A stretch of DNA of 64,000 nt from the sequence record MG592671.1. The stretch is one strand, 5' to 3'. Made by a program: the position numbers and the translations under genes. The notes beneath the pieces were generated by a model. That model made no database searches. It was given only the letters and a program-made list of their open reading frames with translations, and was not told where the DNA came from. Below, piece by piece: positions 1 through 64,000 of the stretch (positions are counted from its first letter, which is position 1; the number at the start of each line of letters is the position of its first letter).

Positions 1-113
1 ATGTTTATTTTGGGATGGAATTATGCTAAAACTCGCAGAAAATAAGTTATAATAAATTGTATGTAAAGTGGCATGCTTTACTGTATATCATTCATATTTA
101 AAGAGAAAATACT

Positions 114-314
114 ATGAAACAGGTTTTTTGGGCGTTTGTGTTTATTGCTGTAATTGCAGTTCTATGTCTTGGATCAGGGTTTGTGACTGGAGTGCAAGAA
201 GTGTTAGCTGGAAACATTACTGTGCCAGTCTATAACAATAACGCAGTTGTTATTGATTTACCATATTATGGTGAACTTGCAGCTCACAAATTAGCTGGCG
301 TACTTCCACAGTAA
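114..314 (+). CDS. small membrane/secreted hypothetical protein
   Basis: ORF with AGAG-type RBS, hydrophobic N-terminus, followed by a hairpin at 328-345. Confidence 0.6.
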   Translation: MKQVFWAFVFIAVIAVLCLGSGFVTGVQEVLAGNITVPVYNNNAVVIDLPYYGELAAHKLAGVLPQ

Positions 315-327
315 AGATAATAGGTCT

Positions 328-350
328 GCCTACTAGCTAGTAGGCTTTCC
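328..350 (+). terminator. palindromic hairpin, probable terminator
   Basis: GCCTACTAGCTAGTAGGC followed by TTT, just after the 114-314 stop. Confidence 0.5.
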
Positions 351-383
351 TATTATTTTTTACCTATTAACTGAGGAATCCAC

Positions 384-734
384 ATGTTTGGACCCAATTT
401 TAGAATTCAACTGCAACAAGCACGACGCACATTGGACAGTATCGAAGAAAAAGAACATACTGAACATGTAGTAGGTTTGCGACCATACCGAACGCGTCAA
501 TTAAACAACTACGTTAGTGATCGTATTGATGCAATACTTAGTGATTTTAACTCACGTTCTGAGATTACTGAAAATTACATTTTGGGCAGAATGGAACTGC
601 ACCATGAGTTAGTGGTGCGCAAAATAGATTCATTATTTTATGATGACAGTGTATATGCCCTTGAGCATAAGACTACAGAGAAAGCTGATTTTTTGCAGTT
701 TAAAACAAAAATTATCCAAACTTTCACTAACTAG
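384..734 (+). CDS. hypothetical protein
   Basis: 116 aa ORF, GAGGA RBS. Confidence 0.65.
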   Translation: MFGPNFRIQLQQARRTLDSIEEKEHTEHVVGLRPYRTRQLNNYVSDRIDAILSDFNSRSEITENYILGRMELHHELVVRKIDSLFYDDSVYALEHKTTEKADFLQFKTKIIQTFTN

Positions 735-745
735 GGGTAACTGAG

Positions 746-1003
746 ATGGGGTACGACAAGCTATATCATGTTTTGGTATCAGCCGCTCTAGCATTCTCGT
801 TTACTTTTGTCTATAATAAACACGAAGCATTGAATATTACTGCTGCGATAGGCGTAGCTAAGGAATGTTTTGACTCATTAGGATATGGATCTCCTGAAGT
901 AGGGGATTTCGTTGCAGACATGGTAGGTATTGTAATAGGGTTGACATTTGCTGTCGCTGTTGCAATTGTTATTGGTATGATTAGAGGAACAACTGATGAA
1001 TAA
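746..1003 (+). CDS. YfiM/VanZ-like small membrane protein
   Basis: DKxxH...GVAKE..DS.G.G...D..AD..G pattern; paralog at 23392-23745. Confidence 0.55.
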   Translation: MGYDKLYHVLVSAALAFSFTFVYNKHEALNITAAIGVAKECFDSLGYGSPEVGDFVADMVGIVIGLTFAVAVAIVIGMIRGTTDE

Positions 1004-1508
1004 CAATGTGAAAGAGCAAAGAGATAACATATTAACATTGATGTTAGAAATGTTCAAAGACGTGTTACACAGAGTTACTGATAAAGAGCGCCAAGCAATT
1101 TGGCAATGCATTAAGAATAATAGCGATGGTGCGCAAGCACTTATTGATGAGCTAGGCATCAGTGGATTACACAACAATCGAGACTTGCAACATAATAGCC
1201 TAACTGCAACCATTGTAGCATCTGTTCAAAAAGAACGTGATGGTGCGTCACGTCGTATTCTTGATAATATGAAAATTTCCGTTCAGAAAGATTACGATGT
1301 TAGACGAGCACAGCAAAACATAGTGATGTTTTTTCAATCAGCAAATATAAAGCTTCGATACTGCAAGCCTTCTGAAAATAGAACTACCTTACTAAACCAT
1401 TTAATTAATACTGAAGGTATTGTTAACGCGTTTGAGCTGATTATTGGCACCAGTGATCCGGAACTGATTATTGACTACATCGCTAAAACAGCAGGTATAC
1501 AGCTATGA
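996..1508 (+). CDS. hypothetical protein
   Basis: 170 aa ORF, AGAGGA RBS, overlaps upstream gene. Confidence 0.7.
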   Translation: MNNNVKEQRDNILTLMLEMFKDVLHRVTDKERQAIWQCIKNNSDGAQALIDELGISGLHNNRDLQHNSLTATIVASVQKERDGASRRILDNMKISVQKDYDVRRAQQNIVMFFQSANIKLRYCKPSENRTTLLNHLINTEGIVNAFELIIGTSDPELIIDYIAKTAGIQL

Positions 1509-1729
1509 TGATTACTATCTTTGGGATTACATTGCTATTCGTTTCAGTGGTATGCGCATTTATAATGGGAGCTACCATTGCAGTAGGTAACATGTTTGAG
1601 CTGATCACCGAAGCTGATCAAAATTCCGAAGCTATGGCAACACTTATGTTTGCTAATCAGTACAGTGGCAGATTGTTCATTGGTACTGTAGTGACATTTG
1701 TCGTTGGATGTGGTTGCGCTATATACTAA
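1505..1729 (+). CDS. two-TM membrane protein
   Basis: two hydrophobic segments, ATGA overlap. Confidence 0.6.
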   Translation: MMITIFGITLLFVSVVCAFIMGATIAVGNMFELITEADQNSEAMATLMFANQYSGRLFIGTVVTFVVGCGCAIY

Positions 1730-1782
1730 AACTTAGCTCCTTGGACATAAGGAGCACTAACTATTGATTATATTAAAGGAAC

Positions 1783-2409
1783 TTGGCTATGACAGCTCCA
1801 GCTAAAGATGATACTGCTCCTCAAACTCGACTTTGCCCGGAAACTTCATTGAAGTTTCTAAACGTTAACCGTCGCACCCCAATGCTTTCATCAGTTAAAG
1901 ATGTTAACGCATCAATGCATATGCTCATATTAGGGGATCAAAGCACAACATTTATCGATGCTACTCATCTAACACACGAAGAGCTAGATATTCCATTTGA
2001 AATGGAAGACATTCGAGCACAGATTCAAGGTGCAAATAATGTATCTGAAAGCTTATTTAACATCAAAAGTCTAAACAATCCTATCGTTGTTGTACAACTG
2101 CCAAGTAAGATCTCTCCTGAACTACAAGAAATTTTACTAACGAAAATCAGTTACAAAATTCCAACTATCTTAGTGCCAGCTAATATCAAAAGCACGTACA
2201 AGTTGCAAGGCAAAGTGGTTGTTCTTCCTGAAGTAATGATAAAACCTGATTTGCAGTCGCCAACAGTTGTGAATTGGGACGCATTAGTTCGAATCACTCG
2301 ATACTTAGACGAGTTTGAGGGGTGGTCTGAACTTCATAATTCAGAACCTGTTGGTCGAATTAGTCTACCAGTTCCAGGAAAAGCACTAGTTAAAATTGAA
2401 GTAGAATAA
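1783..2409 (+). CDS. hypothetical protein
   Basis: 208 aa ORF, AAGGA RBS; start TTG 1783 or ATG 1789. Confidence 0.65.
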   Translation: MAMTAPAKDDTAPQTRLCPETSLKFLNVNRRTPMLSSVKDVNASMHMLILGDQSTTFIDATHLTHEELDIPFEMEDIRAQIQGANNVSESLFNIKSLNNPIVVVQLPSKISPELQEILLTKISYKIPTILVPANIKSTYKLQGKVVVLPEVMIKPDLQSPTVVNWDALVRITRYLDEFEGWSELHNSEPVGRISLPVPGKALVKIEVE

Positions 2410-2489
2410 AAGAGCGTCATGCGGTAATGACAACGCGTCATTACCGTATGACTAAAACAAATTAGGTATTATTCAAGGTAGGACTAAAC

Positions 2490-2642
2490 ATGCTCACTTT
2501 AATTTTTATGGTACTTGATGGAGTTGGACTAATACCGTCATCTTACAACTTTCTAGGTCTGATTGCGATGTTAATAATTGACGGTACGATAATCGATGCT
2601 ATTTGCAAACATATTAAACGCAAAGGTAACACGAATGAATAA
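2490..2642 (+). CDS. small membrane protein (50 aa, not in ORF track)
   Basis: MLTLIFMVLDGVGLIPSS...KRKGNTNE*, AGGA RBS, overlaps next gene. Confidence 0.45.
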   Translation: MLTLIFMVLDGVGLIPSSYNFLGLIAMLIIDGTIIDAICKHIKRKGNTNE

Positions 2643-2949
2643 ACATATCATCACTGCAATCATCGCAGTAACGATTGCGTTCAGTTCTTCAGCGAAAGAT
2701 GCATCTACTATTGCGATACTTGATGTTCTTGAGCAACCACACATTCAATATGAATCTAAGCTTCGTGAATATTTTGTTGAAAATTATTCGTTTAGTGGCG
2801 ACGGTGCAAGGTGGGTAATGTACAAGGTGGATAATTGCATTTTGGACGTTATTGATAGCAAAACAATGACTGACCCACGAGGCGGAACTGTTCGCTCTTT
2901 GAACGGGCAAGCATGTACTGCCTTAGCGGAAGTATTAGGCGTACAATAA
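2635..2949 (+). CDS. secreted hypothetical protein
   Basis: signal peptide MNKHIITAIIAVTIAFSSSA; ATG 2635 with AAAGG RBS. Confidence 0.65.
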   Translation: MNKHIITAIIAVTIAFSSSAKDASTIAILDVLEQPHIQYESKLREYFVENYSFSGDGARWVMYKVDNCILDVIDSKTMTDPRGGTVRSLNGQACTALAEVLGVQ

Positions 2950-2953
2950 AACC

Positions 2954-2978
2954 CGCAACTAATGTTTTATATTATAAT
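2954..2978 (+). promoter_or_regulatory. phage-specific promoter motif
   Basis: CGCAACTAATGTTTTATATTATAAT, intergenic, one of about 30 forward copies. Confidence 0.7.
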
Positions 2979-3066
2979 GTAAGCAGATACACTACGCTTG
3001 CGAGCGAGCTGTAAGTAATACAGCCGTAAAAATGTGTTATTATAAAGCGTAGTAGGTTACGCTTAG

Positions 3067-3096
3067 GGCGCACTTGTTGCGCCTTTTTTTGTGACT
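3067..3096 (+). terminator. intrinsic terminator
   Basis: GGCGCA-CTTGT-TGCGCC + T7 + GTGACT. Confidence 0.7.
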
Positions 3097-3125
3097 GTAT
3101 AAAACATTAACTTAGGGTAAGAAAT

Positions 3126-3650
3126 ATGAAATATCGCCACACTGTGAACGTTAGCTGGTCTTCAACGCAAAATCGTGATGAGTTTAAAATCCAAGCAGTT
3201 AAGGATTGCATCCCGCATTTGATTGAGATGTTGTTCCTTTCAGATGAAGATGCTATTGGTCAGGATACTTCAACTATTATCCAGTTAGTTGATACTATTG
3301 AAACTTCAGCTGACCATTTAGGTCGTCCTGTGGGCATAACTGTAATTCCTGTTCAAATGGAAGTTAAAAAGACACGACAGCTTACTGTTAAGATACGCAT
3401 TGATCAGTCACTGCACCAAATGCTCCATACTCTTGCTCACGAAATGGAGCATGTGCGTCAGTCATACACTGCGGATTTAGTTATTGGCTTTATTACTCCT
3501 ACAGAGCATGTTAATATCTGGAATGGTAAGGCGTTTAGCACTAAGTTCTTTGATTACAGCGACTTTCCTTGGGAACGCCAAGCTGAAGAAGTCGCTCACG
3601 AGTTTATGGAAGATGTGCTAGAAGACGCGCTAAGTTTTAGCCCACTTTAA
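3126..3650 (+). CDS. zincin-like metallopeptidase domain protein
   Basis: HEMEH (HExxH) motif plus downstream PWE..AE motif. Confidence 0.65.
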   Translation: MKYRHTVNVSWSSTQNRDEFKIQAVKDCIPHLIEMLFLSDEDAIGQDTSTIIQLVDTIETSADHLGRPVGITVIPVQMEVKKTRQLTVKIRIDQSLHQMLHTLAHEMEHVRQSYTADLVIGFITPTEHVNIWNGKAFSTKFFDYSDFPWERQAEEVAHEFMEDVLEDALSFSPL

Positions 3651-3664
3651 TTTGGAGATTTAGC

Positions 3665-4012
3665 ATGTCAATTACTATCGAAGCAGTAAACTTTGTTGAA
3701 ACGTTTGTTAACGTGCTGCGCACAAAAGCAGTGCTGCACACGCCAGTGACAGGAACACTACACGGAAACTTCATTGCAGAGGTCTCCCTTCGTGATATGG
3801 GTGATGTTAGAATTGCAGTTGTGAACAGCCTTACTACTGACGATCGTCAAAAATACCGTATTATTATTGAATCAGCCCCTGTCGCCTTCGGAACTGATTC
3901 AATAGGTCATGTCTTTACTATACAACAAGGCGATACTGTCCTTGCTGATGATGATAGTGAGCATCAATGGGCTGAGCGTATCATGAAGTATATCTTACGG
4001 CATATGGAATAG
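3665..4012 (+). CDS. hypothetical protein
   Basis: 115 aa ORF, GGAG RBS. Confidence 0.65.
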   Translation: MSITIEAVNFVETFVNVLRTKAVLHTPVTGTLHGNFIAEVSLRDMGDVRIAVVNSLTTDDRQKYRIIIESAPVAFGTDSIGHVFTIQQGDTVLADDDSEHQWAERIMKYILRHME

Positions 4013-4116
4013 AAAGAGCGAACAGGTAGTTGCAAGATTACCGCAAAAAATTGTTATAACAATATGTAAGCAGTAGATACTGCTTACTTTGTCACATTAA
4101 ATTAAAAGAGGCTTTT

Positions 4117-4446
4117 ATGTCAGAAGATAAGAACATTGTTGTTGCTGAAGGTGATATCTACGCTGAAACGTTTGACGCAGCGTCAAATATCACATCAGTT
4201 GTTAACGTTCTAGGTCGTGATGGTTACTTCCCAACACTAGTTGATAGTTCAACATTTGTTGGTAATGTGATTGACGGTTGTGACAAAGACTTTAGTGATC
4301 GAAACATCATTGATGTAGCGTTTAGTATTGCACGTCTACCACATTACGTATCTCAGCTCCCTAAAACTGGACTGTATAAACATCCGTGTGGTGGTATTTT
4401 TGATCATCCTTACGAAGAAAAGCCAACAAAGAAAAAGAAGAAGTAA
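4117..4446 (+). CDS. hypothetical protein
   Basis: 109 aa ORF after a TGTTATAAC extended -10 and leader hairpin; Lys-rich tail. Confidence 0.65.
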   Translation: MSEDKNIVVAEGDIYAETFDAASNITSVVNVLGRDGYFPTLVDSSTFVGNVIDGCDKDFSDRNIIDVAFSIARLPHYVSQLPKTGLYKHPCGGIFDHPYEEKPTKKKKK

Positions 4447-4615
4447 TTAGCTTTAATGATGTAGCGGTACCAGCCGCTACATTTTGTTATAGCATGATAT
4501 GGTAAATGTTAAATCCCATAACTTATGTGTTATAACAAAATGTAAGTTAAAAACGCTTGCACATTAAGGTGCGCTATTGCACTTCAAAACCCAAATAGAC
4601 TAAAAGGTATAAACC

Positions 4616-5461
4616 ATGACTATTAAAAAAATTGCTGATTTGACTGCTGACGTACGTTCTGCTTTAGAACTTGATCTTACTAACGGCATGGATAAAGCTG
4701 CTGCTGCTGAAAAGCATGATGTTCTACCACGCGTTGTTGGTATGGTGCAAATGAAGATGAAAGCATCTTCAGCTGAGACAGCTTCAGAAGATGCTGCCGC
4801 TCCGGAAACTACTACCGCTGGCGGTGACAAACTAGCAAAACTTGCCGCTCTTAAAGAAGAAGTTGGTGAAGTTGACAGTGAAGAGAAACCTGCCAAAGAG
4901 CGCAAGAAGCGTGAAAAGAAAGTTGTTGATAAAACTATCCGTGAAGTGATCATTGCTAAGTCGGCAACATCTAAGATGGCGTTTCTAACAGCAAAAGCAA
5001 ACTACGGCGGTACATCTGAAGCGTTCCTAGTAGGTAAACTGAAGAAGAAAGCTACTGAACGCAAAGCATCTGATCTTGCTCAACAATTCGGTACACTATC
5101 GATGGCAGATGATTTAACGATCACTCGCACAGTTTACCCGATCGATGCTTACGAAGCAGCGCTAGTAACAACGTACCAAAAACTTGTTTCTGAAGGTTAC
5201 GAGATGGTAGGTCGTGCACCTAAAGGTGCAGTTGAAAAAGCACCACGTAAGCCACGCGCTAAGAAAGTTGAAGAACCAGAAAGCGCTGAAGAGATCCAAG
5301 CAAAGATCGATGCGTTGCTTGCGCTTAAGGCAGAGAAAGAAGTTGTACTGGTTGATGAAGAATCAACCACCCAACCATCGAATTACGCTCCTGTAGTTGC
5401 TCCTAGCAATACAGATAGTGATGTTAGCGAACCAGTCGAAGAAAACACTGATTCAGAATAA
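4616..5461 (+). CDS. HTH-containing Lys/Glu/Ala-rich protein, family member 1
   Basis: clear similarity to 30171, 33061 and 32111 ORFs (PRVVGMV.MK, KLAALKEEVGE, GY...G..PKG, AEEIQA.ID). Confidence 0.8.
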   Translation: MTIKKIADLTADVRSALELDLTNGMDKAAAAEKHDVLPRVVGMVQMKMKASSAETASEDAAAPETTTAGGDKLAKLAALKEEVGEVDSEEKPAKERKKREKKVVDKTIREVIIAKSATSKMAFLTAKANYGGTSEAFLVGKLKKKATERKASDLAQQFGTLSMADDLTITRTVYPIDAYEAALVTTYQKLVSEGYEMVGRAPKGAVEKAPRKPRAKKVEEPESAEEIQAKIDALLALKAEKEVVLVDEESTTQPSNYAPVVAPSNTDSDVSEPVEENTDSE

Positions 5462-5476
5462 CTGGTCTACTTACTG

Positions 5477-5511
5477 GCCCCTGCCTTGAAAATAGGGCAG
5501 GGGCTTTTTTT
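5477..5511 (+). terminator. intrinsic terminator
   Basis: GCCCCTGCC/GGCAGGGGC stem + T7. Confidence 0.8.
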
Positions 5512-5552
5512 ATGGCTTTTTGATATATAATGATCACTAAGGATATGTCACA

Positions 5553-6395
5553 ATGAATAAGTTAATAAAAGCTCAAAAACAAGCAGTTCACTTACATCAG
5601 CATTTGAAATCTATATTAAGGAATATCAAAACTCGAACAACGCATCTTAAAAATCACATAACAACACCAGCAGTGAAACGTACCTTAGAGATGAAAATCC
5701 AAAATGGGTACAAGCAACTTGATACTATCATTGCCGAGATGTCAAAGTTAGGGTGTTTGGTAAAAGTAGACCGAAAGAAATTAAAAGTCATTAACTATAA
5801 GGCGCCAAGTGCCACTAAGACTCCTAAGGAGGTAATAGCGATTGCTATTGCTAATGGAGTTAACAACAAAAAAGAGTTTAGCACTGTCAGACTTGCTGAA
5901 TTACGATTGGCACTAAACGGGGATATGACTAAACAAGCAATACGCTCAGAAATGTTTGCTTTTATGCCTAACGTTTGTGTTAAGTGCGGGAGTGGCGGGA
6001 ATGGCCAAATGATGACTGCTGATCACATCATACCTCAAAGTAAAAATAAATCTCTAATCTTTCAGGTGTTGAACTTACAGCCAATGTGCGAACCTTGTAA
6101 CCAAAGTAAGGCAGCATCAGAAGATGCAGACTACCGAACTCCCCAGATGAAGTTCGCCGCCCTACAACGCCTATTACATCGTACTGGCAACATTGTTCCA
6201 GAACATATGTGTGATCGTGATATTAACATCTGCACACTTCGCATTTTACAATACACACAAATAGATATAGCCAATAAAATAGGCGTTAGTCAAGGAACTG
6301 TTTCAAAGATTGTGAATACATTTATCCCATATCATAACGTACACATCACAGAGATACTTCGTGTTAAAAAGCAAATTAACAAAGAAAATATTTAA
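5553..6395 (+). CDS. HNH endonuclease with C-terminal HTH
   Basis: CVKC...DHIIP...NLQPMCEPCNQSK HNH signature; TQIDIANKIGVSQGTVSKI HTH. Confidence 0.8.
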   Translation: MNKLIKAQKQAVHLHQHLKSILRNIKTRTTHLKNHITTPAVKRTLEMKIQNGYKQLDTIIAEMSKLGCLVKVDRKKLKVINYKAPSATKTPKEVIAIAIANGVNNKKEFSTVRLAELRLALNGDMTKQAIRSEMFAFMPNVCVKCGSGGNGQMMTADHIIPQSKNKSLIFQVLNLQPMCEPCNQSKAASEDADYRTPQMKFAALQRLLHRTGNIVPEHMCDRDINICTLRILQYTQIDIANKIGVSQGTVSKIVNTFIPYHNVHITEILRVKKQINKENI

Positions 6396-6591
6396 TTCAC
6401 GATGTTACCACATACATTAACAGCTTTGTGCCGCGCTGTCTGCAGCGGTACAAAGTATTGTGCATAATGCTTTGCTTATAATAATTCCGTGCTTAAACAA
6501 ACGGCCCTGCAACGAAGTTGCGAATGTCTATTAACTATTTGTTATAATTAATTATAACATTAATAAACTATTAACCTTAACCATAAAGGAT

Positions 6592-7188
6592 ATGAGTATG
6601 AGCATTGATATTGCCCAGGACCACATCCTCTACCAAGTTCAACAAGCAGACATTGATCTAGCAACGAAACTGGCCGAGGAAAGCTATAATAAGTATTCTA
6701 AATTAGTAATTAAGAAGAAGAGCCCGTATCATCAAAACAACCCTAAATCACATCTTGTTGGTAAAATAGGGGAAGTTGCCGCAGGTAATGCATTTATGGA
6801 ATTGAAGCAGATGTTAGGTTGGACTTATACTATTGATCAAGTGTACTTAGATCCAGCTCGAGATTCGTCATGCGACATTGTCATCAACAACGTCCGAATT
6901 GAAATTAAAACGTGGCGCCCAAGTGATTGGAGCAAATATGGAGCGTGTGTTGCTGAACGACAGGCTGTGAAAATGGCCAAAAAAGCTGATGTCGTTGTGT
7001 ATGGAACATATAATAACTGCACAAATGAGTACGAACTAAAAGGTTGGAACTCAATGAAAGATATTATGAATGTCACTCCTCAACTCACTGGCCCTAGTGG
7101 AAAGCAAGTGTTAAACAGAGTTATGACTCATCGTTGCATTACGCAATTACCTCTTAGTCAAGTTGATCAAGAAACATCACTATCGTAA
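6592..7188 (+). CDS. putative PD-(D/E)xK nuclease-fold protein
   Basis: GKIGE...CDIVI....IEIKT pattern. Confidence 0.5.
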   Translation: MSMSIDIAQDHILYQVQQADIDLATKLAEESYNKYSKLVIKKKSPYHQNNPKSHLVGKIGEVAAGNAFMELKQMLGWTYTIDQVYLDPARDSSCDIVINNVRIEIKTWRPSDWSKYGACVAERQAVKMAKKADVVVYGTYNNCTNEYELKGWNSMKDIMNVTPQLTGPSGKQVLNRVMTHRCITQLPLSQVDQETSLS

Positions 7189-7242
7189 TCTTTTGCGTAG
7201 AGTAAAATATTATCACTAAATTTTATCCGGAGCTAACTAAAA

Positions 7243-7539
7243 ATGTTCAACACAGATCTAAATGAGACTGAAGTGTCTCCACGCGCACGTCAACTAGCAC
7301 AAGGCATTATCAATAACGCACTTCGAAATATTCAGGCTGGGAAAACAGCAAGCGAAGTTAGTGTTCTTGGTAATGCTCAGTTCCAGACGTGTACGAAACT
7401 TTGCAAGCTCGCTCGTGATAAAGAACAACTCTATGTTGCATTGAATAGTGAGGCGAAACAACTTTATTTGGATGGTGGGCTACACGACCATACGCATCTA
7501 CTTATTCGCTCTATTGGTCGCAACGAGTATTATAGTTAG
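7243..7539 (+). CDS. hypothetical protein
   Basis: 98 aa ORF, GGAG RBS. Confidence 0.6.
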   Translation: MFNTDLNETEVSPRARQLAQGIINNALRNIQAGKTASEVSVLGNAQFQTCTKLCKLARDKEQLYVALNSEAKQLYLDGGLHDHTHLLIRSIGRNEYYS

Positions 7540-7619
7540 GTAAATGAATATGCGGGTGTGCTATACACCCGCATAATTGTGTTATATTAAAATATACATT
7601 AACTTGGAAGAGCGCGATA

Positions 7620-7865
7620 ATGGAAAAGATTACTATTGACGGAACAATGAGCAACACTGATTATTCTGTCATTAAACAGTCTTTTGAAGCTGGTATGGAG
7701 AAGCACCATAATGCATTTCCAACAGCACCAATTCAAAAATTCGAACTTGATGATATTGTTCGGATTAGAATTTCGGTGACGGATTGCAGTAAGCAAAATG
7801 TTAAGTCGCTATATTTTTGTTTTTCCAATATTGGATTTGACCTTACTATTAGTAAAGAGGCCTAA
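7620..7865 (+). CDS. hypothetical protein
   Basis: 81 aa ORF with RBS. Confidence 0.55.
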   Translation: MEKITIDGTMSNTDYSVIKQSFEAGMEKHHNAFPTAPIQKFELDDIVRIRISVTDCSKQNVKSLYFCFSNIGFDLTISKEA

Positions 7866-7866
7866 C

Positions 7867-8370
7867 ATGAAAAAGATTATTCTTACCGTTCTTGCCATTC
7901 CTATTGCATCAGCATCAATTTATGCTGCACCAGAAGTTTTAATGATGGATGAAAATGCATTCACTGGCTCAACTATTGCAATGTACGACTTTGAGACTAA
8001 CGAGTGTAGCATTGTACACACTAATAATGATGGTGTGTTAAACTCTATCGTAAACGTTCGTGCAAACAAAGACATCAATATTGTCATTCCAGGAGATTTT
8101 TCTGGAACAACTCGTGTAGTATCCAAATACATACAAGAAGTTGATTATAGCTCATTTATTAGAGAAGCAAGTGACGAATATCTCACAATAAGTTATAATC
8201 ACAAAAACCCTACTCTGAACACAGAGTTTGTAATGAACTCCATGAACTCATTTGGATCATTTACTGTTTACCAGGATATGAAGGCAAAAGTTCACAAAGC
8301 TAAATTCAGCAGTGATGTTCGTGATGTATTTTATAACTGTGTATCCACTATCACTAAAAGCGAGTTGTGA
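7867..8370 (+). CDS. secreted hypothetical protein
   Basis: ATG 7867 (MKKIILTVLAIPIASASIYA signal peptide), AGAGG RBS. Confidence 0.65.
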   Translation: MKKIILTVLAIPIASASIYAAPEVLMMDENAFTGSTIAMYDFETNECSIVHTNNDGVLNSIVNVRANKDINIVIPGDFSGTTRVVSKYIQEVDYSSFIREASDEYLTISYNHKNPTLNTEFVMNSMNSFGSFTVYQDMKAKVHKAKFSSDVRDVFYNCVSTITKSEL

Positions 8371-8441
8371 TACGCTCAGTGCAACAAAGCCAAAAATATA
8401 TGTTATAAAATATTGTAACTTAATTATAAAAGGTATCTAAA

Positions 8442-9332
8442 ATGTTGCGAGTAACGCTATTGGACTTAGTAACACGCCAAGTTGCAGTTTATCCAGACAC
8501 TGATTTAAGCACAGATGTGTGGACGACTGGTAATTTGTCGTGCGATTGTAATCGCACTAAAGCATTCCCTGGACTTGTTGATGAAATGTCTGATACTTTT
8601 GGTGATACGAAATGTTATGGCACTGAGCGTCTAGTTGTTATCAACGTTAGCGGGGATGATATGAGCACGTATGACGACCGCTCTGATTTTATTGATGCAT
8701 GTAACTTAGGTTATTCCATCCCTGATGAAGTTGATTATCCGTTGTATTCGTCATTAGGAATTGTTGATAAGCTTCAAGAATGTGATTGCTCTTGTCACAA
8801 CATTGAACCAAATCATCTACATGGCGAGGAGCCATGTTGTGGGTTCTCAGGAATGACAGCACTACAAGCTATTGACGCATTGCGAGAGACTGGACAGTTT
8901 ATCGAGCCAGAAGTAATTACACTACCAGATGCGGCATTTGAGCAATTGATTAACGCTATTGAAAATCCCAAAGAACCAACTGAAGATATGAAGAAGCTGA
9001 TGCGAGCTGGTGAGAGATACGCTGCAACTGTTAATACGTCTGGGTTTGAAGGTTCAATTCTTAAAACTGGAGAACATTACAAACAGTCGCACCATAAACC
9101 GCAACCTATCCCGGAAGACCTAGATCTAGAGTGGGAGAATAAGGGATGTGGGAACTGCGATACTTGCACTTGTGGTGAAGTTCCAGAGATGGATGACACT
9201 GCTATCATTACTGCAATGCTTGACGATGTTAACAACTCTTCAGTTAGCGAGTTACAAAAAATTCTAGAAGAAAATGCTGATGGCCCAATAGCTCGAGCTA
9301 TTAATCCAGAAGGTTTTGGTGAAAAAAAATAA
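8442..9332 (+). CDS. acidic multi-module protein with Cys/His clusters and a DUF1778-like segment
   Basis: SCDCNR, CDCSCH..HLH..CC and CGNCDTCTC motifs; ITLPDAAFEQLINAIENPKEPTEDMKKLM. Confidence 0.65.
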   Translation: MLRVTLLDLVTRQVAVYPDTDLSTDVWTTGNLSCDCNRTKAFPGLVDEMSDTFGDTKCYGTERLVVINVSGDDMSTYDDRSDFIDACNLGYSIPDEVDYPLYSSLGIVDKLQECDCSCHNIEPNHLHGEEPCCGFSGMTALQAIDALRETGQFIEPEVITLPDAAFEQLINAIENPKEPTEDMKKLMRAGERYAATVNTSGFEGSILKTGEHYKQSHHKPQPIPEDLDLEWENKGCGNCDTCTCGEVPEMDDTAIITAMLDDVNNSSVSELQKILEENADGPIARAINPEGFGEKK

Positions 9333-9340
9333 GGACTCAG

Positions 9341-9832
9341 ATGGCAAGTAAAGCTACTACTGAGCTTCGAGTTAAAGCTGCTTTGTGCCGTATCAAAGCA
9401 GCTTTTCCAAAAGAAGTCACGGTTGACCAAATTAACGGCGCTCAGATTATAATGTCTGCAGGCGACACTATTAACGCTACCTTTAATGTTGGCACTAATA
9501 AAGGTGCAGTTTGGAGAAAAACTAAATTCAAACCCCATAAGTTCAAGAAAGGACTGGATTCAGTTATTGCTCGTATTAAAGGCCATCTTGATAACGAAGC
9601 AAGCGAAAATGCCATTATTCTTGCGCAAAAAAAGAAAGAGCAGAAAGTTAAAGCCATTGCTCAGAAACGCGAGAAGAAATACAATGCCATTACTGATACA
9701 AATGTTCTTTACAAGCTCAAACGCGTAGATGACTTTTTACGTGATGGCAATTCGTTGTCTAAATCAGCTAGACTTGCTGGAGTGGATTATCCCACAGCAA
9801 AAGCCCACTTAAACAAAAAGAGTAACAAATAA
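9341..9832 (+). CDS. basic protein with C-terminal HTH
   Basis: GNSLSKSARLAGVDYPTAKAHL HTH-like C-terminus. Confidence 0.6.
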   Translation: MASKATTELRVKAALCRIKAAFPKEVTVDQINGAQIIMSAGDTINATFNVGTNKGAVWRKTKFKPHKFKKGLDSVIARIKGHLDNEASENAIILAQKKKEQKVKAIAQKREKKYNAITDTNVLYKLKRVDDFLRDGNSLSKSARLAGVDYPTAKAHLNKKSNK

Positions 9833-10023
9833 TGCAAGCAACTATGAATATTGATCTAAAAATCCGCAGTAATGCAGGTCGTACATCAATCACTATTCCA
9901 AAAGGTGCAGTGGTTAATGTTGAAACTCGAGGCCCGTATATCCACATTATCTATAACGATAATAACTTTCGCCTAGACGCATCATATCTACAGCAGATGA
10001 CAATTCATAAAGAGTGTAACTAG
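9832..10023 (+). CDS. small hypothetical protein
   Basis: 63 aa, TAATG coupling. Confidence 0.55.
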   Translation: MQATMNIDLKIRSNAGRTSITIPKGAVVNVETRGPYIHIIYNDNNFRLDASYLQQMTIHKECN

Positions 10024-10035
10024 TCATTCATCTAG

Positions 10036-10464
10036 GTGCTTGGTCACCAAGCACCTAGAATATTAACGGAGCATTGTCATATGACGTGTAACGAAGTTAA
10101 GATATGGGATAACAAGTACAAAGACCATGATGGCTTTATTGATCTAGGGTCGTGCTCAGGTCTAGCAAATCGTGTTCTTCATGAACTATATGCTTTTCCT
10201 AGTAGTTTCCCTGGACACTTTGAAGTAGGTGCTCGCTTCGGCATTGATAGTGACTATTCATCAATGTGTACCCTTAGTATGGGTGGTCCAGAAGGGCTAG
10301 CATATACTGTTCGTAGAAATACCAAATGTCATGGAGATAAGTTTGTGTATTTGGAGATTTACGAAGCACATAAACGTTTGTACGAAACAGATGCTTGGAA
10401 ATCTAGAGAGCATCTACGAACAAGAGAAGACGCAAATGGATATTATAATCCTTGGAGCTCCTAG
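10036..10464 (+). CDS. hypothetical protein
   Basis: ORF in track; start uncertain (GTG 10036 or ATG 10081 after GGAG). Confidence 0.55.
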   Translation: MLGHQAPRILTEHCHMTCNEVKIWDNKYKDHDGFIDLGSCSGLANRVLHELYAFPSSFPGHFEVGARFGIDSDYSSMCTLSMGGPEGLAYTVRRNTKCHGDKFVYLEIYEAHKRLYETDAWKSREHLRTREDANGYYNPWSS

Positions 10465-10759
10465 AACTCCACACATTGAGGCTATGATCAAAGCGCTCAA
10501 AGCCTCAAACTTAGAGATTAACATTTCCTTCGCTAGCGAAGGAAATGATGCTAAGGATTCCGAGATACTAAAAGTGGTTGATTATTTTGATATAGATGCT
10601 TCTGTTCTTAATCATGCCTCTGATACTTGGGTACTACAAAAGCATCGCGCCGCAGATGATTGCTTCAGACGCCAAGTTCCAAAGTCCTTAGCTGATCGTA
10701 ACCGCATCGATCCTGGGTGGTGGAACAATATAGGTAAAGGTAAGCGACGCAAGTGGTAA
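10436..10759 (+). CDS. hypothetical protein
   Basis: likely ATG 10436 (MDIIILGAPRT). Confidence 0.55.
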   Translation: MDIIILGAPRTPHIEAMIKALKASNLEINISFASEGNDAKDSEILKVVDYFDIDASVLNHASDTWVLQKHRAADDCFRRQVPKSLADRNRIDPGWWNNIGKGKRRKW

Positions 10760-10777
10760 AGCTTTCGTGTAATAATC

Positions 10778-10800
10778 CACAACTAATGTGTTATATTAGT
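10778..10800 (+). promoter_or_regulatory. phage-specific promoter motif upstream of polX
   Basis: CACAACTAATGTGTTATATTAGT. Confidence 0.6.
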
Positions 10801-10833
10801 GTATAAGATATAACACATTTGGACTCCAATGCC

Positions 10834-11598
10834 ATGACTAAAACAGTACATCCAATAAACATTAAAGTTGCAAACCATCTCCTATATGTATCCCAGTTAA
10901 TGAAACAGGCTGATGAAGTGCACTACAAAATTCAACCATTTATCCGCAATGCAAAGGCCGTAAAAGATTGTGAGTATGAGATGCATAAAGTATCTGATCA
11001 TTACTTACTAAGCTGGAAAGGTTTAGGAAAGGCAGTCTTGAGAGAGATTCGCGAGTTCTTAGATAACGGCTCTCAAACCACTAAAGTCCAAAAGTATTTT
11101 CACTTAAAGGACCCTTCATACAGACCTCACCAAGAAGCACATAATATTGCAACATCGCTCAAGGATATTTTAGTTGAGGATTTTGCAGGTCACTACTTAG
11201 TTGATATTTGTGGATCTATAAGACGCAATGCCCCATTTTGTCGAGATATAGATATTATAACTACTGCTCCGGCTGAGTTAATATACGATATATTCGAAGA
11301 TTGTGAATTTGCAGTTAAGTATGGCGGTGATAAACGAATTCGCTTTGAAGCATATGGATTTGGTGTAGATGTTCGATGTATTTGTCCAGAGAAATACCAG
11401 TTCATGCTTTTACACTATACTGGTTCTGCATCTCATAACATTTTTCTTAGAAAAGAAGCAATAAAAAAGGGATGGACGTTATCTGAAAATGGACTGTATC
11501 GAACAGTTGATAAAGAGGATGTGCTCCCATCACCAAACACAGAGAAGGCAATTTTTAATATGCTAGGCGTGGACTATGTCGCGCCTGAATTTAGATAG
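10834..11598 (+). CDS. polX: DNA polymerase X (beta family), no PHP domain
   Basis: GLGKA HhH, GSIRR...RDIDII (DxD), VDVR, LLHYTGS..HNI.LR..A...GW.LSENGLY, IF..LG.DYV.PE.R. Confidence 0.88.
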   Translation: MTKTVHPINIKVANHLLYVSQLMKQADEVHYKIQPFIRNAKAVKDCEYEMHKVSDHYLLSWKGLGKAVLREIREFLDNGSQTTKVQKYFHLKDPSYRPHQEAHNIATSLKDILVEDFAGHYLVDICGSIRRNAPFCRDIDIITTAPAELIYDIFEDCEFAVKYGGDKRIRFEAYGFGVDVRCICPEKYQFMLLHYTGSASHNIFLRKEAIKKGWTLSENGLYRTVDKEDVLPSPNTEKAIFNMLGVDYVAPEFR

Positions 11599-11609
11599 CT
11601 GTTAAAATC

Positions 11610-11634
11610 CGCAACTAATGTGTTATATGTTATT
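11610..11634 (+). promoter_or_regulatory. phage-specific promoter motif upstream of sigma factor 1
   Basis: CGCAACTAATGTGTTATATGTTATT. Confidence 0.6.
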
Positions 11635-11728
11635 GTAAGTCAAGCGTAACATATAAAATTGACTCACAATTGGATAGTTAATAAAAACACAACCACTGTG
11701 CAAAAACAAACCCCAAAAGGAATAGTCC

Positions 11729-12841
11729 ATGACAGACGTAAAATCTATATTCAAAGCTCTTGCAACAATGACAAACGAGGAACTAGTTAAAGTTGCTCAG
11801 GAGTCTAATATAGAGGCAGTTAAAAAGAAAGCAGTAGAACGCATTGTCATTAAGAACCGTGGTTTAGTCCGTCGTGTAGCACATGCTTATCCCATTTACA
11901 ACACTGAATTTGAGAACCGAGAGCAAGACGGGATGATCGGACTTTTAACAGCTATTAACAAATTTGATGATAATCAAAAAGTTCAGTTTTCAACGTATGC
12001 TTGGACTTGGATCAAGCAAGCAATCATAGAAGAAGGCAATGAGGCAGGAAATGTAATACGTGTTCCTAGACACGTTGCTGAAGCTAGGATGAAAGTGAAT
12101 AAAGTTCGAAATCGTTTCATGAAAGAGGAAGGTCGCTTCCCGTCAATTGAAGAGATGGTAAAACTGTGTAAAACTGTAAAGAAAGACCTAGTAGAATACA
12201 TTATTGCTGGACAAGGCACAGTTTCTGGATCAATTGATGCCCCTGTTAGTGCAGGTGATGAGGCGTTAAGTGCTCATGATATACACGGTGGGCCAGAGTT
12301 GATTGCTGGTATGGTAGGCGAGCATAACATGCAGCTTTTAGTAAAAGCAATTGCCACTATGCACCCTAATGAGCAATTCATGTTAAATGCTGTGTTTGGT
12401 CTAACAGAAGATCATGAAGCATATAATTTTAGTGAATTGGTAGGATGTGTTGAGCGAGCAGACGGAGCTACATTAAACAACGTTACTTCAGTTTCACGTC
12501 AATACCATGCCTTAGTTAAGGTGTTGATTGATCGTATTGATGATGAGCGTATTAAAGCTTATCATGCGCCTAAAAAGGTGGAGTTAACATTTGAGACTCT
12601 TCTAGCTAGAACAACCCCTTCTGTGTTGATGCGCGAGATTAACAAATTACACTACAACGAGCAATTTATCATCCAAGCCCATAATGGATTACTTGAAGAT
12701 GATGACGAGTCGTGGAGTCTTGAAGATATGGTGGGAAATGTTTTTGACTCACAAGAAACTCCTCTTGAAACTGTATCACAAGTTCGCGCTGAATACAAAT
12801 CTTTATTACGTTGGTTAGAACGTCAAATATTAGATCAATAA
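11729..12841 (+). CDS. phage RNA polymerase sigma-70 family factor (RpoD/RpoS-like region 2) with tandem duplicated region-4-like domain
   Basis: KNRGLVRRVAHAY..EQDGMIGLLTAINKFD....FSTYAWTWIKQAI..IRVP; region 3 SIDAPV; two HxNEQF...GL.ED repeats. Confidence 0.85.
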   Translation: MTDVKSIFKALATMTNEELVKVAQESNIEAVKKKAVERIVIKNRGLVRRVAHAYPIYNTEFENREQDGMIGLLTAINKFDDNQKVQFSTYAWTWIKQAIIEEGNEAGNVIRVPRHVAEARMKVNKVRNRFMKEEGRFPSIEEMVKLCKTVKKDLVEYIIAGQGTVSGSIDAPVSAGDEALSAHDIHGGPELIAGMVGEHNMQLLVKAIATMHPNEQFMLNAVFGLTEDHEAYNFSELVGCVERADGATLNNVTSVSRQYHALVKVLIDRIDDERIKAYHAPKKVELTFETLLARTTPSVLMREINKLHYNEQFIIQAHNGLLEDDDESWSLEDMVGNVFDSQETPLETVSQVRAEYKSLLRWLERQILDQ

Positions 12842-12865
12842 CAATATATTGGATATTGTTAAATT

Positions 12866-12908
12866 CGCAACTAATGTTTTATATTATAATGTAAGCGACG
12901 TCGCTTAC
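12866..12908 (+). promoter_or_regulatory. phage-specific promoter + 5' leader hairpin
   Basis: CGCAACTAATGTTTTATATTATAAT then TAAGCGACGTCGCTTA. Confidence 0.7.
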
Positions 12909-12934
12909 ATTATCCTAATTAAAGAGAGCTATAT

Positions 12935-13612
12935 ATGACTACTGTTTTTGATGCAATGATGACTGAATCTGCACTTGATCTTAACTCTGATAACAACGAA
13001 CTGTGCGAGACGTGCATTGATCACGGACATGATGAATGTTTGTGTGGTGCCAAAGAAGAAGAGAACAAAGGCGAAACAAAAATGTTTACTAGTATCTCTG
13101 GTAGCATTGATGAACAAATAGCGAAGCTTGAAGCTCTTAAGGCAGAAAAAGAGGAAGAGGAAGAGCTTGATCGTATCCAAGCAGAAGCTGAAGAAGATAG
13201 CGAAGAGGCAAAAGCTCAAAAACTAGCTGAGAAAAAGAAGAAGCGTTTAGAAGCAGCTCGTGCTCGCTTTATGAAAAAAGTTGAAAGTACATATAACATT
13301 GATATTGCAGAACACACTCGAACATACCGCACTGAATCAAAAAATGCCGTTGGAGGCGAACTTGTGGAAATGATTGTCCATAGTGGAAGTGCTACTGTGT
13401 ATGTAGGTTATCCACAACCAAATGCGCCTCAAGTGCAAGCTAATGCGTCAAACGATCGTGGTGGACGTAAGTTAAGCATTGATGAAGATGATCTGCACGG
13501 AACTGTTGGTTCTAATGGCGTAGACCGTCGTTCTAAAATGACTGCGGCGCAAAAAGAGAAAGTGTGTGCTTCAATTAAGGCTGAAACTGCTGCAATTACT
13601 TTGTGGGATTAA
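12935..13612 (+). CDS. acidic coiled-coil hypothetical protein with N-terminal Cys cluster
   Basis: CETCIDHGHDECLC, Glu/Lys-rich coil. Confidence 0.7.
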   Translation: MTTVFDAMMTESALDLNSDNNELCETCIDHGHDECLCGAKEEENKGETKMFTSISGSIDEQIAKLEALKAEKEEEEELDRIQAEAEEDSEEAKAQKLAEKKKKRLEAARARFMKKVESTYNIDIAEHTRTYRTESKNAVGGELVEMIVHSGSATVYVGYPQPNAPQVQANASNDRGGRKLSIDEDDLHGTVGSNGVDRRSKMTAAQKEKVCASIKAETAAITLWD

Positions 13613-13623
13613 CACCCTATACA

Positions 13624-13649
13624 AAAAGGCTGCCCTAGGGCAGCCTTTT
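13624..13649 (+). terminator. perfect palindromic terminator
   Basis: AAAAGGCTGCCCTAGGGCAGCCTTTT. Confidence 0.7.
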
Positions 13650-13685
13650 CTGCGTACTAACAACTCATTAACTAAGAGAAACATC

Positions 13686-14381
13686 ATGACTATTAACGTT
13701 TTAGATTACCGTCCTTTATGTGTTAAGATTGCAAGCACGTACCACACTAAGTCCAACGCTATTGATAAGGATGACCTTATCCAAGAAGGCATGGTTGGTT
13801 TGTGTAATGCGCTAAAGAACTTTGATGAAACTCGTGGAGTGCCATTTGCTGCATTCGCTCGCTGGTACATTAAAGATGCTATGAGCAAATGTGCGTTCAA
13901 GAACTTCACACACGTTAAGGTAGCAGGAGAAGGCGGTCGACACCACGCTAAACTGTTCGCTAACTTGCACAAGTACCGTAAATCAGGACAGTTCTTGACA
14001 TTACAAGAAGCGGAACTTGCTTCTAAAGAACTAGCAGTTCCAATCGAATACATTTGGGATATGGAAAATATATTAGTTGATCGTACGTTTCATATTGATC
14101 AACAAGTACAGGACATGGAAGGTACTACAGGTCATGAGCTTCTTTCAGATTGTTTAGATGAGAGTTTGTCAATTGCCATCTCTGATATTAAACAAGAAAG
14201 TCAGCTTAAATGTATGATTGAGGCATTAGAGCCTCGCTACCAAGCGATCATTAATGGTCGCTTCCTAAAAGAAAAACCTTTACCACGTAAAACGATTGCT
14301 GAGGATCTAGGTATTAGTCAGCAACGTGTTGCTCAACTAGAAAAGAATGCTATCTCTTTATTACAAGAAATGACTGCTTAA
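13686..14381 (+). CDS. phage sigma-70 family factor, RpoH (sigma32)-like
   Basis: DDLIQEGMVGL..ALKNFD..RGVPFAAFARWYIK; KLFANLHK resembles RpoH box KLFFNLRK; C-terminal GISQQRVAQLEKNA; likely ATG 13686. Confidence 0.85.
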   Translation: MTINVLDYRPLCVKIASTYHTKSNAIDKDDLIQEGMVGLCNALKNFDETRGVPFAAFARWYIKDAMSKCAFKNFTHVKVAGEGGRHHAKLFANLHKYRKSGQFLTLQEAELASKELAVPIEYIWDMENILVDRTFHIDQQVQDMEGTTGHELLSDCLDESLSIAISDIKQESQLKCMIEALEPRYQAIINGRFLKEKPLPRKTIAEDLGISQQRVAQLEKNAISLLQEMTA

Positions 14382-14397
14382 ATTAGAGGAACTAATT

Positions 14398-14550
14398 ATG
14401 TCTAAAGCACTACGTGATGCCTTGAAAGAAGCCGGTTTCAATGAAATGTCTCGTCGTGGGCTTCCTAAGCCACCTCGCGCTAAGAAGTCACAACCAGCTA
14501 AGGCAACTATTGTTATTAAGCGTTCTATTAAGAAACTAGTCCAGGAGTAG
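14398..14550 (+). CDS. small basic protein (50 aa, not in ORF track)
   Basis: MSKALRDALKEAGFNEMSRRGLPKPPRAKK...; AGAGGA RBS. Confidence 0.55.
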   Translation: MSKALRDALKEAGFNEMSRRGLPKPPRAKKSQPAKATIVIKRSIKKLVQE

Positions 14551-14552
14551 AC

Positions 14553-14885
14553 ATGATCTTACCAATGTGCAATGTGTCCCCTGTTACACCAAGCTTTATT
14601 AAATCCGTAACAGATCCAGAGACAAACGTAACTATTGCCATTTACTCTCCAGCTCAAGGTCTTTGGAAGCCGCGTGATACTGGCGGTGAAGTCATTCAAC
14701 ATAAACCAAGCTTCATTTACTCAGTATTAGTACATCATGCTGAGTACTGGGAAAAGAAACTCCAGACAAATCTCACCCCATTTATGCAAGAAGTTGCAGA
14801 ATCACAACTCGCTCTTCATAAACAAGAGCTCGAGCACGAACAATGGGATCTGCTTCACAAATATGACTTAAGACATATGCACTAA
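14553..14885 (+). CDS. hypothetical protein
   Basis: 110 aa ORF, AGGAG RBS. Confidence 0.6.
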   Translation: MILPMCNVSPVTPSFIKSVTDPETNVTIAIYSPAQGLWKPRDTGGEVIQHKPSFIYSVLVHHAEYWEKKLQTNLTPFMQEVAESQLALHKQELEHEQWDLLHKYDLRHMH

Positions 14886-14896
14886 AAGGAGTTTAT

Positions 14897-15649
14897 ATGA
14901 GTCATGAACCTCGGCTAATCATCTTCTCAGGGGCTGGGCTAGACGCTGCCTCTGGTATCCCAACGTTCCGCGATTCAAACGGCCTATGGGAAGGCAACGA
15001 TGTCATGGAAGTATGTACTATGAGCACGTTCGAACAGAACTACGAGAAAGTGCATCGCTTCTATAACCAAATGCGTACTGCTCTTGCTAACGTTGAGCCA
15101 AATTCTGCCCACAAGTTCATTGCGGAGATGCAGGATGAGTATGGCGCCGCTCGTGTTGTAAACTTCACAGCTAACGTATCTGATCTATTAGAGCGAGCTA
15201 ACGTACAGAACGTTCGCCACGTACATGGTATCCTAACTGAGATCATTACAGACTACAAAGGTCCTGATCATGAAACTAAGACAGTTGGATACACTGAGTA
15301 CGATTTTGAACAAGATCGTATTGATGCTCGTACGTTCCAGCCTAACTGTAAACCTAACGTTGTATTCTTTGGTGAAATGGCACCGATGTATGCAGAGATG
15401 GACTATATTTTGCAAGGACTTCGTCCACAAGATACATTTGTGATTGTAGGTAGTACACTTGAGGTAAATCCTGTTCATCATTATGCGTGGGGTAAAGACT
15501 GCTATAGTGTGATCATTAATCCAAGCTATAAAGAGGGCAGTGAAAGTCCTTTAGACATTGCTGGGATGACGGTAACATCAGCGTTGTCACTAACTGCTGA
15601 GGATGGGTTTGAATGCATTCGAGACTTAATCAAAAAACGAATGGGTTAA
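14897..15649 (+). CDS. Sir2/sirtuin-family NAD-dependent deacylase
   Basis: FSGAGL.A.SGIPTFR...GLW, HVHG, KPNVVFFGE, VGSTLEV; lacks CxxC zinc ribbon. Confidence 0.88.
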   Translation: MSHEPRLIIFSGAGLDAASGIPTFRDSNGLWEGNDVMEVCTMSTFEQNYEKVHRFYNQMRTALANVEPNSAHKFIAEMQDEYGAARVVNFTANVSDLLERANVQNVRHVHGILTEIITDYKGPDHETKTVGYTEYDFEQDRIDARTFQPNCKPNVVFFGEMAPMYAEMDYILQGLRPQDTFVIVGSTLEVNPVHHYAWGKDCYSVIINPSYKEGSESPLDIAGMTVTSALSLTAEDGFECIRDLIKKRMG

Positions 15650-15651
15650 CT

Positions 15652-16071
15652 ATGTCATTAATCAAATTATTTTGTGATGTCCAGCGTACTCGATCAAATG
15701 CTGCTAAGGACGCCTTGTGCGAAGGCTTAATGGAGCGCAGAGCTCCTAGTGATCTGGCTATTGGTATGTTGCGCATATTAATGAAAGAAGGGCATAGCTT
15801 TCGCCCAAAAGACGCGCCTTTGTTTGATAAGTTATCAAAGCACTACCACAGAGATATTGTTAAATTGAATACTAGCTCTGATCCTGAAGCGTGGGACAAA
15901 GTCCATTTTCCAACAGAGAAGTATCTCGCTGCCGGAAAAATAATCAGTGATCTTGAGATAGCAGATCTATCTAATCCTACCGAAGAAGATCTAATCACAA
16001 TTGCATTAGCTGGCATAACTGATGAAGAGTTTGAAACGTTTAAGAGCTACGAGCTTACAATGCAACCATAA
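15652..16071 (+). CDS. hypothetical protein
   Basis: likely ATG 15652. Confidence 0.6.
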   Translation: MSLIKLFCDVQRTRSNAAKDALCEGLMERRAPSDLAIGMLRILMKEGHSFRPKDAPLFDKLSKHYHRDIVKLNTSSDPEAWDKVHFPTEKYLAAGKIISDLEIADLSNPTEEDLITIALAGITDEEFETFKSYELTMQP

Positions 16072-16135
16072 CAATATGTTATAATATAATGTAGGGGTCG
16101 TGTGCCCCTTGTATTAACTAAACTTGGAGACTTTC

Positions 16136-17575
16136 ATGTCCATAAAGCCAATTATTCTCGCGCTTCGTGCCACTTCAGGCAAGAACGATACTGTAGCTCT
16201 ACTGTCCAAACACAAAGCAAACGCTACTCTTAAAGAGTTTATGCGCTTGGCACTTGACAATCGTATTAAATTTAACATCAAGAAAATCCCAGAGTACGTA
16301 AGTGGACCTGTGTCTATTACGTTAGACGACGCAATGGCCGGTCTTACTGCATTGTCAGATCGTACCTTAACAGGACATGAAGCTCGTGATCATTTAGCGC
16401 ACTTATTGTCTAGTTTAGCACCAGATGATGCTGAAATGTTGGAGTTGATCATTACTGGTAAAATTGATTGTGGTATGTCCAAAAAGACTGCCAACAAGGT
16501 GTGGGGCTCAAGCTTTATCCGAGATAAATCATACATGCGTTGTGCTCTTAGTACCCCAGAAAACTGCGCTAATATTCCTATGCCAGCTATCCTAGAGATG
16601 AAAATGGATGGTAAATATTCAGATCATTTCACTGATCCTGATAACGAAACTTACCTTGCTGAGTCTCGCGAAGGAGTAGCATCAAATTTCCTCGAGAGCT
16701 TTGACGATTTGTTCCTAACACTTGCTGAGCTACTTCAAGATGATCATCCAGAGATTGACGCGCCAGTATTCCAAGGCGAGTTACTTGCACAAGACGTAGA
16801 TGGTAATATTGTATCACGCCAAATTAGCAATGGTATTGCAGCTAAGGCAGCTGAGTCTAACGACACTATTACTCAAGCCGAAGCTGATTCAATGATTGCT
16901 GTTATTTGGGATGTAGTCCCTAAAGCAGATCATGATGTTGGTATTTGGCGTAAGAAACGTCTTGCTCGTTTGCAAATGATCGAAAAGTGTGTTAGTGAAC
17001 TAGGCTCATCGAGAATTCGAGTAATACCATACGTGATAGTTAACTCACTAGAAGAAGCATTTAAGCAAAATTCTAAATGGCAGCAAGAAGGTCATGAAGG
17101 TTCTGTGCTAAAAAGCGTCAATGGTATTTGGAAATCAGGTACCTCTAAAGAGCAATTGAAGATGAAAGTGAAGGCTTCTAGTGAATTTAAAGTTGTAGGC
17201 ATTGAAGAAGGCACAGGGAAGATGGCTGGCATGATGGGTTCTTTGCTATTTGAATCAGCATGTGGTAAGATCAAAGGATCTGTAGGATCTGGGTGGAAGA
17301 TCAAACTACCTGCTAAAGGTGAGTACGGAGAGGAGATGCTTCGTCAACATATTTGGGATAACTTTGATAAGTTATACAAAGACAAGATTCTCACTATTTG
17401 CTATAATGACATCACAATTGGTAAGAACTCAGAGCATTATGCGTTGAGTCATCCAAGCATTGACCTTAAAGAAGGTGCGTGGCGAGATCCAGATGAAAAG
17501 ACAGATGCAGACACGTTAGAGAAGTGTTTAGCTGAGCTAAACTCAGCTAAGTATGTTGATGATCTAACAGAGTAA
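16136..17575 (+). CDS. ATP-dependent DNA ligase (T4 gp30-like)
   Basis: helical N-terminal domain, motif I EMKMDG, FQGEL, EGSVLK, LKMK, GTGK.AG.MGS OB-fold, GSVGSG. Confidence 0.9.
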   Translation: MSIKPIILALRATSGKNDTVALLSKHKANATLKEFMRLALDNRIKFNIKKIPEYVSGPVSITLDDAMAGLTALSDRTLTGHEARDHLAHLLSSLAPDDAEMLELIITGKIDCGMSKKTANKVWGSSFIRDKSYMRCALSTPENCANIPMPAILEMKMDGKYSDHFTDPDNETYLAESREGVASNFLESFDDLFLTLAELLQDDHPEIDAPVFQGELLAQDVDGNIVSRQISNGIAAKAAESNDTITQAEADSMIAVIWDVVPKADHDVGIWRKKRLARLQMIEKCVSELGSSRIRVIPYVIVNSLEEAFKQNSKWQQEGHEGSVLKSVNGIWKSGTSKEQLKMKVKASSEFKVVGIEEGTGKMAGMMGSLLFESACGKIKGSVGSGWKIKLPAKGEYGEEMLRQHIWDNFDKLYKDKILTICYNDITIGKNSEHYALSHPSIDLKEGAWRDPDEKTDADTLEKCLAELNSAKYVDDLTE

Positions 17576-17580
17576 GTCAA

Positions 17581-18312
17581 TTACGGCTGGGTGGATCTTA
17601 CTTCCCACCCAGCCGTATTGTTCCTTTTAGTAGGACCTGGCTTAGTTCCTAAAGGAACAACACCTTTATCGATATATTTGCGTATACAGTTTTTACTGAT
17701 ATTCTTATCGTCACAAAACTGACGCAAAGCTCCTGTAACTTTAGTCACTTCAGTCACTTCATTTAGAGGTGATATAAACCAGAAAGTTTTAGCATTATTA
17801 TTAGTAGAACCCTTCCCGCGACCTTTTGCTGCTTTTGACATATTATCTTTACCTTTTTGCGACGTAGTTGTTCCTTTCCTATATGAATTCCCTGAGTTAG
17901 CGGCTGAGATTTTATCTTTAGTTTTCTGGATGTGTTTCTTCCTCCAACGAGGTGAATTTTCACCTGAACGAGTGCGTGACATCTCATCTATAGTTTCCTG
18001 ACTGTGCTTTTTTCCTAACATTGGAGCATCCCCTCCAAGAGTTGAGTTGTATCCATTTTTATAAGAATTGTAGGATTCAATCAGTTGGACCTCTGCAGTA
18101 TTAAGAGTATATTCAGCATCAAATCCCACAAACAAAATATCTATCACAAAATCCTCTAATCCGTATTTCCTCAACGCACGATAGAACTTATAATCTTGTT
18201 GCTTATTGAAGGCATTCCGTCTGTGCTGATTCTGTCGTTCTTTAAAATCAGAAGTGAATCCTATATACATCTTACCTGATGTTTGTGAAGTGTACCTATA
18301 GACATAAAACAT
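17581..18312 (-). mobile_element. free-standing GIY-YIG homing endonuclease with NUMOD3-like repeats
   Basis: YVYRYT...GKMYIG.T...R...H, KFYRALRKYG, E..LI..YNS..NGYN.T.GG, KHSQET/KHIQKTK. Confidence 0.85.
17582..17617. terminator. 13-bp hairpin between convergent ligase and HEG
   Basis: TACGGCTGGGTGG / CCACCCAGCCGTA perfect arms. Confidence 0.55.
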
Positions 18313-18375
18313 ATACTCATCCTTTTAGTTTATTATAACATTACTAGATTGGCGCTCAGTTAATCATAACAAACC

Positions 18376-18400
18376 CACAACTATTGTTTTATAATATATT
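18376..18400 (+). promoter_or_regulatory. phage-specific promoter motif
   Basis: CACAACTATTGTTTTATAATATATT. Confidence 0.6.
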
Positions 18401-18434
18401 ATAAGTTAAAAATATATCTAATTAGGAGTTACTT

Positions 18435-18974
18435 ATGAAACCATTAACTACTGTTGTACGCCAAGCTCTTATTAACTGCGGTTACCTTAAGGGAAAGAAT
18501 GCATCAACTACAACCGTGTATCGTGATAAAACGCTCACAACAGATAAGGCTAAGATCAACTTAGGCTGTAAATGGCAAGATGTGGACTTTGATAAGATTA
18601 AACGTGCTATTCACGAAATTGATCCAAAGCGTGCTGAGCATATTGTTGAAATGTATCAAACATCATCAAGTAGACCTAGCTGCTATGTTGTTATCCACTT
18701 TGGAATCACTCAACGAGCGACGAAACAGCGTCGCAAAGAAAAGATTCAGAGAGCAAGTAAGACAGAAGGTCGTCGTGAAGGTGTTGAGCAAGGAAAGAAA
18801 GAAGGGCAACGTGAGCTTCTAGGTCGACTTGCAGGTCTAGGTATTGATCTTGGATGCTTAGTGTGGAAAGCAGAGCAAGAAGCAATCACACGCCGTAATG
18901 AGCTCCTTAAGGAACTTCAAGAAGTGGATAACACAATTCTCGAATCAAGAGAATTGTTTGAGTTAGTTAAGTAA
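18435..18974 (+). CDS. hypothetical protein with coiled-coil C-terminus
   Basis: 179 aa ORF, AGGAG RBS. Confidence 0.7.
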   Translation: MKPLTTVVRQALINCGYLKGKNASTTTVYRDKTLTTDKAKINLGCKWQDVDFDKIKRAIHEIDPKRAEHIVEMYQTSSSRPSCYVVIHFGITQRATKQRRKEKIQRASKTEGRREGVEQGKKEGQRELLGRLAGLGIDLGCLVWKAEQEAITRRNELLKELQEVDNTILESRELFELVK

Positions 18975-18983
18975 TACAACGTT

Positions 18984-19020
18984 AGCCTGTGATCAAAAGT
19001 CACAGGCTTTTTTTGTGACT
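18984..19020 (+). terminator. intrinsic terminator
   Basis: AGCCTGTGA/TCACAGGCT + T-tract + GTGACT. Confidence 0.8.
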
Positions 19021-19111
19021 ACCAAACAACAAACAGAGTATGCAACGTATCACAAGTATTATGTTATAAATAAAAATGTAAACGTATATTTTATTTCCAC
19101 AAGGGGTATTC

Positions 19112-19705
19112 ATGAAAAAACACGTCACAGCAGCAATACTTGGCACACTAGCAACAGGAGTACTCGCATCAACAGATATTGAATTTGCTGACCCATTAAT
19201 GTTTGCATCAATCCCTACTGATAGAGTTGAGAAAGTAACAACTGATGACTTATACGTAATGACTGAGATGATATACTTTGAAGCTCGTAGTGAGAACCTT
19301 AAAGGTCAAATGGCTGTTGGTTTGGCAACATTAAATCGTGTCGAAGACCGCTACCACCCTAACACACTTGAAGACGTGATACATTTTAAAGCTAAAAACA
19401 AATGGGGTACGTGGACGTGTGCTTATTCGTACTACTGTGATGGTAAGTCGGATTTCATGTCGAATAGTGAAGCTCGCGACGATGTACATTACGTAGCTGA
19501 TCTTCTTCTAAGCAACGACATTGAAGATTTCACTAACGGTGCTACGTTATATTTTAACCCAGATGAGGTATCGACTATACCTCATTGGGCACGAAGTGTG
19601 TGTACTGTTTACTTAGGTAAATGGGGAGCACATGAGTTTTATGACCAAGATGTGCGTGTGAATTGTGAAAAAACTAAACCTTCACGTTTCAGTAGAACAC
19701 GCTAG
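19112..19705 (+). CDS. cell wall hydrolase, SleB/Hydrolase_2 family, with signal peptide
   Basis: MIYFEARSE..KGQ.AV....LNRV, CAYSYYCDGK, GATLYF, PHWA, G.HEFY. Confidence 0.85.
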   Translation: MKKHVTAAILGTLATGVLASTDIEFADPLMFASIPTDRVEKVTTDDLYVMTEMIYFEARSENLKGQMAVGLATLNRVEDRYHPNTLEDVIHFKAKNKWGTWTCAYSYYCDGKSDFMSNSEARDDVHYVADLLLSNDIEDFTNGATLYFNPDEVSTIPHWARSVCTVYLGKWGAHEFYDQDVRVNCEKTKPSRFSRTR

Positions 19706-19726
19706 TACTCAAATAATGTTTTAACT

Positions 19727-19756
19727 AAAAATGCAAGCCTTAAGGCTTGCATTTTT
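19727..19756. terminator. 30-bp perfect palindrome, bidirectional terminator-like
   Basis: AAAAATGCAAGCCTTAAGGCTTGCATTTTT. Confidence 0.65.
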
Positions 19757-19774
19757 TATATAAGGAACTTTAGA

Positions 19775-20170
19775 ATGAATCGAATGTCTATGATTAGTAA
19801 ATTTAGCCAAGTTGTGACCGCAACTCGACCCCAAATTAACGCCACACCATTAGCAGAGCGAAACGACATTAATGTTCGAAAACACACGCGTGAACGTTAT
19901 CGTGAACGTTTCAATCGAGATGGTCTTACTGACGAATACATTAACAAACATGTCACTCAGATGCTAGTTGACAGTACAATATGCACGTCAGAACAGAAAC
20001 GCTTGATAATGAACAAATGTTCACATGATATTAGAAATAATTACATGTACAACGATGAGTATGAACAATACAGCTTTGGTGATATTGTTTTCTGCGTCGC
20101 GTTTAAAGAAGAGATGCAAAACGATGTACTTGTGAATGTACGACACGTGATCACACTATATTACCTATAA
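19775..20170 (+). CDS. hypothetical protein (KHTRERYRERF motif)
   Basis: 131 aa ORF, AAGGA RBS. Confidence 0.6.
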   Translation: MNRMSMISKFSQVVTATRPQINATPLAERNDINVRKHTRERYRERFNRDGLTDEYINKHVTQMLVDSTICTSEQKRLIMNKCSHDIRNNYMYNDEYEQYSFGDIVFCVAFKEEMQNDVLVNVRHVITLYYL

Positions 20171-20172
20171 GG

Positions 20173-20358
20173 ATGATAACAATGAAGTATTTTGTAATGT
20201 ATCTTTTAATATGTATCATATCAACTTTGTGTGTTGATGTTATACATGGAAAAGAACTCTTTTCCACAATTAATGAGATTACTGTTTTAATTGGTAAGTT
20301 GCTTTTTATTATTGTAGTTTGGGTACTAAGTGATCCAATATACGACATGCCTGTGTAG
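20173..20358 (+). CDS. small membrane protein
   Basis: two hydrophobic stretches. Confidence 0.5.
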   Translation: MITMKYFVMYLLICIISTLCVDVIHGKELFSTINEITVLIGKLLFIIVVWVLSDPIYDMPV

Positions 20359-20527
20359 CTGGGATGATCATGTTTTTAGCAAACGTATTCAAAATGTATT
20401 TGTCCATAGGACTATTATATGATGTGTTTTATGGACACGCCTTAGGGACTACCGCAGTCACAACACTAATTAATATCCTACTGTACAGTGGGTTAATTAA
20501 TGCGTGATATGTGAACGTGTTAAATAT

Positions 20528-20552
20528 CGCAACTTTTGTTTTATACTATATT
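20528..20552 (+). promoter_or_regulatory. phage-specific promoter motif
   Basis: CGCAACTTTTGTTTTATACTATATT. Confidence 0.55.
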
Positions 20553-20673
20553 GTAAGTACAAGGTCAGCATGGACTTTATCGTTATTGGTTCTGTGATAG
20601 CTGTAATGATTGCACACAGAACAGCCCAAGCAATTATCCCATTAATCAAACGCAACAAGAAGGCGCATTAACT

Positions 20674-21165
20674 ATGACAACACAAACTATGATATCAGTA
20701 TTCCACCCCAACTTTCCTCAAACAGTTGAGCAGATTGATACTGCTTACTCTTCGCAAACACGCGGTGAGCTTTTGTTCGCTAACATCCACAAAGCTATTG
20801 CAGATAGTGATGCTCACTCGCAAGGCCCATTCAAAGTTGTTGCTGCTTTTGATCCTGATCCAGAGCTCAGTAACAAATACCGTATGTTCGTTGGATTAGA
20901 CAAAGATATGTCTCCTTGGCTTTACACTGTAGAGCACGGTGCGCACTGGTATGATAACTCCATTAAAGACACTACTAACTTCAGTGTAAATCCCAAAACA
21001 GGTGATGTTCTAGTGTACGAAATGAAATATCTCTGGAGCCCTATAGAGGGGAAAATGTGTGACGAATTCGAAAAAGGCATGAACCGTATTGTTGGTTCTA
21101 TTACTGGTACAGAGTACCACAACGAATCAGTTGAGAACGCAGGTCGCTACCCGGGGATGGTATAA
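20674..21165 (+). CDS. hypothetical protein
   Basis: 163 aa ORF. Confidence 0.65.
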   Translation: MTTQTMISVFHPNFPQTVEQIDTAYSSQTRGELLFANIHKAIADSDAHSQGPFKVVAAFDPDPELSNKYRMFVGLDKDMSPWLYTVEHGAHWYDNSIKDTTNFSVNPKTGDVLVYEMKYLWSPIEGKMCDEFEKGMNRIVGSITGTEYHNESVENAGRYPGMV

Positions 21166-21497
21166 TGAATATTTTAATTGATTACAACTGTGACGGAACC
21201 CTCACTGCATGTGCTACTGAAGAAGTAGCTAATACTCTTAAATGTATTTTTGAGCAGCTTGGCTACGGGGCTGACGAGCGTACATTAGCGTCAGCAACCA
21301 AAGTCAAAACTATCGCTGAAGCACAAGAAGAATACCCAAATAAAGATTATGTAAATCTTAACCCGTTAAACAGAGAAAAACTAGACGAACTAGATGCTCA
21401 ATTAGATAATCTTTTGAATGTGGAAGATAACAACGCTGAGGCTTTAGATTGGCTATGGAGCAAGTTGAGTGAACACGATTTAGGAGAGCAGCGATGA
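21165..21497 (+). CDS. hypothetical acidic protein
   Basis: TAATG coupling. Confidence 0.65.
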   Translation: MNILIDYNCDGTLTACATEEVANTLKCIFEQLGYGADERTLASATKVKTIAEAQEEYPNKDYVNLNPLNREKLDELDAQLDNLLNVEDNNAEALDWLWSKLSEHDLGEQR

Positions 21498-21628
21498 AAC
21501 TTTTCGATATCAAGTTCAAAAACGGCCGTACTATACAAGAGTACGGACACTCAGAGGATGACATCAAAGACTTCTTAAAACGCTCATATTCACACGAAGG
21601 CGAAGTTCAAAGTATTAAGGAGATGTAA
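21494..21628 (+). CDS. small hypothetical protein (44 aa, not in track)
   Basis: MKLFDIKFKNGRTIQEYG...; ATGA overlap, AGGAG RBS, fills gap. Confidence 0.5.
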   Translation: MKLFDIKFKNGRTIQEYGHSEDDIKDFLKRSYSHEGEVQSIKEM

Positions 21629-22006
21629 ATGATTAATCTTAATCCTAAGCTCCAGCTCGTGGAGAGCAAGGCGACCGTTATTGCATATGACATACAAGTC
21701 ACTCGCAACATCTACTCGTACCGTGGAGAACTTTTATCTAATTTTAATGGTGAAAAGATTTCTGTTGAGAAGAAAGGCGATGTTTACTATCGTACTGGAG
21801 TAAGTGTCATTGACTGCGTTAAGTATGTCCACGCAGGTCCAGATGTGTTTGAGATCACAGTGTTAGGTAGAACAAAGCATTTTAATCTACCTTTTAATGA
21901 AGTGAAAACAATACTAGAGAGCGAGCGTGATTCTCTTTTAGCTGTGGGCCCGATACCATACATCCCGGATCCTTGGATAGATTATATTGCAGGTAAGTCA
22001 AAATGA
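21629..22006 (+). CDS. hypothetical protein
   Basis: 125 aa ORF, AAGGAG RBS. Confidence 0.65.
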   Translation: MINLNPKLQLVESKATVIAYDIQVTRNIYSYRGELLSNFNGEKISVEKKGDVYYRTGVSVIDCVKYVHAGPDVFEITVLGRTKHFNLPFNEVKTILESERDSLLAVGPIPYIPDPWIDYIAGKSK

Positions 22007-22227
22007 TCAAGCAAACATTTAAAGTAGATGGAACGACAGCCGCACGTGATCTATTATCTGACTTGCAAGCGGAGTGTAAGATGAGTTGGGCCATTCCACC
22101 TCCACACAACGATGAAACACACGAAACGTTCTTCGAGTTCGATACAAAGGAAGACGTTCAGAAAGCACAGAAGATCTACAATGCATGCCATAAAGCTCGC
22201 TACATCAGCATTGCAAGTGCATTATAG
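22003..22227 (+). CDS. hypothetical protein
   Basis: ATGA overlap. Confidence 0.55.
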   Translation: MIKQTFKVDGTTAARDLLSDLQAECKMSWAIPPPHNDETHETFFEFDTKEDVQKAQKIYNACHKARYISIASAL

Positions 22228-22356
22228 CTTTAGGCGTGGCATTCGTGCTACGCCTTTTTGTGTGGGCAATCACTTAAGATGGGCATGCCCATCCATCTAA
22301 AATGACGTGCACTATCATGCATGTCACTACCTAAACTCCTTATAAGGTATTAACTA

Positions 22357-22638
22357 ATGAACTTTGAACACTTGTATGACAACATGACTGATTGCGGTCA
22401 AATTGCTGATGTTTTGCGCCAAGCCAATACTTACGATAAAGCTGCTGACGTTCTTGGGACTTTAATGTGCTCAATGGGCGTGCCTCTAGGCTTTGGTAAA
22501 ACAGCTGATGAAGTTTTTAAAAATACTGAAAACGATGACGAGAAACTGATCGCAGCCATCATCCAAGTATGCAAGGACTGCGAGTGCACTCCAGAAGTAA
22601 TTGCATCGTTGGAGCAATGTCTCGAGGAAGGGTTTTAA
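22357..22638 (+). CDS. hypothetical protein
   Basis: 93 aa ORF, AAGG RBS. Confidence 0.6.
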   Translation: MNFEHLYDNMTDCGQIADVLRQANTYDKAADVLGTLMCSMGVPLGFGKTADEVFKNTENDDEKLIAAIIQVCKDCECTPEVIASLEQCLEEGF

Positions 22639-22645
22639 TAAAATT

Positions 22646-22670
22646 CGTAACTAATGTTTTATATTATAAT
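22646..22670 (+). promoter_or_regulatory. phage-specific promoter motif
   Basis: CGTAACTAATGTTTTATATTATAAT. Confidence 0.65.
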
Positions 22671-22710
22671 GTAAGCACAGGGTTTACAACAATATAAGAG
22701 AGTATTAATT

Positions 22711-23379
22711 ATGAACACTAAAACTTTATTAACATCAGTAATCATCGCAGCATCTTCAATCTTAACTGGCTGTTCTGCTAATGGTGTACCTGCTCCAGCA
22801 ATCCAGTCAAACACTATGACTCAAAACGTTGAAAAAATATTCATAGGAATTCCAGCGTTAATGGCCATTGAAGGATCGTCAGTGCGCTTAGATGATAAAT
22901 GGTTTGTGACTGGAATGCATAACAAATACATCCTAGACAACACTGGTAATGAAGTGTATTACCATCCTACATGTGATATTGCGCTAGTCCGAGAAGATGG
23001 TAATAGCTCAGAAGTATCCAAGGTTGTTGAAAACGAAGAGATTGCAGTTGTGGGATATCCGCTATACTACCCTACAATTAGCATCAATAAAGGAAAGCAT
23101 ATTGGGTTTATGAACTTTTCAGATGGTCCGTGGAAAGATTGCGATGCGTTTGAGCTAAGTACAGCAACTACTATGGCTGGAATCTCGGGAGGAGGCGTGT
23201 TTAACAAAAATCAACAATTAGTTGGTGTAATATCCGGTGTTGTGTTCCAGGAACTTCCAATTATTGGTGGCGATTTTGATGGTCAGACTCCAAGATTCAC
23301 GTCATATTTTGTTAATCTATACAAAGTTCGTGGTTGGTTAACAGAGATTACTGGTGTTGACTATTTCAATAACAAATAA
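22711..23379 (+). CDS. lipoprotein trypsin-like serine protease
   Basis: lipobox ILTG-C; catalytic triad VTGMH, CDIAL, AGISGGGV. Confidence 0.75.
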   Translation: MNTKTLLTSVIIAASSILTGCSANGVPAPAIQSNTMTQNVEKIFIGIPALMAIEGSSVRLDDKWFVTGMHNKYILDNTGNEVYYHPTCDIALVREDGNSSEVSKVVENEEIAVVGYPLYYPTISINKGKHIGFMNFSDGPWKDCDAFELSTATTMAGISGGGVFNKNQQLVGVISGVVFQELPIIGGDFDGQTPRFTSYFVNLYKVRGWLTEITGVDYFNNK

Positions 23380-23391
23380 AATGGTTTAATA

Positions 23392-23745
23392 ATGAGACTA
23401 ATCACTAAAGCAATTATCCTTTGCTCTATAGCAATTTTAAGCATTCTGTGGAATATAGCAGCCCAAGCAACAGAAGATGATAAAAAGAAACACCTTGTTG
23501 CCTCAGCTGTGATAGGTACAGCAACACAGATGTACACTGAGGATTGGAAAACCTCAATGACTGTTTGTACTTCTATTGGTGTGGCTAAGGAGCTTATAGA
23601 CAGTGTTGGGCCTGGAACTGCTGATGCTAAAGATATAGCATACGATATTGCTGGTTGTGCTATTGGTGTTATAGTCGGCGATACTGCGGTTAAGGTGTAT
23701 CACTTAGATAGCGGCGCAGGAATACAATATACAATTAAGTTTTAA
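23392..23745 (+). CDS. YfiM-like secreted/membrane protein
   Basis: signal peptide; DDKKKHL.AS...GVAKELIDS.G.G.AD.KD...D..G; paralog of 746-1003. Confidence 0.6.
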   Translation: MRLITKAIILCSIAILSILWNIAAQATEDDKKKHLVASAVIGTATQMYTEDWKTSMTVCTSIGVAKELIDSVGPGTADAKDIAYDIAGCAIGVIVGDTAVKVYHLDSGAGIQYTIKF

Positions 23746-23760
23746 TCACTTAAAACAAAA

Positions 23761-23796
23761 GCCCCTTAACGGGGCTTTTTTTATGACTAAATGAAA
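23761..23796 (+). terminator. intrinsic terminator
   Basis: GCCCC-TTAAC-GGGGC + T7 + ATGACTAAATGAAA. Confidence 0.8.
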
Positions 23797-24000
23797 CACG
23801 CGGATGTTGATGCATAAAACCCAACGCACGGACCGTTGCTGTCGCAGCGGGTATTAATGTGTAACATGTTGCTATTAATTAACTACTACCGCATTAGCTT
23901 ATGTGGCTCTGTGCTGGTAACACGTATGATTTGCGCATTACAAAACAAACATAAACACGTAAAATATTCCATCAAGATGGTATTAAGATACTACTAAATC

Positions 24001-24025
24001 CGCAACTAATGTTTTATAATATACT
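24001..24025 (+). promoter_or_regulatory. phage-specific promoter motif
   Basis: CGCAACTAATGTTTTATAATATACT. Confidence 0.7.
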
Positions 24026-24056
24026 GTAAGCAACGATATTAATATGGAGTACCTAT

Positions 24057-24440
24057 ATGAAAGTTCCTATTTTAGGATTACTAATTGTCGCATTCACAAC
24101 CTCACCAAGCACAAACGCTCACAGCCATACGCCAATAAGCTTTGGTGGATTACAAAATCCATTGGACGCAATTACAATGACAGGTGTGTCCACTGTTATG
24201 ATCACAGTTGGAAACTTAAACAATTTTCCGCAGGCATACGAAGTGTATGTAGACGATGAAAAGATTGGAACCACCACAGAAGTTCCACCAGGGCTGTTCC
24301 GAAAGTTGCCAATCCCAGTCAAATTAAACAAACCAAATACACCAGAAATTCACACAGTGTGTTCAGTAAGTGTTGCTCGTGAAAATGATATGTTTCGTAG
24401 CAAGATATGTACTGAAGCGAAGTTATACTGGAAAATGTGA
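24057..24440 (+). CDS. secreted Ig-like/pilus-chaperone-like protein
   Basis: signal peptide ending AH; beta-rich; terminal CSVS...RSKIC disulfide pair. Confidence 0.55.
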   Translation: MKVPILGLLIVAFTTSPSTNAHSHTPISFGGLQNPLDAITMTGVSTVMITVGNLNNFPQAYEVYVDDEKIGTTTEVPPGLFRKLPIPVKLNKPNTPEIHTVCSVSVARENDMFRSKICTEAKLYWKM

Positions 24441-24478
24441 TTCTAAAACTCTTGCACAATAACCTAAAAGGTATTATT

Positions 24479-24841
24479 ATGAAAAAGATTGCATTTATCG
24501 CTCTTATGACAATTGGTGTTATACCAAATACATATGCAGACACCATACGTACTTCTGACGGCATTTCTTGTAGTTTTGATGCCGATGATTCCCCGTACGA
24601 GGTTGAGTCATATATAGAACAGGGCGACTTCAACAGCAATAGCAACTATAATGACATGTACACTGATTCCATCCAAGATGATCAGCGTGTTGGAGTTAAA
24701 CTTACTGTGAAGTTTGGAGGGCCTAAGCGACTAAACTGTGATAAATTGTATCAGTTAGAACTACGTAGTAAATCGGCTAAGGTGGCTGAATTAGAAGCTA
24801 AAGTCAAAGCTCTAGAAGCTGCTCAAGACATTAAATGGTAA
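24479..24841 (+). CDS. secreted protein with C-terminal coiled coil
   Basis: signal peptide, IRTSDG.SC ... RLNCDKLYQLEL, coil KVAELEAKVKALE. Confidence 0.6.
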   Translation: MKKIAFIALMTIGVIPNTYADTIRTSDGISCSFDADDSPYEVESYIEQGDFNSNSNYNDMYTDSIQDDQRVGVKLTVKFGGPKRLNCDKLYQLELRSKSAKVAELEAKVKALEAAQDIKW

Positions 24842-24869
24842 ACAATATTTAACGACACGCGCTATAACC

Positions 24870-24912
24870 CATAACTAATGTGTTATAATAAAATATAAGC
24901 AATAATGCTTAT
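24870..24912 (+). promoter_or_regulatory. phage-specific promoter + leader hairpin
   Basis: CATAACTAATGTGTTATAATAAAAT then TAAGCAATAATGCTTA. Confidence 0.6.
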
Positions 24913-24934
24913 CTAATTAATAGAGAGAAACATC

Positions 24935-25408
24935 ATGAAAAAGACTATCTTTGCTTTGGTACTTGCTGCCGCTTCATCTTCTGCGTTTGCCGCTACATCT
25001 GAAGTTGGTGAATCTAAAACTTCTTCGTTACACTTTTCAGAAGAAGTTGTTCGTGTTTGCGGTATCACAACAAACGACAATGTAGGTTCAATTGTATTTG
25101 GTGAAGGCGACGTTAGCTCTGATGAAACCTCGGTTGGTTTTACTGTTGTAGATAATGGTGCGCACAACCATAATGGCCAAACACTCATCTCTATCGGCTC
25201 TGTGCAACTAAGCGATAACATCGATGGCGAAGATGTTCGTTTTGGTATCAATACACAAGACGGATACGCTGGCGCTGATGATAAGTTTACTGTTTGGACT
25301 GGCCAAGAGCAGCAAGTTTACGCTCAATTACCAGACACTAACGCTGCCAGTGTAAACAGCGGCGAAGCTACAATTCAAGCAGTTGTAACGGTTCATTGTA
25401 ACCAATAA
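24935..25408 (+). CDS. secreted pilin/fimbrial-subunit-like protein
   Basis: signal peptide MKKTIFALVLAAASSSAFA; Cys near N- and C-termini (RVCGIT, VTVHCNQ); alternating terminal beta strand. Confidence 0.55.
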   Translation: MKKTIFALVLAAASSSAFAATSEVGESKTSSLHFSEEVVRVCGITTNDNVGSIVFGEGDVSSDETSVGFTVVDNGAHNHNGQTLISIGSVQLSDNIDGEDVRFGINTQDGYAGADDKFTVWTGQEQQVYAQLPDTNAASVNSGEATIQAVVTVHCNQ

Positions 25409-25425
25409 GAGTTAGACAAACTCAT

Positions 25426-25468
25426 AAAACCCTGACTTAAGTCAGGGTTTTTTTATGACTAAATGAAA
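25426..25468 (+). terminator. palindromic intrinsic terminator
   Basis: AAAACCCTGACTTAAGTCAGGGTTTT + T + ATGACTAAATGAAA. Confidence 0.8.
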
Positions 25469-25497
25469 TAATTGGATAATGATAGTTTGTGCAGATT

Positions 25498-25522
25498 CGC
25501 AACTAATGTTTTATAATATATT
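25498..25522 (+). promoter_or_regulatory. phage-specific promoter motif
   Basis: CGCAACTAATGTTTTATAATATATT. Confidence 0.7.
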
Positions 25523-25564
25523 GCAAGTAGAAACTATTAATTATTGACTATTAAGGATAACACC

Positions 25565-26146
25565 ATGACCTCAGTTGACAGACAAATCCAACTACTGTTA
25601 AACAAGCAAGCTGCCATAGCTCGCATCAACGAAGTACTAGAGTTGGCAATACAAAAGTTCCCATCAATTAAAAAATGGGGCGATGTTACATCAACTCCAG
25701 TTCTTTGGGATTTACATAGTGGCAGACATCTTGGGCAGTTCTGTTTTAAATCAAACGCAAACACGCGTGAGGTCCATAGCTTCATACTACGTTTCAACCC
25801 GCAAATGCTTAGAGATGAAAACATGCCGCAACTTCTCCAAGATACTATCCCGCATGAAGTAGCTCATTTAGTAGCAGCTATTATTTGTGGCCCTTATGAG
25901 GGGCATGGCAGTACCTGGTCACGCATTGCAGTAATTCTAGGGTGTGACGGAAACCGTCTATGTAGAGATGGAGCGGTAAATCTCAAACCTATTAGAACAA
26001 CAAGAGAATTTGTATATATTTTGGACAGTGGTGATGACGTAATTATGTCATCAATTCGCCACAACAAAATACAGAAGAAAGGCGCTACGTATCGTACAAG
26101 AGATGGGCAGATTATAGCAGCAGAGCACTTCTTCGAAGAGGCTTAA
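25565..26146 (+). CDS. SprT-like zinc metalloprotease
   Basis: TIPHEVAHL, HG..W......LG, C-terminal RH.KI..G..Y.; ATG 25565 with AAGGA RBS. Confidence 0.8.
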   Translation: MTSVDRQIQLLLNKQAAIARINEVLELAIQKFPSIKKWGDVTSTPVLWDLHSGRHLGQFCFKSNANTREVHSFILRFNPQMLRDENMPQLLQDTIPHEVAHLVAAIICGPYEGHGSTWSRIAVILGCDGNRLCRDGAVNLKPIRTTREFVYILDSGDDVIMSSIRHNKIQKKGATYRTRDGQIIAAEHFFEEA

Positions 26147-26162
26147 TAAAGGGCAGGTCACT

Positions 26163-26213
26163 GCCCTTTTCGTGCGACTTGGAGTTAGCAAAACCCGCAA
26201 CTAATGTTTTATA
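26163..26213 (+). repeat. 51-bp terminator-tail/promoter direct repeat, copy 1
   Basis: GCCCTTTTCGTGCGACTTGGAGTTAGCAAAACCCGCAACTAATGTTTTATA, identical at 27115-27165. Confidence 0.9.
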
Positions 26214-26262
26214 ATATAATATAAGCAATGTCGCTTATTCACTATTTCCAAGGAAAAACACT

Positions 26263-26574
26263 ATGACTGATATGTATAAAAAACACTGTGACTCATGTAA
26301 TGCTGAGACTGAGAGCGATTGCATTTGTAATGAATGTATAGGATGTCATAACGACTTCAATGAATGTATTTGTCAAGAACTTTACGAAGAAGCAGAGTTT
26401 GCTTCTGAAATGGAAGAAGCAAAGTACACTTGCTCTTGTGGAGAACCTAAAAGTCCAAAAGAGTTTGCATGCGACGAGTGTATTCGTGATGCCGAAGACG
26501 GTATGGAAGAGGCGGAAGAACGTCGTAGAAATCGTATCACTGAACAAATGGAATGTGATAGCTGGTGGGAATAG
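26263..26574 (+). CDS. small Cys-rich acidic (metal-binding) protein
   Basis: many CxxC/CxC motifs, Glu-rich. Confidence 0.65.
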   Translation: MTDMYKKHCDSCNAETESDCICNECIGCHNDFNECICQELYEEAEFASEMEEAKYTCSCGEPKSPKEFACDECIRDAEDGMEEAEERRRNRITEQMECDSWWE

Positions 26575-26704
26575 TAGCACACGTATGGTTTCTTCGATAA
26601 GAGCTGTACAATAAAACATCCAAAAGGCGACCTAGTGTTGCCTTTTCGCACAAGTGATAACTCAATAAGGAAACGACAACGAGCTTGTTATTAAGGAATG
26701 TATT

Positions 26705-27067
26705 ATGTTAAACAAATCAAAGAAACAAACAGATGTACATGAAGAACCAGAAGTACCAGAAGTACATGAAAAGAGCTTCTGGGATAAAGTTAAGTCCGGA
26801 GCATCAAAAATGGGTGAAGAGGTAGCTATCTTAGGTATTAAGACGTACCTTTGTATGCTTGACAGTAATACGCCTAAAAGACACAAAGTTATACTTGGTA
26901 CTGCAATAGCGTACTTGATCCTGCCAGTCGATGCCATCCCAGATGCCATTGTTGGTGTAGGCTATACTGATGATCTTGGCGCGCTAGTTGCTGCTGGTAA
27001 CGCTGTTGATAGCTCACTAACAGAAGAGCATGATGCTGAAGCGCGTGTGAAATGGAACAAACTATAA
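26705..27067 (+). CDS. YkvA / DUF1232 family membrane protein
   Basis: TP...K......AYLILPVD.IPD.I.GVGYTDD. Confidence 0.8.
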   Translation: MLNKSKKQTDVHEEPEVPEVHEKSFWDKVKSGASKMGEEVAILGIKTYLCMLDSNTPKRHKVILGTAIAYLILPVDAIPDAIVGVGYTDDLGALVAAGNAVDSSLTEEHDAEARVKWNKL

Positions 27068-27114
27068 TAGTATTCCATAACGGTTCTAATTATTCTACAG
27101 AAAGGGCGTAGACC

Positions 27115-27165
27115 GCCCTTTTCGTGCGACTTGGAGTTAGCAAAACCCGCAACTAATGTTTTATA
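27115..27165 (+). repeat. 51-bp terminator-tail/promoter direct repeat, copy 2
   Basis: identical to 26163-26213. Confidence 0.9.
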
Positions 27166-27202
27166 ATATAATATAAGTAAAATACACAAGAGGCAATCTA
27201 AA

Positions 27203-27295
27203 ATGAAACGTAACATCTCAAAACGCGCAAAACAGTCACGTCGTCAGTGGTTCACCCAACAAGCACCTAAAACAAATAAGAAGGATAACGCATAA
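27203..27295 (+). CDS. 30-aa basic peptide (not in track)
   Basis: MKRNISKRAKQSRRQWFTQQAPKTNKKDNA*, AGAGG RBS, first gene after promoter, TAATG coupling. Confidence 0.5.
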   Translation: MKRNISKRAKQSRRQWFTQQAPKTNKKDNA

Positions 27296-27606
27296 TGTAT
27301 TCTAAAGCACTTGCTGAACTTACTGAATTAATACAAAAGTCACACAATATAGAACTCAAAAATGATTCTATGGTGTTCCAGCTATTCTCCGACGGGGAAC
27401 TGACCTTAACTAAAGGCGGTGAGTTATTCGGCAAACGCCGCACGCATCAAATAATGGCTGCGCTAAATGTTAACAAAGAAGTACAAGAAGTACTCAGTAC
27501 AGTTATGCCATTAGAGCAGGCAGGTTGGAAGTTCATATTTGTTCAAACAAAAGAACAAGCAATTAAAATCCGCCGAGCAATTATCAAAACACAAGCCTTA
27601 GTTTAA
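27295..27606 (+). CDS. hypothetical protein
   Basis: 103 aa ORF, AAGGA RBS. Confidence 0.65.
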   Translation: MYSKALAELTELIQKSHNIELKNDSMVFQLFSDGELTLTKGGELFGKRRTHQIMAALNVNKEVQEVLSTVMPLEQAGWKFIFVQTKEQAIKIRRAIIKTQALV

Positions 27607-27624
27607 CAATACGGAGAATATAAA

Positions 27625-28206
27625 ATGACTAACACAAAGAATTTTAAAATTGGCGATTTCTGTAATATGTACATATACAACGGCATGCACAAAGAAGGAT
27701 CCATAGAGTCCGGCCAAGTTATCGACATCAATGAAGGACTGTACCCTGAAGACGGGAAAATGATCGATGAAACAAAGATCACCATCTTAACAGTGACCGG
27801 GATGCACATCCAACGCCTTGATTGTTACTGCGAGAAAATTAGTGAATCCCAATACATTTCAAACGCATCGAACTTACGCAGCTCTCAGTATGTGAAGTTT
27901 AATAACGATAAATCACGTGAATACTTCGGTGAATTTCTTCAGAAGGATACTGTAAAGTACCTCGGCACTAATAATCAAGAGATCTCCAGTGATATCCGCG
28001 CACTTACGCCAAACGAACTAAAAACAGCAGTGTTCTATAAGTTCTGTATTGACAATTACGAAAACGGCTACGATGTATTCATTGAGTGCTATTCAGGAAA
28101 TGAGCTTGAAGAATATGTTCTAGGACATGAGCGATTTGTGGATCTAATGCGTGAAGCTAAACTAGAAGTTCAAGCCCGAAACGAATATATGGCAGAAATC
28201 TTCTAA
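27625..28206 (+). CDS. hypothetical protein
   Basis: 193 aa ORF, GGAG RBS, terminator at 28235-28260. Confidence 0.7.
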   Translation: MTNTKNFKIGDFCNMYIYNGMHKEGSIESGQVIDINEGLYPEDGKMIDETKITILTVTGMHIQRLDCYCEKISESQYISNASNLRSSQYVKFNNDKSREYFGEFLQKDTVKYLGTNNQEISSDIRALTPNELKTAVFYKFCIDNYENGYDVFIECYSGNELEEYVLGHERFVDLMREAKLEVQARNEYMAEIF

Positions 28207-28234
28207 TAAGCACCCCAAGCACCCCAAGCACCTA

Positions 28235-28274
28235 GGCGGCCTAAACAGTCGCCTTTTTTTACGACTAAATGAAA
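28235..28274 (+). terminator. intrinsic terminator
   Basis: GGCGGC..GTCGCC + T7 + ACGACTAAATGAAA. Confidence 0.65.
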
Positions 28275-28344
28275 TAAACGGAGACCTGGCTATAGCGCCT
28301 AAATAAAATATTATATTAAAGAGCACAACAGGAGAGTACCCAAT

Positions 28345-28599
28345 ATGTCAAGAGATAACTTCGGTAAGAAAGGCAAAGTAATAACAGTTCGTTCTAAGGC
28401 CCTAAACGAATCCTGGGGAAGTGACAACGAGGATTATATGGGTAAAACATCCGTAGAAGTTCTGGAAGATATCAGGGAGTTCGCAAAGACAAAGAGAAGC
28501 CGAAAATTCAAAGAGAGAATGGATGGGCTAATCAATCAACCAGACGTACAAGTGACATTCGAGAACCCACAGAAGATGGTAAACATACAAGCAATATAA
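28345..28599 (+). CDS. hypothetical protein
   Basis: 84 aa ORF, AGGAG RBS. Confidence 0.6.
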   Translation: MSRDNFGKKGKVITVRSKALNESWGSDNEDYMGKTSVEVLEDIREFAKTKRSRKFKERMDGLINQPDVQVTFENPQKMVNIQAI

Positions 28600-28600
28600 A

Positions 28601-29200
28601 CCATCTAACCCATCTAAACCATCTAAGAGCTGGCACTAAAACTCGGCAAAATATCCGGGACGAGACGGACACAACGGACGCACAAAAACAACGAAATAAA
28701 AATTATATAAGGCATGGTACTATTATTACTGTGCCTTTTCTTATGACTAAACAATACGCATATAAAGGACATCCTTATATAAGACATATACATAACGAAT
28801 ACTCTATAAGGCATGATAACTATTATACCTATATAGACACTAGGCATGATAACTCTTATATAAGTGGATGGACTATACATGGACTCTATGGTCTCTATGG
28901 ACTACGAGTAGAGCTTCCTACATTATAGAGAAGTGACAGAGTACAGACAGAGTACAGATAGAGTACAGATAGAGTAAGAGATGGTTAAGGGATATGCCCT
29001 GTACCATGATCAGGAGTGGTAGAAAGCGGTCAAAAAGCACCTAGAAATGCTCTGAATAGCGCCTAGAATGGCTGTTTTGGGACACCATCAACAAGAAAAA
29101 TAGCGGTTTGGGGGCTTTGGTAGGCAGGAATGATTGAATGAGACGGCAGGCACGTGGGTATGTTAAATGGCACGCAGATATGTTAAATGGCACGTGGCAC
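28601..29200. repeat. cluster of short tandem repeats in non-coding DNA
   Basis: CCATCTAA x3 (28601, period 9), AGGCATGATAACT x2 (28809, 28842), GA(C/T)AGAGTACA x~4 (28935-28976, period 11), TATGTTAAATGGCACG x2. Confidence 0.75.
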
Positions 29201-29520
29201 TAAGTGTCCTTTTGAATTGGAACTAAATTTTGGGATCCGCTATATAGAACCCTATTTAAAAACCTAAATCACACGCCGGCGGTTTATGAATTATACTACT
29301 AACCATACGTATTATATCCCATCTATAGTGGTAGGTCACCATCTACCTAGAATTTAACTCACCAGTCATTAAAAAAACGTGTCATCATACAGATATATGA
29401 CACACTACCACCCGCCGCGCTCGCACATGGCATATACTGTACCTGCATATGAGTACGAATGCACAGAGCGTACATGCCATATCCATACGTATCTACATAT
29501 TGCATACTCTATCCTATACC

Positions 29521-29561
29521 AAAACCTTACTTCGCTCCGGGGAAGAACTTCATTCCTTATA
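29521..29561 (+). repeat. 41-bp direct repeat copy 1
   Basis: AAAACCTTACTTCGCTCCGGGGAAGAACTTCATTCCTTATA, identical at 29778-29818. Confidence 0.9.
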
Positions 29562-29666
29562 CTATGAGAATCTCCGGACGGGCGGAACACTTCTTATCAC
29601 TTCTTACCAGTACATATAAAGGCTAATGGAACACAACCTTTTCCAATAGTATCTTCTTGTAAAGCA

Positions 29667-29746
29667 TTATATAAAACATTAGTTGCGGATTTAGTCACAG
29701 GAATTACTAGTAACCTAGGTTAATCCGCAACTAATGTTTTATATAA
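29667..29746. repeat. inverted pair of the promoter-like motif (25-bp arms)
   Basis: TTATATAAAACATTAGTTGCGGATT (29667-29691) / AATCCGCAACTAATGTTTTATATAA (29722-29746). Confidence 0.85.
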
Positions 29747-29777
29747 GCCTTTGCAGGGTTTTAAAGTAAACACCACT

Positions 29778-29818
29778 AAAACCTTACTTCGCTCCGGGGA
29801 AGAACTTCATTCCTTATA
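29778..29818 (+). repeat. 41-bp direct repeat copy 2
   Basis: identical to 29521-29561. Confidence 0.9.
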
Positions 29819-29930
29819 TAGCCAGTACTCTGGATATTACCATTCCACTATTCCACTTCCTGTAATCATACACTCATACTCATACACCTAAGTGTTCAGT
29901 TCCAATACATCTGATACGCGCGATTAAATT

Positions 29931-30137
29931 CGCAACTATTGTTTTATATGTGACTATAAAGCAAAGCGATACAACGTTTTAAATGCCACGTATTGTTTTA
30001 GGTTGCTAGATAAAACTCGCAACTTATGTTTTATACTATAGTAAGGGTTAGCTAGTTAGCTAATTCGCAAACTGCATGGTTGCTAGATAAAATCCGCAAC
30101 TATTGTTTTATATTAAAATGTAAGCAACGTCGCTTAC
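29931..30137 (+). promoter_or_regulatory. tandem promoter cluster (3 motifs) + leader hairpin
   Basis: CGCAACT motifs at 29931, 30018, 30095; TAAGCAACGTCGCTTA. Confidence 0.7.
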
Positions 30138-30170
30138 TAATTAACGCCCTAGAGGCAAAAGGAATACATT

Positions 30171-31022
30171 ATGACTACAATTACTAAAATGACTGCACTT
30201 ACTACTGAAGCTCGTTCTGCAATTGAAGTAGCTATTACTGCTGGCACAGACCGCAAAGAAATTGCTAAAGAGCACAACTGTACTCCACGAGTTGTTGGTA
30301 TGGTGGCAATGAAACTTAAAGCTCCTGCAGCTCAATCTCCAGTTGTTGAAGAAACAACTTCAGAAGAAAGCACAGAAGTTTTAGAACCGCTCAATCTGAA
30401 GGGTCGACCAGCCAATCAATCTAAACTAGAGAAACTTGCTGCTCTTAAAGAAGAAGTTGGTGAGATTGACGCAGTAGAAGCAACTACTTCTAAAGCTAAA
30501 GGCACTAGAAGTGTTCGTGGTCTAAACGACAAAGACACTCGTGACTTGATCGTTGTTAAGAACGATGGAAGCAAGATGGCGTGGTGTACTAGTAAGTTCA
30601 ACTACAAAAACTCAACAGATGCCTTCATTAAAGGTAAGTTAGAGAAACGCGCTTCAAATCGTAAAGGCGAGCTTGCAACGCAATTCACTAACTTACTAGC
30701 TGGTGAGTTGATCATTGAGCGCACTTCAATTGCATCCGCAGAAGCGGATGCACTCACTGTAGCAGCATACAATGAGCTTGTTGAAGCTGGTTACGAGTTT
30801 TGTGGTAAAGCTCCAAAAGGAGCTCCTAAGAAAGAAAAGCCAGTTGTTGAGAAAGCTCCACAAACTGCTGAAGAAATTCAAGCAGAAATTGATGCTCTGA
30901 TTGCCAAAAAGGCAGTCTTTGAAAAAGTTCCAGCTACTACTGAAGTAGCTACGGACGAAGAGCAAGCAACGGCAGCTACTGAAGAAGACCTTGATGAAGC
31001 ATTACTGGATGCTGAATCTTAA
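30171..31022 (+). CDS. HTH-containing Lys/Glu/Ala-rich protein, family member 2
   Basis: near-duplicate of 33061-33879; homolog of 4616-5461. Confidence 0.85.
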   Translation: MTTITKMTALTTEARSAIEVAITAGTDRKEIAKEHNCTPRVVGMVAMKLKAPAAQSPVVEETTSEESTEVLEPLNLKGRPANQSKLEKLAALKEEVGEIDAVEATTSKAKGTRSVRGLNDKDTRDLIVVKNDGSKMAWCTSKFNYKNSTDAFIKGKLEKRASNRKGELATQFTNLLAGELIIERTSIASAEADALTVAAYNELVEAGYEFCGKAPKGAPKKEKPVVEKAPQTAEEIQAEIDALIAKKAVFEKVPATTEVATDEEQATAATEEDLDEALLDAES

Positions 31023-31039
31023 TCATAACCCTTGACAAA

Positions 31040-31067
31040 GGAGGCTCCGGCCTCCTTTTTTATGACT
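31040..31067 (+). terminator. intrinsic terminator
   Basis: GGAGGC-TCCG-GCCTCC + T6 + ATGACT. Confidence 0.8.
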
Positions 31068-31081
31068 AGATGCTGATAAAA

Positions 31082-31180
31082 TGCAAAGCATTATATAAAA
31101 CATTAGTTGCGGATTTAGTCTTAGATGTAACTAATATGCATGATAAAATTCACAACTAATGTTTTATATAATGCTTTGCA
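31082..31180. repeat. 28-bp perfect inverted repeat of the promoter-like motif
   Basis: TGCAAAGCATTATATAAAACATTAGTTG (31082-31109) / CAACTAATGTTTTATATAATGCTTTGCA (31153-31180). Confidence 0.9.
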
Positions 31181-31814
31181 GGGTTTTTGAGCTTCGCTAG
31201 TATTGGTAATAGCATACCAATCATTTTGGTACAACGTCATCACTTAAAATAAATCTGCGTCATCATGCTACGTGACGAGCAATGTCACGCCTGTACATGA
31301 GCGCACATCACGCATGCGCCTGTGTGCCTGTACGTACATATGAGCGCACGTGTCACATGTACATGTATAAGAGTATAAGATTACAATAGTTTATCAACAG
31401 TCCTATATCATATGATAATGATTGGTGTTATAATAGGTATTACAAAGAAACTCGTCCCTACTTATATAAGGTAAAGTCAAAATCCTACCATGTTCCTATC
31501 ACCGACGTACCGGTTGACTATAGTCCCATGTCATATGACATCCTAATACAATATCCACCTAGTAGTACAAAACAATACCATTAATTAATAACATATCATC
31601 TATCAGTACTCAACATTTGAACATGGAGTTATTACTATCCATAGTCCAGACTATTCATGCCTCTATACCAGACATCATGACACTTGAACTGAGTTAAGAA
31701 TGCCATTACCATATATGGAATGGATAATGACAAGACACTGTACGGATATACATGCCTGTACAAATATACAGTGGTAGCCAGTTATAACTGTGTGAATATA
31801 CAGTGGTATAAATT

Positions 31815-32100
31815 CGCAACTAATGTTTTATATAAGTCTTTGCGCATGCGTCCAGTAATTGTGTACTAGTTGAGTAGTATGTCATAATTCACAACTATTG
31901 TTTTATACTATAGTAAGGGGTAGCTAGTTAGTTACCCAGTAAAACAATACGCAGTGATTAAATTCACAACTAATGTTTTATACTATAGTAAGGGGTTAGC
32001 TACTAACCCGCTACTTAGTTGCGCAGATTAAATTCGCAACTAATGTTTTATGATATAATATAAGCAATAACGCTTATAATTTAACAGCCCAAAGGGCTAC
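31815..32100 (+). promoter_or_regulatory. tandem promoter cluster (4 motifs) + two leader hairpins
   Basis: motifs at 31815, 31890, 31965, 32035; TAAGCAATAACGCTTA; AGCCCAAAGGGCT. Confidence 0.7.
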
Positions 32101-32110
32101 GGTAACTATT

Positions 32111-32638
32111 ATGAAAAACGCAACTAACAACACAGTAAAAACAATCCCAGCACACTACTGTGCGCTAGTAGCTCCTACAAAAGAGGTAGCTCCTACAAAA
32201 GTACACAAAACTGCTAAGGCAACCCGTGACCTTAAAAACAAAGCTGTTCGTGAGCTTTTAGTAGTAAAGAACAACGCTACTAAAACAGCGTGGGTAAGCT
32301 CAAAATATGCTTACAAAAATGCTTCTTTAGACTTGATTGTTGCAAAAATCCAAAAGCGTGCTAACAATCGCTGTGAAGCAGTAGCTAACACTTATTCATT
32401 AATTTTGCAAGGTGCTATTGTGCTAGAACGCGCTGAAATTTTAAGTGCTGATTCTACTGCATTAACTCTTGACAAATGGAACGAGTTAGTAGCTGAAGGT
32501 TACACAGTTGCAGGTCGACCTCCTAAAGGTTGTACTGCAAAAAATGTAGAAGTCAAGGAAGAAGAACCCTTGACAGAGGAACAAATTGATGCAAAGATCA
32601 GTGCGTTAATTGCACGCCGTGAACTGCTTGTCAAGTAG
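32111..32638 (+). CDS. family member 3 lacking the N-terminal HTH
   Basis: RELLVVKNNATKTAWVSSKY.YKN...GYTVAGRPPKG..EEQIDAKI matches the C-terminal domain of 30171/33061. Confidence 0.8.
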   Translation: MKNATNNTVKTIPAHYCALVAPTKEVAPTKVHKTAKATRDLKNKAVRELLVVKNNATKTAWVSSKYAYKNASLDLIVAKIQKRANNRCEAVANTYSLILQGAIVLERAEILSADSTALTLDKWNELVAEGYTVAGRPPKGCTAKNVEVKEEEPLTEEQIDAKISALIARRELLVK

Positions 32639-32705
32639 TTTGTGGTAAAATAGTAGCTGGTCACCCAGCTACTATACTATAGAGCATTAGTCAAGTGATT
32701 AAATT

Positions 32706-33050
32706 CACAACTAATGTTTTATAGTATAGTATGAGTTAGCAACAACAGGAGTTCGTAAAATGTTGACAATGCTAACTCTTATGACGTGTTAACGTATGTG
32801 ATTAGTCGCAGCAAGCGCGGCTAAATTCACAACTATTGTTTTATACTATAGTAAGGGGTTAGTTACTAGCTAGCCACTTTACTATAAAACATTAGGATGC
32901 ATGATTAAAAACGCAACTAATGTTTTATAGTAAGGTAAGGGAGCAACGCTGCTCCACATTACATAAGTTGCACAGATTAAATTCGCAACTAATGTTTTAT
33001 ATTAAAATATAAGCAATAACGCTTATAACATTAACAGCCCAAAGGGCTAA
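32706..33050 (+). promoter_or_regulatory. tandem promoter cluster (4 motifs) + leader hairpins
   Basis: motifs at 32706, 32828, 32912, 32984; leader nearly identical to 32018-32100. Confidence 0.7.
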
Positions 33051-33060
33051 GGTATACAAA

Positions 33061-33879
33061 ATGACTACAATTACTAAAATGACTGCACTTACTACTGAAG
33101 CTCGTTCTGCAATTGAAGTAGCTATCCAAGCTGGCACTGATCGTAAAGAGATCGCGGCTGCAAACAATTGTACCCCACGCGTTGTTGGTATGGTAGCAAT
33201 GAAGCTAAAGGCTTCTACAGAAGTGAAAGAAGAGCCTCAAGATGCGGCAGTAGAAGACGCAACTGAAACTACGCCAGTTCAACAATCTAAACTAGAGAAG
33301 CTTGCTGCTCTTAAAGAAGAAGTTGGTGAGATTGACGCAGTAGAAGCAACGGGCGCAACGGGCGAGAAGAGCACGCGCTCAGTTCGTGGTCTAAACGACA
33401 AAGACACTCGTGACTTGATCGTTGTTAAAAATGAAGCTACTAAACTAGCATGGGTAACTTCAAAATTCAACTACAAAAACTCAACAGATGCCTTCATTAA
33501 AGGTAAGCTTGAGAAACGCGCTGGTAACCGTAAAGGTGAACTAGGTCAACAGTTCTCTAAGCTACTTGATGGTGAAATGATCGTTGAACGCACCCAGATC
33601 GCTTCAAGCGATGCAGATGCATTGACAGTAACAGCATACAACACTCTAGTTGAAGCTGGTTACGAATTCTGCGGACGAGCACCGAAAGGCGCTCCTAAAA
33701 AGGAGAAACCAGCAGTAGAGAAGGCTCCACAAACTGCTGAAGAGATCCAAGCAGAGATTGACGCTTTGATTGCTAAGAAAGAGGGTTTTGAGAAAGTTCA
33801 AGCTCCAGCAGCTACTGAGGAGCAGGAAACTGCTACTGATGAAGCTCAAGAATCTCAAGAAGCTCAAGAAGAAGCTTAA
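33061..33879 (+). CDS. HTH-containing Lys/Glu/Ala-rich protein, family member 4
   Basis: first ~65 nt identical to the 30171 gene; long shared internal blocks. Confidence 0.85.
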   Translation: MTTITKMTALTTEARSAIEVAIQAGTDRKEIAAANNCTPRVVGMVAMKLKASTEVKEEPQDAAVEDATETTPVQQSKLEKLAALKEEVGEIDAVEATGATGEKSTRSVRGLNDKDTRDLIVVKNEATKLAWVTSKFNYKNSTDAFIKGKLEKRAGNRKGELGQQFSKLLDGEMIVERTQIASSDADALTVTAYNTLVEAGYEFCGRAPKGAPKKEKPAVEKAPQTAEEIQAEIDALIAKKEGFEKVQAPAATEEQETATDEAQESQEAQEEA

Positions 33880-33896
33880 TCATAATACTTGACAAA

Positions 33897-33926
33897 AGAG
33901 GACTTCGGTCCTCTTTTTTTGTGACT
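33897..33926 (+). terminator. intrinsic terminator (UUCG loop)
   Basis: AGAGGAC-TTCG-GTCCTCT + T-tract + GTGACT. Confidence 0.85.
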
Positions 33927-33948
33927 GAATGGATTAGTCTGCAACCTG

Positions 33949-34020
33949 TTATATAAAACATTAGTTGCGATTTTTGGAATAGAATCCAGTGGTGAAATTC
34001 ACAACTATTGTTTTATATAA
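33949..34020. repeat. third inverted pair of the promoter-like motif
   Basis: TTATATAAAACATTAGTTG / CAACTATTGTTTTATATAA (one mismatch). Confidence 0.75.
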
Positions 34021-34188
34021 GTCTTTGCGGAGTGGTTGTGGTAACCCATTAATTGAACTAAAAATAAAACCCATCCTGTGTGATGTCAAGCTAAAATCAC
34101 ATTAACTTGCAAGTTCAATACCGCAACTAATGTTTTATATTTGAGTATAAGCAATAACGCTTATGGTAACCAAAATGGACAAATTAAC

Positions 34189-34461
34189 ATGATTGTAATT
34201 ACAACAACATTTGATTATAACTGCATTGAACTTATTGCAGCACGCAAAGCAACTGACGCTGATAAAGCGCGTGACACATATGCATATAACAATATGTTAG
34301 CAACTGAGACTGATGAATTCACAGTTGAAGTACTTGTTGAGGATTGCGAGCAGTTTATCACTAATATGAAAAGTGATGCGCAAAACACAGCCAACGCACT
34401 TGACATTAATGTTGGCGATGTACTTGCTAACTGGGAAGAATTTATTTGTGAGCACATTTAG
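34189..34461 (+). CDS. small acidic hypothetical protein
   Basis: ATG 34189 after promoter motif at 34122 and leader hairpin. Confidence 0.6.
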   Translation: MIVITTTFDYNCIELIAARKATDADKARDTYAYNNMLATETDEFTVEVLVEDCEQFITNMKSDAQNTANALDINVGDVLANWEEFICEHI

Positions 34462-34541
34462 TACACGTGTTCAAAAACGCAACTAATGTTTTATACTATA
34501 ATATGGGAACAATGTTGTTCCCACTCACTAGGAGATACAAC

Positions 34542-34760
34542 ATGAACATTAAAAAATATCGCAACGCTATTCTTGCTGTGGCACATGAGTACTACAGCGA
34601 AGCAACATTGGATAAAGCGGGCAACCACTTTAAGCTTGACATGGGCGACTTTACATTGTCTGTATCAGCAACACCTAAAGTTCCAGCAATGGTACTTAAA
34701 GAAGTAAGGAGAGATATTAAGCGTTATATTTCTGGGCACTATACAATACAACAACGCTAA
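34542..34760 (+). CDS. small hypothetical protein
   Basis: ATG 34542, AGGAG RBS, promoter 34478, hairpin GGGAAC/GTTCCC. Confidence 0.6.
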   Translation: MNIKKYRNAILAVAHEYYSEATLDKAGNHFKLDMGDFTLSVSATPKVPAMVLKEVRRDIKRYISGHYTIQQR

Positions 34761-34925
34761 GGAGTAAAGATGTATCTTGAGATACGAATGTGCTTACTAT
34801 TATTAGTTGGTATATGTATCTTGTGTTTTACGTAGTTTATCCTAGATATTAAACTCGCAACTAATGTTTTATAATATAGTATCGGGAAGCTTATGCTTCC
34901 CGACTATTTTACCAGGAGATACAAA

Positions 34926-35534
34926 ATGAAAATTAAAACAACAGTAAAACTTATCGCAATAGCATTAGTTGCTGGTTCAACCTTAGCAGCTACTCAATCT
35001 CACGCATTCAGTGCATCAAGTGTTGAAGGCAATAGTAAAGTTAAAATTGTACGTAAGATTGATCGTAAGTGTGCTAGTCTTACTGGACAAGACAGAGAGA
35101 TATTCAAAAAGCTAAGTCCATCTCGTATGTCTGTTGTGTACTCTATATACAATGGCCCTAAAGGTACAGAGGACAAGATAGAGGCATGCAATCTCTTAGC
35201 TGGTGATAACGAGCACTTAGTTATTACAAAGGCTGAGCGACAAGAGACAGAGCGACAAGCCGAGGAAGCGCGTATCCTTAAGGAGCGTGAGATGGCGCGC
35301 GCAGCACAAGAGGAACGCCAAGCAGCATGGGATGCTCTATCAAGTGAAGAAAAGAATAAGCATAGATTAGAGCGTAAAGAACGAATGTGTGCTCGAGCTA
35401 CTACTGACGCTGACCGCCAGTATGATTTATACCTCATGTCTAAAGACTATTACGGCGAGTCTCATGAAGCAACAATTGAGCAGGGATACTTAGTGCAACA
35501 ATTATTCACTCAGCGACGTCAAGCTTGCAAGTAA
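34926..35534 (+). CDS. secreted coiled-coil hypothetical protein
   Basis: signal peptide MKIKTTVKLIAIALVAGSTLAATQSHA, AGGAG RBS, promoter 34856. Confidence 0.7.
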   Translation: MKIKTTVKLIAIALVAGSTLAATQSHAFSASSVEGNSKVKIVRKIDRKCASLTGQDREIFKKLSPSRMSVVYSIYNGPKGTEDKIEACNLLAGDNEHLVITKAERQETERQAEEARILKEREMARAAQEERQAAWDALSSEEKNKHRLERKERMCARATTDADRQYDLYLMSKDYYGESHEATIEQGYLVQQLFTQRRQACK

Positions 35535-35615
35535 TTCAAAACTCGCAACTAATGTTTTATAATATAATGTAGGACAATAGGGTCCTACAATAATTAACAC
35601 AATAAGGTACACAAT

Positions 35616-35837
35616 ATGTCTTTCTTTTTAGATTCAGAAAACCTAGTAGAGATGAACACTGCTATTAATATGCATATCCCTACTGAGTATGATATGGACT
35701 TAGTAGACGATGAGCTTACAGTTGCAATGAGCGAGACTGTTAAGCCAGTACGTCGTAATGATGGCAAAGGCCAATACATTAGGCATGGCACACTACGAAA
35801 GTTTGCACGTGGTATACAGGAGCTTAATGCAGAGTAG
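35616..35837 (+). CDS. small hypothetical protein
   Basis: after last copy of the promoter motif (35544) and hairpin TAGGAC/GTCCTA. Confidence 0.6.
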   Translation: MSFFLDSENLVEMNTAINMHIPTEYDMDLVDDELTVAMSETVKPVRRNDGKGQYIRHGTLRKFARGIQELNAE

Positions 35838-35857
35838 CTGGGAGCTACGGTAACTAG

Positions 35858-35898
35858 GGCTGATGGGGCTAGCACTCCATCAGCCTTTTTTTACGGCT
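35858..35898 (+). terminator. intrinsic terminator
   Basis: GGCTGATGG/CCATCAGCC + T7. Confidence 0.75.
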
Positions 35899-36090
35899 GA
35901 ATAAAATGGTTTGACAAATGAATGCATATGTGCGCGTTATATTTGAACTTAGCTAGCTCAAAACTTAGCATGTTATTGTTGGGGTATCTAGTCTTTTATT
36001 CTGAGGGGTATGCAGGTTTTTCCTTGCAATGTAAAGGCTAGTTCTTTTAGCCCTTCGATTGTTATAAGTCAAAAATTTTAAAATTTTTCC

Positions 36091-36314
36091 CACATCACAT
36101 CACATAGTAGCCACAATGAATATACAATAGGCATACAATCCAATATACAATACAAACCACAATAGCTGACACAATACATCTATAATGAGTGCACGATTAC
36201 GGCTGGACCTGTGGTACTTTGGATATTAACAATAACACACGATGTTCCAATGTTCCATTATAGACAATACTTCTCACCGTTTGTATATGGTGTAATATAG
36301 TGTAATATGGTGTA
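36091..36314. repeat. phased short repeats in non-coding DNA
   Basis: CACAT x3; ACAAT x6 at 36113, 36124, 36135, 36147, 36159, 36171; ATAT(G/A)GTGTA x3 at 36285-36314. Confidence 0.75.
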
Positions 36315-36680
36315 GTTACGATAGTGTACTCTACCACTTCTCCCCGTCGTGCCTCCGGCACCGTTTTTGTATGGTTTAATCAAGGCATTATTACCATCCA
36401 TACGGCATCTCTATTGTTATTTTAGTCACATTTATAACTTATATGATGCAATTCAATCAATATTATACCTAAAATACTCTTAATATACCCCTTATCTGGA
36501 TATTATTTCATATTGATGTATAATTCCCTTCTAGAATGCTCAATATAGGATAATGTAGGAAAATATCGTGTTTCTATTGTTTTAGCCTGAGTATTATGTT
36601 TAGGAATGTTACATGTCGCTACTAATATGTTATAACAAATTATATATATTATTCTTTGTTTTAATCGTGTGGGAGCTCAG

Positions 36681-36995
36681 ATGTCTGAATACGGAGAACT
36701 TAAATGGACGGATGTATCTGAAGATTATGTTCGTGCGTACTCCACTTATCATAGTGAAGAGATGTTTGATGAGACTGCTGTGTTCGGCCGTCCTAAAAAC
36801 ATAGAGCATTATCGTTTAACTAATATGTTAATCCAGGGACGTTTGTGGTTATACACTCTAACCCAAGAGAGAAGCCTACGCTCATTAAAGAAACAATTCA
36901 GCGCTGGTCAACGAAGTGATCGTAGATCCTATCGTAAGAAACTCTCTTCTAAAGTTCGTGATCCATATGGTCATCTTCGTAAAGGGGCAAAATGA
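36681..36995 (+). CDS. basic small protein, QxxLxG array member 1
   Basis: TNMLIQGRLW core, K/R-rich tail; ATG 36681 after GGGAG. Confidence 0.7.
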   Translation: MSEYGELKWTDVSEDYVRAYSTYHSEEMFDETAVFGRPKNIEHYRLTNMLIQGRLWLYTLTQERSLRSLKKQFSAGQRSDRRSYRKKLSSKVRDPYGHLRKGAK

Positions 36996-37297
36996 AAATT
37001 CAAACTGAGGACGATATTGCTCGTGTTGCTTGCACTGATAGCCAAGTTGTTTGCGACTTTGGGATAGCGGTGTTCGGCAAAAAGCATACTTGGTACTTCT
37101 ATAAGAAAATACAATGTCTTCTTCGTGGAGAATATCATAAGTATAAACTTATGGAGAAGAAAGGTTATCGTGTTCGTGCACGCCGTCACTATCGTATGAT
37201 AAAGATTAGACCACAATGGGAATCGGCTGCTTCAAGCGAAGCTATCTACTGTCTTAAAAAAGTTAAGCCTAACCAACGTAGACGAGGTATTGGATAA
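36992..37297 (+). CDS. array member 2, KPNQRRRGIG tail
   Basis: IQCLLRGEY core; tail. Confidence 0.8.
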   Translation: MKIQTEDDIARVACTDSQVVCDFGIAVFGKKHTWYFYKKIQCLLRGEYHKYKLMEKKGYRVRARRHYRMIKIRPQWESAASSEAIYCLKKVKPNQRRRGIG

Positions 37298-37617
37298 TGA
37301 GGGATAAGTTTAACAACTTCACACACTCACAAGAAGAACGTCTAGTTAACGCTATAAAAATAATATTTGAAGCTAATCTAAACAAACAAAATGCTCGCGT
37401 ATTATCGTATCTTATTCGAGGTGATTACATTGCTTTGAATAAACTAGCATGGCAAACTTTACGAAAAAGTCACAAGATTAGAATAACTAAAGAAGAATCT
37501 GAATTTTTTTCTTGGGATAAGTCAAGTTTTTCTTGGTCGACAGATTTAACAAAGAAAAAATGTCTATCTGTTATCCGAGCAAGAAAACCAAATCAAAGAC
37601 GTCGAGGTATTGGATGA
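37297..37617 (+). CDS. array member 3, KPNQRRRGIG tail
   Basis: SYLIRGDY core; TAATG coupling. Confidence 0.8.
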   Translation: MRDKFNNFTHSQEERLVNAIKIIFEANLNKQNARVLSYLIRGDYIALNKLAWQTLRKSHKIRITKEESEFFSWDKSSFSWSTDLTKKKCLSVIRARKPNQRRRGIG

Positions 37618-37769
37618 GTTATAGAGTAGTATCATCCTCAGGTAAGTGGTACACTGTGGAAACTGAGGTTCAAAAACTTGCTTTCTGGCTAGGTATGATC
37701 CAAGGTGACATGATGGCGTCAACGGCATTTGAAAAGATCCAAGATACATTAGAAGGTAAAAACTTATGA
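37614..37769 (+). CDS. array member 4, short tail-less (51 aa)
   Basis: ATGA coupling; ends IQDTLEGKNL. Confidence 0.6.
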   Translation: MSYRVVSSSGKWYTVETEVQKLAFWLGMIQGDMMASTAFEKIQDTLEGKNL

Positions 37770-37939
37770 TCGTTCAAGATCACCGTTTACTGTGGCGAGA
37801 AACTCGTTGGAACTTAGGTATTTTGGATAACCCTTATAATAGTGACGAATCTAAAATGCGAGCATTCAAACAAATACAGAATGTTCTTGAAGGTGTTATC
37901 GTTTCATTTGAAACAGATGAGCTTATTAAGTGGAGTTGA
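37766..37939 (+). CDS. array member 5, short tail-less (57 aa, not in track)
   Basis: MIVQDHRLLW...KQIQNVLEGVIVSF; ATGA coupling. Confidence 0.6.
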   Translation: MIVQDHRLLWRETRWNLGILDNPYNSDESKMRAFKQIQNVLEGVIVSFETDELIKWS

Positions 37940-37942
37940 GTT

Positions 37943-38191
37943 ATGAGAGAGGAACAAATTATTGATGAGCTTAATTATCTTGTACCTAAAATAGATGGTA
38001 GCTCAGACTGGCCATCTAGAAATGGCAACTTAGGTGAATACCAATTAGTACAAGCCATCCTTGAAGGGAACTGGGGTAAGTTCTGGAGCATCGATGCTCG
38101 TGATCAAAGAGCTTGTTGTAATTACAATAGTACCTTGTTCCAAAAAGAACGCCGTGCAGACAAGAAGGCTCGTTTAAATGACCGCAAATGA
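37943..38191 (+). CDS. array member 6
   Basis: VQAILEGNW core. Confidence 0.7.
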   Translation: MREEQIIDELNYLVPKIDGSSDWPSRNGNLGEYQLVQAILEGNWGKFWSIDARDQRACCNYNSTLFQKERRADKKARLNDRK

Positions 38192-38522
38192 ATACTTTGA
38201 TCATTACTTTGCAGATGAATTAGCTAGATCTATATGGTTCATGGGGATGGCGCACGTTGGTAAACTCCGATTCGATTTCTTCTTAGGAGTACAATACGTT
38301 CTAAGTGGAGAGATGGTTAAGTTCAGAAAACATCATCACAGAATAAAACTCAAAAGTAAACGCTTTAATTCTCGTATAGTACGTGAGTCTAAACGTAAGA
38401 AGGCTGTGTATAAAAGTGGCCTACCTAAAGGCCAACGTCATTACAATACTATTAGCGAGCGCAAGTTCAAAGCCAATGAAAAACGTATACGCCTAAGTAA
38501 GCGTCGACGAGGTATAGGATGA
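38178..38522 (+). CDS. array member 7, KRRRGIG tail
   Basis: VQYVLSGEM core. Confidence 0.8.
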   Translation: MTANEYFDHYFADELARSIWFMGMAHVGKLRFDFFLGVQYVLSGEMVKFRKHHHRIKLKSKRFNSRIVRESKRKKAVYKSGLPKGQRHYNTISERKFKANEKRIRLSKRRRGIG

Positions 38523-38788
38523 AAGGAATACAATATGTAGCGCATGATATTCCTGAGTTGATATTTTGCTTAGAAGAAAATATAACTTATAAGTCCAGAA
38601 GAGAAGTATATAACATTATCCAATATCTTTTGTGTGGTAATGAATTTGCTTTGCGAAAGCGAGACAGAAAACTTCGACGTAAGGTGTGCAATCGTACTAG
38701 AAGAATGATGGCTATATTCACTACTGCTCCTGCTAAGAAGTATTCTAATAATACTAAACCAAATCAAAGACGCAGAGGTATAGGATGA
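38519..38788 (+). CDS. array member 8, KPNQRRRGIG tail
   Basis: IQYLLCGNE core. Confidence 0.8.
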   Translation: MKGIQYVAHDIPELIFCLEENITYKSRREVYNIIQYLLCGNEFALRKRDRKLRRKVCNRTRRMMAIFTTAPAKKYSNNTKPNQRRRGIG

Positions 38789-38937
38789 CATTATCAGGAC
38801 TTAATATGCACTGTATTCTCCTTAAGCAAAACGCAAAGTACCGCCATAATGCCAACAAATTATTCAATACTATCCAGCGTGTGTTGGAAGGATACGTTAT
38901 AGTGCAAGAAGATACCGCACAATGGGGTCGACTATGA
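38785..38937 (+). CDS. array member 9, short tail-less (50 aa, not in track)
   Basis: MTLSGLNMHC...IQRVLEGYVIVQ; ATGA coupled at both ends. Confidence 0.6.
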   Translation: MTLSGLNMHCILLKQNAKYRHNANKLFNTIQRVLEGYVIVQEDTAQWGRL

Positions 38938-39272
38938 CACTGCCAAAGTACCGCTATGGATTCAGTGCCTTCTTAGATTCTAAAGGTAGAGAAGAGTACA
39001 TTCAGAATACCTTGATACACTACAGTAATATGCTCGATAATAGATATATAACTACAAGTGTTAAAAAAGATACGTACAGAAAAGTACAACAGGTTATTAG
39101 TGGTGATTGGCGTAAACTTCTTAAAGAAGATTTACAAGGTCAACGAACGACGTTGTTTCATGAAGTTCAATGTGTCACTACTAGAGATGAATTATCATAC
39201 GCCTTTCAAAAGATGCTTCGTAAGAAGTTGTATAATGTCAAGCCTAACCAACGTAGACGAGGTATTGGATAA
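38934..39272 (+). CDS. array member 10, KPNQRRRGIG tail
   Basis: VQQVISGDW core; ATG 38934. Confidence 0.8.
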   Translation: MTLPKYRYGFSAFLDSKGREEYIQNTLIHYSNMLDNRYITTSVKKDTYRKVQQVISGDWRKLLKEDLQGQRTTLFHEVQCVTTRDELSYAFQKMLRKKLYNVKPNQRRRGIG

Positions 39273-39607
39273 TGTGGACATTTATAAAAACCTTAGAGAT
39301 ACTCGATCCAACTGATACTCATTACGAAGAGCGTATCCAACATCTTTGTAATAATCTGCATCGTTATTTTATTAATCGCTTTATGGCTAGAAAAGGCCAA
39401 GCTGAATACTATGGAATGCAACAGGCTATTCTTAGTGGAGATTTTCTTTACATTAAGAAGTATTGTCACCGCTATACCAAGCACAACAAAGGCCCTAACA
39501 GTTGGACTGTTTTCCCAATCGATCCACCTTTTAAAGGCTTTCATGTCCCAACAGCACGAAAACTTCGTGCACGTAAGCCAAATCAAAGACGCAGAGGTAT
39601 AGGATGA
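39272..39607 (+). CDS. array member 11, KPNQRRRGIG tail
   Basis: QQAILSGDF core. Confidence 0.8.
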   Translation: MWTFIKTLEILDPTDTHYEERIQHLCNNLHRYFINRFMARKGQAEYYGMQQAILSGDFLYIKKYCHRYTKHNKGPNSWTVFPIDPPFKGFHVPTARKLRARKPNQRRRGIG

Positions 39608-39918
39608 GTATTAGTCGGGGATTTTACAGCCGCTTAGAAGATGAAGATGGCATTTCTGAATACTTGTCTAGGATGACTCGAAACTATGAAGGTTTACAGA
39701 CAAATCATCAACAAGTTATATTCAATATAGTCCAGTGTATTTTATCTGGTAATCAAAAGCATCTTGACTATAAATCGCGTATGGCATCAAAAGCATCACA
39801 TAAGTGGTTCAATACATCTCACGCACCTAGGCATTCCACATTTTACTCGCAACGAAGAGCTAAACGTTTAGCTCTAAGGTTAATTAAGCCTAACCAACGT
39901 AGACGAGGTATTGGATAA
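39604..39918 (+). CDS. array member 12, KPNQRRRGIG tail
   Basis: VQCILSGNQ core. Confidence 0.8.
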   Translation: MSISRGFYSRLEDEDGISEYLSRMTRNYEGLQTNHQQVIFNIVQCILSGNQKHLDYKSRMASKASHKWFNTSHAPRHSTFYSQRRAKRLALRLIKPNQRRRGIG

Positions 39919-40226
39919 TGAGAGATAAAGTTAACTATTCAGAAGAAGTAGTAGTCCTTATAAGTATGATGCATGCGATGCCGATGGCAAAGAGCCCTAA
40001 ACTTCGTAGACGACTACTTAGAGGGATAACTAACATCCTTGCAGGTAATATCGAACGTGAAAGACTTAATACTAAAAAGAAAGGCATAACTAGAAAGAAG
40101 CACCGTGCTCGAGCTAGAAAACAACGAGTATTAATGCTTGATCGTTTAGCGATCCGTTGCGTCAGTAGAAGTTATATGTGGATGTTTGAGAAAAGACACA
40201 AAGTAAAACGTAGAGGTATAGGATGA
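39918..40226 (+). CDS. array member 13, HKVKRRGIG tail
   Basis: TNILAGNI core. Confidence 0.8.
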   Translation: MRDKVNYSEEVVVLISMMHAMPMAKSPKLRRRLLRGITNILAGNIERERLNTKKKGITRKKHRARARKQRVLMLDRLAIRCVSRSYMWMFEKRHKVKRRGIG

Positions 40227-40594
40227 GAACTATAGAGTGGTCAGCTCCGTCTGAAGACCAAATATACGAGTTTGCTATAGGTTGGAGTAAAGGGTTAGTT
40301 ATTCGAGATTGCACGTCTCGACTATCTCGAAAGATGCAGAAAACGTTATATAACTATAACCAAATGCTCCTTCAGGGAAACTTTGTTAGATTGGATAAAA
40401 CGTACAAGCGCTCTGAAAAACGATTACGCATAAGTCGCAAACGTGCGATGCGTAGATTGTCATTTCTCCCTGAAAAAAAGACGCTAAGGAACAAAAATAA
40501 CAAAGTTTTTTATGATACTAAACTACAAAAGCGCCGAGGATCAAATGCAAGAAGATCACATAGTAAATTTGTTAAGATCGTTTCTGTTCGATGA
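40223..40594 (+). CDS. array member 14, tail KRRG reads through the junction
   Basis: NQMLLQGNF core; KLQKRRGS then ~20 extra residues overlapping the next gene. Confidence 0.75.
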   Translation: MRTIEWSAPSEDQIYEFAIGWSKGLVIRDCTSRLSRKMQKTLYNYNQMLLQGNFVRLDKTYKRSEKRLRISRKRAMRRLSFLPEKKTLRNKNNKVFYDTKLQKRRGSNARRSHSKFVKIVSVR

Positions 40595-40832
40595 TCCAGC
40601 TGAGGATAGAAACGATCGCTTATATGACATTAGAGCATTTGGATGGGTTCTTCGAGGACAATCATATCGCTGGGGAAAGAAACGTGCTAAGTGTACCCGC
40701 ACAAGTAACAAATCTAGTATTATCATGGATCATAGATATTCTAAATTCGTTCCTCCACTTAAACAACTGCGAGACGAAGCACGAGAAAGAGTTAACAAAC
40801 GCCATAAGATTCGTCGTAGAGGAATAGGATAA
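40545..40832 (+). CDS. array member 15, HKIRRRGIG tail
   Basis: GWVLRGQS core; ATG 40545 after GAGGA. Confidence 0.75.
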   Translation: MQEDHIVNLLRSFLFDDPAEDRNDRLYDIRAFGWVLRGQSYRWGKKRAKCTRTSNKSSIIMDHRYSKFVPPLKQLRDEARERVNKRHKIRRRGIG

Positions 40833-41167
40833 TGAAATACCCTTGGTGGACAACAGCCTTAATGACAGAAGATGAACTAGCTGTCGAAATCAAGTATACA
40901 TTAATTGATATTGCGAAACTTTATGCTATAGGCGACACTCATTGTAAACAAACTATGCGTCAGAAGAAAAAGCTGTTGAGACTTCTTATGCAAGGCAATC
41001 GATACGAGTATTGGAAAGTGTGGCGTAAGACTTCCCGCTGGGAGATTTCTCGCATCCGTAAACATAATCGTATACGTAAAAAGATGCGGTTATCTGGATG
41101 GTTCCATACGTTCAAGATGAATAGACTTAAGAAGCCATATAAACAAAAGCGAAGAGGATTACCGTGA
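40832..41167 (+). CDS. array member 16, KPYKQKRRGLP tail
   Basis: RLLMQGNR core. Confidence 0.75.
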   Translation: MKYPWWTTALMTEDELAVEIKYTLIDIAKLYAIGDTHCKQTMRQKKKLLRLLMQGNRYEYWKVWRKTSRWEISRIRKHNRIRKKMRLSGWFHTFKMNRLKKPYKQKRRGLP

Positions 41168-41604
41168 GACCTAAAGTATCAATAAAGAAGAATCCGTTTG
41201 AACAGAACGAAATGGATCTTACGTACTTCATCCATATGGAACTGGAAGATATAGATCGTGGTTTCAAGTCCCAGTTATTATACTCGTACGCAGAACAGAA
41301 TACTCCTATTGGTAAACCTGTAAAGCAGCGTCGACGTAGACGTGGTAGTTCTAAAACATTCAAGTTCCTTCAAAAGCGAGCATTCAAGAATATCCAGTTG
41401 CTACTGTCAGGTGATTTTCTTAGACTTACTCAGCGCCTTAAGCCATATAAAGCGATGTACTTTGGAACAAGACGTGCGCCAGCGTATTTTAGAACTTTTC
41501 ACCGTTGGAAAGACAAACGTACTCCTGAAAATATCCAATCACTAAAGAAAGCAAAGCCTAATCAAAAACGTAGAGGTATAGGACGAGTAATCTCTGTTAT
41601 GTAA
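41164..41604 (+). CDS. array member 17, KPNQKRRGIG + 6 aa read-through; internal tail-like KPVKQRRRRRG
   Basis: IQLLLSGDF core; GTGA coupling. Confidence 0.75.
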   Translation: MRPKVSIKKNPFEQNEMDLTYFIHMELEDIDRGFKSQLLYSYAEQNTPIGKPVKQRRRRRGSSKTFKFLQKRAFKNIQLLLSGDFLRLTQRLKPYKAMYFGTRRAPAYFRTFHRWKDKRTPENIQSLKKAKPNQKRRGIGRVISVM

Positions 41605-41810
41605 AAGAATTACAATACTGTCTAGGTGAGCTTCAAGCCTGGGATAGTATTCCTGGTTGCTCACCTTTTGCAAAAAGACATTATAATATGACACAAGCAT
41701 TACTTCGTGGTGATATAGTACAGTACAAGAAGATTATCAAATATAGCGTAGGGCTTCAGCGCAATTGGCGAACTACGTATGAACAGAAAATACAACGAGG
41801 TAGATCGTAA
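41583..41810 (+). pseudogene. array member 18 with ATG>ACG start mutation (75 codons)
   Basis: open frame (T)SNLCYVKELQ...TQALLRGDI...KIQRGRS*, starts at the homologous junction where ATGA reads ACGA; TAATG-coupled to the next gene. Confidence 0.65.
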
Positions 41811-42139
41811 TGCTTAGAGAAAGATACATAACAGAATTTGTTATAGAACTAACTCATGAGATTGATCGCTTAAGTCAAGTCTTGGAGCGTCGAAAAGGTA
41901 AAACAGCCAAGATGCAAGCAGTCCCTACTAAAAAGCGCAAAATTCTTTTAAAATATCTTGAGTTGTTGGCCCGGGGAATGTACAATGAACAAAAACTAAT
42001 GACAGCTAAAGTCCGTAGATTCCAAAGCAAGAGATATAACTCTGTTAATAAGCATATGGATGTACGTAGACGGCGTGTACTGCATTCTCGAAAGAGTAAA
42101 AATCAAACTCGGTATAACAGACTAAAGAAGAAAAAGTGA
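41810..42139 (+). CDS. array member 19, very basic
   Basis: ELLARGMY core; K/R-rich C-terminus. Confidence 0.65.
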   Translation: MLRERYITEFVIELTHEIDRLSQVLERRKGKTAKMQAVPTKKRKILLKYLELLARGMYNEQKLMTAKVRRFQSKRYNSVNKHMDVRRRRVLHSRKSKNQTRYNRLKKKK

Positions 42140-42170
42140 TGCAACAGCGTATCATTACGGAGATACGAAT

Positions 42171-42407
42171 ATGACAGAGCAACAAATGCTACAGGTTATG
42201 AAACGATACGTAGATCATCATAATAGAACACATACAACTGCGTCTTCTCTTTTCGGATCATCTAAAAATAAGCATATGATTAGCCGTATATTCTATCTAT
42301 CTGAAAACTGGATGGATATAGAAATAGTTGACGGGCGCACTGCTACAGAGTCTTTTCGTATTGCGTACTCGCGCGTTCCTTCAACAGAAAGATTAAACGG
42401 ACTATAG
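42171..42407 (+). CDS. hypothetical protein
   Basis: 78 aa ORF, GGAG RBS. Confidence 0.55.
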   Translation: MTEQQMLQVMKRYVDHHNRTHTTASSLFGSSKNKHMISRIFYLSENWMDIEIVDGRTATESFRIAYSRVPSTERLNGL

Positions 42408-42471
42408 CGTCCGCATTAAATGTTATAATTAGTTATACGCAAATAACAATTATAACAAAGGGAGACAACGG

Positions 42472-42915
42472 ATGTCAGACCATGAAAAGTTGAATTTAAA
42501 GGATTTCGAACCAGACCACGATCTAGAAACACACCTTCTTGGCGACGGTTTCGATGTGCACGGTGTTATGTTTCGACATTTCGACCTAATCCAAAGTCTG
42601 CTTTATATGAGCTCATTTTGCTATGATGCAATTAGGGGATCAAATCCTGTTAAGTCGAATTCATTGTTAATTACAGTGGACAACGGAAATGGGTGCGTGC
42701 TGTGTTCTGCAGGTAATTATAATCCACCACCAGGATCTGTGGATGAATCAAACACTGCAATTGTACACGAAGATAAAACATCATATTTTTTAACTAACGG
42801 CTTCCTTGTAGACAATTTTCAACTTGAAAAACCACAAAGAGACTATGTTACTGACGAAGGTGAAATTCTAATTACTAGAATGGATATAGAAGAAATTACT
42901 GACTTACGTTTTTAG
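42472..42915 (+). CDS. hypothetical acidic protein
   Basis: after TGTTATAAT at 42421; GGGAG RBS. Confidence 0.65.
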   Translation: MSDHEKLNLKDFEPDHDLETHLLGDGFDVHGVMFRHFDLIQSLLYMSSFCYDAIRGSNPVKSNSLLITVDNGNGCVLCSAGNYNPPPGSVDESNTAIVHEDKTSYFLTNGFLVDNFQLEKPQRDYVTDEGEILITRMDIEEITDLRF

Positions 42916-42987
42916 CACACAGCTACCCTACCGTAGTTTATATTGTAGGGTAATTTAATCTTTAAACAATGTATACAGGCTAGTAAT

Positions 42988-43167
42988 ATGAATATCAAAA
43001 CAACAATTGAGATGTTAGATGGATTCTTTGACCGCATTAAGAAAGAAGAGCGCATGGATCAATACGGGAAATATAGCGAAGACTATATCAGCTCCCATAC
43101 CACTATAGCTTGGCATAACTTAGCGCAATATCTGTCAGGAGACACTCAAGGCGGGTGTGGTGATTGA
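42988..43167 (+). CDS. small protein, LxxYLSGxT family (59 aa, not in track)
   Basis: MNIKTTIEMLDG...NLAQYLSGDTQGGCGD*. Confidence 0.55.
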   Translation: MNIKTTIEMLDGFFDRIKKEERMDQYGKYSEDYISSHTTIAWHNLAQYLSGDTQGGCGD

Positions 43168-43405
43168 ACTATGGTATAAATTTAAATTTAAGTTTGTTGT
43201 GTCTGAAAAGAGAATGGGGACTTTAGAGCGCATACGCCATCTTGAGGGAAAGATTCAACATGAGATTGCAATAGACGAGTTTATGTGGTTTATGCCACCC
43301 GGCGAGGAATCACATTGCACACGAGAAGCTCGTGATAGGTTAATAGAATATCTCAACGGGCAGACAGGAGGTCATCATGGCGAATATGGTATCAATAATG
43401 AGTAG
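43157..43405 (+). CDS. small protein, LxxYLxGxTGxHHG family
   Basis: RLIEYLNGQTGGHHG. Confidence 0.6.
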   Translation: MVIELWYKFKFKFVVSEKRMGTLERIRHLEGKIQHEIAIDEFMWFMPPGEESHCTREARDRLIEYLNGQTGGHHGEYGINNE

Positions 43406-43598
43406 TGAGAATCGTTTCTATTGGGCACTTCGCACAGCATTACAGGATGTTAAACATTATGAGGATGTGCTGTTAAGTGGACTAATAACACGACACACAA
43501 TTGCATTAATTGAAGCTGAAGCAGACTTGAATGAACTGCTGTACTTGTCTGAAGAAGAATATAACAGACGATTTCCCACTAACAGGACATCACTATGA
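43377..43598 (+). CDS. hypothetical protein
   Basis: AGGAGG RBS embedded in upstream gene tail. Confidence 0.6.
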   Translation: MANMVSIMSSENRFYWALRTALQDVKHYEDVLLSGLITRHTIALIEAEADLNELLYLSEEEYNRRFPTNRTSL

Positions 43599-43740
43599 TG
43601 TTTAAAACTAGGCTATAACAACTCACAGCTTGAGACTAGTTAGTGGCTATCTGTATGTGTCTTTGACAAGAACGTTACTGATAATGTTCTTTATGTCAAA
43701 ACTATGCAAAATATTAATGATGTTTTAAATAACTACGGCA

Positions 43741-44007
43741 ATGACTATGACACTGATATCTGATACATTAATGAGTACGCCATTAATGCTATGTATATTA
43801 ATGGATAAAATAATAGAACATGAGTATATGGACGAATTGTTTAGGGATATGCCCTCAGGCACTTATAGTTACACGCCATCAAAAGCAACAAAAATTTCAT
43901 ATTGGGAACTTATAGATTACTTGTCAGGAGAAACAGGAGACCATCATGGCGAAGAAAAAGAAGGTGAAAGTGGTAGTGGATTTATCTGCGGACAAATCCA
44001 AACCTAA
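43741..44007 (+). CDS. small protein, LxxYLxGxTGxHHG family
   Basis: ELIDYLSGETGDHHG. Confidence 0.6.
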   Translation: MTMTLISDTLMSTPLMLCILMDKIIEHEYMDELFRDMPSGTYSYTPSKATKISYWELIDYLSGETGDHHGEEKEGESGSGFICGQIQT

Positions 44008-44152
44008 CACGCAAAACTTTGTTCATAAACACTCCATGGAGTTTAATAGAGCAGTAACAATGGTTGATCGTAAAGCCAAGGCTAAAAAAGGTCAATCTCG
44101 TAAAGAAAAACACAAAAAGAATGGTCGGGGCTATGGCTCCGGCCATTTTTAA
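43946..44152 (+). CDS. small very basic protein
   Basis: N.VHKH..EFNRA....DRK.K.KKG..RKEKHK; AGGAG RBS. Confidence 0.65.
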   Translation: MAKKKKVKVVVDLSADKSKPNTQNFVHKHSMEFNRAVTMVDRKAKAKKGQSRKEKHKKNGRGYGSGHF

Positions 44153-44192
44153 TGACTATTAATTCCTTTAAGCTTAAACTTGGACAACTAAT

Positions 44193-44537
44193 ATGGATGA
44201 ATTAGAGATATATTTTGTTAACGATGAATTTAAATGTATATATGGACCGACATGTCGTTTTCCTAAAAAGTCATGGGAAAAGATACAGTTTAATGATACA
44301 TTCTATTACATAGCTCCCAGCTATTCATATGAAGCTGCTATAGAACAATTGCAATGGCGTGCCTTAGATTATAAGAATGGCGCGAACCAAACTGAGGAGT
44401 TCAAACAGATGATCATTCATGCAACGAATGCTATTATCGATATGGATCGCGGTGATGGTTTTACTCTTATGCTAATGGAGTTTGGTGATTGGTGTGAAGC
44501 TTTATCCAACTATTCTATCCCTGAAGAGTACAAGTAA
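44193..44537 (+). CDS. hypothetical protein
   Basis: 114 aa ORF. Confidence 0.6.
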   Translation: MDELEIYFVNDEFKCIYGPTCRFPKKSWEKIQFNDTFYYIAPSYSYEAAIEQLQWRALDYKNGANQTEEFKQMIIHATNAIIDMDRGDGFTLMLMEFGDWCEALSNYSIPEEYK

Positions 44538-45031
44538 TGAATTTTTTCCAAAGAATCAAGTACCGTTATATTAATGGTAAAGGTATTGAGAAGGCAGAAG
44601 AACTGTCTTCTTATATTAGCAATCTAGCGTCTGAGGTATCCGTAAGCGTTCAGTGTACTATTGAAATAGAACGTTCTTCTTCGATCTCTATGTTCATTTC
44701 CACTTATCCTCGAGTAATGCCTAGTATAAGTGGTGCGGGAAGTAACACCCCTAAGACAAAAGAACCAGAAATGGAATATTTGTCATATAAGTTCACTGTA
44801 AAGTCAGGTGATGAAATTATTATGTTAAGAGATATCTGCGGTATTACTGATATTAATAAAGAGAAATATTTCATAACTAAGCGACTCCAAGCTGAAGTTA
44901 TCAATAGAGACACGAAGAAACATTTTACAAAGATGATAGCACACCTAGAAGAACAATATCCAGAAGTACTTGCTGATATAGTACTCAACAATTTATTACC
45001 TGAAAAAGAGATTTATAGCGATGAAGATTAG
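44537..45031 (+). CDS. hypothetical protein, PEVxADxVLN C-terminal motif
   Basis: HLEEQYPEVLADIVLN. Confidence 0.7.
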   Translation: MNFFQRIKYRYINGKGIEKAEELSSYISNLASEVSVSVQCTIEIERSSSISMFISTYPRVMPSISGAGSNTPKTKEPEMEYLSYKFTVKSGDEIIMLRDICGITDINKEKYFITKRLQAEVINRDTKKHFTKMIAHLEEQYPEVLADIVLNNLLPEKEIYSDED

Positions 45032-45479
45032 CCACGTACTGAAGTGTCTTATTTGTATGCTCCCTGGAGGGGAAGAGAAATACAAAGTAGCAGGCGAAAA
45101 CATTCGTTTGTATGAAATGTCTAAAAACTTAGAGCATATCAAAACTGAATTGCGCAAAGAATTCTATGAGCATGACATAGATATTTCGATTACTCCAATA
45201 GCTGACGGTGTTGATAATTTCCGGCTTAAAGTTGAGCATGACTACGATAATTACTTTAAAGTAATTCGCGACTTTACAAATAAAGAACTTTCAAACACTG
45301 AAAATATTACTAATATCATCAAAGGACTCACTATAACTCTAAAGTCAGAGATTTTTCGTAGTGAGGTATACGCATCTCAAGAAAGTATGCTCAAACACTT
45401 AGACGCAAACTGGCCTGAAGTTGTTGCTGATCTAGTCCTAAACGATTTATATCACCCTCCATGTAAAGACGATGAGTAG
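45021..45479 (+). CDS. hypothetical protein, PEVxADxVLN C-terminal motif
   Basis: HLDANWPEVVADLVLN. Confidence 0.7.
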   Translation: MKISHVLKCLICMLPGGEEKYKVAGENIRLYEMSKNLEHIKTELRKEFYEHDIDISITPIADGVDNFRLKVEHDYDNYFKVIRDFTNKELSNTENITNIIKGLTITLKSEIFRSEVYASQESMLKHLDANWPEVVADLVLNDLYHPPCKDDE

Positions 45480-45540
45480 CTAATACTCCGTTATTATATG
45501 TTATAATAAGCTGTAAGTTAAACTATTTAGAGAACATTCT

Positions 45541-45903
45541 ATGTCTACACAAGAAACTCCAGATTATTCAAAAGATGCTATTCCTGCAGGAACGATTGTT
45601 ATCACCAGAGGAGGCTGGGAAGACAATTTGTATACAGTTGAAGACCTCCAGTACATGCGCGAAGTAAACGTTGGTCAGCTATTCCGAGCAGTTGCGAGAT
45701 ACTACAATAAATCTAAAAAAGATTATGGCAATCTTTGGCCTCGAGCAGCAACTCCGTTAGGCGAAATATCAAAAGCATATAAGCTCATTGAAAGTGAAAT
45801 TATGAATCAGCGTAACGATTATGACAAGCTCGTTATGGTGTGCGCGCAATTAGGCGAAGATGTTCCAATGATGATTGAAACTAACCAAGAAACAAACGAA
45901 TAA
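45541..45903 (+). CDS. hypothetical protein
   Basis: after TGTTATAAT near 45499. Confidence 0.65.
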   Translation: MSTQETPDYSKDAIPAGTIVITRGGWEDNLYTVEDLQYMREVNVGQLFRAVARYYNKSKKDYGNLWPRAATPLGEISKAYKLIESEIMNQRNDYDKLVMVCAQLGEDVPMMIETNQETNE

Positions 45904-45913
45904 GGATAATATT

Positions 45914-46093
45914 ATGGCCAAGGAAAAGGCAGAAATTCAAGAAAAGAAAGTTCCAGAACCAATGCACACTTATAAAGAAACTGCAATTCATCCTGAGACA
46001 GGTGAAGAGTACACGTATACAGTGAGTGTGTACGCTCCGGAACCAAATCCAAACGAAGGATTAAACCCAGCGTATGCATACGGCGGAGGTTAA
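45914..46093 (+). CDS. small hypothetical protein
   Basis: ATG 45914 with AAGGA RBS. Confidence 0.55.
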   Translation: MAKEKAEIQEKKVPEPMHTYKETAIHPETGEEYTYTVSVYAPEPNPNEGLNPAYAYGGG

Positions 46094-46105
46094 TCCTCTG
46101 CCCTT

Positions 46106-46630
46106 GTGAGGTTAAAAATGCGTAATTGTTCTAAAGACCGCTTTGGTCATTTTATGTCAACAAAGCATGCTCGCGCCGTAGAGCGTAAGAGAGATGCTAC
46201 TTCATATAAAGCTCACCGAGCCGGGTATGTTAATCATCACAATGCATGCGTTGCGTACTATCAACGACAAACCATAGATGATGTAATTAGTATTGGCACT
46301 ATTGGTCGTGGTCTAGGTAAGGCTTACTTACTTGACCCTGTCGTGTATATGTTTCCGAGCATTATGTCAACCTCTAAACCTGATACTTGTGTAGAAATGG
46401 AAATAGCCGAGAAGCTAAGACCACTACACAAGGAAGCTTGTGGTTGTAATCGATTTCGTATCAAACTTATTGATACTCAAGAGAATACTACAGAAGCACA
46501 CGAAACTATCAATGGCATGAAATTTACTTTTCCTAAGACTAGATATCGATATAAGTTCTTTGTGCGTTGCGTTGATCATGAAGCATTTGGTGTGACTTTA
46601 TCTTTAGATCCTGAATGGGGAGAAATGTAA
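46106..46630 (+). CDS. hypothetical protein
   Basis: ORF; start GTG 46106 or ATG 46118 after GAGG. Confidence 0.6.
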   Translation: MRLKMRNCSKDRFGHFMSTKHARAVERKRDATSYKAHRAGYVNHHNACVAYYQRQTIDDVISIGTIGRGLGKAYLLDPVVYMFPSIMSTSKPDTCVEMEIAEKLRPLHKEACGCNRFRIKLIDTQENTTEAHETINGMKFTFPKTRYRYKFFVRCVDHEAFGVTLSLDPEWGEM

Positions 46631-47055
46631 TGGTAATTACAGTAAACTTTTTTGAGTTATATGTAATTGGTGCAGCAATAGTAGCTGGCGTTATTTTCAG
46701 TGTTGCAATGATTGGCTACATTACTAGTGTTGTTAACTGGTACAAGATTTTCACCTCAGGTGAAAAAGTTCCTAAACAAGTAAACGGCATGAAGATATTT
46801 GGCGTGCAGTTCTATATTTGGTCTGACTCAGATTGGGGAGGCACTCCGCCTATCTCCCCAGGTCGTGCAGTATTTTGCTTTTTACCGTTTTTTATCAGCG
46901 GTGCTATTAGTTCTGTGATACTAGGAGCAACGTGGTTTATTTTTATCCCTATATATACTTTCGTTATAAGAGCTGAAGCTAAACGTGCAGCTAACACAAC
47001 AGATACTGTTGTTGTGAAGACTTCTAATAAGACTGATTGCGCAGGACCTCTATAA
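46630..47055 (+). CDS. multi-TM membrane protein
   Basis: hydrophobic segments; TAATG coupling. Confidence 0.65.
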   Translation: MVITVNFFELYVIGAAIVAGVIFSVAMIGYITSVVNWYKIFTSGEKVPKQVNGMKIFGVQFYIWSDSDWGGTPPISPGRAVFCFLPFFISGAISSVILGATWFIFIPIYTFVIRAEAKRAANTTDTVVVKTSNKTDCAGPL

Positions 47056-47723
47056 TGAAGTTCTACCAAATTCCCGTTATATTCATTGAAGATTCAAGAG
47101 ACGGCAACGGGAGCTTCTCGATAGATACATATAGATTTACTGAAGATAATATTTTTATTACCATCAGTGAAGATGAAATGTTTGATTTGACGATGCTTGG
47201 CGCTGGGTTTTATGGTGTCTTAGGCTTGCATATTGAATCGAAAACTGTAATCTTAGGAACGGCTGGTGACGTTTCTGAGTCAGCTGGTGAATGCTTAGGT
47301 GTGCCTATTTATGGTCCTTGGGGGAAGAACGGCCAAGTGTGGTCTACGAGTAACATGTTGGATTGGTATGAACCTACATATCCAAAGTTAGATAACGAGG
47401 AAACTAATAAAGAACACGATATAAGTCATATGTATGATGTATTGGAAAGCCGTTTTCAATTTGCATATAAACAGCTTATGATACGTGTACTTAATCAGTT
47501 TCGTCAAGACGTGCGCGATAGTGATAACTCGTACGAAAATAACATAGCATCTTCTATGGGTAGTTCGTCAGTATGCAGAAACTACGCGTTAGAGCATGTA
47601 GGTAACTTCTTAAACACAACGTTGTTTAAAAGTGTTTGGTATGACATGTTGTACCAAACACCAGAAATATATCGAATAATAGAAGATTTAAAAACTCGCA
47701 TCTCTCAACAAATAAAAGCATAG
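47055..47723 (+). CDS. hypothetical protein
   Basis: TAATG coupling, ATG 47055. Confidence 0.65.
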   Translation: MKFYQIPVIFIEDSRDGNGSFSIDTYRFTEDNIFITISEDEMFDLTMLGAGFYGVLGLHIESKTVILGTAGDVSESAGECLGVPIYGPWGKNGQVWSTSNMLDWYEPTYPKLDNEETNKEHDISHMYDVLESRFQFAYKQLMIRVLNQFRQDVRDSDNSYENNIASSMGSSSVCRNYALEHVGNFLNTTLFKSVWYDMLYQTPEIYRIIEDLKTRISQQIKA

Positions 47724-47774
47724 TCATAGATCTTAGTAGGAGCACTTGCTCCTCATTAACAAGAGAGGATTTTT

Positions 47775-48950
47775 ATGGCAGCCAATACCCACCTAGAACA
47801 TCTTGAAGATTATGTTCTAACCGACATTGATCATTGCATCAACATCATCACAGACATTTCTAGTCACAACGTACGAACTATAAGTACAATTAAGTACGAT
47901 GGTAGTCCTGCGATCATATTCGGTCATAATCCAGATAACGGCATGTTCTTTTTAGGCACTAAATCGGTGTTTAACAAAACACCTAAAATCAACTATAGTG
48001 TATCTGATATTTTACAAAATCATTCTAAATCTAAAGGTCTTATGGATAAGCTAGTGTATATCTATGCTTATCTAGATAAACATAAATCTCAGTTTCCTGG
48101 TATATACCAGGCAGACTTAATGTGTACTGCTGACGATATAGTGTATAGAGAAGAAGTGACTGAGAGTGATTATTTGGGAAGAACCACTATTGCAAAGCAT
48201 CTAAACTTTAGTCCTAATACTCTAACATATCACGTGCTTAATGAAAAACTCATCGATGATATAAAAAATGCCAAAATGACAATAGCAGTCCATACGCAGT
48301 ATGATTCACTTACAAATCCAACTCCAATTTTTATCACAGGATCAACTGATGCTCAAGTCATCAATGATGATATTGTAATGCTTCCTATCCAAGTCCCTAT
48401 TACGAATATACAAACCAATAAATGGACTTATGGTAGAATAATCAAGAAGTATCAAGAATTGGATCCTGTATTGTTAGCTGAATTTAGCAATACAGAGTAT
48501 CCGGAGTTGTTTAAGATTTTCGAAAATCATATCATAAAAACTGAAGGGGAACAGATTAAAGGGAGAGGCACTAAGGATGACCAAGGGCCTAATTCAGATT
48601 GCTTTTTAAGTTGGATAATTGATCGAAGAGTCAATAACATAAAAAATCTAAAAACTACAGCTGGTAAATTGAAATACCACAAACTAATGCATGATGATAT
48701 TGAATTTTGGACACGCAAGGATATGCAAAAATTCTTTAATGAATTAATGATATTGCGCAGTGAGGTTATAAGCTTTAAGGTTAGTATTGCGCACGTTTTA
48801 GATCTAACAGATAAAAACTTCAACATCAAAGCTGGAGATTCAAAAACAAGACACGAAGGTTTTGTAGTCAGTACTGACTCTTGGCGATTTAAATTGGTGC
48901 ATAGAGAAGAATTTTCTAGACTCAATTTCTTAAAAGGGAAGTATCAATAA
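47775..48950 (+). CDS. ligase-like nucleotidyltransferase-fold protein (NTHLEHLED / KxDG family, DUF6267-like)
   Basis: NTHLEHLED, KYDGSPAI, GTKSVFNK.PKIN, YQADL, HEGFV, FKLV.R.EFSRLNF. Confidence 0.65.
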   Translation: MAANTHLEHLEDYVLTDIDHCINIITDISSHNVRTISTIKYDGSPAIIFGHNPDNGMFFLGTKSVFNKTPKINYSVSDILQNHSKSKGLMDKLVYIYAYLDKHKSQFPGIYQADLMCTADDIVYREEVTESDYLGRTTIAKHLNFSPNTLTYHVLNEKLIDDIKNAKMTIAVHTQYDSLTNPTPIFITGSTDAQVINDDIVMLPIQVPITNIQTNKWTYGRIIKKYQELDPVLLAEFSNTEYPELFKIFENHIIKTEGEQIKGRGTKDDQGPNSDCFLSWIIDRRVNNIKNLKTTAGKLKYHKLMHDDIEFWTRKDMQKFFNELMILRSEVISFKVSIAHVLDLTDKNFNIKAGDSKTRHEGFVVSTDSWRFKLVHREEFSRLNFLKGKYQ

Positions 48951-49282
48951 TGACAACTATTACTGATAGATGGGGTAAAAAGATAGAAGTGGAGGGATCA
49001 GAGCCGTATACAGTGGACTATACAGTAGATCAAGTTCGACAATATGCTCATGTCTGGGCTCGCCATAACTCTGCTGGCGCGCATTTTAAAGATATGATGA
49101 AATTTTGTGAATATTACAATGAAAAGCGAACAGCGATTCTTTGGGAAACTGGGTTCGAAGATTGGGCATTTAACTTTGAGTTTATCAAAGACAGTGCTGT
49201 GTTATATGTAACAATCCATGATTGGTACACATTACTGCCAGATGAGCACAAAGTGACCTTAGGTTTAGGAGGCTGGGAATGA
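48950..49282 (+). CDS. small protein, W..LPDE..VTL tail family member 1
   Basis: DWYTLLPDEHKVTLGLGGWE. Confidence 0.7.
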   Translation: MTTITDRWGKKIEVEGSEPYTVDYTVDQVRQYAHVWARHNSAGAHFKDMMKFCEYYNEKRTAILWETGFEDWAFNFEFIKDSAVLYVTIHDWYTLLPDEHKVTLGLGGWE

Positions 49283-49611
49283 AAAACTTCACATACAGGG
49301 AAGTAAAAGAGTACAACGTTACATACATAGTTAATGACATTGACCAAATTGCAAGCTCTACTGGAGAATACTACCATACTAATAAACTCACTGAAAAATA
49401 CCAACCTATGTGGGACTATTGCTATGATAAACTAGTTTTGAATCATAGTGTGATACGAGATACTGACTTTGCAGATAAACATTGGAGTCTGAATGACGAC
49501 GGTTGTCACGGAGAACACTTTACTACAATATATTGTGGTATGTGTGAATGGTTTGAAACTTTATCAGTCGACGAGAAAGTAACAGTCACATTATTAGGAT
49601 TTAGCTTATGA
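49279..49611 (+). CDS. tail family member 2
   Basis: EWFETLSVDEKVTVTLLGFSL. Confidence 0.7.
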   Translation: MKNFTYREVKEYNVTYIVNDIDQIASSTGEYYHTNKLTEKYQPMWDYCYDKLVLNHSVIRDTDFADKHWSLNDDGCHGEHFTTIYCGMCEWFETLSVDEKVTVTLLGFSL

Positions 49612-49943
49612 CGCCAGAATTTGTTTTGAAATGTTTATCATATTACAATGACGGCTACCGTTGTTTTATGCTACCCCCTGCAGGGATGCCTAGCGATGTT
49701 CGTGCATTCTTTCGTTCTAAAATCGGCGAAAGAGATGCCGATGGCGTATTGATAAAATATTGTGTTGACTCTTATACTACATTCCACGAGTCTCTACCAG
49801 GAACTGAGTATGATGATGGCTTTTGTGTATTAAGAAACGAGTCAAGAATGTATACTGATATGTACCCCCGTCTTTATAAGTGGTTCCATGAACTTCCAGA
49901 TGAAGATCAAGTGACTTTGACATTACTAGGAGCTTCGTTATGA
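49608..49943 (+). CDS. tail family member 3
   Basis: KWFHELPDEDQVTLTLLGASL; recent duplicate of next gene. Confidence 0.8.
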   Translation: MTPEFVLKCLSYYNDGYRCFMLPPAGMPSDVRAFFRSKIGERDADGVLIKYCVDSYTTFHESLPGTEYDDGFCVLRNESRMYTDMYPRLYKWFHELPDEDQVTLTLLGASL

Positions 49944-50275
49944 CGCCAGAATTTGTTTTGAGATGTTTGCTATATTTTAATGATGGATATCGTTGTTATA
50001 TGGTAACCCCTGCAGGGATGCCTAAAGACGTTGAGGCATTCTTTCTTTCTAGAAGCGGCAATAACGATGCTGATGATATTTTGATAAATTATTGTGTCGA
50101 TTCCTGTAATTCATTTTATGTTTCTTTATCTGGAACTGAGTATGATGATGGCTTTAAGATACTAGGGGAAAAGCATAGTACCTATACTGAGTTTTACCCC
50201 CGTCTTTATAAGTGGTTCCATGAACTTCCAGATGAAGATCAAGTGACTTTGACATTACTAGGAGCTTCGTTATGA
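49940..50275 (+). CDS. tail family member 4
   Basis: last 83 bp including junction identical to member 3 (49863-49945 = 50195-50277). Confidence 0.8.
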   Translation: MTPEFVLRCLLYFNDGYRCYMVTPAGMPKDVEAFFLSRSGNNDADDILINYCVDSCNSFYVSLSGTEYDDGFKILGEKHSTYTEFYPRLYKWFHELPDEDQVTLTLLGASL

Positions 50276-50700
50276 CGGCTAAAGAAGAACTACGCAAGAT
50301 AGTCCAAATACAATTCAATTTGTATCAAGGGGCAATGTACTTCTATAATGAAGATATGTTCTTCTGCTGGGATGAAGCTCGTACGTTCTGCGATGACAAT
50401 GATCTAGATTCAACTGACTTAGTGGATGCGGCTGCTCAGGAAATGACTAATCGCTATATCAGGTTAGTTAAGAAACTTAGAGATTATAGGCAGGAACTCA
50501 AGCCTGCTAAAGTGAATGCTGATTATGCTCACAGTGCAGAAGTAAAGAAAGACTGGGCAGAAAATGTTTGGCACAGAGCAAAGTACGTTCAAGACAAATG
50601 TGTAGTTATGGAAACTATATTGCGAGATATGGAACCAATGGTTTCTATGTCGTTTACAGATGACGAAGTGGTATATTATTCACTAACATATTTGGAGTAG
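50272..50700 (+). CDS. hypothetical protein
   Basis: ATGA coupling; ends FTDDEVVYYSLTYLE. Confidence 0.65.
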   Translation: MTAKEELRKIVQIQFNLYQGAMYFYNEDMFFCWDEARTFCDDNDLDSTDLVDAAAQEMTNRYIRLVKKLRDYRQELKPAKVNADYAHSAEVKKDWAENVWHRAKYVQDKCVVMETILRDMEPMVSMSFTDDEVVYYSLTYLE

Positions 50701-50702
50701 GT

Positions 50703-50969
50703 ATGACACAAGAAGAAATAGCTCAAGTACGAGATCTGCGAGATCAAGCAAATGAAATGCATGCTTCCTCGCAAGAGTTAGAAAGTATTGCATACTCGTA
50801 TAAGCAGCAATCTGATGAGTTAGCAACACAAGCAAAGAAACAATGTACGCACCCAAGCTTTTACATAGAAAAAGATACTTGGGGTCATCGTTGTGGTATA
50901 TGTGGTAAGTACGGTAGATATAACCCGGGGATATTTGGAGATAAGGAGTTACATTTTGGCAGTAGATAA
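50703..50969 (+). CDS. coiled-coil protein with C-terminal Cys/His zinc ribbon
   Basis: CTHP...HRCGICG. Confidence 0.6.
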   Translation: MTQEEIAQVRDLRDQANEMHASSQELESIAYSYKQQSDELATQAKKQCTHPSFYIEKDTWGHRCGICGKYGRYNPGIFGDKELHFGSR

Positions 50970-50979
50970 AATCAGATCA

Positions 50980-51279
50980 ATGAAGTTTCGTCAATACTAC
51001 GCTCCACATATCCAAAATTTTAAAGTCCAAGTGCATATTGAAGTGGATGAAATATCACTTATGACTTTAGAACTGCTTGGCTTAGATGGTAAGACTTATA
51101 TGTGGTTTGATAATTATCGTTACGGAGATACAGCTAGCCCTCTTGTTGGTCTCATGATTACACCAAATTACAAAGAGCCAGAATGGATGGAACTCGATGA
51201 TGTATTTGATGAAGAAACTAAAAACCTGTTCCTATTGAACTTGGAAATGGAAATGAGCGACAAAGGCTTGTCGTACTAA
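50980..51279 (+). CDS. hypothetical protein
   Basis: likely ATG 50980. Confidence 0.5.
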   Translation: MKFRQYYAPHIQNFKVQVHIEVDEISLMTLELLGLDGKTYMWFDNYRYGDTASPLVGLMITPNYKEPEWMELDDVFDEETKNLFLLNLEMEMSDKGLSY

Positions 51280-51280
51280 A

Positions 51281-51320
51281 TGTTATAATAATTTATAAGC
51301 AGCACAGGATAACGCTGCGG
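51281..51320 (+). promoter_or_regulatory. extended -10 promoter (TGnTATAAT) + leader hairpin upstream of nrdA
   Basis: TGTTATAAT then GCAGC...GCTGC; same TGTTATAA element at 4052, 4528, 6540, 8401, 16077, 19061, 42421, 56101. Confidence 0.6.
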
Positions 51321-51361
51321 CGCAGGAAGGATAAATATCCCACCTAAACAAGGAGAGTTAA

Positions 51362-53641
51362 ATGATTAAAAATGTTATTAAGAGAAATGGCGAAACGGTT
51401 CCGTTTGACGCAGAAAAACTCAATCGATGGGCAGAGTATGCTACTAAAATGAAAGTGAACTGGTCAGAGATTGTTTTTAATACTGTTGAAAAGTTACACG
51501 ATAATGTTACAACTCTTCAAATTCATCAAGCAATGATTGATGCTTGTACTGATAAAAAGAAAGAAGAATATTTAAATGTAGCAGCTAGGTTACTCCGTGG
51601 GGACTTATACAAGAACGTATACGGCTCTGAAGTTCCAGATGCATTTAGTACGACATATGCCAAATTAGTGCGTGATGGTTTTTGGGAAGATTTCAACCTA
51701 ACAGCAGATGAACTAGAAATTCTAGATGCAACTGTTGATTATACGCAAGACAAAACATACGAATACGCCAGCTTATGTCAATTTATTGACAAGTATGCCA
51801 TCTCAAAATACATTAACGGCAAAAAGATGCCTGTTGAAACACCTCAAGTAGCGCTGATGGGGATTGCGTTAGCATTGTTTAAGAATGATTCCATGACACA
51901 CGTTGTGAACTTTTACAATATTATTAAAAAACGAACCATTAACATTGCAACCCCGATTATGGCTGCAGCCCGAACTGGTGAGAATGGCTTTGCGTCATGC
52001 TTTGTGACCACATCAGGTGATACATTAGATAGTATTATGGCAGGTAATAACCTAGCATATCGAATGACTGCAAATAGAGCTGGTATTGGCTTTGAGCATG
52101 ATATTAGATCTGTTGGTGATATTGTAGGTAATGATAAGTGTAAACACGCTGGTAAGATTCCACACTACAAAATGCTTGTTGAGACTATTAAGTCAGTAAC
52201 ACAAGGCGTACGTGGTGGTGCTGCTACTGTTTCGTTCAACTGCCTAGATCCAGAAATCGAAGACTTGCTACGTCTAAAACACCCAACAACACCGTTAGCT
52301 AAACGTGTTGAATTAATGGATTATTCTTTAGTATTCAATGAAGAATTTCGTAAGCGTGTTGCTAAGAATGAAGACTGGCTACTAGTATCTAAAGTACAAG
52401 CTCCTGATCTGCATCAAGCATTTTATGAGAACCGTGATAAGTTCCCTGAGTTACTAGCATCGTACCTTGCACCTCATTCAGGTCGAATTGCCTCGTTCTT
52501 AACTGAAGGTACTCCAAAGAAAGCTATTGGTACTGTGGTTAAAGCTCGTGACATTGCAGCTTTATATCTTACGCAACGACAGGATACTGGGCGCGTATAC
52601 TCGTTTAACGTTGATCATTCGAATGATCATACTCCGTTTAAAGAGACTATTCGTTTAAGTAACTTATGTCATGAGATACATTTGCCGACACGTCCTTATT
52701 CAAGCCCAGTTGCTCTAGATAAGCAACATGGTTTTGGTAACGACGGCTTGGTTGGTCTTTGTTTCTTACTTGCGTTAGATGTAGGTAAGATTATATCAGA
52801 CGACGAGTATAAGCAGGCTGCTTACTACGCTGCTCGTGCTCTAGATAATATCATTACTAATATGTTCTACCCGTACGAAACACTTCGTGAAGTTGGTGAG
52901 AAGTATAGATCAATTGGTGTTGGCATTACAAACCTAGCTTATCATATGGCTAAAGAAGATCTACTTTATTCTGAAGAAGAGGGTAGAAACGAGATTCACT
53001 GGATAGCAGAACGTCATGCATATATGATGTATCAGGCGTCAAATAGCCTAGCAGAAGAGCGTGGTGTATTTGAATGGTACAACGAAACCAAATACGCAGA
53101 CGGTTACTTGATTATTGACTCTTACAACAAAGAAGTTGATAATCATCACTCAGCAAAAGTCGTATACGACTGGGAAGGCTTGCGTACACAAGTTGCTAAA
53201 CACGGCTTACGCTTCTCAACTCACACAGCTCATATGCCGACAGAAAGTTCCGCAGTATGGGGTTACTCAGCAAATGGCGTATATCCTATTCGTAGTGGTA
53301 TGGTGTTAAAGCAGCGCCCTGAAGGAATTGTTCCTTTCCTTCCACCTGAGTACGAAAAGCTTCAATATGCTTATCAGTTCGCTTGGGATGTCAGTACGAA
53401 AGATTTGGCAAAATGCTATGCCATTCTTCAGAAGTACTGTGATCAGGGTATCTCGGCTGATGAATATATTGACTTTAATCAACGCAAAGATGGAAAGTCA
53501 TCAATGAAGGAAATGATGCAAGATTGGATGTTCTGGTATAAGCTAGGTCTTAAAACAATCTACTATAAAAATACAAAAACAGAAACAACTGATGATAGTA
53601 TTAGTGGCGATGACGACGGGTGTAGTTCGTGTAAGCTGTAG
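51362..53641 (+). CDS. nrdA: ribonucleoside-diphosphate reductase class Ia alpha subunit with ATP-cone
   Basis: VIKRNG ATP-cone, ATPIM, ASCF, QGVRGGA, SNLCHEI, HMPTESS, GLKTIYY, C-terminal CSSC. Confidence 0.95.
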   Translation: MIKNVIKRNGETVPFDAEKLNRWAEYATKMKVNWSEIVFNTVEKLHDNVTTLQIHQAMIDACTDKKKEEYLNVAARLLRGDLYKNVYGSEVPDAFSTTYAKLVRDGFWEDFNLTADELEILDATVDYTQDKTYEYASLCQFIDKYAISKYINGKKMPVETPQVALMGIALALFKNDSMTHVVNFYNIIKKRTINIATPIMAAARTGENGFASCFVTTSGDTLDSIMAGNNLAYRMTANRAGIGFEHDIRSVGDIVGNDKCKHAGKIPHYKMLVETIKSVTQGVRGGAATVSFNCLDPEIEDLLRLKHPTTPLAKRVELMDYSLVFNEEFRKRVAKNEDWLLVSKVQAPDLHQAFYENRDKFPELLASYLAPHSGRIASFLTEGTPKKAIGTVVKARDIAALYLTQRQDTGRVYSFNVDHSNDHTPFKETIRLSNLCHEIHLPTRPYSSPVALDKQHGFGNDGLVGLCFLLALDVGKIISDDEYKQAAYYAARALDNIITNMFYPYETLREVGEKYRSIGVGITNLAYHMAKEDLLYSEEEGRNEIHWIAERHAYMMYQASNSLAEERGVFEWYNETKYADGYLIIDSYNKEVDNHHSAKVVYDWEGLRTQVAKHGLRFSTHTAHMPTESSAVWGYSANGVYPIRSGMVLKQRPEGIVPFLPPEYEKLQYAYQFAWDVSTKDLAKCYAILQKYCDQGISADEYIDFNQRKDGKSSMKEMMQDWMFWYKLGLKTIYYKNTKTETTDDSISGDDDGCSSCKL

Positions 53642-53649
53642 TACAAACA

Positions 53650-53672
53650 AGGGGCTAGGAAGCCCCTTTTTT
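53650..53672 (+). terminator. intrinsic terminator between nrdA and nrdB
   Basis: AGGGGCT-AGGA-AGCCCCT + T-tract. Confidence 0.65.
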
Positions 53673-53692
53673 AAACCTATATGGAGATTATA

Positions 53693-54799
53693 ATGTCTAA
53701 AAGACCACTTATTGATGTAGAAAACCAAAATAACCTAAACTCAGATTTGTACCCACTTTTTCTTGGCAAGGAGTTATTTGTTACTGATAATATCTCAGTA
53801 GCATATCCTGAGCTTGTTACTTTACGAAAGAAGCTTATTAAAGAGCGCTGGGTAGAAGATGAAATTGATCTGTCAAAAGATTCTGCTGATATAAAAAACC
53901 CAGATCTAAAATCTGCAACTGATGTAATGAAAATTACCTTACAGTTCCAACACTTAATGGATTCAGTAGCTTCGCATTCTATAAAAGGCATTCTTGGGTT
54001 GTTCTCATCTAATTCAGAATTGAACCTTTTATTATCTGAATGGGAGATGAATGAAGATATTCATGCTGTCACTTATTCAGAAATCATCAAAATTTGTTTC
54101 CCTAATCCGAACGCGCTATTAGAAGACACACGCACAAATAGAGATATTTTGGATCGTATTGCTCCTCTTTCTGAGGTATTTGAGGCCACACAAGTAATGG
54201 GATATCGCTATAAGCTAGGTGAGTACCATGATTATGAAGCTATGCGTCAACAAATTCTATTATTCATTGCTGCTTTGACTTCACTAGAAGCTATTTCGTT
54301 TAGTGCATCGTTTGCTAGTTCATTTGCAATTGCTAAAGGTTCAAAAGCTTTTGATGGCATTACTAAAAATATTTCATTAATAGCTCGCGACGAGACTGGC
54401 ACTCATGTTCCTGCTGACATGGAACTGTTTAAAATTCTTATGCGTGACCCAGAATGGAAAGCATCGTATGAAACTGTTAAGCCTAAAGTGCAAGAATTAT
54501 TCAATACAGTTCATAATATCGAGCGCTCGTGGAGTACATACTTGTTTAGTGAAGGTCGTGCTATTATTGGTCTTAATGCTAATCTACTTAATAAGTATGT
54601 TGACTTTCTAAGCGCGCCAATCTACGATCTATTTGGTTTATCAATGGATTTTGAACGTTTGCAGGAAGACCCACTTCCTTGGATGTCTCAATATATTGAC
54701 TTAAATCAAATTCAATTGGCATCACAAGAATCGCAAACCATAAATTATCAAGTTAATTCAACTTTAGATGATTTAGATGATGAAGATTTCGATTTTTAA
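53693..54799 (+). CDS. nrdB: ribonucleoside-diphosphate reductase class Ia beta subunit
   Basis: W...E...D, MDS, EDIHAVTY, LEAISFSASF, RDETGTH, QE....NY; ATG 53693 after GGAG. Confidence 0.92.
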   Translation: MSKRPLIDVENQNNLNSDLYPLFLGKELFVTDNISVAYPELVTLRKKLIKERWVEDEIDLSKDSADIKNPDLKSATDVMKITLQFQHLMDSVASHSIKGILGLFSSNSELNLLLSEWEMNEDIHAVTYSEIIKICFPNPNALLEDTRTNRDILDRIAPLSEVFEATQVMGYRYKLGEYHDYEAMRQQILLFIAALTSLEAISFSASFASSFAIAKGSKAFDGITKNISLIARDETGTHVPADMELFKILMRDPEWKASYETVKPKVQELFNTVHNIERSWSTYLFSEGRAIIGLNANLLNKYVDFLSAPIYDLFGLSMDFERLQEDPLPWMSQYIDLNQIQLASQESQTINYQVNSTLDDLDDEDFDF

Positions 54800-54843
54800 T
54801 TTTATAGCCCGCTCTAGAGCGGGCTTATTAACGAGTAAAAAAC

Positions 54844-55770
54844 ATGGATCCAAAACAAGAATACAATAAATTAATGCAAAGCGCAGCTACTCGTGGATGG
54901 ACTAAATCTACTGCACCTTGCTATATTGAGATGCATCATATACTACCTAGATCTTTAGGAGGTAGTGACACCAGTGATAATTTAGTATGCTTAACGGCAC
55001 AAGAACACTATCAAGCTCATAAATTATTATATGAGTACACAATAGGCAGAGATAAGAAAAAGATGGCACACGCTTGGTTTCTGCTATCACATAGGGATGG
55101 CATTCAATTAACTGAAGATGAATATGCTGATGCTAAACAAGCCCTAATAGAAGCCAAAACTGGCACTAAGCATACTTTGGAAGCTCGAGCTAAAATGTCA
55201 GCTTCTAGAACAGGCCAACGTTTATCTGCAGAACACCGACGTAAAATCTCAGAATCAAATATGGGAAGAATCCAAAGTTCTGAAACGCGACAAAAGATTC
55301 GAGAAGCTGCGACAGGCAGAACACATTCAGAAGAGACTAAGAAGAAAATTAGCATGAATACATTAGGAAAGGAAATGCCTGTGTATGCTAAGGACGCCAT
55401 AGGCGTTGCTGTGTCTAAGCAGCGAAATTCTGAAGAAGATAGATACTGTGTGCATTGTGATAAATTTGTGGGTAGCAGGGCTTATGCTCGTTATCACGGA
55501 GATAATTGTTTAGAGCAAACTAATTTATCAGAAGAAAAATTAACAGAACTTAAAAAGAAACGCTCTCATGCTCCATTAACAGAAGAACATAGAAGAAAAG
55601 TATCTGAAGCAGGTAAAGGTAGAAAACATTCTGATGAAGCCAAAGCTAAAATGCGAGAAGCTATAAAGAAGAGCAGACCACAAGTTACATGCCCTTATTG
55701 CAATAAAGAAGGACCGCGGCCTTCTATGATCAGATGGCACTTTGATAATTGTAAGTTCAAACCTGATTAA
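54844..55770 (+). mobile_element. free-standing HNH homing endonuclease with NUMOD3 repeats
   Basis: EMHHILPRSLGGSD..DNLV.LTAQEHYQAH; KHTLEARAKMS, SAEHRRKIS, HSEETKKKIS; C-terminal CPYC..H..NC. Confidence 0.88.
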
Positions 55771-55840
55771 ATAAAGACAGTTAAAGAACTGTTCGGCGGA
55801 CTATTGAAGATCCGCCTTTTATTTACAATGGAGTACAACA

Positions 55841-56098
55841 ATGGATATCGTCTTATTCTCGAAAACAGAATGCACTTATTGCTTAATTGCTGAAGACAAT
55901 TTAAAACGCAAAAATCTACCTTATAAAAAACTCATCCTAGAAGAAGACTACTCACCTAACGAGCTAAAAGACATTACTGGAAAAGACATTGACGATATCG
56001 TATTTCCAGTATCCGTAGTTGACGGTGAAACAATCATCGGCGCTAAAGACCTACATTTTCATATCAGAAAAATGGTTCGAGCAAATAAAACCAAATAA
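55841..56098 (+). CDS. glutaredoxin
   Basis: FSKTECTYC active site, FP...VDGETIIG. Confidence 0.85.
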   Translation: MDIVLFSKTECTYCLIAEDNLKRKNLPYKKLILEEDYSPNELKDITGKDIDDIVFPVSVVDGETIIGAKDLHFHIRKMVRANKTK

Positions 56099-56200
56099 AA
56101 TGTTATAATATAGTATGCCCTAGACTGGCCAGTTGAAAAGCAGAGACCTGATCTGCCTGGGCATATAATTTAAAAATCAGGAATATCTACAGGAGATATT

Positions 56201-56937
56201 ATGAACTATAAGCACATCTATAACTGCTTAGTGCAGAAAGCAGTATCAAGAAAGTGGACTAAAAAGTCTGCGCCTACCTATGTTGAAAAACATCATATTA
56301 AGCCTACTTCCTTAGGTGGCATCAACAACAAAGATAATCTAACATATCATTAATGGTAACAACTGAAGAATATTGGCTTAATAAGGACAAATACAAAACT
56401 AATAGTTCTGGAAAAGTATCTGCATTTGACACCAACATTAACGAATATATCTATATTACTACTGAGGAATATAATTCTAATAAAGACAGATATAAAAACC
56501 CAATGTCTGGCAAAATAACTGTTAAAGATAAAGAAACAAACGAATTTATTAGCATCACTATAGATGAATATAATAAAGATAAAACTAGATATTCAACTTC
56601 CTGTGATGGAAAAGTAAACGCTTATGATACTGTTTCGAAAGAATATAGACAGATACCAAAAGAATAATACCAAAGTAATAAAGATAGATATAAAACTGCA
56701 TCATCAGGAAAGGTGGCTGCAAAATGTGCTGTTACTGGTAAATCTTTAGGTTCTATAGATGCTATCTTATTAGAAACTGAACCAGAAAAATATGTATCTG
56801 CTGTTAAAGGTGTGAAGAAAGAAAAGGTTGAATGTAGGTATTGCGGTATGAAAGTAGAAAAACATATCATTAATCGTTTTCATGATGAGAATTGTCCTAA
56901 TAAGCAACTGATGCTTAGTTCATTATTTGAGTGGTGA
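56201..56937 (+). pseudogene. decayed HNH homing endonuclease
   Basis: 56201-56353 truncated HNH (VEKHHIKPTSLGG...DNL*); 56353-56937 repeat/zinc-finger part with in-frame TAA at 56665-56667. Confidence 0.75.
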
Positions 56938-56988
56938 AAGATTTCTACATTCATTCGCAAAGCTATTCGTAATAAAAAATAGTCATTA

Positions 56989-57012
56989 AAAAGCCCACTC
57001 AAAGCGGGCTTT
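56989..57012. terminator. bidirectional terminator between convergent units
   Basis: AAAAGCCC..GGGCTTT. Confidence 0.6.
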
Positions 57013-57022
57013 ATTGTCTTTA

Positions 57023-58552
57023 TTAAACAGTTCCTATCTCAATCCAACGTGAACCTGATTTAACAAACATAACAGCATCATCATCACGAAGTACAGTGGT
57101 ATCTCTAGTTCGTAACCATAACTCCTCTACGCCAGTACCTGAGGTATTATGTAACATATTTACTGAGGTACCTGAAGTATTCGCTATGGTTACGAGTTGA
57201 CCATCGTAAGACCCTACTATAGACCCTAGGTCCTGAGAAGTAAGGCTTGTCTGAAGTTTGACAGAAGTTCTCTCGCCTACTGTAACCGAGTTATTAGAGT
57301 CTATGTCGACCTGCACGCTGGTCAATGCTAACGGATCTGTGTAATATGATCCTGTCGTAGTCCCGACGAATTGTACTGTCTCAGTCACACCTGAACTCTT
57401 GGTCACATTTAATATGGTAGTGTACGTAGTATCTTGTAATCTAACTGCGGCGTTATCACTAGACCCTGTTACTCTAACATTCTGCACATTCATGGCATTA
57501 CAATCCCGGATTGTAATGCCGCTTGCAGGAAGTGTAGGGGTAGTCTGTAGATATACATTCGTTATATTCCAAGCCGTACAGTTCCTGAAGTATACCCCAG
57601 CAACTCCGTCGTCTACTGCCCCTGGAACCGCTCCGTACGCATGAACATTGGATAAGGTGGAGCTTTCATACCCACCTTCAGGTACCGAGAATACACATCC
57701 TGCGTAATTACGTACTCTAAGGCCATCCACCATTATAGCTACTGTTAGAGGTGGCGTTCCACTAGACTCTGATGCGTTTATACATCCTGCAGTAGGTGAA
57801 GATGGATCTAGGTTACAATCTTGTAGATCTATGCCATCCATTTTAATAATACCAGAATTACCTACGTCCAACGCTATGTTAATAGGGTTACGAGCACAAC
57901 CACGAGCGAAAAAGCCCTTAACGAATACATGCTCTGCTGTTCCATTAATATAGATTGCATGTCGTCCGTGGTCAGAAGAACTAAGTGCGTTATCCCAGTG
58001 ACAATCAGTAATAGTAGCGTAGTTAGAACTTGTATTAATGCCATATCCGTATTGTGGATCTTTTCCGTAGATATTACGCATACGAACTCGGTCAGCATAA
58101 AAGATACCACAAGTAAGTGCATGGACACATGTATACCATCCATCTACTTCCACATCGGCCACTTTAAACACGTCTGCTTCTACAATACGTAAACAACGGT
58201 GTAAAGCAGTTCTACCACTTTCAGTTGTTGAGTTCAAATAGATACCACCAATAATCTCAACGTATGATTTGCCTGTGTCAGCAAAGATACCAAAGTCCTC
58301 ATCGAAAGAACCACCGAATTCGATCGTCCCAAGGTTCTGTATACGAGTAACATTACCAGTAATAGTTAAGGTATTAGATACAAGATAAGTCCCTTCTGGG
58401 AATAAGATATTTTCTTCTTGTGTATCCAATGCCGCTTGAATAGCTTCTGTGTCATCAGTTACCCCATCACCTACTGCTCCAAAATCTTTTACATTAATGA
58501 CACCAACTGCATCTTCAGAATCAAAAACATTTCCTTTTACTTTTGTTAACAT
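57023..58552 (-). CDS. tailspike/depolymerase, parallel beta-helix (pectate lyase 3-like)
   Basis: INVKDFGAVGDGVTDDTEAIQAA, FPEGTY; ATG 58552 with AAGGAG RBS. Confidence 0.8.
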   Translation of the reverse strand: MLTKVKGNVFDSEDAVGVINVKDFGAVGDGVTDDTEAIQAALDTQEENILFPEGTYLVSNTLTITGNVTRIQNLGTIEFGGSFDEDFGIFADTGKSYVEIIGGIYLNSTTESGRTALHRCLRIVEADVFKVADVEVDGWYTCVHALTCGIFYADRVRMRNIYGKDPQYGYGINTSSNYATITDCHWDNALSSSDHGRHAIYINGTAEHVFVKGFFARGCARNPINIALDVGNSGIIKMDGIDLQDCNLDPSSPTAGCINASESSGTPPLTVAIMVDGLRVRNYAGCVFSVPEGGYESSTLSNVHAYGAVPGAVDDGVAGVYFRNCTAWNITNVYLQTTPTLPASGITIRDCNAMNVQNVRVTGSSDNAAVRLQDTTYTTILNVTKSSGVTETVQFVGTTTGSYYTDPLALTSVQVDIDSNNSVTVGERTSVKLQTSLTSQDLGSIVGSYDGQLVTIANTSGTSVNMLHNTSGTGVEELWLRTRDTTVLRDDDAVMFVKSGSRWIEIGTV

Positions 58553-58563
58553 GGTGTTTCTCC

Positions 58564-60072
58564 TTAAAATCCAATTAGTGTGCAATATGATGTACCTGCA
58601 GCATCATCATTTGATATAGTTAAGAATCCGCCCTCATTAGCAAAAGTAAAACTAGGAGCATACACACCAGAATTTCCTATTTCAGCAGCATCAACATCAT
58701 TACCAGAGCCTACACGTATACTTACAGCATATAGCGTTGAGAACGATCTACCATTTGATAGTGTTCCTCTAATTATTGCAATTCCACCAGCGTTTGTATT
58801 TGCATATGGAATCTCTAGATCGGTTGTTGTCTTGAATGAATTCGAGCCTATTATTTGATAAGTTCGAGAATATTGTGTTGTAGATGTGCTTTTTGCTGTA
58901 ACTTGAAACAGTCCTGAAAACAATGCATCTTCGCCTTCTATACCAGTCGTTTTCACGCCAGTACCAAAAAAGGCTTTATCATAGACTCCCATATCTATCT
59001 GAGAATTAGTTGAATAGTTTCCTTTTTGGCTTAAAACAGTAACGTCTCCAGAATCAACTTTAGTTAAATCAAACGAACCTTGTGAAATTAAAGTATTTTC
59101 AAATATTAATGTTTTATTTTGGGTATCAGTAAAATCAAATGCTGCTGTTATAGTAGAACCCGTTTCATTAATAATACCATCTGTAAAACTTAAAGCTAGG
59201 GCATCGATGCCGTCTTTTAAGCCTAGACTAACTAACGAATCAGCATCATTAACTTCAAACCAACAGCCTTGAAAAACTGGCTTATAAACACCGTTTAGTC
59301 GAACTACTGAGTATTGAGGTTTATTGACTTCAAAAACACAGTTGGTAAATTCGACTCGGATACCAATATCAAATTCTACAACATAAGGCATATTATCACA
59401 ACGAGCAAATTCACATGAGTCAAATTTATTAATATTAGATACTCTAATAGGAGAATTCTGTGAACCTCGCGATCTTATAGCTTGCATACCAACAGCACCT
59501 CGAGCATGATATCCAAACATGCAAGATGTTACTTCACACCCAATCATATTAGCATCAATTCCATAATTAAGATGTGTTGAGAATGTGCAATCTCTAATCA
59601 CCCAGTGAGCTAAGTACACTGCTGGGGCTACATTGTATATTCCTTTTCCAATACCGTTAGATGTAGTATCGAAATTAATACTTACAACTCTGACATTCTC
59701 AGCAGTGAATTCATTAATGATAGTAAGTGCTGAATGGCTGCCATCCACACGTAAAATTGATTCGCCTTTAACACCAACTATTTCTGAATTAGATTGACTA
59801 ATCTCAATTGGCTTAGAAAGTAGATAATCTCCTGGTGGGATAAAAATACTCTTTGAATGATCAACTGCTGCTTGGATAAAACCAGAATCATCTGTAATTC
59901 CATCACCTACTGCTCCAAAGTCTTTTACATTCACAACATCAGCAAAACGATCACCTAGCGAGCGAGCCTCAGTACTTCCAGTAGAAATGACATTTAATTC
60001 TTTAGCATCTTCTTCTATCGACGTTCCATCATCTGTAACGACATAATGGGCTGAGCCGTATGTTCTTGCCAT
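58564..60072 (-). CDS. tailspike/depolymerase, parallel beta-helix
   Basis: RSLGDRFADVVNVKDFGAVGDGITDDS, IFIPPGDY. Confidence 0.8.
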   Translation of the reverse strand: MARTYGSAHYVVTDDGTSIEEDAKELNVISTGSTEARSLGDRFADVVNVKDFGAVGDGITDDSGFIQAAVDHSKSIFIPPGDYLLSKPIEISQSNSEIVGVKGESILRVDGSHSALTIINEFTAENVRVVSINFDTTSNGIGKGIYNVAPAVYLAHWVIRDCTFSTHLNYGIDANMIGCEVTSCMFGYHARGAVGMQAIRSRGSQNSPIRVSNINKFDSCEFARCDNMPYVVEFDIGIRVEFTNCVFEVNKPQYSVVRLNGVYKPVFQGCWFEVNDADSLVSLGLKDGIDALALSFTDGIINETGSTITAAFDFTDTQNKTLIFENTLISQGSFDLTKVDSGDVTVLSQKGNYSTNSQIDMGVYDKAFFGTGVKTTGIEGEDALFSGLFQVTAKSTSTTQYSRTYQIIGSNSFKTTTDLEIPYANTNAGGIAIIRGTLSNGRSFSTLYAVSIRVGSGNDVDAAEIGNSGVYAPSFTFANEGGFLTISNDDAAGTSYCTLIGF

Positions 60073-60162
60073 AATAATTCTCCTTAGAATTCTTTTTAGT
60101 ATTTATTCGCTGAATCTTAGATGCAGATTGCTTCTAGTGTTCTTGGATATAGGAAGGTAGGA

Positions 60163-60183
60163 AAGCCTGCTTCAAGCAGGCTT
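60163..60183 (-). terminator. hairpin after 60188-62023 gene
   Basis: AAGCCTGCTT-C-AAGCAGGCTT. Confidence 0.5.
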
Positions 60184-60187
60184 AGGA

Positions 60188-62023
60188 TTAAAATTCTATG
60201 TTGTTTTCTTTTATATCAGTTGTTCCAACACTAAAGTTATCTCCGATATTGTTTGTAACTATATTGTATCCAGTATCAGTTCCATTTCTAAGATTTGTAA
60301 CCGTTCCAGGTATCGGGGATCGATTACCAGTAATTAAGCAATACTTGCACCATCCTGCAATTAGTAGTGAATTTGTTGAATTTACAGAAAACTCATTATT
60401 TTGTAACGTTATATGGTCCCCAGAGACTCCCTCAGAAGTAAAATCAATTATAGGTTGATTAGTATCAAATACGTTGTTAATAACCCTCTTATAACTACAT
60501 GATGCAGCATTACTTCCTTGAAGTAATAGCGAATCAGACCCTGTAAATGTTATCCTATTACCAGATATTTCATCCCAGTCATTCATGTTTAGTCTTGAGG
60601 TTTGGCCGCGCATTATGTTGTCTTTGATGATAGTTTTCTGACCAGATGACGATAGTTCTAAATCATTCATGTAATTGCTTGTTACTAGGCAGTTGGAAAT
60701 CTTATCAATGTACAAAACATCAACATTGTTATTTGAAACATTTACATAGTCCATAGTAGGTTGTGATGTAGTAGATTGTGATATCGATAATTGACCAACA
60801 CATTTGTTCCCAGTAACAGTAAAATTGCCATTTCCTGATAAACGCATATCGCCGTTAACAAAAGTGCCGCTAACCACATTATTCGATACTACAACATTAT
60901 CTTCGCTAGATGGGTCAGCTTTATCTTCCAACCAGACAACTCGTATACCAAAAGAACCAGTACCAGTAACATTGTTAGAGCATGAATTTCCATTAATAGT
61001 CATATTTCCAAATGGAGATTGCACATATAGTTCACTGCCATCACCGTTATCAGCACCAACTCCATTATCATAGCAGACATTACTAGATATTACTGATCCT
61101 TTACCTCCCCCACATTTTATACCTGAATCTCTATTGCCAAAGACAGTATTACCAACAACAGAATTGTCCCTTGATTGTATGTATGTTCCGTGCTCACCAC
61201 TACCTGATATTATATTATTAACTATCGAGTGCCCTCTAGTATCTCTCCATGATAATATGCCATCCGCACCCGAGTAATCCAAACACGCATTGTTATCGTA
61301 TATGTGGTTTGCATCCACAATCACATTATCACCAAAACCTACACTATTACCATAAGCTAACGCAATTCCTAAAATATTATTAAAAACTCGATTTCCTTGT
61401 ATTGTATTATTTTCTCTATAATTATAAATGCCAGCACCTTCCCCGTTATATATAACGCAATTCTCAATAATCGAGTTAGGCGCACGCAGTCCAAGAACTC
61501 CTTTGTTGTATGGTATATTAAATCCATCACCAACATATGATGATTTCTGTGGATAATATATCCTAACTCCTGATATAGTAACTGCAAATGCGTCATTAGC
61601 ATATACGAGATAGTTAGTAAAATACACATTTTCAGTTGAGGCTTTAATAGTTCCTCCTGTTATTGACACATATGACCCTGTGATTGTAATTCCTGAGTTC
61701 TCACTCACAACGTTTATGCTTATTGATGCTGATCTTGATATGCGTATGTCAGTGTTATCAATATCAATAGTAATAGGGTTAATTAGACAATCATAACCAT
61801 CAGGAATTAAAACTGTTCTCCCGCTTGATATAGCTAACTCAATAGCAACAGTATCATCAGTAACGCCATCACCAACAGCTCCAAAATCCTTTACGTTTAC
61901 AGCATCAGCAAAGTGATCACCTAAAGTTCTAGCAGTTGTTGAGTCAGTAGCAGTAACTAGTAAACTAGATCCATCTGGGCCGGCTGGACCACCAATTAAA
62001 TCATTCGATACGCGAGTTGTCAT
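60188..62023 (-). CDS. tailspike/depolymerase, parallel beta-helix (PbH1 repeats)
   Basis: RTLGDHFADAVNVKDFGAVGDGVTDDT; repeated I.GN...N repeats. Confidence 0.8.
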   Translation of the reverse strand: MTTRVSNDLIGGPAGPDGSSLLVTATDSTTARTLGDHFADAVNVKDFGAVGDGVTDDTVAIELAISSGRTVLIPDGYDCLINPITIDIDNTDIRISRSASISINVVSENSGITITGSYVSITGGTIKASTENVYFTNYLVYANDAFAVTISGVRIYYPQKSSYVGDGFNIPYNKGVLGLRAPNSIIENCVIYNGEGAGIYNYRENNTIQGNRVFNNILGIALAYGNSVGFGDNVIVDANHIYDNNACLDYSGADGILSWRDTRGHSIVNNIISGSGEHGTYIQSRDNSVVGNTVFGNRDSGIKCGGGKGSVISSNVCYDNGVGADNGDGSELYVQSPFGNMTINGNSCSNNVTGTGSFGIRVVWLEDKADPSSEDNVVVSNNVVSGTFVNGDMRLSGNGNFTVTGNKCVGQLSISQSTTSQPTMDYVNVSNNNVDVLYIDKISNCLVTSNYMNDLELSSSGQKTIIKDNIMRGQTSRLNMNDWDEISGNRITFTGSDSLLLQGSNAASCSYKRVINNVFDTNQPIIDFTSEGVSGDHITLQNNEFSVNSTNSLLIAGWCKYCLITGNRSPIPGTVTNLRNGTDTGYNIVTNNIGDNFSVGTTDIKENNIEF

Positions 62024-62158
62024 ATCTCTTCTCCTTATGTAGAACTACATTACCAATCCTACAATTTTAAATAATATTATAATGATATTTATTCGCACTA
62101 GTAAATAAAAGTACGAATAAATATTGTAAATATTCCAATATATTATGGAGAATTGAAT

Positions 62159-64000
62159 ATGAAAACATTTCCTCTTCAGAGTGATATGCTAAATGCGTAT
62201 CTTGCTGAAAATGTTTCTGCAGGCGTAGTAATTACTACACTTGGTGGAACTGCTATTAATGACGGAGAAGGTGCAACGTGGGTTACTACAGGAAATGTTA
62301 TTCCTGGTAATGCAGGCACTATTGTAAATGACAAAGCATACGACCAACGTGGTAACGAACTTAGTGCATTTGTCACAGTTAATAATTCTGAAGCAATAAG
62401 CCTTAAATCATTTGGGGTAGTTGGCGATGGTGTTACAGATGACACAGCTGGTATCACTGCGGCAATATTAGCCGCAGAAGGTAAGACTCTCTACATACCA
62501 GAAGGGGATTATAATTACTATAACGACTATACTAGGGATGCAATCAACGTTAGTAATATAACTATTCATTGTGATGGTTTTATTATAACTCCTAGAGGGC
62601 TGCGACTAGAAGGAGATAGTATAACAATTATCGGAGGCAAATACGGAAGAACTGATAAGTCAACAAACACAAACACAAACTATGAATGTGGTATAGCTGT
62701 GGTCGGTAACTACAACAGCATTTCCAAAATTGAGTGCTTGAATGTTGATGGTCCAGGATTAATATTTACTGGGACTTTTGGCCACATTGATCAATGTCAC
62801 TTGCACGACAATCAAATGGGCGCATTGATGGGAAGTGCTTGTTCTCATGTTACCGTCGAAAACTGTAACATTCATAATAACGATGTTACTAATAATTCAG
62901 GCGCTGACGGCCTAAACATTCAACGAAATACTGATAACATCACTGTTAGAAATAACCGTATCTATGAAAATGGCGAACATGGAGTTTACTTCCAAGGGAT
63001 GCGATCGCAGTTTCTAGGAAATGAAGTCTATCGTAACCATAGCGCTGGTATTAAATTTGGATCTCACCCAACTGGTCAAGCACCAAAAGAGATTATGCTG
63101 CCAATATCAGGTGACCTAGGAGACGGCATTATTGAGCAACAAGGTGGTCATACTATACTCATAGAAGGAAATAGTTGTTATGATAACCCAGGCGACAACA
63201 TTTACATCCAGCCTTCATTTAAACATGTGGAGATTTGCAACAACCGTTGCTGGAACACAAATATTGAAACAGTTCCAGTACACGATGGCATTAAGTTGAC
63301 ATATTTTTCAGGGGAAGGGGAAACAGATGAGTTAGAGGAATTGCGTGATATTAAAGTATACGGTAATTCTCTTATTGATTGTAATATATTTTCTGAATGT
63401 AATGGTACTGAGATTTTCGATAATTATGTTGAAGGTTCTATAACTTTATCAGCTTCTGACGGTGGCAAAACCGGACAAGTCAATAATCTAACTTGGCATA
63501 GAGTATCAAGAAACGTGGTCAAATATCGATCTGATGGTGGTGGTGGTATTATTCTTTGGAATAGGAGTGATAATGGATGTATTGCTGAAGATAACGACAT
63601 AATGTCTTTTGTTACTGGTGGCGGGGAACGAGATAGTATAAACCTCAAAGGGAACTTAATAAGAGAACTTCAAGACTCGATTGACTTCACACGTTTCAAC
63701 ACATTTGATGGAAATGAAGTACATATTGTAGGTAATATTGCACTAAACAGAGGTGATATAAGTTTTGGTTTCTCTAACTCATTTAGCGGAAATAGAATTT
63801 TTGGCCCTGACAGAACAGATAATCATGTTATTTCAGCATCATTTAATTCAACAACTAGTGATTATGGAATTTTTTCTGATAACTACATTTATGCTCCTCA
63901 AGCTGATAGAACAATCTATATGTGGGGTGATAATGTTACCGTGACCGGTAACGTACTTGAAAACCCAGGCGCTTCTATAGCTATTGATTATTATGGTAAT
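62159..64000 (+). CDS. tailspike/depolymerase, parallel beta-helix, truncated at window end
   Basis: ATG 62159 after GGAG; MKTFPLQSDML..TLGGTAINDGEGATW anchor; SLKSFGVVGDGVTDDTAGI; SGADG...GEHG.Y segment shared with 60188 gene; start and sampled segments read in frame; absent from the ORF track, consistent with no stop before the window end. Confidence 0.75.
   Translation, partial: MKTFPLQSDMLNAYLAENVSAGVVITTLGGTAINDGEGATWVTTGNVIPGNAGTIVNDKAYDQRGNELSAFVTVNNSEAISLKSFGVVGDGVTDDTAGITAAILAAEGKTLYIPEGDYNYYNDYTRDAINVSNITIHCDGFIITPRGLRLEGDSITIIGGKYGRTDKSTNTNTNYECGIAVVGNYNSISKIECLNVDGPGLIFTGTFGHIDQCHLHDNQMGALMGSACSHVTVENCNIHNNDVTNNSGADGLNIQRNTDNITVRNNRIYENGEHGVYFQGMRSQFLGNEVYRNHSAGIKFGSHPTGQAPKEIMLPISGDLGDGIIEQQGGHTILIEGNSCYDNPGDNIYIQPSFKHVEICNNRCWNTNIETVPVHDGIKLTYFSGEGETDELEELRDIKVYGNSLIDCNIFSECNGTEIFDNYVEGSITLSASDGGKTGQVNNLTWHRVSRNVVKYRSDGGGGIILWNRSDNGCIAEDNDIMSFVTGGGERDSINLKGNLIRELQDSIDFTRFNTFDGNEVHIVGNIALNRGDISFGFSNSFSGNRIFGPDRTDNHVISASFNSTTSDYGIFSDNYIYAPQADRTIYMWGDNVTVTGNVLENPGASIAIDYYGN

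What the first reader, a model, noticed from the sequence alone, without database searches (positions are those of the whole stretch)
2954..35570. Phage-specific promoter motif C(G/A)CAACTA(A/T)TGTTTTATA-N-TA.A.T, about 30 copies, ending abruptly at 35.6 kb
Seen: intergenic forward copies at 2954, 10778, 11610, 12866, 18376, 20528, 22646, 24001, 24870, 25498, 26196, 27148, then 18 more between 29726 and 35544; I saw none in the remaining 28 kb. The element has a -10-like TATAAT/TATACT but no TTGACA, and CGCAAC lies at about -31, the position of the MotA box in T4 middle promoters (established). A second class, plain TGnTATAAT, serves other genes. Inference: a dedicated regulon read by a phage sigma factor or activator.
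Basis: partly seen in the sequence, partly recalled or inferred. Interest (0 to 1): 0.65.

Follow-up and report, generated by a model that had tools for sequence, protein, structure and literature searches.

The report
Phage-specific promoter family, one gene block
A giant marine Vibrio phage puts one almost invariant 18-letter signal in front of the genes of a single 43-kb block of small, mostly unknown genes; it is a special class of promoter whose extra letters probably let a phage-made factor, perhaps the unusual sigma factor encoded in the same block, switch that block on as a unit.

Summary
The window is Vibrio phage 2.275.O (MG592671.1, 349 kb). CRCAACTAWTGTTTTATA occurs 36 times here (0.63 expected). 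In the whole genome there are 35 copies with up to 2 mismatches, all within record 54.8-97.6 kb. All 30 listed copies are real.

The -10 hexamer is TATAwT inside the 18-mer (positions 15-20) and the start is the purine at position 26. The evidence is that a genome-wide class, TGTTATAAT (61 forward copies), has the same core, TATAAT-AwAnT-R-TAAG, and that leader hairpins begin at positions 26-29. CGCAAC then lies in the spacer (-26 to -21), not at the MotA-box position. AsiA and MotA homologues are absent.

Who reads the invariant spacer block is unresolved. My best guess (0.4) is gp118, a sigma gene inside the block with two tandem region-4 domains. Rivals are host sigma-70 alone on PeSL-like early cassettes (0.3) and a separate regulator (0.2). 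RNA libraries contain the genes behind the tandem promoter arrays but not the ORF-free spacers.

This is a new variant of a known kind. The scan had already noted the sigma (s1-413592) and the promoter island (s1-416923) on this same DNA.

The parts
2954..2971 (+). class-1 promoter (18-mer), before gp103
   Evidence: 0 mismatches; flanks
4517..4534 (+). degenerate class-1/class-2 hybrid (G13), before gp106
   Evidence: 3 mismatches
10778..10795 (+). hybrid promoter (G13 gives TGnTATAnT), before gp117 (Pol X-like)
11610..11627 (+). hybrid promoter (G13) before sigma gene gp118
11729..12841 (+). gp118, sigma factor with regions 2 and 3 and two tandem region-4-like domains; candidate reader of the motif
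12866..12883 (+). class-1 promoter before gp119
18376..18393 (+). class-1 promoter before gp127
19051..19068 (+). degenerate copy before gp128
   Evidence: 3 mismatches
20528..20545 (+). class-1 promoter before gp131
22646..22663 (+). class-1 promoter before gp137
24001..24018 (+). class-1 promoter before gp139
24870..24887 (+). hybrid promoter (contains TGTTATAAT) before gp141
25498..25515 (+). class-1 promoter before gp142 (SprT-like)
26196..26213 (+). class-1 promoter before gp143
27148..27165 (+). class-1 promoter before gp145
29670..29687 (-). minus-strand copy, divergent partner of 29726 (subtype TATATAAKBCTTTGC)
29726..29743 (+). class-1 subtype B promoter, no ORF downstream
29931..30112 (+). 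tandem array of three promoters (29931, 30018, 30095) before gp149
31094..31111 (-). minus-strand copy reading into the gp149 terminator
31151..31168 (+). subtype B promoter followed by a terminator-like hairpin and a 600-bp ORF-free block
   Evidence: no RNA contigs at 31276-31866
31815..32052 (+). tandem array of four promoters (31815, 31890, 31965, 32035) before gp150; annotated in GenBank as a CRISPR spacer region
32706..33001 (+). tandem array of four promoters (32706, 32828, 32912, 32984) before gp151
   Evidence: an RNA contig starts at 32731, which is position 26 of the first copy
33952..33969 (-). minus-strand copy reading into the gp151 terminator
34000..34017 (+). subtype B promoter
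34122..34139 (+). class-1 promoter before gp152
34478..34495 (+). class-1 promoter before gp153
34856..34873 (+). class-1 promoter before gp154
35544..35561 (+). last class-1 promoter, before gp155
35856..35892 (+). strong intrinsic terminator (13-bp stem plus T run) that closes the regulon
36617..36634 (+). degenerate relic or weak copy before gp157
   Evidence: 3 mismatches

Best explanation
The 18-mer is the upstream two thirds of a phage-specific promoter class (class 1). RNA polymerase core with a sigma-70-family sigma binds the -10 hexamer TATAwT at motif positions 15-20. It starts at the purine at position 26, which is preceded by an almost invariant T at position 25. The transcript begins RUAAG and, in about half the copies, folds at once into a 5'-terminal stem-loop that probably protects the mRNA.

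This core is the same as in the genome-wide class-2 promoters (TGT-TATAAT-AwAnT-R-TAAG). Class 1 is set apart by the invariant spacer block yCGCAACTAATGTTT (-27 to -13) plus AAA at -31 to -29. This block replaces the canonical extended -10 TG.

Inferred: the block is a specificity signal read by a phage protein. The best candidate is gp118, a sigma encoded inside the regulon. It keeps sigma-70-like -10 and TG-reading residues but carries two tandem region-4 helix-turn-helix domains. These could contact two successive major grooves, at about -33 and about -24. gp118 and four other genes have hybrid promoters in which G13 creates TGnTATAnT. That would let host polymerase prime expression of the sigma, which then turns on the pure class-1 promoters, including the 3-4-fold tandem arrays before gp149, gp150 and gp151.

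Shown: the motif, its distribution, the shared core, the leader hairpins and the domain layout of the sigma.
For: Distribution and orientation:
- There are 35 copies, all within 12% of the genome, 32 of them co-oriented with the genes. Most lie in intergenic DNA, typically tens to about 150 nt before a start codon.
- 32 of 35 copies have unrelated flanks, and conservation has sharp edges.

Shared core:
- After the hexamer, both class 1 and class 2 show A, w, A, n, T (34/35 and 44/61), R (28/35 and 55/61), T, R, A, G.
- The G13 variants give a canonical TGnTATAnT in that register.

Start site:
- 13 of 35 leaders have a hairpin with dG <= -9, against 4.75% of random 40-mers. Their stems begin at positions 26-29 and covary in sequence.
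- One RNA-library contig begins exactly at position 26 of promoter 32706.

Expression:
- RNA libraries hold gp149, gp150, gp151 and gp154, but not the unique ORF-free blocks.

The spacer block is part of the promoter:
- The 11-mer CRCAACTAWTG occurs 32 times, 31 of them inside full promoters.
- There is no -35 consensus and no TG at -15/-14 in pure copies.

Candidate reader:
- No T7-like RNA polymerase match.
- gp118 aligns to RpoD/SigA through regions 2-3 into 4.1 and keeps the H455/E458 equivalents.
- It has an internal repeat, 33% identical, E = 3e-12.
- Both modules are nearest to Sigma70_r4 clusters, by features 0.93 and 0.90 and by TM-score 0.75 and 0.74.
- The layout is conserved in a 52%-identical relative.
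- Precedent: sigma gp36 of phiEco32, which lacks region 4, reads the single element tAATGTAtA with starts 6-8 bp downstream (PMC8948821).
Against: - No experiment links gp118 to the motif.
- gp118 itself sits behind a class-1-type promoter.
- Small takeover-type genes are normally the earliest genes and are read by unmodified host polymerase. In a relative (L017) the region around the sigma homologue uses host-type UP/-35/-10 promoters. In phage CBB the sigma lies in a block with RpoD-like promoters (PMC5259590). This fits gp118 being an early product that reads a later class, for example class 2.
- Class 2 shares weak spacer features with class 1 (C-26, C-24, TAA at -20 to -18), so one holoenzyme may read both.
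- Contigs cannot prove a 5' end.
- gp152 and gp153, which are behind single class-1 promoters, gave no contigs in three libraries.
- The model of gp118 is only moderately confident (mean pLDDT 66.6; 50-66 over the second region-4 module).
Confidence: 0.4

Rival explanations
1. These are immediate-early promoters read by unmodified host sigma-70 holoenzyme. The block is the phage's host-takeover or hyperplastic region. The near-identity of the copies reflects selection for strength plus concerted evolution of promoter cassettes, as for the PeSL elements of T4-like phages. gp118 is then an early product that reads another class.
For: - Gene content: dozens of small ORFans, tandem promoter arrays and ORF-free stretches, as in takeover modules.
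- PeSLs are highly conserved promoter cassettes concentrated in hyperplastic regions of T4-like phages (PMC4122927).
- The core -10, the discriminator and the Y-1/R+1 start are ordinary sigma-70 features shared with class 2.
- A weak GTTAAA/GATTAA lies 17 bp upstream of the hexamer, in the same register as the GTTACA of some class-2 promoters.
- Relatives use host-type promoters around the sigma homologue.
- The replication genes and the gp55-like sigma carry class-2 promoters, which is a middle-like position.
Against: - Sigma-70 is not known to read the spacer at -27 to -18, yet 14 spacer positions are invariant in copies with unrelated flanks.
- Pure copies lack both a good -35 and the TG at -15/-14, and keep T13 although G13 would strengthen a host promoter.
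- Only 4 of 35 copies have the upstream stem-loop that defines PeSLs.
Confidence: 0.3
2. The core is read by host sigma-70 or by the RpoD-like gp368. The spacer block is the binding site of a separate phage DNA-binding regulator: either an activator in the manner of MotA, or a repressor that shuts the block off at the switch to later transcription.
For: - The position between -35 and -10 is a classical operator position.
- The block is asymmetric, which fits a monomeric binder.
- The regulon ends sharply.
- Most proteins of the block are unknown, so a regulator could be among them.
Against: - No AsiA or MotA homologue.
- The block never occurs apart from the promoter core.
- No candidate DNA-binding protein was identified among the ten block proteins scanned.
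Confidence: 0.2
3. One reading: the -10 is TA.A.T at positions 20-25, the start is about position 32, and CGCAAC at about -31 acts like a MotA box.
For: A21 and T25 are the best-conserved flanking positions and mimic A-11 and T-7.
Against: - The same positions are conserved after the canonical TGTTATAAT of class 2, where they cannot be the -10.
- A start at 32 would cut the conserved leader hairpins in half.
- Subtype B copies have no usable hexamer at 20-25.
- There are no MotA or AsiA genes.
Confidence: 0.08
4. They are not promoters. They are a CRISPR-like array, as annotated in GenBank, or a recombination or packaging repeat.
For: GenBank annotates 31922-31974 as a CRISPR spacer. The copies lie at 70-87 bp spacing in the arrays.
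Against: - The copies are dispersed over 43 kb in front of genes and in gene orientation.
- They carry a -10 hexamer and a start-site motif shared with 61 other promoters.
- The so-called repeats are promoters and the so-called spacers are leader hairpins.
Confidence: 0.02

Closest known systems
PeSL / PmSL cassettes (promoter-early or promoter-middle stem-loop) of T4-like phages (Arbiol 2010; Comeau 2014, PMC4122927)
   Same: Highly conserved promoter-plus-hairpin cassettes repeated many times within one phage genome. They are concentrated in a hyperplastic block of small ORFans, and degraded copies are also present.
   Different: PeSL promoters have a recognisable -35, and their stem-loop lies upstream as the terminator of the preceding gene. 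Here the invariant part is the spacer, there is no good -35, and the hairpin is in the transcribed leader. Only 4 of 35 copies have an upstream terminator. Cassette-mediated shuffling was not tested.
T4 middle promoters (MotA box at -30 plus -10, read by AsiA-remodelled sigma-70)
   Same: A -10 element plus a phage-specific upstream box in place of the -35, defining a temporal regulon.
   Different: The box lies at -26 to -21 and is contiguous with the -10 region. The sequence is unrelated to TGCTTtA. No MotA or AsiA homologue is present.
Promoters of phage-encoded sigma factors, for example phiEco32 gp36 (tAATGTAtA single element; PMC8948821), SPO1 gp28, and the predicted middle promoters of Rak2-like jumbo phages (CBB, GAP32; PMC5259590)
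   Same: Host core polymerase retargeted by a phage sigma to a phage-only consensus. The regulon includes or adjoins the sigma gene. The class-1 motif even contains TAATGT...ATA.
   Different: gp118 is only 25-27% identical to the Rak2-group sigmas and has two region-4 domains instead of none or one. The element is about twice as long as any of these. The motif was not found as a multi-copy family in any other sequence searched.
Extended -10 (TGnTATAAT) promoters
   Same: The phage's class 2 is a textbook case. Class 1 shares its hexamer, discriminator and start.
   Different: Pure class-1 copies have TG two bases too far upstream (-17/-16). Only the five G13 hybrids meet the definition.

Membership tests
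Sigma-70-type -35/-10 promoter | -10 hexamer TAnnnT about 7 nt before a purine start | tested here: met
   TATAwT at positions 15-20, T25/R26 as Y-1/R+1. The start itself is not mapped.
Sigma-70-type -35/-10 promoter | -35 hexamer resembling TTGACA, 16-18 bp upstream | tested here: not met
   The consensus there is G-a-t-t-A-A. Consensus scan gave 23 sites against 27.9 expected.
Extended -10 promoter | TG at -15/-14, one base before the hexamer | tested here: not met
   TG is at -17/-16 in 29 of 34 copies. Only the G13 hybrids (4517, 10778, 11610, 24870, record 54854) qualify.
T4 middle (MotA/AsiA) promoter | MotA box (a/t)(a/t)(a/t)TGCTTtA centred at -30 | tested here: not met
   The sequence is unrelated, and the block is centred at about -23 in the register shared with class 2.
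T4 middle (MotA/AsiA) promoter | Phage encodes MotA and AsiA | tested here: not met
   PF09114 gave no match. PF09010 gave 12.8 bits inside a 510-aa frame. T4 as control scored 207 and 144 bits.
PeSL cassette | Conserved early promoter repeated between ORFans of a hyperplastic region | tested here: met
PeSL cassette | Terminator-like stem-loop immediately upstream of the promoter | tested here: not met
   4 of 35 copies.
PeSL cassette | Indels and gene swaps between close relatives bounded by the cassettes | not testable with these tools
   No close relative genome was found.
Single-subunit (T7/N4-type) phage RNA polymerase promoter | Phage encodes such a polymerase | tested here: inconclusive
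   PF00940 gave no match, but its control rang nowhere. The 3771-aa gp424 shows only a weak CBM hit. No RNA polymerase is annotated.
Regulon of a phage-encoded sigma factor | Phage encodes a sigma-70-family protein able to bind core and read a -10 | tested here: met
   gp118 has Sigma70_r2 at 2.6e-12 and aligns to RpoD regions 2-4.1. gp368 has regions 1.2-4. gp430 is gp55-like.
Regulon of a phage-encoded sigma factor | That sigma is necessary and sufficient with core for initiation at the motif | not testable with these tools
   Needs in vitro transcription or genetics.
CRISPR array (GenBank annotation) | Identical repeats separating unique spacers, with a leader, and no promoter features in the repeats | tested here: not met
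   The repeats are the promoters found 35 times genome-wide in front of genes.

The most novel reading that the evidence does not exclude
gp118 is a sigma factor with two region-4 domains that reads a three-part promoter. One helix-turn-helix sits on the -35-like GwTwAA/AAA, the second on the spacer box CGCAAC about one helical turn downstream, and region 2 sits on TATAwT. That would be base-specific reading of the promoter spacer by an extra sigma domain. It would explain why 25-30 consecutive positions are conserved, and it would give the phage a private promoter code that host sigma-70 cannot use.
Probability: 0.3. Interest if true: 0.75.

Novelty: new variant of a known kind. Interest (0 to 1): 0.5.

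Why it matters
Jumbo phages without their own RNA polymerase are thought to run their programme by swapping sigma factors on the host enzyme. Yet almost none of their promoter classes have been tied to a reader.

This phage offers an unusually clean system:
- Three sharply distinct promoter classes: the 18-mer, TGTTATAAT and ATAAATA.
- Three phage sigmas.
- One class confined to one 43-kb block.

If the tandem-region-4 sigma reads the invariant spacer, that is a new way of recognising a promoter and a ready-made orthogonal sigma/promoter pair. If host polymerase reads it alone, the element is an extreme case of concerted evolution of promoter cassettes, and it corrects a CRISPR mis-annotation in the public record.

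Tried and rejected
- Relatives with the same motif. The 18-mer gives only single, chance-level hits in IMG/VR (7 contigs with 1 match each). A looser core pattern gives one unrelated contig. Megablast finds only the phage itself.
- Homologues of gp118. IMG/VR and metagenomes give only 25-31% matches, confined to regions 2-3. Those loci were not used further. Two of them come from gut-metagenome assemblies and look microbial, not human.
- Co-variation of sigma and promoter. Only two informative relatives exist (L016, L017), so no test is possible.
- tRNA or known RNA families in the promoter island. ARAGORN finds none. The only Rfam hits are sub-threshold microRNA models on the inverted promoter pair, which are an artefact.
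- Function of the proteins behind the arrays (gp149-155, gp119, gp127). No Pfam or PHROG family was found.
- The C-terminal half of gp118 against PDB sequences: nothing. Foldseek of the whole model returns only sigma factors.
- Start sites from public RNA runs. Only assembled contigs were available and only one read-laying run was allowed, so 5' ends, strand and timing could not be read.
- Papers on this phage's transcription: none found.
- Other readings of the block. I compared it from memory with host sigma-54, sigma-32, sigma-28, sigma-E, IHF, CRP and Fis consensus sequences and saw no convincing match. This was not a computed test.

Full report
**Identity of the DNA.** The window is 100% identical to Vibrio phage 2.275.O._10N.286.54.E11 (MG592671.1). 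This is a 348,911-bp phage of Vibrio cyclitrophicus from the Nahant collection. Window position plus 62,000 gives the record position. I fetched the whole record in pieces and joined it for scripts. No paper in the library treats its transcription.

**The observation.** CRCAACTAWTGTTTTATA has 36 matches with up to 3 mismatches in the window, against 0.63 expected.
Each forms a divergent pair with a forward copy.
- Genome-wide there are 35 copies with up to 2 mismatches, all between record 54,854 and 97,561. That is 12% of the genome, and only two copies lie upstream of the window.
- The block ends with promoter 35544, gene gp155 and a 13-bp-stem terminator at 35856-35892.
- Conservation reaches beyond the 18-mer: AAA at -5 to -3, A21, T25 (33/34), T27, R28 and G30.
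- Thirty-two of the 35 copies have unrelated flanks. The identity is therefore maintained on the element itself and is not left over from recent duplication.

**Why it is a promoter, and where its parts are.** A second element, TGTTATAAT, occurs 61 times on the forward strand and 10 times on the reverse strand over the whole genome. Most copies are intergenic.
- After its hexamer come A, A/T, A, n, T, R, T, A, A, G. Exactly the same string follows TATAwT at positions 15-20 of the 18-mer.
- Five copies of the 18-mer carry G at position 13, which makes a canonical TGnTATAnT in that register.
- The two classes therefore share one core: the -10 at 15-20, an almost invariant pyrimidine at 25, a purine at 26 as the likely start, then UAAG.
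- Thirteen of 35 leaders form a hairpin with dG <= -9, against 4.75% of random 40-mers. The stems differ in sequence but begin at positions 26-29. This fits 5'-terminal stabilising stem-loops (an inference from established knowledge of RNase E). It does not fit a start at about 32.
- The consensus 17 bp upstream of the hexamer is GatTAA, not TTGACA. Sigma-70-type matches are not enriched.

**Expression.** Five small RNA-seq libraries from 2019 hold this DNA. Laid on 29700-35600, their contigs match with no other letters listed.
- They cover gp149, gp150, gp151 and gp154-155.
- They leave the unique ORF-free stretches 29700-30093, 31276-31866 and 34034-34624 empty in all four runs. That pattern argues for RNA rather than contaminating DNA.
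- The genes behind the three- and four-fold promoter arrays have the deepest contigs.
- One contig begins at 32731, which is position 26 of promoter 32706.
- Contigs cannot prove ends, strand or timing, so this is weak support only.

**Who could read it.**
- No T7-like polymerase was found, though that search had no working positive control. None is annotated, and the 3771-aa gp424 shows only a weak carbohydrate-binding hit.
- The phage belongs to the jumbo group that lacks its own RNA polymerase but encodes sigma factors (PMC7824862).
- It has three sigmas. gp118 (window 11729-12841) lies inside the regulon behind a G13 hybrid copy. gp368 has regions 1.2, 2, 3 and 4 and lies behind a TGTTATAAT promoter. 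gp430 matches T4 gp55 at E = 4e-8 and is also behind TGTTATAAT.
- A third motif, (T)ATAAATA, is the most enriched word before the remaining genes. It matches the T4-type late promoter reported for relatives (PMC5259590).
- AsiA and MotA profiles find T4's genes but nothing here.

**gp118.**
- It aligns with primary sigmas from region 2 into region 4.1 and keeps the histidine and glutamate that read the extended -10 TG.
- Its last 170 residues are an internal repeat, 33% identical, E = 3e-12.
- Both halves are nearest to Sigma70_r4 clusters, by language-model features (0.93 and 0.90) and by predicted structure (TM 0.75 and 0.74).
- A 52%-identical metagenomic relative keeps both halves.
- The AlphaFold model is moderately confident (pLDDT 66.6) and helical throughout.
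- The scan had noted this architecture before (s1-413592). I confirm it.

**Relatives.**
- The contig of the 52% relative (L016) has promoters cTGTACTAAAC-TGT-TATAGT-ATAGTGTAAG. The core is the same and ACTAA sits in the same register as in the 18-mer, but TG is in the canonical place.
- A more distant relative (L017) surrounds its sigma homologue with AAAAAGCTTGY-N17-TATAAT promoters, which look host-type.
- Nothing else in IMG/VR, the metagenomes or GenBank phages is close. Co-variation between sigma and motif therefore cannot be tested.

**Weighing the explanations.** That the element is a promoter class marking one regulon is close to certain (about 0.95). That the -10 and start lie as described here I put at about 0.8.
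- For a phage factor:
  - Sigma-70 is not known to read -27 to -18.
  - Pure copies lack both a -35 and a correctly placed TG.
  - The 11-mer never occurs apart from the core (31 of 32 occurrences).
  - A sigma with an extra DNA-binding module is encoded in the block behind a hybrid promoter that host enzyme could use.
- For host sigma-70 alone:
  - Blocks of small ORFans with clustered promoters are normally the first genes expressed.
  - Relatives use host-type promoters there.
  - Replication genes and the late sigma sit behind class 2, as middle genes would.
  - T4-like phages are known to keep highly uniform promoter cassettes (PeSLs; PMC4122927).
- Class 2 also shares faint spacer features with class 1, so a single holoenzyme might read both.
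- My figures are gp118 0.4, host alone 0.3, another regulator 0.2.

**Comparison and novelty.** The element works like the promoter of a phage-sigma or MotA-type regulon and looks like a PeSL/PmSL cassette. It fails defining features of each: no MotA or AsiA, no upstream stem-loop (4 of 35), no -35 and no canonical TG. It is a new variant of a known kind. What stands out is the invariant spacer combined with a tandem-region-4 sigma in the same block. The GenBank feature 'CRISPR spacer' at 31922-31974 is an artefact of the tandem promoters.

Noticed in passing
window 11729-12841: gp118 is a sigma-70-family protein with regions 2 and 3 followed by two tandem, mutually 33%-identical region-4-like domains. 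The layout is conserved in one metagenomic relative (P0002, 52% identical).
   Followed up: yes
window 31922-31974: GenBank annotates a 'CRISPR spacer' here. It is the leader between two of four tandem class-1 promoters, so the annotation is an artefact.
   Followed up: yes
window 30171-31022, 32111-32638, 33061-33879: gp149, gp150 and gp151 are paralogues with no Pfam or PHROG family. Each sits behind 3-4 tandem promoters and before a strong terminator. They have the deepest contigs in four RNA libraries.
   Followed up: partly
window 29670-29743, 31094-31168, 33952-34017: There are three divergent promoter pairs of a subtype (18-mer followed by TAAKBCTTTGC). The minus-strand member reads straight into the terminator of the preceding gene, and the plus-strand member has no ORF. 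They may give short antisense or non-coding RNAs, and might prime an origin.
   Followed up: no
window 31220-31810: A 600-bp ORF-free block with short direct repeats (for example ATATACAGTGGTA twice) and CG-rich runs. No RNA contigs lie on it. It is a candidate origin or packaging site.
   Followed up: no
whole record MG592671.1 (L001-L008): There are two further promoter classes. TGTTATAAT followed by AAAnTrTAAG has 61 forward copies, lying before replication genes, tRNA blocks, gp368 and the gp55-like gp430. (T)ATAAATA is enriched before the remaining genes, as the T4-type late promoter.
   Followed up: partly
L007:49187-50000 with L008:1-89 (record 299187-300089): The hypothetical protein NVP2275O_430 matches T4 late sigma gp55 (E = 4e-8) and is unannotated as such.
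   Followed up: partly
window 10834-11598: gp117, annotated as hypothetical, has DNA polymerase beta (Pol X) palm and thumb domains (thumb E = 4.8e-18).
   Followed up: no
L017:8500-15320: A distant relative carries its own repeated promoter, AAAAAGCTTGY-N17-TATAAT, around its sigma homologue. This shows that each lineage has a private, highly uniform promoter cassette.
   Followed up: partly
window 31055: One RNA-library contig has an extra T in the T run of the gp149 terminator. This may be a strain difference, slippage or an assembly error.
   Followed up: no

What the first reader, a model, noticed from the sequence alone, without database searches (positions are those of the whole stretch)
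11729..12841. Phage sigma factor with a tandem-duplicated, non-canonical region 4
Seen: after RpoD/RpoS-type regions 2-3, the C-terminus has two homologous ~60-aa modules (MHPNEQFMLNAVFGLTEDHEAYNFSELVG.V..L..V..V...Y..L from 12359; LHYNEQFIIQAHNGLLEDDDESWSLEDMVG.V..L..V..V...Y..L from 12647). Both resemble sigma region 4 but have an insertion in the HTH turn and lack the RERxRQ -35 recognition helix (established for sigma70). Inference: it may read the unusual upstream element of the phage promoter motif, or use the extra domain as a flap- or anti-sigma-binding decoy.
Basis: partly seen in the sequence, partly recalled or inferred. Interest (0 to 1): 0.65.

Follow-up and report, generated by a model that had tools for sequence, protein, structure and literature searches.

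The report
Phage sigma factor with two sigma-4 domains
A giant marine Vibrio phage encodes an RNA-polymerase sigma factor whose promoter-reading C-terminal domain (region 4) is an unusual variant present twice in tandem; I found this layout in only three marine phage proteins, both copies are kept by selection, and what the second copy does is untested.

Summary
Window 11729-12841 (+) is gene NVP2275O_118 of Vibrio phage 2.275.O (349 kb). It encodes a 370-aa sigma-70-family protein.

- **Layout.** Regions 1.2-3 and a normal-length 3.2 linker are followed by two homologous modules of about 75 aa. They are 33% identical (BLASTP E 7e-12; 0 of 5000 shuffles reach the score).
- **Fold.** Both modules model confidently (pLDDT 87). 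Each matches solved sigma region-4 domains (Z 8.1-8.4). Neither hits the Pfam region-4 models.
- **Divergence from canonical region 4.** The first helix of the helix-turn-helix (HTH) motif is short. A hairpin of about 7 residues replaces the turn. The RERxRQ recognition helix is replaced by SRQY in module 1 and RAEY in module 2.
- **Relatives.** About 60 sigma factors of Rak2/GAP32/CBB-like jumbo phages carry this variant region 4 once.
- **Rarity.** An exhaustive search of 1.84 billion representative proteins found the tandem form in only two clusters. These hold three proteins, all in the same gene neighbourhood. A single-module ortholog also turned up.
- **Selection.** The duplication happened once. 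Module 2 is more conserved than module 1 and more acidic.

Most likely module 1 does the usual region-4 job and module 2 is an added regulatory or partner-binding domain. That second step is inference. It is a new variant of a known kind.

The parts
11729..12841 (+). CDS NVP2275O_118: 370-aa sigma-70-family factor with tandem region 4 (P0001)
   Evidence: ORF and translation. 100% match to MG592671.1 73729-74841. phrog_351 'RNA polymerase sigma factor' E 1e-31. The full model matches sigma-S and sigma-A chains by Foldseek, E ~4e-8.
11852..12031 (+). Sigma region 2 (residues 42-101): core binding and -10 recognition
   Evidence: Pfam PF04542 E 2.6e-12, 46.8 bits against a cut-off of 24. pLDDT is ~90 or higher over most of it.
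12059..12214 (+). Sigma region 3 (residues ~111-162)
   Evidence: NCBIfam sigma models and the family-profile alignment to PDB sigma-A run through it. PF04539 is hit in orthologs P0003 and P0112 but not in P0001.
12215..12319 (+). Region 3.2 linker (residues ~163-197), normal length, low model confidence
   Evidence: pLDDT below 50 over 163-197. Colinear with the 3.2 linker of primary sigmas, without a large indel.
12320..12565 (+). Module 1 (residues 198-279): proximal non-canonical region 4, orthologous to the only region 4 of Rak2-like phage sigmas
   Evidence: VIA-align: M. tuberculosis SigL region 4 Z 8.2 (70 aligned, rmsd 3.0); T. aquaticus SigA 361-435 Z 8.1. The family alignment shares the motif G-L ... 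G ... R-x-Y. The family profile aligns to T. thermophilus SigA up to residue 412 of 423.
12566..12616 (+). Inter-module linker (residues 280-296), basic patch (PKK), least conserved part
   Evidence: pLDDT dips to 53 in the C-terminal model. 36% identity to P0002 and pN 0.57.
12617..12838 (+). Module 2 (residues 297-370): distal copy of the non-canonical region 4, acidic, with its own conserved signature
   Evidence: VIA-align: E. coli sigma-32 residues 218-284 Z 8.4 (67 aligned, rmsd 2.8, 22% id); BldN region 4 Z 7.9 (rmsd 1.6); S. aureus sigma-A domain 4 Z 7.3. hhalign against Rak2-like modules: 85% probability, E 6e-6. Net charge -9, pI 4.4. pN 0.26.
11610..11650 (+). Class I promoter-like element (CGCAACT box, degenerate -10) 119 nt upstream of the sigma start codon
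   Evidence: Motif listing.
12866..12896 (+). Class I promoter-like element (CGCAACT-N12-TATAAT-GTAAGC) just after the sigma stop codon, ahead of gp119 and gp120
   Evidence: RNA-library contigs break here because the element is repeated.
12935..13612 (+). gp119: conserved charged or coiled-coil protein, always placed right after this sigma gene
   Evidence: 42-43% identical homologs at the same position in L053 and L055, and also in L058. No Pfam family.
13686..14381 (+). gp120: second phage sigma factor, sigma-32-like, with canonical region 4 (GenBank: hypothetical protein)
   Evidence: PF04542 E 4e-12 and PF04545 E 1.7e-8. NCBIfam RpoH models E ~1e-33, below cut-off. Coordinates from GenBank.

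Best explanation
NVP2275O_118 is a working phage sigma factor that redirects the host's core RNA polymerase.

Shown:
- It has regions 1.2, 2, 3, a 3.2 linker and region 4 in the normal order.
- Its region 4 is a divergent type shared with Rak2/GAP32/CBB-like jumbo-phage sigmas: a short first HTH helix, a hairpin of about 7 residues in place of the turn, and an R-x-Y recognition helix.
- This region 4 was duplicated once in the ancestor of three marine phage proteins, and both copies are kept by purifying selection.

Inferred:
- Module 1 follows a normal-length 3.2 linker and is orthologous to the only region 4 of single-module relatives. It therefore takes the usual place on the beta-flap tip and faces the promoter's upstream box.
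- Module 2 hangs on a linker of about 17 residues containing a basic patch. It has acquired a new role as a protein-binding or regulatory domain rather than a second sequence-specific DNA reader. Possible roles are contact with a partner such as the always-adjacent gp119 or another polymerase surface, or masking of module 1 in the free sigma.
For: Identity as a sigma:
- Pfam region 2, PHROG sigma family E 1e-31, NCBIfam sigma models over residues 10-230.
- Foldseek hits to sigma-S and sigma-A in holoenzyme structures.
- The family profile is colinear with primary sigmas from region 1.2/2 into region 4.

Tandem region 4:
- BLASTP E 7e-12; 0 of 5000 shuffles reach the score.
- Both modules match solved region-4 domains, Z 8.1-8.4, and nearly all of the top 25 rows are sigma-4 domains.
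- hhalign to canonical region 4 at 91% probability.
- The nearest ESM Atlas feature clusters are phage 'Sigma-70 region 4' proteins, score 0.92.

Shared variant: about 60 clusters of 321-347-aa Rak2-like sigmas carry one such module, and none hits PF04545.

One old duplication under selection:
- The three module-2 sequences form a clade with 99/98 support.
- Synonymous sites are saturated (pS ~0.75) while pN is 0.26 in module 2, 0.39 in module 1 and 0.30 in region 2.
- Module 2 copies are 39-53% identical to each other; module 1 copies are 29-35%.

Module 2 is probably not a DNA reader:
- Net charge is -9, -12 and -1, against -4, +1 and +2 for module 1 and +3.3 on average for canonical region 4.
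- The nearly invariant family Arg (R257 position) is Ala in module 2.
- The phage of the single-module ortholog has the same promoter box geometry.
Against: - Nothing here shows binding to core polymerase, to the flap or to DNA.
- Module 2 keeps conserved basic residues on its long helix (V-[RK]-A-E-Y-[KR]). In P0112 it is nearly neutral, so DNA binding is not excluded.
- Even the single modules of Rak2-like sigmas are slightly acidic (mean -2.3), so charge is a weak guide.
- The relative placement of the two modules in the model is not reliable (pTM 0.50).
- Which promoter class this sigma reads is unknown.
Confidence: 0.5

Rival explanations
1. Both modules read DNA. Module 1 reads the -35-like box, and module 2 reads a second element just upstream, such as the A/T-rich GTTAAA-like stretch before the CGCAACT box. 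The sigma would then recognise a longer, tripartite promoter.
For: - Both modules keep the sigma-4 fold.
- Module 2 keeps conserved Arg/Lys on the helix equivalent to the recognition helix.
- Class I promoters carry a conserved A/T-rich element directly upstream of the CGCAACT box.
- Strong conservation of module 2 fits a specific binding surface.
Against: - Module 2 has net charge -9 and -12 in two of three proteins.
- It lacks the nearly invariant family Arg.
- The same upstream A/T-rich element and CGCA box occur in the phage whose ortholog has one module only.
Confidence: 0.25
2. The roles are swapped. Module 2 occupies the beta-flap tip, and module 1 is freed to reach a box unusually close to the -10 element (CGCAAC-N13-TATAAT, instead of the N17-18 spacing of canonical sigma-70 promoters).
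For: - Class I promoters have a box only 12-13 bp from TATAAT.
- Module 2 is the more conserved copy, as expected for a surface that must fit the invariant host flap.
Against: - The 3.2 linker before module 1 has normal length and is colinear with canonical sigmas.
- The single-module ortholog's phage has the same short spacing.
- Class I promoters may have another register. Two overlapping -10-like hexamers make the true spacing ambiguous.
Confidence: 0.12
3. The protein is mainly an inhibitor or decoy. It occupies host core polymerase, or sequesters a host or phage factor through the extra sigma-4 copy, without directing much transcription itself.
For: - A second sigma-4-like surface could mimic host region 4 for anti-sigma or activator proteins. 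One of the solved matches is a phage G1 ORF67 complex with S. aureus sigma-A domain 4.
- The phage has two other sigma-70-family genes with canonical region 4 that could do the transcription.
Against: - Regions 2 and 3 and the 3.2 linker motif are conserved under purifying selection (pN/pS pattern), as expected for a working initiation factor.
- Single-module homologs are conserved across about 60 clusters from jumbo phages. CBB, one of those phages, has a strictly spaced private promoter class with no other obvious reader.
Confidence: 0.08
4. The second module is a functionless leftover of a duplication.
For: None beyond the fact of duplication.
Against: - It is kept in three lineages that are only 41-52% identical overall.
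- It is more conserved than module 1. pN is 0.26 with saturated synonymous sites.
Confidence: 0.03

Closest known systems
Sigma factors of Rak2/GAP32/CBB-like jumbo phages (e.g. CBB_513, GAP32 sigma, EJP2 EJP02_431, Munch gp487)
   Same: - Same regions 2-3 and same non-canonical region 4, with the hairpin insertion and the R-x-Y helix.
- No PF04545 hit.
- The CBB gene lies in the predicted early region of a giant myovirus; by the published jumbo-phage survey such group 2 phages encode no RNA polymerase of their own.
   Different: - Those proteins have one region 4 and end right after it. They also carry an N-terminal extension of about 50-60 aa that is absent here.
- They are only 24-27% identical to P0001.
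Bacterial group 1-3 sigma-70 factors (RpoD, RpoS, SigB/F/G)
   Same: Domain order 1.2-2-3-3.2-4, and the fold of every domain.
   Different: - No region 1.1.
- Scores are far below every curated subfamily cut-off, e.g. 94.7 against 384.5 bits.
- Region 4 has the HTH-turn insertion, lacks RERxRQ, and is present twice.
ECF sigma factors with C-terminal extensions (ECF41/42-type and similar; from general knowledge, not tested here)
   Same: A sigma whose region 4 is followed by an extra C-terminal domain that modulates activity.
   Different: There the extension is an unrelated fold and the sigma lacks region 3. Here the extension is a copy of region 4 itself.
Stand-alone phage 'sigma-70 region 4' HTH proteins of ~80-85 aa (ESM Atlas clusters)
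   Same: Nearest neighbours of the C-terminal half by language-model features, score 0.91-0.92.
   Different: They are separate small proteins. Module 2 is fused, and by profile and tree it derives from module 1 of the same gene.

Membership tests
Sigma-70 family | Region 2 (core binding, -10 recognition) | tested here: met
   PF04542 E 2.6e-12, 46.8 bits against a cut-off of 24.
Sigma-70 family | Region 3 and 3.2 linker between regions 2 and 4 | tested here: met
   NCBIfam and PDB-profile alignments run through it. PF04539 is hit in orthologs P0003 and P0112 but not in P0001 itself. The full-length Foldseek alignment to sigma-S and sigma-A spans ~280-320 columns.
Sigma-70 family | Region 4 recognised by the sequence models PF04545 / PF08281 | tested here: not met
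   No hit for the whole protein or for either module alone, even at E 1.
Sigma-70 family | Region 4 fold | tested here: met
   Both modules match solved sigma-4 domains at Z 8.1-8.4. hhalign to canonical region 4 at 91% probability.
Sigma-70 family | Binds core RNA polymerase and directs promoter-specific initiation | not testable with these tools
Group 1/2 sigma (RpoD/RpoS) | Score above curated subfamily cut-offs, and the RERxRQ -35 recognition helix | tested here: not met
   The best hit, TIGR02997, scores 94.7 bits against 384.5; rpoS_proteo scores 68.3 against 378.7. The helix reads S-R-Q-Y-H in module 1 and V-R-A-E-Y-K in module 2.
Rak2/GAP32/CBB-like jumbo-phage sigma family | Non-canonical region 4 with the hairpin insertion and conserved G-L ... 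G ... R-x-Y | tested here: met
   Alignments. A profile search separates the family (243-511 bits) from generic sigmas (137 bits or less).
Rak2/GAP32/CBB-like jumbo-phage sigma family | Single region 4 at the C-terminus, and the conserved N-terminal extension (KLNL...DECF) | tested here: not met
   P0001 lacks the N-terminal extension and has about 90 extra C-terminal residues forming a second module.

The most novel reading that the evidence does not exclude
The second region-4 copy is a built-in regulatory device with no described precedent. One possibility is that a flexibly tethered second sigma-4 head lets one sigma use related boxes at two spacings. The phage does have GCAAC/GTTAC-type boxes at N13 (33-kb early-looking region) and at N18 (elsewhere in the genome). 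The other possibility is that it mimics region 4 to capture a partner (gp119, the beta flap, or a host or phage anti-sigma) and so times the switch between the phage's three sigma factors.
Probability: 0.2. Interest if true: 0.8.

Novelty: new variant of a known kind. Interest (0 to 1): 0.58.

Why it matters
Region 4 is the part of sigma that anchors to the polymerase flap, reads the -35 element, and is the usual target of activators, anti-sigmas and phage takeover proteins.

- A natural sigma that carries two copies of it, both under selection, would be a ready-made test of how much freedom that position has.
- The single-copy version of this odd region 4 is the standard in a large group of giant enterobacterial phages whose private promoters have no assigned reader. 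One example is TGAAACG-N16-TATAAT in phage CBB. Working out its structure and specificity would therefore explain transcription control in many jumbo phages.
- I found no paper describing a tandem region 4. The full-text searches were limited, so a precedent cannot be excluded.

Tried and rejected
- **The genome search 'own'**: no whole genome is held for this window. I searched the phage record through its handle instead.
- **The search for related loci in viral contigs** returned only generic sigma factors matching regions 2-3 and none with the C-terminal modules.
- **Foldseek of the C-terminal model against PDB** gave no hit with E below 0.001. There were only local region-4 matches, such as 1ku3 with TM 0.73. 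VIA-align was needed.
- **BFVD viral structure library**: only the protein itself matched.
- **Module 2 alone against canonical region 4 by hhalign** is weak (probability 6.6%), although in the right register. The link rests on the pooled profile and on the fold.
- **The C-terminal tail of P0003** (a more distant relative, also about 100 aa longer) is not detectably a region-4 copy.
- **RNA evidence**: five small RNA-seq libraries hold the region, but only as assembled contigs that break at the repeated promoter. They show neither transcription starts nor strand.
- **The Cys/His cluster at the N-terminus of gp119** looked like a zinc anti-sigma motif but is not conserved in its homologs.
- **Assigning a promoter class to this sigma** was not possible from sequence. 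The register of class I promoters is ambiguous because of overlapping -10-like hexamers.

Full report
**What the sequence is.** The window is positions 62001-126000 of Vibrio phage 2.275.O._10N.286.54.E11 (MG592671.1). This is a 349-kb jumbo phage of Vibrio cyclitrophicus from the Nahant collection. The flagged ORF, 11729-12841 (+), is gene NVP2275O_118. It encodes 370 aa and GenBank annotates it only as 'RNA polymerase sigma-70 region 2'.

**Checking the observation.**
- Residues 203-273 and 299-370 align at 33% identity over 72 positions with one gap, BLASTP E 7e-12.
- The local alignment score is 95. Shuffles give a mean of 23.7, sd 4.2 and maximum 50, and 0 of 5000 reach the observed score.
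- Pfam sees only region 2 (E 2.6e-12). Neither the whole protein nor either module hits the region-4 models PF04545 or PF08281.
- NCBIfam models of RpoD, RpoS and SigB/F/G align residues ~10-230, up to helix 4.1 of the first module. All score far below their cut-offs, e.g. 94.7 against 384.5 bits.

The repeat is therefore real and far beyond chance, and the region 4 is non-canonical at the sequence level.

**Are the modules region 4?**
- A profile of 44 modules aligns with a profile of 31 canonical region-4 sequences at 91% probability (E 1e-6). The register is the expected one: helix 4.1, first HTH helix, then a 7-residue gap in the template, then the recognition helix.
- An AlphaFold2 model of residues 196-370, built with a 42-sequence family alignment, has mean pLDDT 87.4. 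In both modules it shows two helices, a 4-residue helix, a beta-bridged hairpin and a long helix.
- Aligned against 48,161 PDB representatives, module 2 matches E. coli sigma-32 region 4 (Z 8.4, 67 residues, rmsd 2.8), BldN region 4 (Z 7.9, rmsd 1.6) and S. aureus sigma-A domain 4 (Z 7.3).
- Module 1 matches M. tuberculosis SigL region 4 (Z 8.2) and T. aquaticus SigA 361-435 (Z 8.1).
- Nearly all of the top 25 rows are sigma-4 domains. The tool warns that Z near 8 alone is middling. The uniformity of the list and the profile match carry the argument.
- Foldseek gave only local region-4 hits for this model. For the full-length model it gave sigma-S and sigma-A chains at E ~4e-8.
- The ESM Atlas places the C-terminal half nearest to phage 'Sigma-70 region 4' clusters, score 0.92.

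**Relatives.**
- A profile search of the 5.8-billion-cluster collection separates a family scoring 243-511 bits from generic sigmas scoring 137 bits or less.
- Most members are 321-347-aa sigmas of Rak2/GAP32/CBB/Asteriusvirus-type jumbo phages. They share the same odd region 4, once, at their C-terminus, and none carries a PF04545 hit.
- The non-canonical region 4 is therefore a family trait. The tandem arrangement is the novelty.
- An exhaustive HMMER search of 1.84 billion representatives with the tandem C-terminus found three proteins. The first is P0001, whose 52%-identical relative P0002 probably falls in the same 50% cluster. The second is P0112 (370 aa, Tara Oceans, 41% identical, both modules). 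The third is P0113 (264 aa, 38% identical, one module).
- In the BFVD viral structure library only the protein itself matches.
- All four genes lie in the same neighbourhood: sigma, then a conserved charged protein (gp119). In the three contigs long enough to show it, a sigma-32-like sigma with canonical region 4 and then DNA ligase follow.

**Evolution.**
- The three module-2 sequences form a clade with 99/98 support, branching as the whole proteins do. This points to one duplication, after the split from the Rak2-like group.
- Between the window and its closest relative, synonymous sites are saturated (pS ~0.75). The non-synonymous difference is 0.26 in module 2, 0.39 in module 1, 0.30 in region 2 and 0.57 in the inter-module linker.
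- Module 2 copies are 39-53% identical to each other, and module 1 copies 29-35%.
- Module 2 has its own invariant signature (LH-x-NE-x-FI, NG, DSQ-x-T in the hairpin, V-[RK]-AEY-[KR]). At the nearly invariant Arg of the family's recognition helix it has Ala.
- Module 2 is more acidic than module 1 in all three proteins: -9 vs -4, -12 vs +1, -1 vs +2. Canonical region 4 averages +3.3 and Rak2-like modules -2.3.

**Promoters.**
It forms a ~35-bp conserved element: an A/T-rich stretch, CGCAACT, N12, TATAAT, GTAAGC.
- Genome-wide the near-consensus element (CGCAACT plus a TATAAT-like hexamer at N12) occurs only at record positions ~65-98 kb. That region is dense in short ORFs, and the element also precedes the sigma gene itself.
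- A second class, TGTTATAAT, occurs 71 times across the genome. Ten of these have a TG[CT][AT]AC box at exactly N18, against 0-2 at other spacings.
- Relatives keep the architecture. The Tara phage has CCGCAAT/CCACAAT boxes. The single-module phage (L058) has CGCATAC at the same distance from TATAAT. The closest relative (L053) has CTGTACT.
- In phage CBB, which has a single-module sigma, TGAAACG-N16-TATAAT occurs 21 times at one fixed spacing. Its authors described this class as a divergent RpoD-like promoter before DNA-synthesis genes, and placed the sigma gene CBB_513 in the early region (PMC5259590).
- A published survey states that such 'group 2' jumbo phages lack their own polymerase and carry sigma factors to use the host enzyme (PMC7824862).
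- I could not assign a promoter class to gp118. Overlapping -10-like hexamers leave the register of class I ambiguous. The public RNA libraries that hold this phage are available only as contigs that break at the repeated promoter.

**How it most likely works.**
- Shown: this is a sigma-70-family protein with a normal domain order and a duplicated, selected, sigma-4-fold C-terminus.
- Inferred, step 1: module 1 follows a 3.2 linker of normal length that is colinear with canonical sigmas. It is orthologous to the only region 4 of its relatives. It therefore should sit on the flap tip and face the upstream box.
- Inferred, step 2: module 2 is tethered by a short basic linker. It is acidic, lacks the family Arg, and is not needed for the box geometry seen in the single-module phage. 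It is therefore more likely a partner-binding or regulatory domain than a second DNA reader.
- Rivals, scored separately: a second DNA-reading head, swapped roles, a decoy or inhibitor, or a dead copy. Only the last is contradicted by the data.
- The phage has two further sigma-70-family genes with canonical region 4: gp120, and a 399-aa RpoD-like gene at record 214316-215515. A role for module 2 in ordering the three sigmas is therefore conceivable, but untested.

**Comparison and novelty.**
- It works like, and is a member of, the sigma-70 family at fold level. It fails the sequence-model test for region 4 and every curated subfamily cut-off.
- It belongs to the wider jumbo-phage sigma family by its region 4. 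It differs from the Rak2-like core in lacking their N-terminal extension and in having two modules.
- Two full-text searches found no paper on a tandem region 4. That is a limited search, not proof of absence.
- I rate it a new variant of a known kind, of moderate to fairly high interest to people who study transcription initiation and phage takeover.

**Earlier scan notes.** Notes on other phages in the collection (s1-158900, s1-161269) describe fixed-spacing private promoters thought to be read by phage sigmas. I used them only as leads. The CBB spacing was checked here directly.

Noticed in passing
window 13686-14381 (+): NVP2275O_120, annotated 'hypothetical protein' in GenBank, is a second sigma factor. 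It has regions 2 and 4 by Pfam and is nearest to RpoH models (E ~1e-33, below cut-off). It is conserved two genes downstream of the tandem sigma in both related contigs long enough to show it (L053, L055).
   Followed up: partly
phage record MG592671.1 214316-215515 (locus L048 979-2178), outside the window: A third sigma-70-family gene: 399 aa, RpoD-like, with regions 1.2, 2, 3 and a canonical region 4 by Pfam. The phage thus has at least three sigma factors.
   Followed up: partly
window 2954-35544 (record ~65-98 kb): The CGCAACT motif occurs 30 times in the window (24 on the + strand). About 25 of these are copies of a ~35-bp promoter-like element (A/T-rich, CGCAACT, N12, TATAAT, GTAAGC), found only in this 33-kb stretch of the genome. 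Many copies are followed at once by a short inverted repeat starting in GTAAGC, which would put a hairpin at the 5' end of the transcript.
   Followed up: partly
whole phage record; in the window e.g. 16077, 24881, 42421, 51281: TGTTATAAT (extended -10 type) occurs 71 times genome-wide. It is usually followed 4-5 nt later by a second -10-like TATAAG(C). Ten copies have a TG[CT][AT]AC box at exactly N18 from TATAAT; eight of the ten lie outside the window and six of those at record 134-194 kb.
   Followed up: partly
Pectobacterium phage CBB, KU574722.1 (handle W02): TGAAACG-N16-TATAAT occurs 21 times on one strand at one fixed spacing, mostly with TGnTATAAT. This is a candidate regulon for the single-module relative of this sigma (CBB_513).
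   Followed up: partly
window 12935-13612 (+), and L053 2754-3278, L055 2065-2673, L058 1071-1424: gp119, a charged or coiled-coil protein with a conserved C-terminal block (HTR-x-Y ... PQPNAPQ ... SNDRGG), always directly follows this sigma gene, including the single-module ortholog. It has no known family and is a possible partner of the sigma.
   Followed up: partly
window 11987-12019 (residues 87-97 of the sigma): At the position of the conserved Trp-Trp pair of region 2.3 (ATWWIRQ in primary sigmas), this protein reads AWTWIKQ and the Rak2-like family reads ATTAIRQ. The -10 melting apparatus may therefore also be atypical. The numbering of the Trp pair is from general knowledge.
   Followed up: no
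L054 (Logan contig carrying P0003): A more distant relative (366 aa) has one module plus an unrelated ~100-aa C-terminal tail after a basic linker. Its contig carries AAAAAGCTTG 7 times and AAAGGCGTATAAT 3 times, possibly its own promoter motifs.
   Followed up: no
window 10000-15900: Five small RNA-seq libraries from 2019 (two studies) contain this phage region at 78-100% of sampled words. Raw reads could give transcription starts and timing.
   Followed up: partly

What the first reader, a model, noticed from the sequence alone, without database searches (positions are those of the whole stretch)
37265..41582. The array tail is selected at the peptide level: two DNA alleles that differ only synonymously
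Seen: allele A AAG CCT AAC CAA CGT AGA CGA GGT ATT GGA TAA (identical 35 nt at 37265, 39240, 39886) and allele B AA(A/G) CCA AAT CAA AGA CG(T/C) (C/A)GA GGT AT(T/A) GGA TGA (37585, 38756, 39575). Every difference is synonymous, including the two-base CGT/AGA Arg swaps. The GAGGT Shine-Dalgarno for the next gene sits inside the RRG codons, which could explain RRG, but not the conservation of KPNQ or IG. Inference: the 10-mer peptide is functional, while the DNA doubles as a translational-coupling module and a 35-bp recombination substrate for gene gain and loss.
Basis: partly seen in the sequence, partly recalled or inferred. Interest (0 to 1): 0.75.

Follow-up and report, generated by a model that had tools for sequence, protein, structure and literature searches.

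The report
Conserved peptide tail on phage paralogs
A giant Vibrio phage carries a row of 19 small related genes, about half of which end in the same arginine-rich tail; the tail is preserved as protein while its DNA also serves as the ribosome-binding site of the next gene, and the family is new with an unknown function.

Summary
The window is Vibrio phage 2.275.O (349 kb). Positions 36681-42139 hold 19 head-to-tail paralogs whose stops overlap the next starts. Ten members carry ..RRGIG. Six end in the exact KPNQRRRGIG, written with four different DNA codings that differ only synonymously (7-9 of 30 nt). Only 1e-5 to 2e-7 of all sequences at those distances would keep the peptide.

Four metagenomic contigs carry the same family. 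Counting them, 12 copies of the identical 10-mer use 9 codings, and R-G-I-G is invariant in 20 of 20 tails, although the bodies are barely alignable. Two relatives keep the tail where no gene follows closely, and one keeps it without the GAGG word, so the Shine-Dalgarno role alone does not explain it.

Codon choice shows a second, RNA-level constraint (Arg7, Gly8, Gly10). Three identical codings are too many for chance, which suggests DNA copying or strong RNA constraint. A role of the repeats in gene gain and loss is not shown.

The family matches nothing in Pfam, PHROGs, NCBIfam, PADLOC, PDB or BFVD. The predicted fold is helical, with a long basic helix and a disordered tail. My best guess is a shared C-terminal anchor to one common, probably polyanionic, partner.

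The parts
36612..36646 (+). Diverged copy of the phage's repeated promoter-like box, just upstream of the array; likely operon start
   Evidence: Repeat family D2. The box core AATGTTNTATAW matches 44 times in the window against 9 expected, mostly on the + strand upstream of small genes. Function is inferred.
36681..36995 (+). g1 (NVP2275O_157), 104 aa; has the N-module and basic C-half, no tail; ATGA overlap with g2
36992..37297 (+). g2 (_158), 101 aa; tail KPNQRRRGIG at 37265-37294 (coding A); TAATG junction
37297..37617 (+). g3 (_159), 106 aa; tail at 37585-37614 (coding B1); ATGA junction
37614..37769 (+). g4 (_160), 51 aa; short form with the N-module only
37766..37939 (+). g5 (_161), 57 aa; short form with the N-module only
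37943..38191 (+). g6 (_162), 82 aa; N-module plus a short basic end, no tail
38178..38522 (+). g7 (_163), 114 aa; ends ..KRRRGIG, without KPNQ
38519..38788 (+). g8 (_164), 89 aa; tail at 38756-38785 (coding B2)
38785..38937 (+). g9 (_165), 50 aa; short form with the N-module only
38934..39272 (+). g10 (_166), 112 aa; tail at 39240-39269 (coding A); the member used for the structure model
39272..39607 (+). g11 (_167), 111 aa; tail at 39575-39604 (coding B3)
39604..39918 (+). g12 (_168), 104 aa; tail at 39886-39915 (coding A). Identity with the g2/g3 junction continues into the first six codons of g13
   Evidence: (D3)
39918..40226 (+). g13 (_169), 102 aa; ends ..KRRGIG, without KPNQ
40223..40594 (+). 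g14 (_170), 123 aa; keeps K-R-R-G, which holds the SD word for g15, then reads on and overlaps g15 by 50 nt; no GIG end
40545..40832 (+). g15 (_171), 95 aa; ends ..RRRGIG, without KPNQ; TAATG junction
40832..41167 (+). g16 (_172), 111 aa; variant end ..KRRGLP; GTGA junction
41164..41604 (+). g17 (_173), 146 aa; tail copy KPNQKRRGIG at 41554-41583 lies six codons before the stop
41688..41810 (+). g18 (_174), annotated as 40 aa. Family similarity continues upstream in the same frame where no canonical start is available, so one start has been lost
41810..42139 (+). g19 (_175), 109 aa; last member; basic, no tail
42415..42437 (+). Next promoter-like box, marking the end of the array unit. The same box follows the array in relative L004
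   Evidence: (D13)

Best explanation
The tail is the C-terminal end of a previously undescribed family of small (about 90-146 aa), very basic, all-helical phage proteins. The family is encoded as one translationally coupled operon of 19 paralogs in the replication/early-type arm of a T4-type jumbo vibriophage.

Two constraints share the same 30 nucleotides.
1. Purifying selection on the peptide, strongest on R-R-G-I-G and strong on K-P-N-Q. This is shown.
2. An RNA-level constraint. The Arg7-Gly8 codons supply the Shine-Dalgarno word for the next cistron, and the last Gly codon and the stop overlap its start. This fixes which synonymous codons are used. The codon bias is shown; coupling itself is inferred.

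Inferred function: each full-length protein has a variable N-terminal three-helix module and a long basic helix that ends at the Pro. After the Pro comes the unstructured Arg-rich tail, which acts as a common anchor. This short linear motif docks every paralog onto the same partner while the N-modules differ. Given net charges of +10 to +21 in the C-terminal halves, I think the partner is most likely a nucleic acid or ribonucleoprotein. An acidic protein surface is the main alternative.

Occasional DNA-level copying between tails is likely but not proven.
For: - Identity and layout.
- Ten ..RRGIG tails against 0.01 expected by chance.
- All differences among the six exact tails are synonymous; the share of sequences at that distance keeping the peptide is 1.5e-5 to 2.3e-7.
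- Bodies are only 25-35% identical and the flanks show random-level DNA identity.
- An exhaustive HMMER search of 1.8e9 representatives found only five outside proteins, all with the tail.
- Their array neighbours were not selected for the tail. Six of 10 complete neighbours end ..RRGIG, five of them with the full 10-mer.
- Twelve identical 10-mers use 9 codings. R7, G8, I9 and G10 are 20/20 with 4, 3, 2 and 4 codon types.
- The tail is kept without a closely following start (L004, twice) and without GAGG (L002).
- SD words were derived from 52 other genes; the tail's GAGG lies at -10 or -13.
- Arg7 keeps the purine run in 19/20 against 21/36 at Arg5/6 (p=0.005). Gly8 is GGT in 17/20 against Gly10 in 1/20 (p=4e-7).
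- AF2 model with mean pLDDT 79.8: helices 16-35, 41-56 and 59-102, last 10 residues coil.
- pI 10-11.8 and C-half net charge +10 to +21 in tail-bearing members.
- Tail and N-module occur only in this array in the 349-kb genome.
Against: - No direct evidence on function. Nothing matches in Pfam, PHROGs, NCBIfam, PADLOC, PDB or BFVD.
- Purely electrostatic nucleic-acid binding would tolerate Arg/Lys exchange and would not need Ile flanked by Gly. The strictness of R-G-I-G hints at a shaped pocket, possibly on a protein.
- Nine of the 19 window members lack the tail. Three members on contig L005 carry an RG-hydrophobic-G or RGP core followed by 3-6 more residues. A free C-terminus, and the tail itself, are therefore not indispensable to every member.
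- The five outside hits were found with a profile dominated by the tail, so they are biased. Only their neighbours are unbiased.
- The sample of relatives is small (four contigs).
Confidence: 0.5

Rival explanations
1. The tail is a C-terminal degradation or hand-over tag recognised by a Clp-type machine of the host or the phage. The paralogs would then be short-lived regulators, or adaptors that bring different bound targets to the protease.
For: - The tail is unstructured, basic and at the extreme C-terminus.
- It loosely resembles the MuA-type class of ClpX signals: a Q/N, a basic run, then a small or hydrophobic end. The motif rule is in PMC3983244 and the MuA degron is listed in PMC12723719.
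- The phage itself encodes a true ClpS, two ClpP and a two-ring Clp ATPase.
Against: - The published rule R/H-x-K/R-K-hydrophobic is not met. Gly sits where Lys is required, and an extra Gly follows the hydrophobic residue.
- The phage ATPase is ClpA/B-type, not ClpX, and ClpS serves N-terminal signals.
- Members on L005 carry the core several residues before the end.
Confidence: 0.12
2. The tail is a packaging address that places the small basic proteins inside the capsid, functionally like the conserved leader of T4 internal proteins or the C-terminal cargo peptides of encapsulins.
For: - A conserved terminal decapeptide sits on otherwise hypervariable, small, basic, clustered proteins of a T4-type phage (Virfam Type 2).
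- The phage has a T4-like prohead core protease and capsid genes.
- The analogy itself rests on textbook knowledge, not on a test here.
Against: - The array sits in the replication/early-type arm, about 210 kb from the head genes.
- The motif is C-terminal, whereas the T4 leader is N-terminal.
- No other protein of the phage carries the tail, so it is not a general address.
- No virion proteome exists for this phage.
Confidence: 0.08
3. The peptide acts while still in the ribosome. The Arg-rich nascent chain slows termination so that the ribosome restarts on the overlapping start codon, which would be a peptide-encoded coupling device.
For: The tail always ends at, or a few codons before, the stop. 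The stop overlaps the next start in 9 of the 10 window cases. Ten residues is roughly the stretch nearest the peptidyl-transferase centre (general knowledge).
Against: - Junctions without a tail are overlapped in the same way (g1, g4, g9 and others).
- Tails persist where no start overlaps or follows closely (L004 twice, L002).
- On L005 the core lies 3-6 residues before the stop.
Confidence: 0.05
4. There is no peptide function. The repeat is kept as DNA or RNA only, through the SD plus start context, an RNA structure, or gene conversion that homogenises a 35-nt junction cassette.
For: - Three identical 35-39-nt copies have unrelated flanks. Identity of three codings has a probability of about 1e-6 under codon usage.
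- There is clear RNA-level codon bias at Arg7, Gly8 and Gly10.
- Observed synonymous distances (4.2-4.8) are below the 6.9 expected for fully independent codings.
Against: - A DNA- or RNA-level constraint conserves bases, not amino acids. Here 7-9 of 30 bases differ and every change is synonymous.
- Nine codings encode one peptide across genomes.
- There is no consensus RNA structure.
- The tail is conserved without the SD word and without a coupled gene.
Confidence: 0.03

Closest known systems
Overlapping-cistron translational coupling (ATGA/TAATG stop-start overlaps with the SD inside the upstream coding sequence), common in phage and bacterial operons
   Same: Stops overlap the next starts at 16 of the 18 junctions between array genes. 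A purine-rich SD word lies 8-14 nt upstream, inside the upstream gene's last codons. Codon choice is biased to keep it.
   Different: Here the same codons are also under strict amino-acid selection, and the peptide is kept in relatives where no coupled gene follows. Coupling was not measured.
Capsid-targeting leader of T4-type internal proteins (a conserved terminal peptide of about 10 residues on hypervariable small basic proteins; textbook knowledge, not tested here)
   Same: A terminal decapeptide is conserved across otherwise very divergent, small, basic, clustered proteins of a T4-type phage.
   Different: The motif is C-terminal, not N-terminal. No sequence likeness was tested or claimed. 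The array lies in the early/replication arm. There is no evidence for cleavage or packaging.
MuA-type C-terminal ClpX recognition signals (C-motif 2; rule as given in PMC3983244, degron as listed in PMC12723719)
   Same: An unstructured extreme C-terminus with a polar Q/N, a run of basic residues and a small or hydrophobic end. The phage also encodes ClpS, ClpP (two copies) and a Clp ATPase.
   Different: The published rule is not met, because Gly stands in place of the required Lys and the tail ends in an extra Gly. The phage ATPase is ClpA/B-type.
Arginine-rich nucleic-acid-binding peptides (ARM-type tails of phage and viral regulators; general knowledge)
   Same: Three or four basic residues within ten, invariant Arg at the last basic position with Lys only rarely at the two before it, and Gly residues next to the basic run. 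The tail follows a long basic helix.
   Different: No target RNA or DNA is known. No conserved hairpin accompanies the array. The tail sits at the extreme C-terminus and ends in Gly-Ile-Gly.

Membership tests
Translationally coupled overlapping cistrons | Stop codon of the upstream gene overlaps or abuts the start codon of the downstream gene | tested here: met
   ATGA, TAATG or GTGA overlaps, or longer ones, at 16 of the 18 junctions between array genes; every tail-bearing gene except g17 overlaps the next start.
Translationally coupled overlapping cistrons | SD-like word at a suitable distance inside the upstream coding sequence | tested here: met
   GAGG at -10 or -13. The phage's SD words (AAGG, AGGA, GGAG, GAGG) were derived from 52 other genes. 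Codon bias at Arg7 and Gly8 keeps the word.
Translationally coupled overlapping cistrons | Downstream translation depends on upstream translation | not testable with these tools
   Needs ribosome profiling or expression data.
ClpX C-motif-2 (MuA-type) degron | C-terminal R/H-x-K/R-K-hydrophobic (rule quoted in PMC3983244) | tested here: not met
   The tail has Gly at the Lys position and a further Gly after the hydrophobic residue.
ClpX C-motif-2 (MuA-type) degron | ClpXP-dependent degradation | not testable with these tools
   No stability data exist.
T4-type internal-protein capsid-targeting leader | Conserved peptide at the N-terminus, removed by the prohead protease | tested here: not met
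   The conserved peptide is C-terminal and the N-termini are variable. Cleavage is not testable.
T4-type internal-protein capsid-targeting leader | Proteins present inside the virion | not testable with these tools
   No virion proteome was found for this phage.
Arginine-rich (ARM-type) nucleic-acid-binding peptide | Short Arg-rich stretch binding a defined RNA or DNA element | tested here: inconclusive
   The composition fits. No conserved RNA structure was found at the junctions. Binding is not testable.
Any curated protein family or solved fold (Pfam, PHROGs, NCBIfam, PADLOC, PDB, BFVD) | Significant profile or fold match | tested here: not met
   No match above the curated cut-offs. PDB profile search gave 0 hits at E<=10. 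Foldseek found nothing at E<=0.001 except the protein itself.
Recombination or gene-conversion cassette at gene junctions | Identity tracts confined to the junction, more alike than chance allows, plus rearrangements with breakpoints in the tract | tested here: inconclusive
   The first part is met: three identical 35-39-nt tracts, P about 1e-6, with random flanks. No rearrangement or presence/absence pair with a breakpoint in a tail was found, and the relatives have no one-to-one orthologs to map.

The most novel reading that the evidence does not exclude
The array is a phage-encoded set of interchangeable adaptors. Each variable N-module would grip a different host or phage target. The invariant R-G-I-G end would plug all of them into one machine, and the phage's own ClpA-type/ClpP/ClpS system is the concrete candidate. 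That would give the phage a programmable targeted-degradation or remodelling toolkit whose address label is also the ribosome-binding site of the next gene.
Probability: 0.07. Interest if true: 0.85.

Novelty: new variant of a known kind. Interest (0 to 1): 0.45.

Why it matters
It is an unusually clean natural example of dual coding. Ten codons are read both as an invariant peptide and as the translation-initiation signal of the next gene, and the two constraints can be separated statistically.

It also defines an orphan multigene family: 19 copies in one jumbo phage and at least 9 genes in a row in a relative. The conserved end and fast-diverging bodies are the signature of proteins that share one docking point but differ in what they recognise. 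Such families in jumbo phages are a main reservoir of unknown host-takeover functions. A 10-residue handle gives a direct way to find their common partner.

Tried and rejected
- Pfam and PHROGs scans of ten members gave only sub-threshold noise. NCBIfam, PADLOC and a PDB profile search gave nothing.
- tblastn against 50,697 phage records matched only the phage itself.
- The word-indexed protein search with the family profile returned only window proteins. Restricted to the last 40 residues, it returned only the query.
- A DNA pattern for the full tail plus stop found 0 matches in viral contigs.
- A relaxed pattern in metagenome contigs gave 74 loci, all chance. None has a family HMM hit, and four have a stop right after the match against about 3.5 expected.
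- Foldseek against PDB and BFVD found no informative fold.
- RNAalifold on 20 junctions predicted no pairs, so RNA structure is rejected.
- A full-text search for the tail letters found only irrelevant papers.
- The ClpX C-motif-2 likeness does not meet the rule.
- The idea that the N-module also occurs in the small genes at 42988-44007 is not supported by the HMM.
- The idea that the tail is a portable tag on unrelated proteins is rejected by the whole-genome scan.

Full report
**What the window is.** Megablast places window 36600-42200 at 100% identity on Vibrio phage 2.275.O._10N.286.54.E11 (MG592671.1, 348,911 bp, host Vibrio cyclitrophicus). Window coordinate equals record coordinate minus 62000. 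The Nahant Collection paper lists it as a myovirus, Virfam Type 2, with 489 genes and 19 tRNAs, the largest Vibrio virus genome described at the time (PMC6029569). All array genes are annotated 'hypothetical' or 'coil containing protein' (NVP2275O_157-175).

**Anatomy.** Nineteen plus-strand genes, g1 to g19, run head to tail from 36681 to 42139. Stops overlap the next starts as ATGA, TAATG or GTGA at most junctions.
- A diverged copy of a promoter-like box that is abundant in this genome arm precedes g1 (36612-36646). The next good box follows the array at 42415. No good copy of that box and no plus-strand terminator-like site lies inside the array. So the array is most simply one operon; this is inferred.
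- The proteins are paralogs. A family HMM built from 11 members hits exactly these ORFs and nothing else in the window or in the whole genome.
- They share an N-terminal module ending in a Q-x-x-L-x-G turn, followed in the long forms by a K/R-rich half (pI 10-11.8, net +10 to +21 in the C-terminal half of tail-bearing members).
- Three members (g4, g5, g9) are short forms with the N-module only.
- Pairwise identity of the bodies is about 25-35%.

**Checking the observation.**
- The degenerate pattern for R-R-G-I-G occurs 10 times, all in frame at gene ends inside the array, against 0.01 expected.
- Six genes (g2, g3, g8, g10, g11, g12) end in exactly KPNQRRRGIG. g2, g10 and g12 share one coding over 35-39 nt, and the other three use three further codings.
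- Codings differ at 7-9 of 30 positions and every difference is synonymous, including the two-base Arg swaps.
- Among all sequences at those Hamming distances from coding A, only 1.5e-5 to 2.3e-7 keep the peptide.
- g17 has a Lys at tail position 5, and its tail lies six codons before its stop.
- g7, g13 and g15 have ..[KR]RRGIG without KPNQ. g16 ends ..KRRGLP. g14 keeps K-R-R-G and then reads on over the start of g15.
- g18 is annotated only from an internal ATG, because no canonical start is available where the family similarity begins (one start lost).
- g1, g6 and g19 are basic but lack the tail.

**Relatives.**
- Single-sequence and word-indexed searches found nothing outside the phage.
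- An exhaustive HMMER search of 1.84e9 cluster representatives with the family profile found the eleven query members and five outside proteins (E 2.5e-5 to 7e-4). Four end in the tail or a one-residue variant; the fifth (P0016) has the KPNQ start, then Lys-Lys-Arg-Gly-Pro and three further residues.
- This set is biased, because the tail dominates the profile.
- Their contigs give unbiased neighbours. L003 is a 2.7-kb contig made entirely of such genes. Of its six other complete genes, five end in the exact 10-mer and one does not.
- In L004, one neighbour ends ..RRRGIG and one lacks the tail.
- In L005, the two neighbours carry an R-G-(L/V)-G core followed by five or six more residues.
- L004 is syntenic with the window: its array is followed by a promoter-like box and a 147-aa gene homologous to window 42472-42915.
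- With the last 12 residues removed, bodies from different contigs are barely alignable and there are no one-to-one orthologs.

**Pooled tally.** Over 20 ..RRGIG tails (10 in the window, 10 outside), residue shares by tail position are as follows.

| Position | Residue share | Codon types |
|---|---|---|
| 1 | K 15/20 | |
| 2 | P 15/20 | |
| 3 | N 15/20 | |
| 4 | Q 15/20 | |
| 5 | R 17/20, K 3/20 | |
| 6 | R 19/20 | |
| 7 | R 20/20 | 4 |
| 8 | G 20/20 | 3 |
| 9 | I 20/20 | 2 |
| 10 | G 20/20 | 4 |

The set was chosen for having ..RRGIG, so invariance at positions 6-10 of these 20 is partly by construction. The codon diversity is not. Twelve copies of the identical 10-mer use nine DNA codings. 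Their mean synonymous distance is 4.2 nt within a genome and 4.8 between genomes, against 6.9 expected for independent codings under the window's codon usage. Peptide-level purifying selection is therefore established as firmly as sequence data alone allow.

**The RNA layer.**
- SD words derived from 52 other genes of the window (AAGG, AGGA, GGAG, GAGG enriched 5-10 fold at -20..-4) match the tail's GAGG at -10 (ATGA junctions) or -13 (TAATG junctions). Junctions without a tail have their own SD-like words.
- Codon choice shows the constraint. Arg7 uses codons that keep the purine run in 19/20 against 21/36 at Arg5/6 (p=0.005). Gly8 is GGT in 17/20 while Gly10 is GGT in 1/20 and GGA in 17/20 (p=4e-7). 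ATC is never used for Ile although it makes up 25% of Ile codons in the window.
- The SD cannot be the whole story. L002 writes Arg7-Gly8 without GAGG. In L004, one tail is followed by a gap of at least 30 nt before the next start, and the last array member keeps ..RRRGIG before about 100 nt of spacer with a promoter-like box.
- RNAalifold finds no shared structure across the 20 junctions.

**The DNA layer.**
- Three identical codings among six have a probability of about 1e-6 under codon usage, even when Arg7 and Gly8 are restricted to SD-keeping codons. L003 also has one identical pair in adjacent genes.
- Identity ends within a few bases of the tail, except that the g2/g3 and g12/g13 junctions stay 94% alike over 52 nt, into the first six codons of the downstream genes.
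- This fits short-tract copying or recombination at the junction. It fits equally well a set of allowed codings much smaller than codon usage suggests.
- I found no gain or loss event with a breakpoint in a tail.

**Structure and family membership.**
- AlphaFold2 on a 17-sequence alignment gives mean pLDDT 79.8, with helices at 16-35, 41-56 and 59-102. The conserved Gly sits at the turn between helices 2 and 3. The Pro ends the long basic helix, and the last ten residues are coil with lower confidence.
- Foldseek finds nothing informative in PDB or BFVD beyond the phage's own paralogs.
- Pfam, PHROGs, NCBIfam, PADLOC and a PDB profile search are all negative.
- The literature holds nothing on the motif.

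**Context.**
- The array lies in a roughly 120-kb plus-strand arm of small unknown genes interspersed with a DNA ligase, Sir2, a sigma-like protein, RNR and similar genes. The head and tail modules are far away.
- The phage encodes IF-3, bS21, a true ClpS (PF02617), two ClpP (PF00574), a two-ring Clp ATPase and GroEL/ES.
- The whole-genome scan shows the tail on no other protein. The nearest look-alike is a ..KRGPGK end on the ORF after the capsid gene.

**How it most likely works.**
- Shown: a paralog operon, peptide-level selection on the C-terminal motif, and SD/start double use with codon bias.
- Inferred: the tail is an unstructured Arg-rich anchor that docks all long-form paralogs onto one common partner, while the fast-evolving N-modules differ. 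The extreme basicity makes a nucleic acid or ribonucleoprotein my first choice. The strictness of R-G-I-G leaves a protein pocket as a serious alternative.
- Rivals, with my probabilities: a Clp-type tag (0.12), a packaging address (0.08), a nascent-peptide coupling device (0.05), and no peptide function (0.03).
- The MuA-type ClpX signal was tested against the rule printed in PMC3983244 and does not fit.

**Verdict.** It is a new orphan family showing a known kind of arrangement (coupled paralog array, conserved terminal motif) in an unusually clean form. Interest is 0.45.

1. I stopped when I noticed, used none of them in any tool call, script or this report, and relied on motifs printed in papers instead.
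2. In one search a script joined the fetched pieces of the public phage record in memory, as they stand, solely to scan all reading frames. Only translated stop-to-stop segments were written to scratch. No repaired, consensus or ancestral sequence was built.

Noticed in passing
window 2961-35562, mostly + strand (for example 24008, 25505, 26203, 27155, 34863, 35551); also 42415-42437 and L004 about 1030-1050: A promoter-like box with core AATGTTTTATA[AT] sits inside a longer repeat of about 35 nt. It matches 44 times in the window against 9 expected, nearly always just upstream of small plus-strand genes. It is conserved upstream of the homologous 147-aa gene in the metagenomic relative. It is probably this phage group's promoter for one temporal class.
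   Followed up: partly
window 31922-31974 (record 93922-93974): The record annotates a 'CRISPR spacer' here. The site lies between copies of the promoter-like box (31822, 31972, 32042), so the CRISPR call is probably an artefact of those repeats.
   Followed up: partly
window 48950-50275: A second small array: four paralogs of about 110 aa with ATGA overlaps, all ending in a similar hydrophobic Leu/Gly-rich C-terminus. The last two are near-identical duplicates. Conserved ends at coupled junctions recur in this phage.
   Followed up: no
window 42988-44007: Three small ORFs share a C-terminal L-[SN]-G-x-T-G-x-H-H-G-E-like motif and a 42-nt DNA repeat (family D7). They are not related to the array family by HMM.
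   Followed up: partly
record 137216-140042 (outside the window; L084 11216-14042): Thirteen consecutive genes of about 65-90 aa with short overlaps, probably another paralog array.
   Followed up: no
record 31702-32933, 133399-133959, 147785-148486, 272105-274321 (outside the window): The phage encodes IF-3, bS21, a true ClpS (PF02617), two ClpP (PF00574) and a two-ring Clp ATPase, besides GroEL/ES. That is a large investment in translation and proteolysis.
   Followed up: partly
record 317537-317992 (outside the window; L087 41537-41992): The ORF just downstream of the major capsid gene ends in a basic ..KRGPGK. It is the only other tail-like C-terminus in the genome and has no Pfam match.
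   Followed up: partly
record 184859-191593 (outside the window): Phage tRNAs include Gln-TTG, Asn-GTT, Pro-TGG, Arg-TCT, Gly-TCC and Ile-GAT. These are isoacceptors for six of the seven residue types of the tail, and for its favoured AGA, GGA and CAA codons. This may be coincidence.
   Followed up: no
window 35856-35887: A strong intrinsic-terminator-like hairpin (13-bp stem followed by a T run) after the gene at 35616-35837, about 750 nt upstream of the array's promoter-like box.
   Followed up: no
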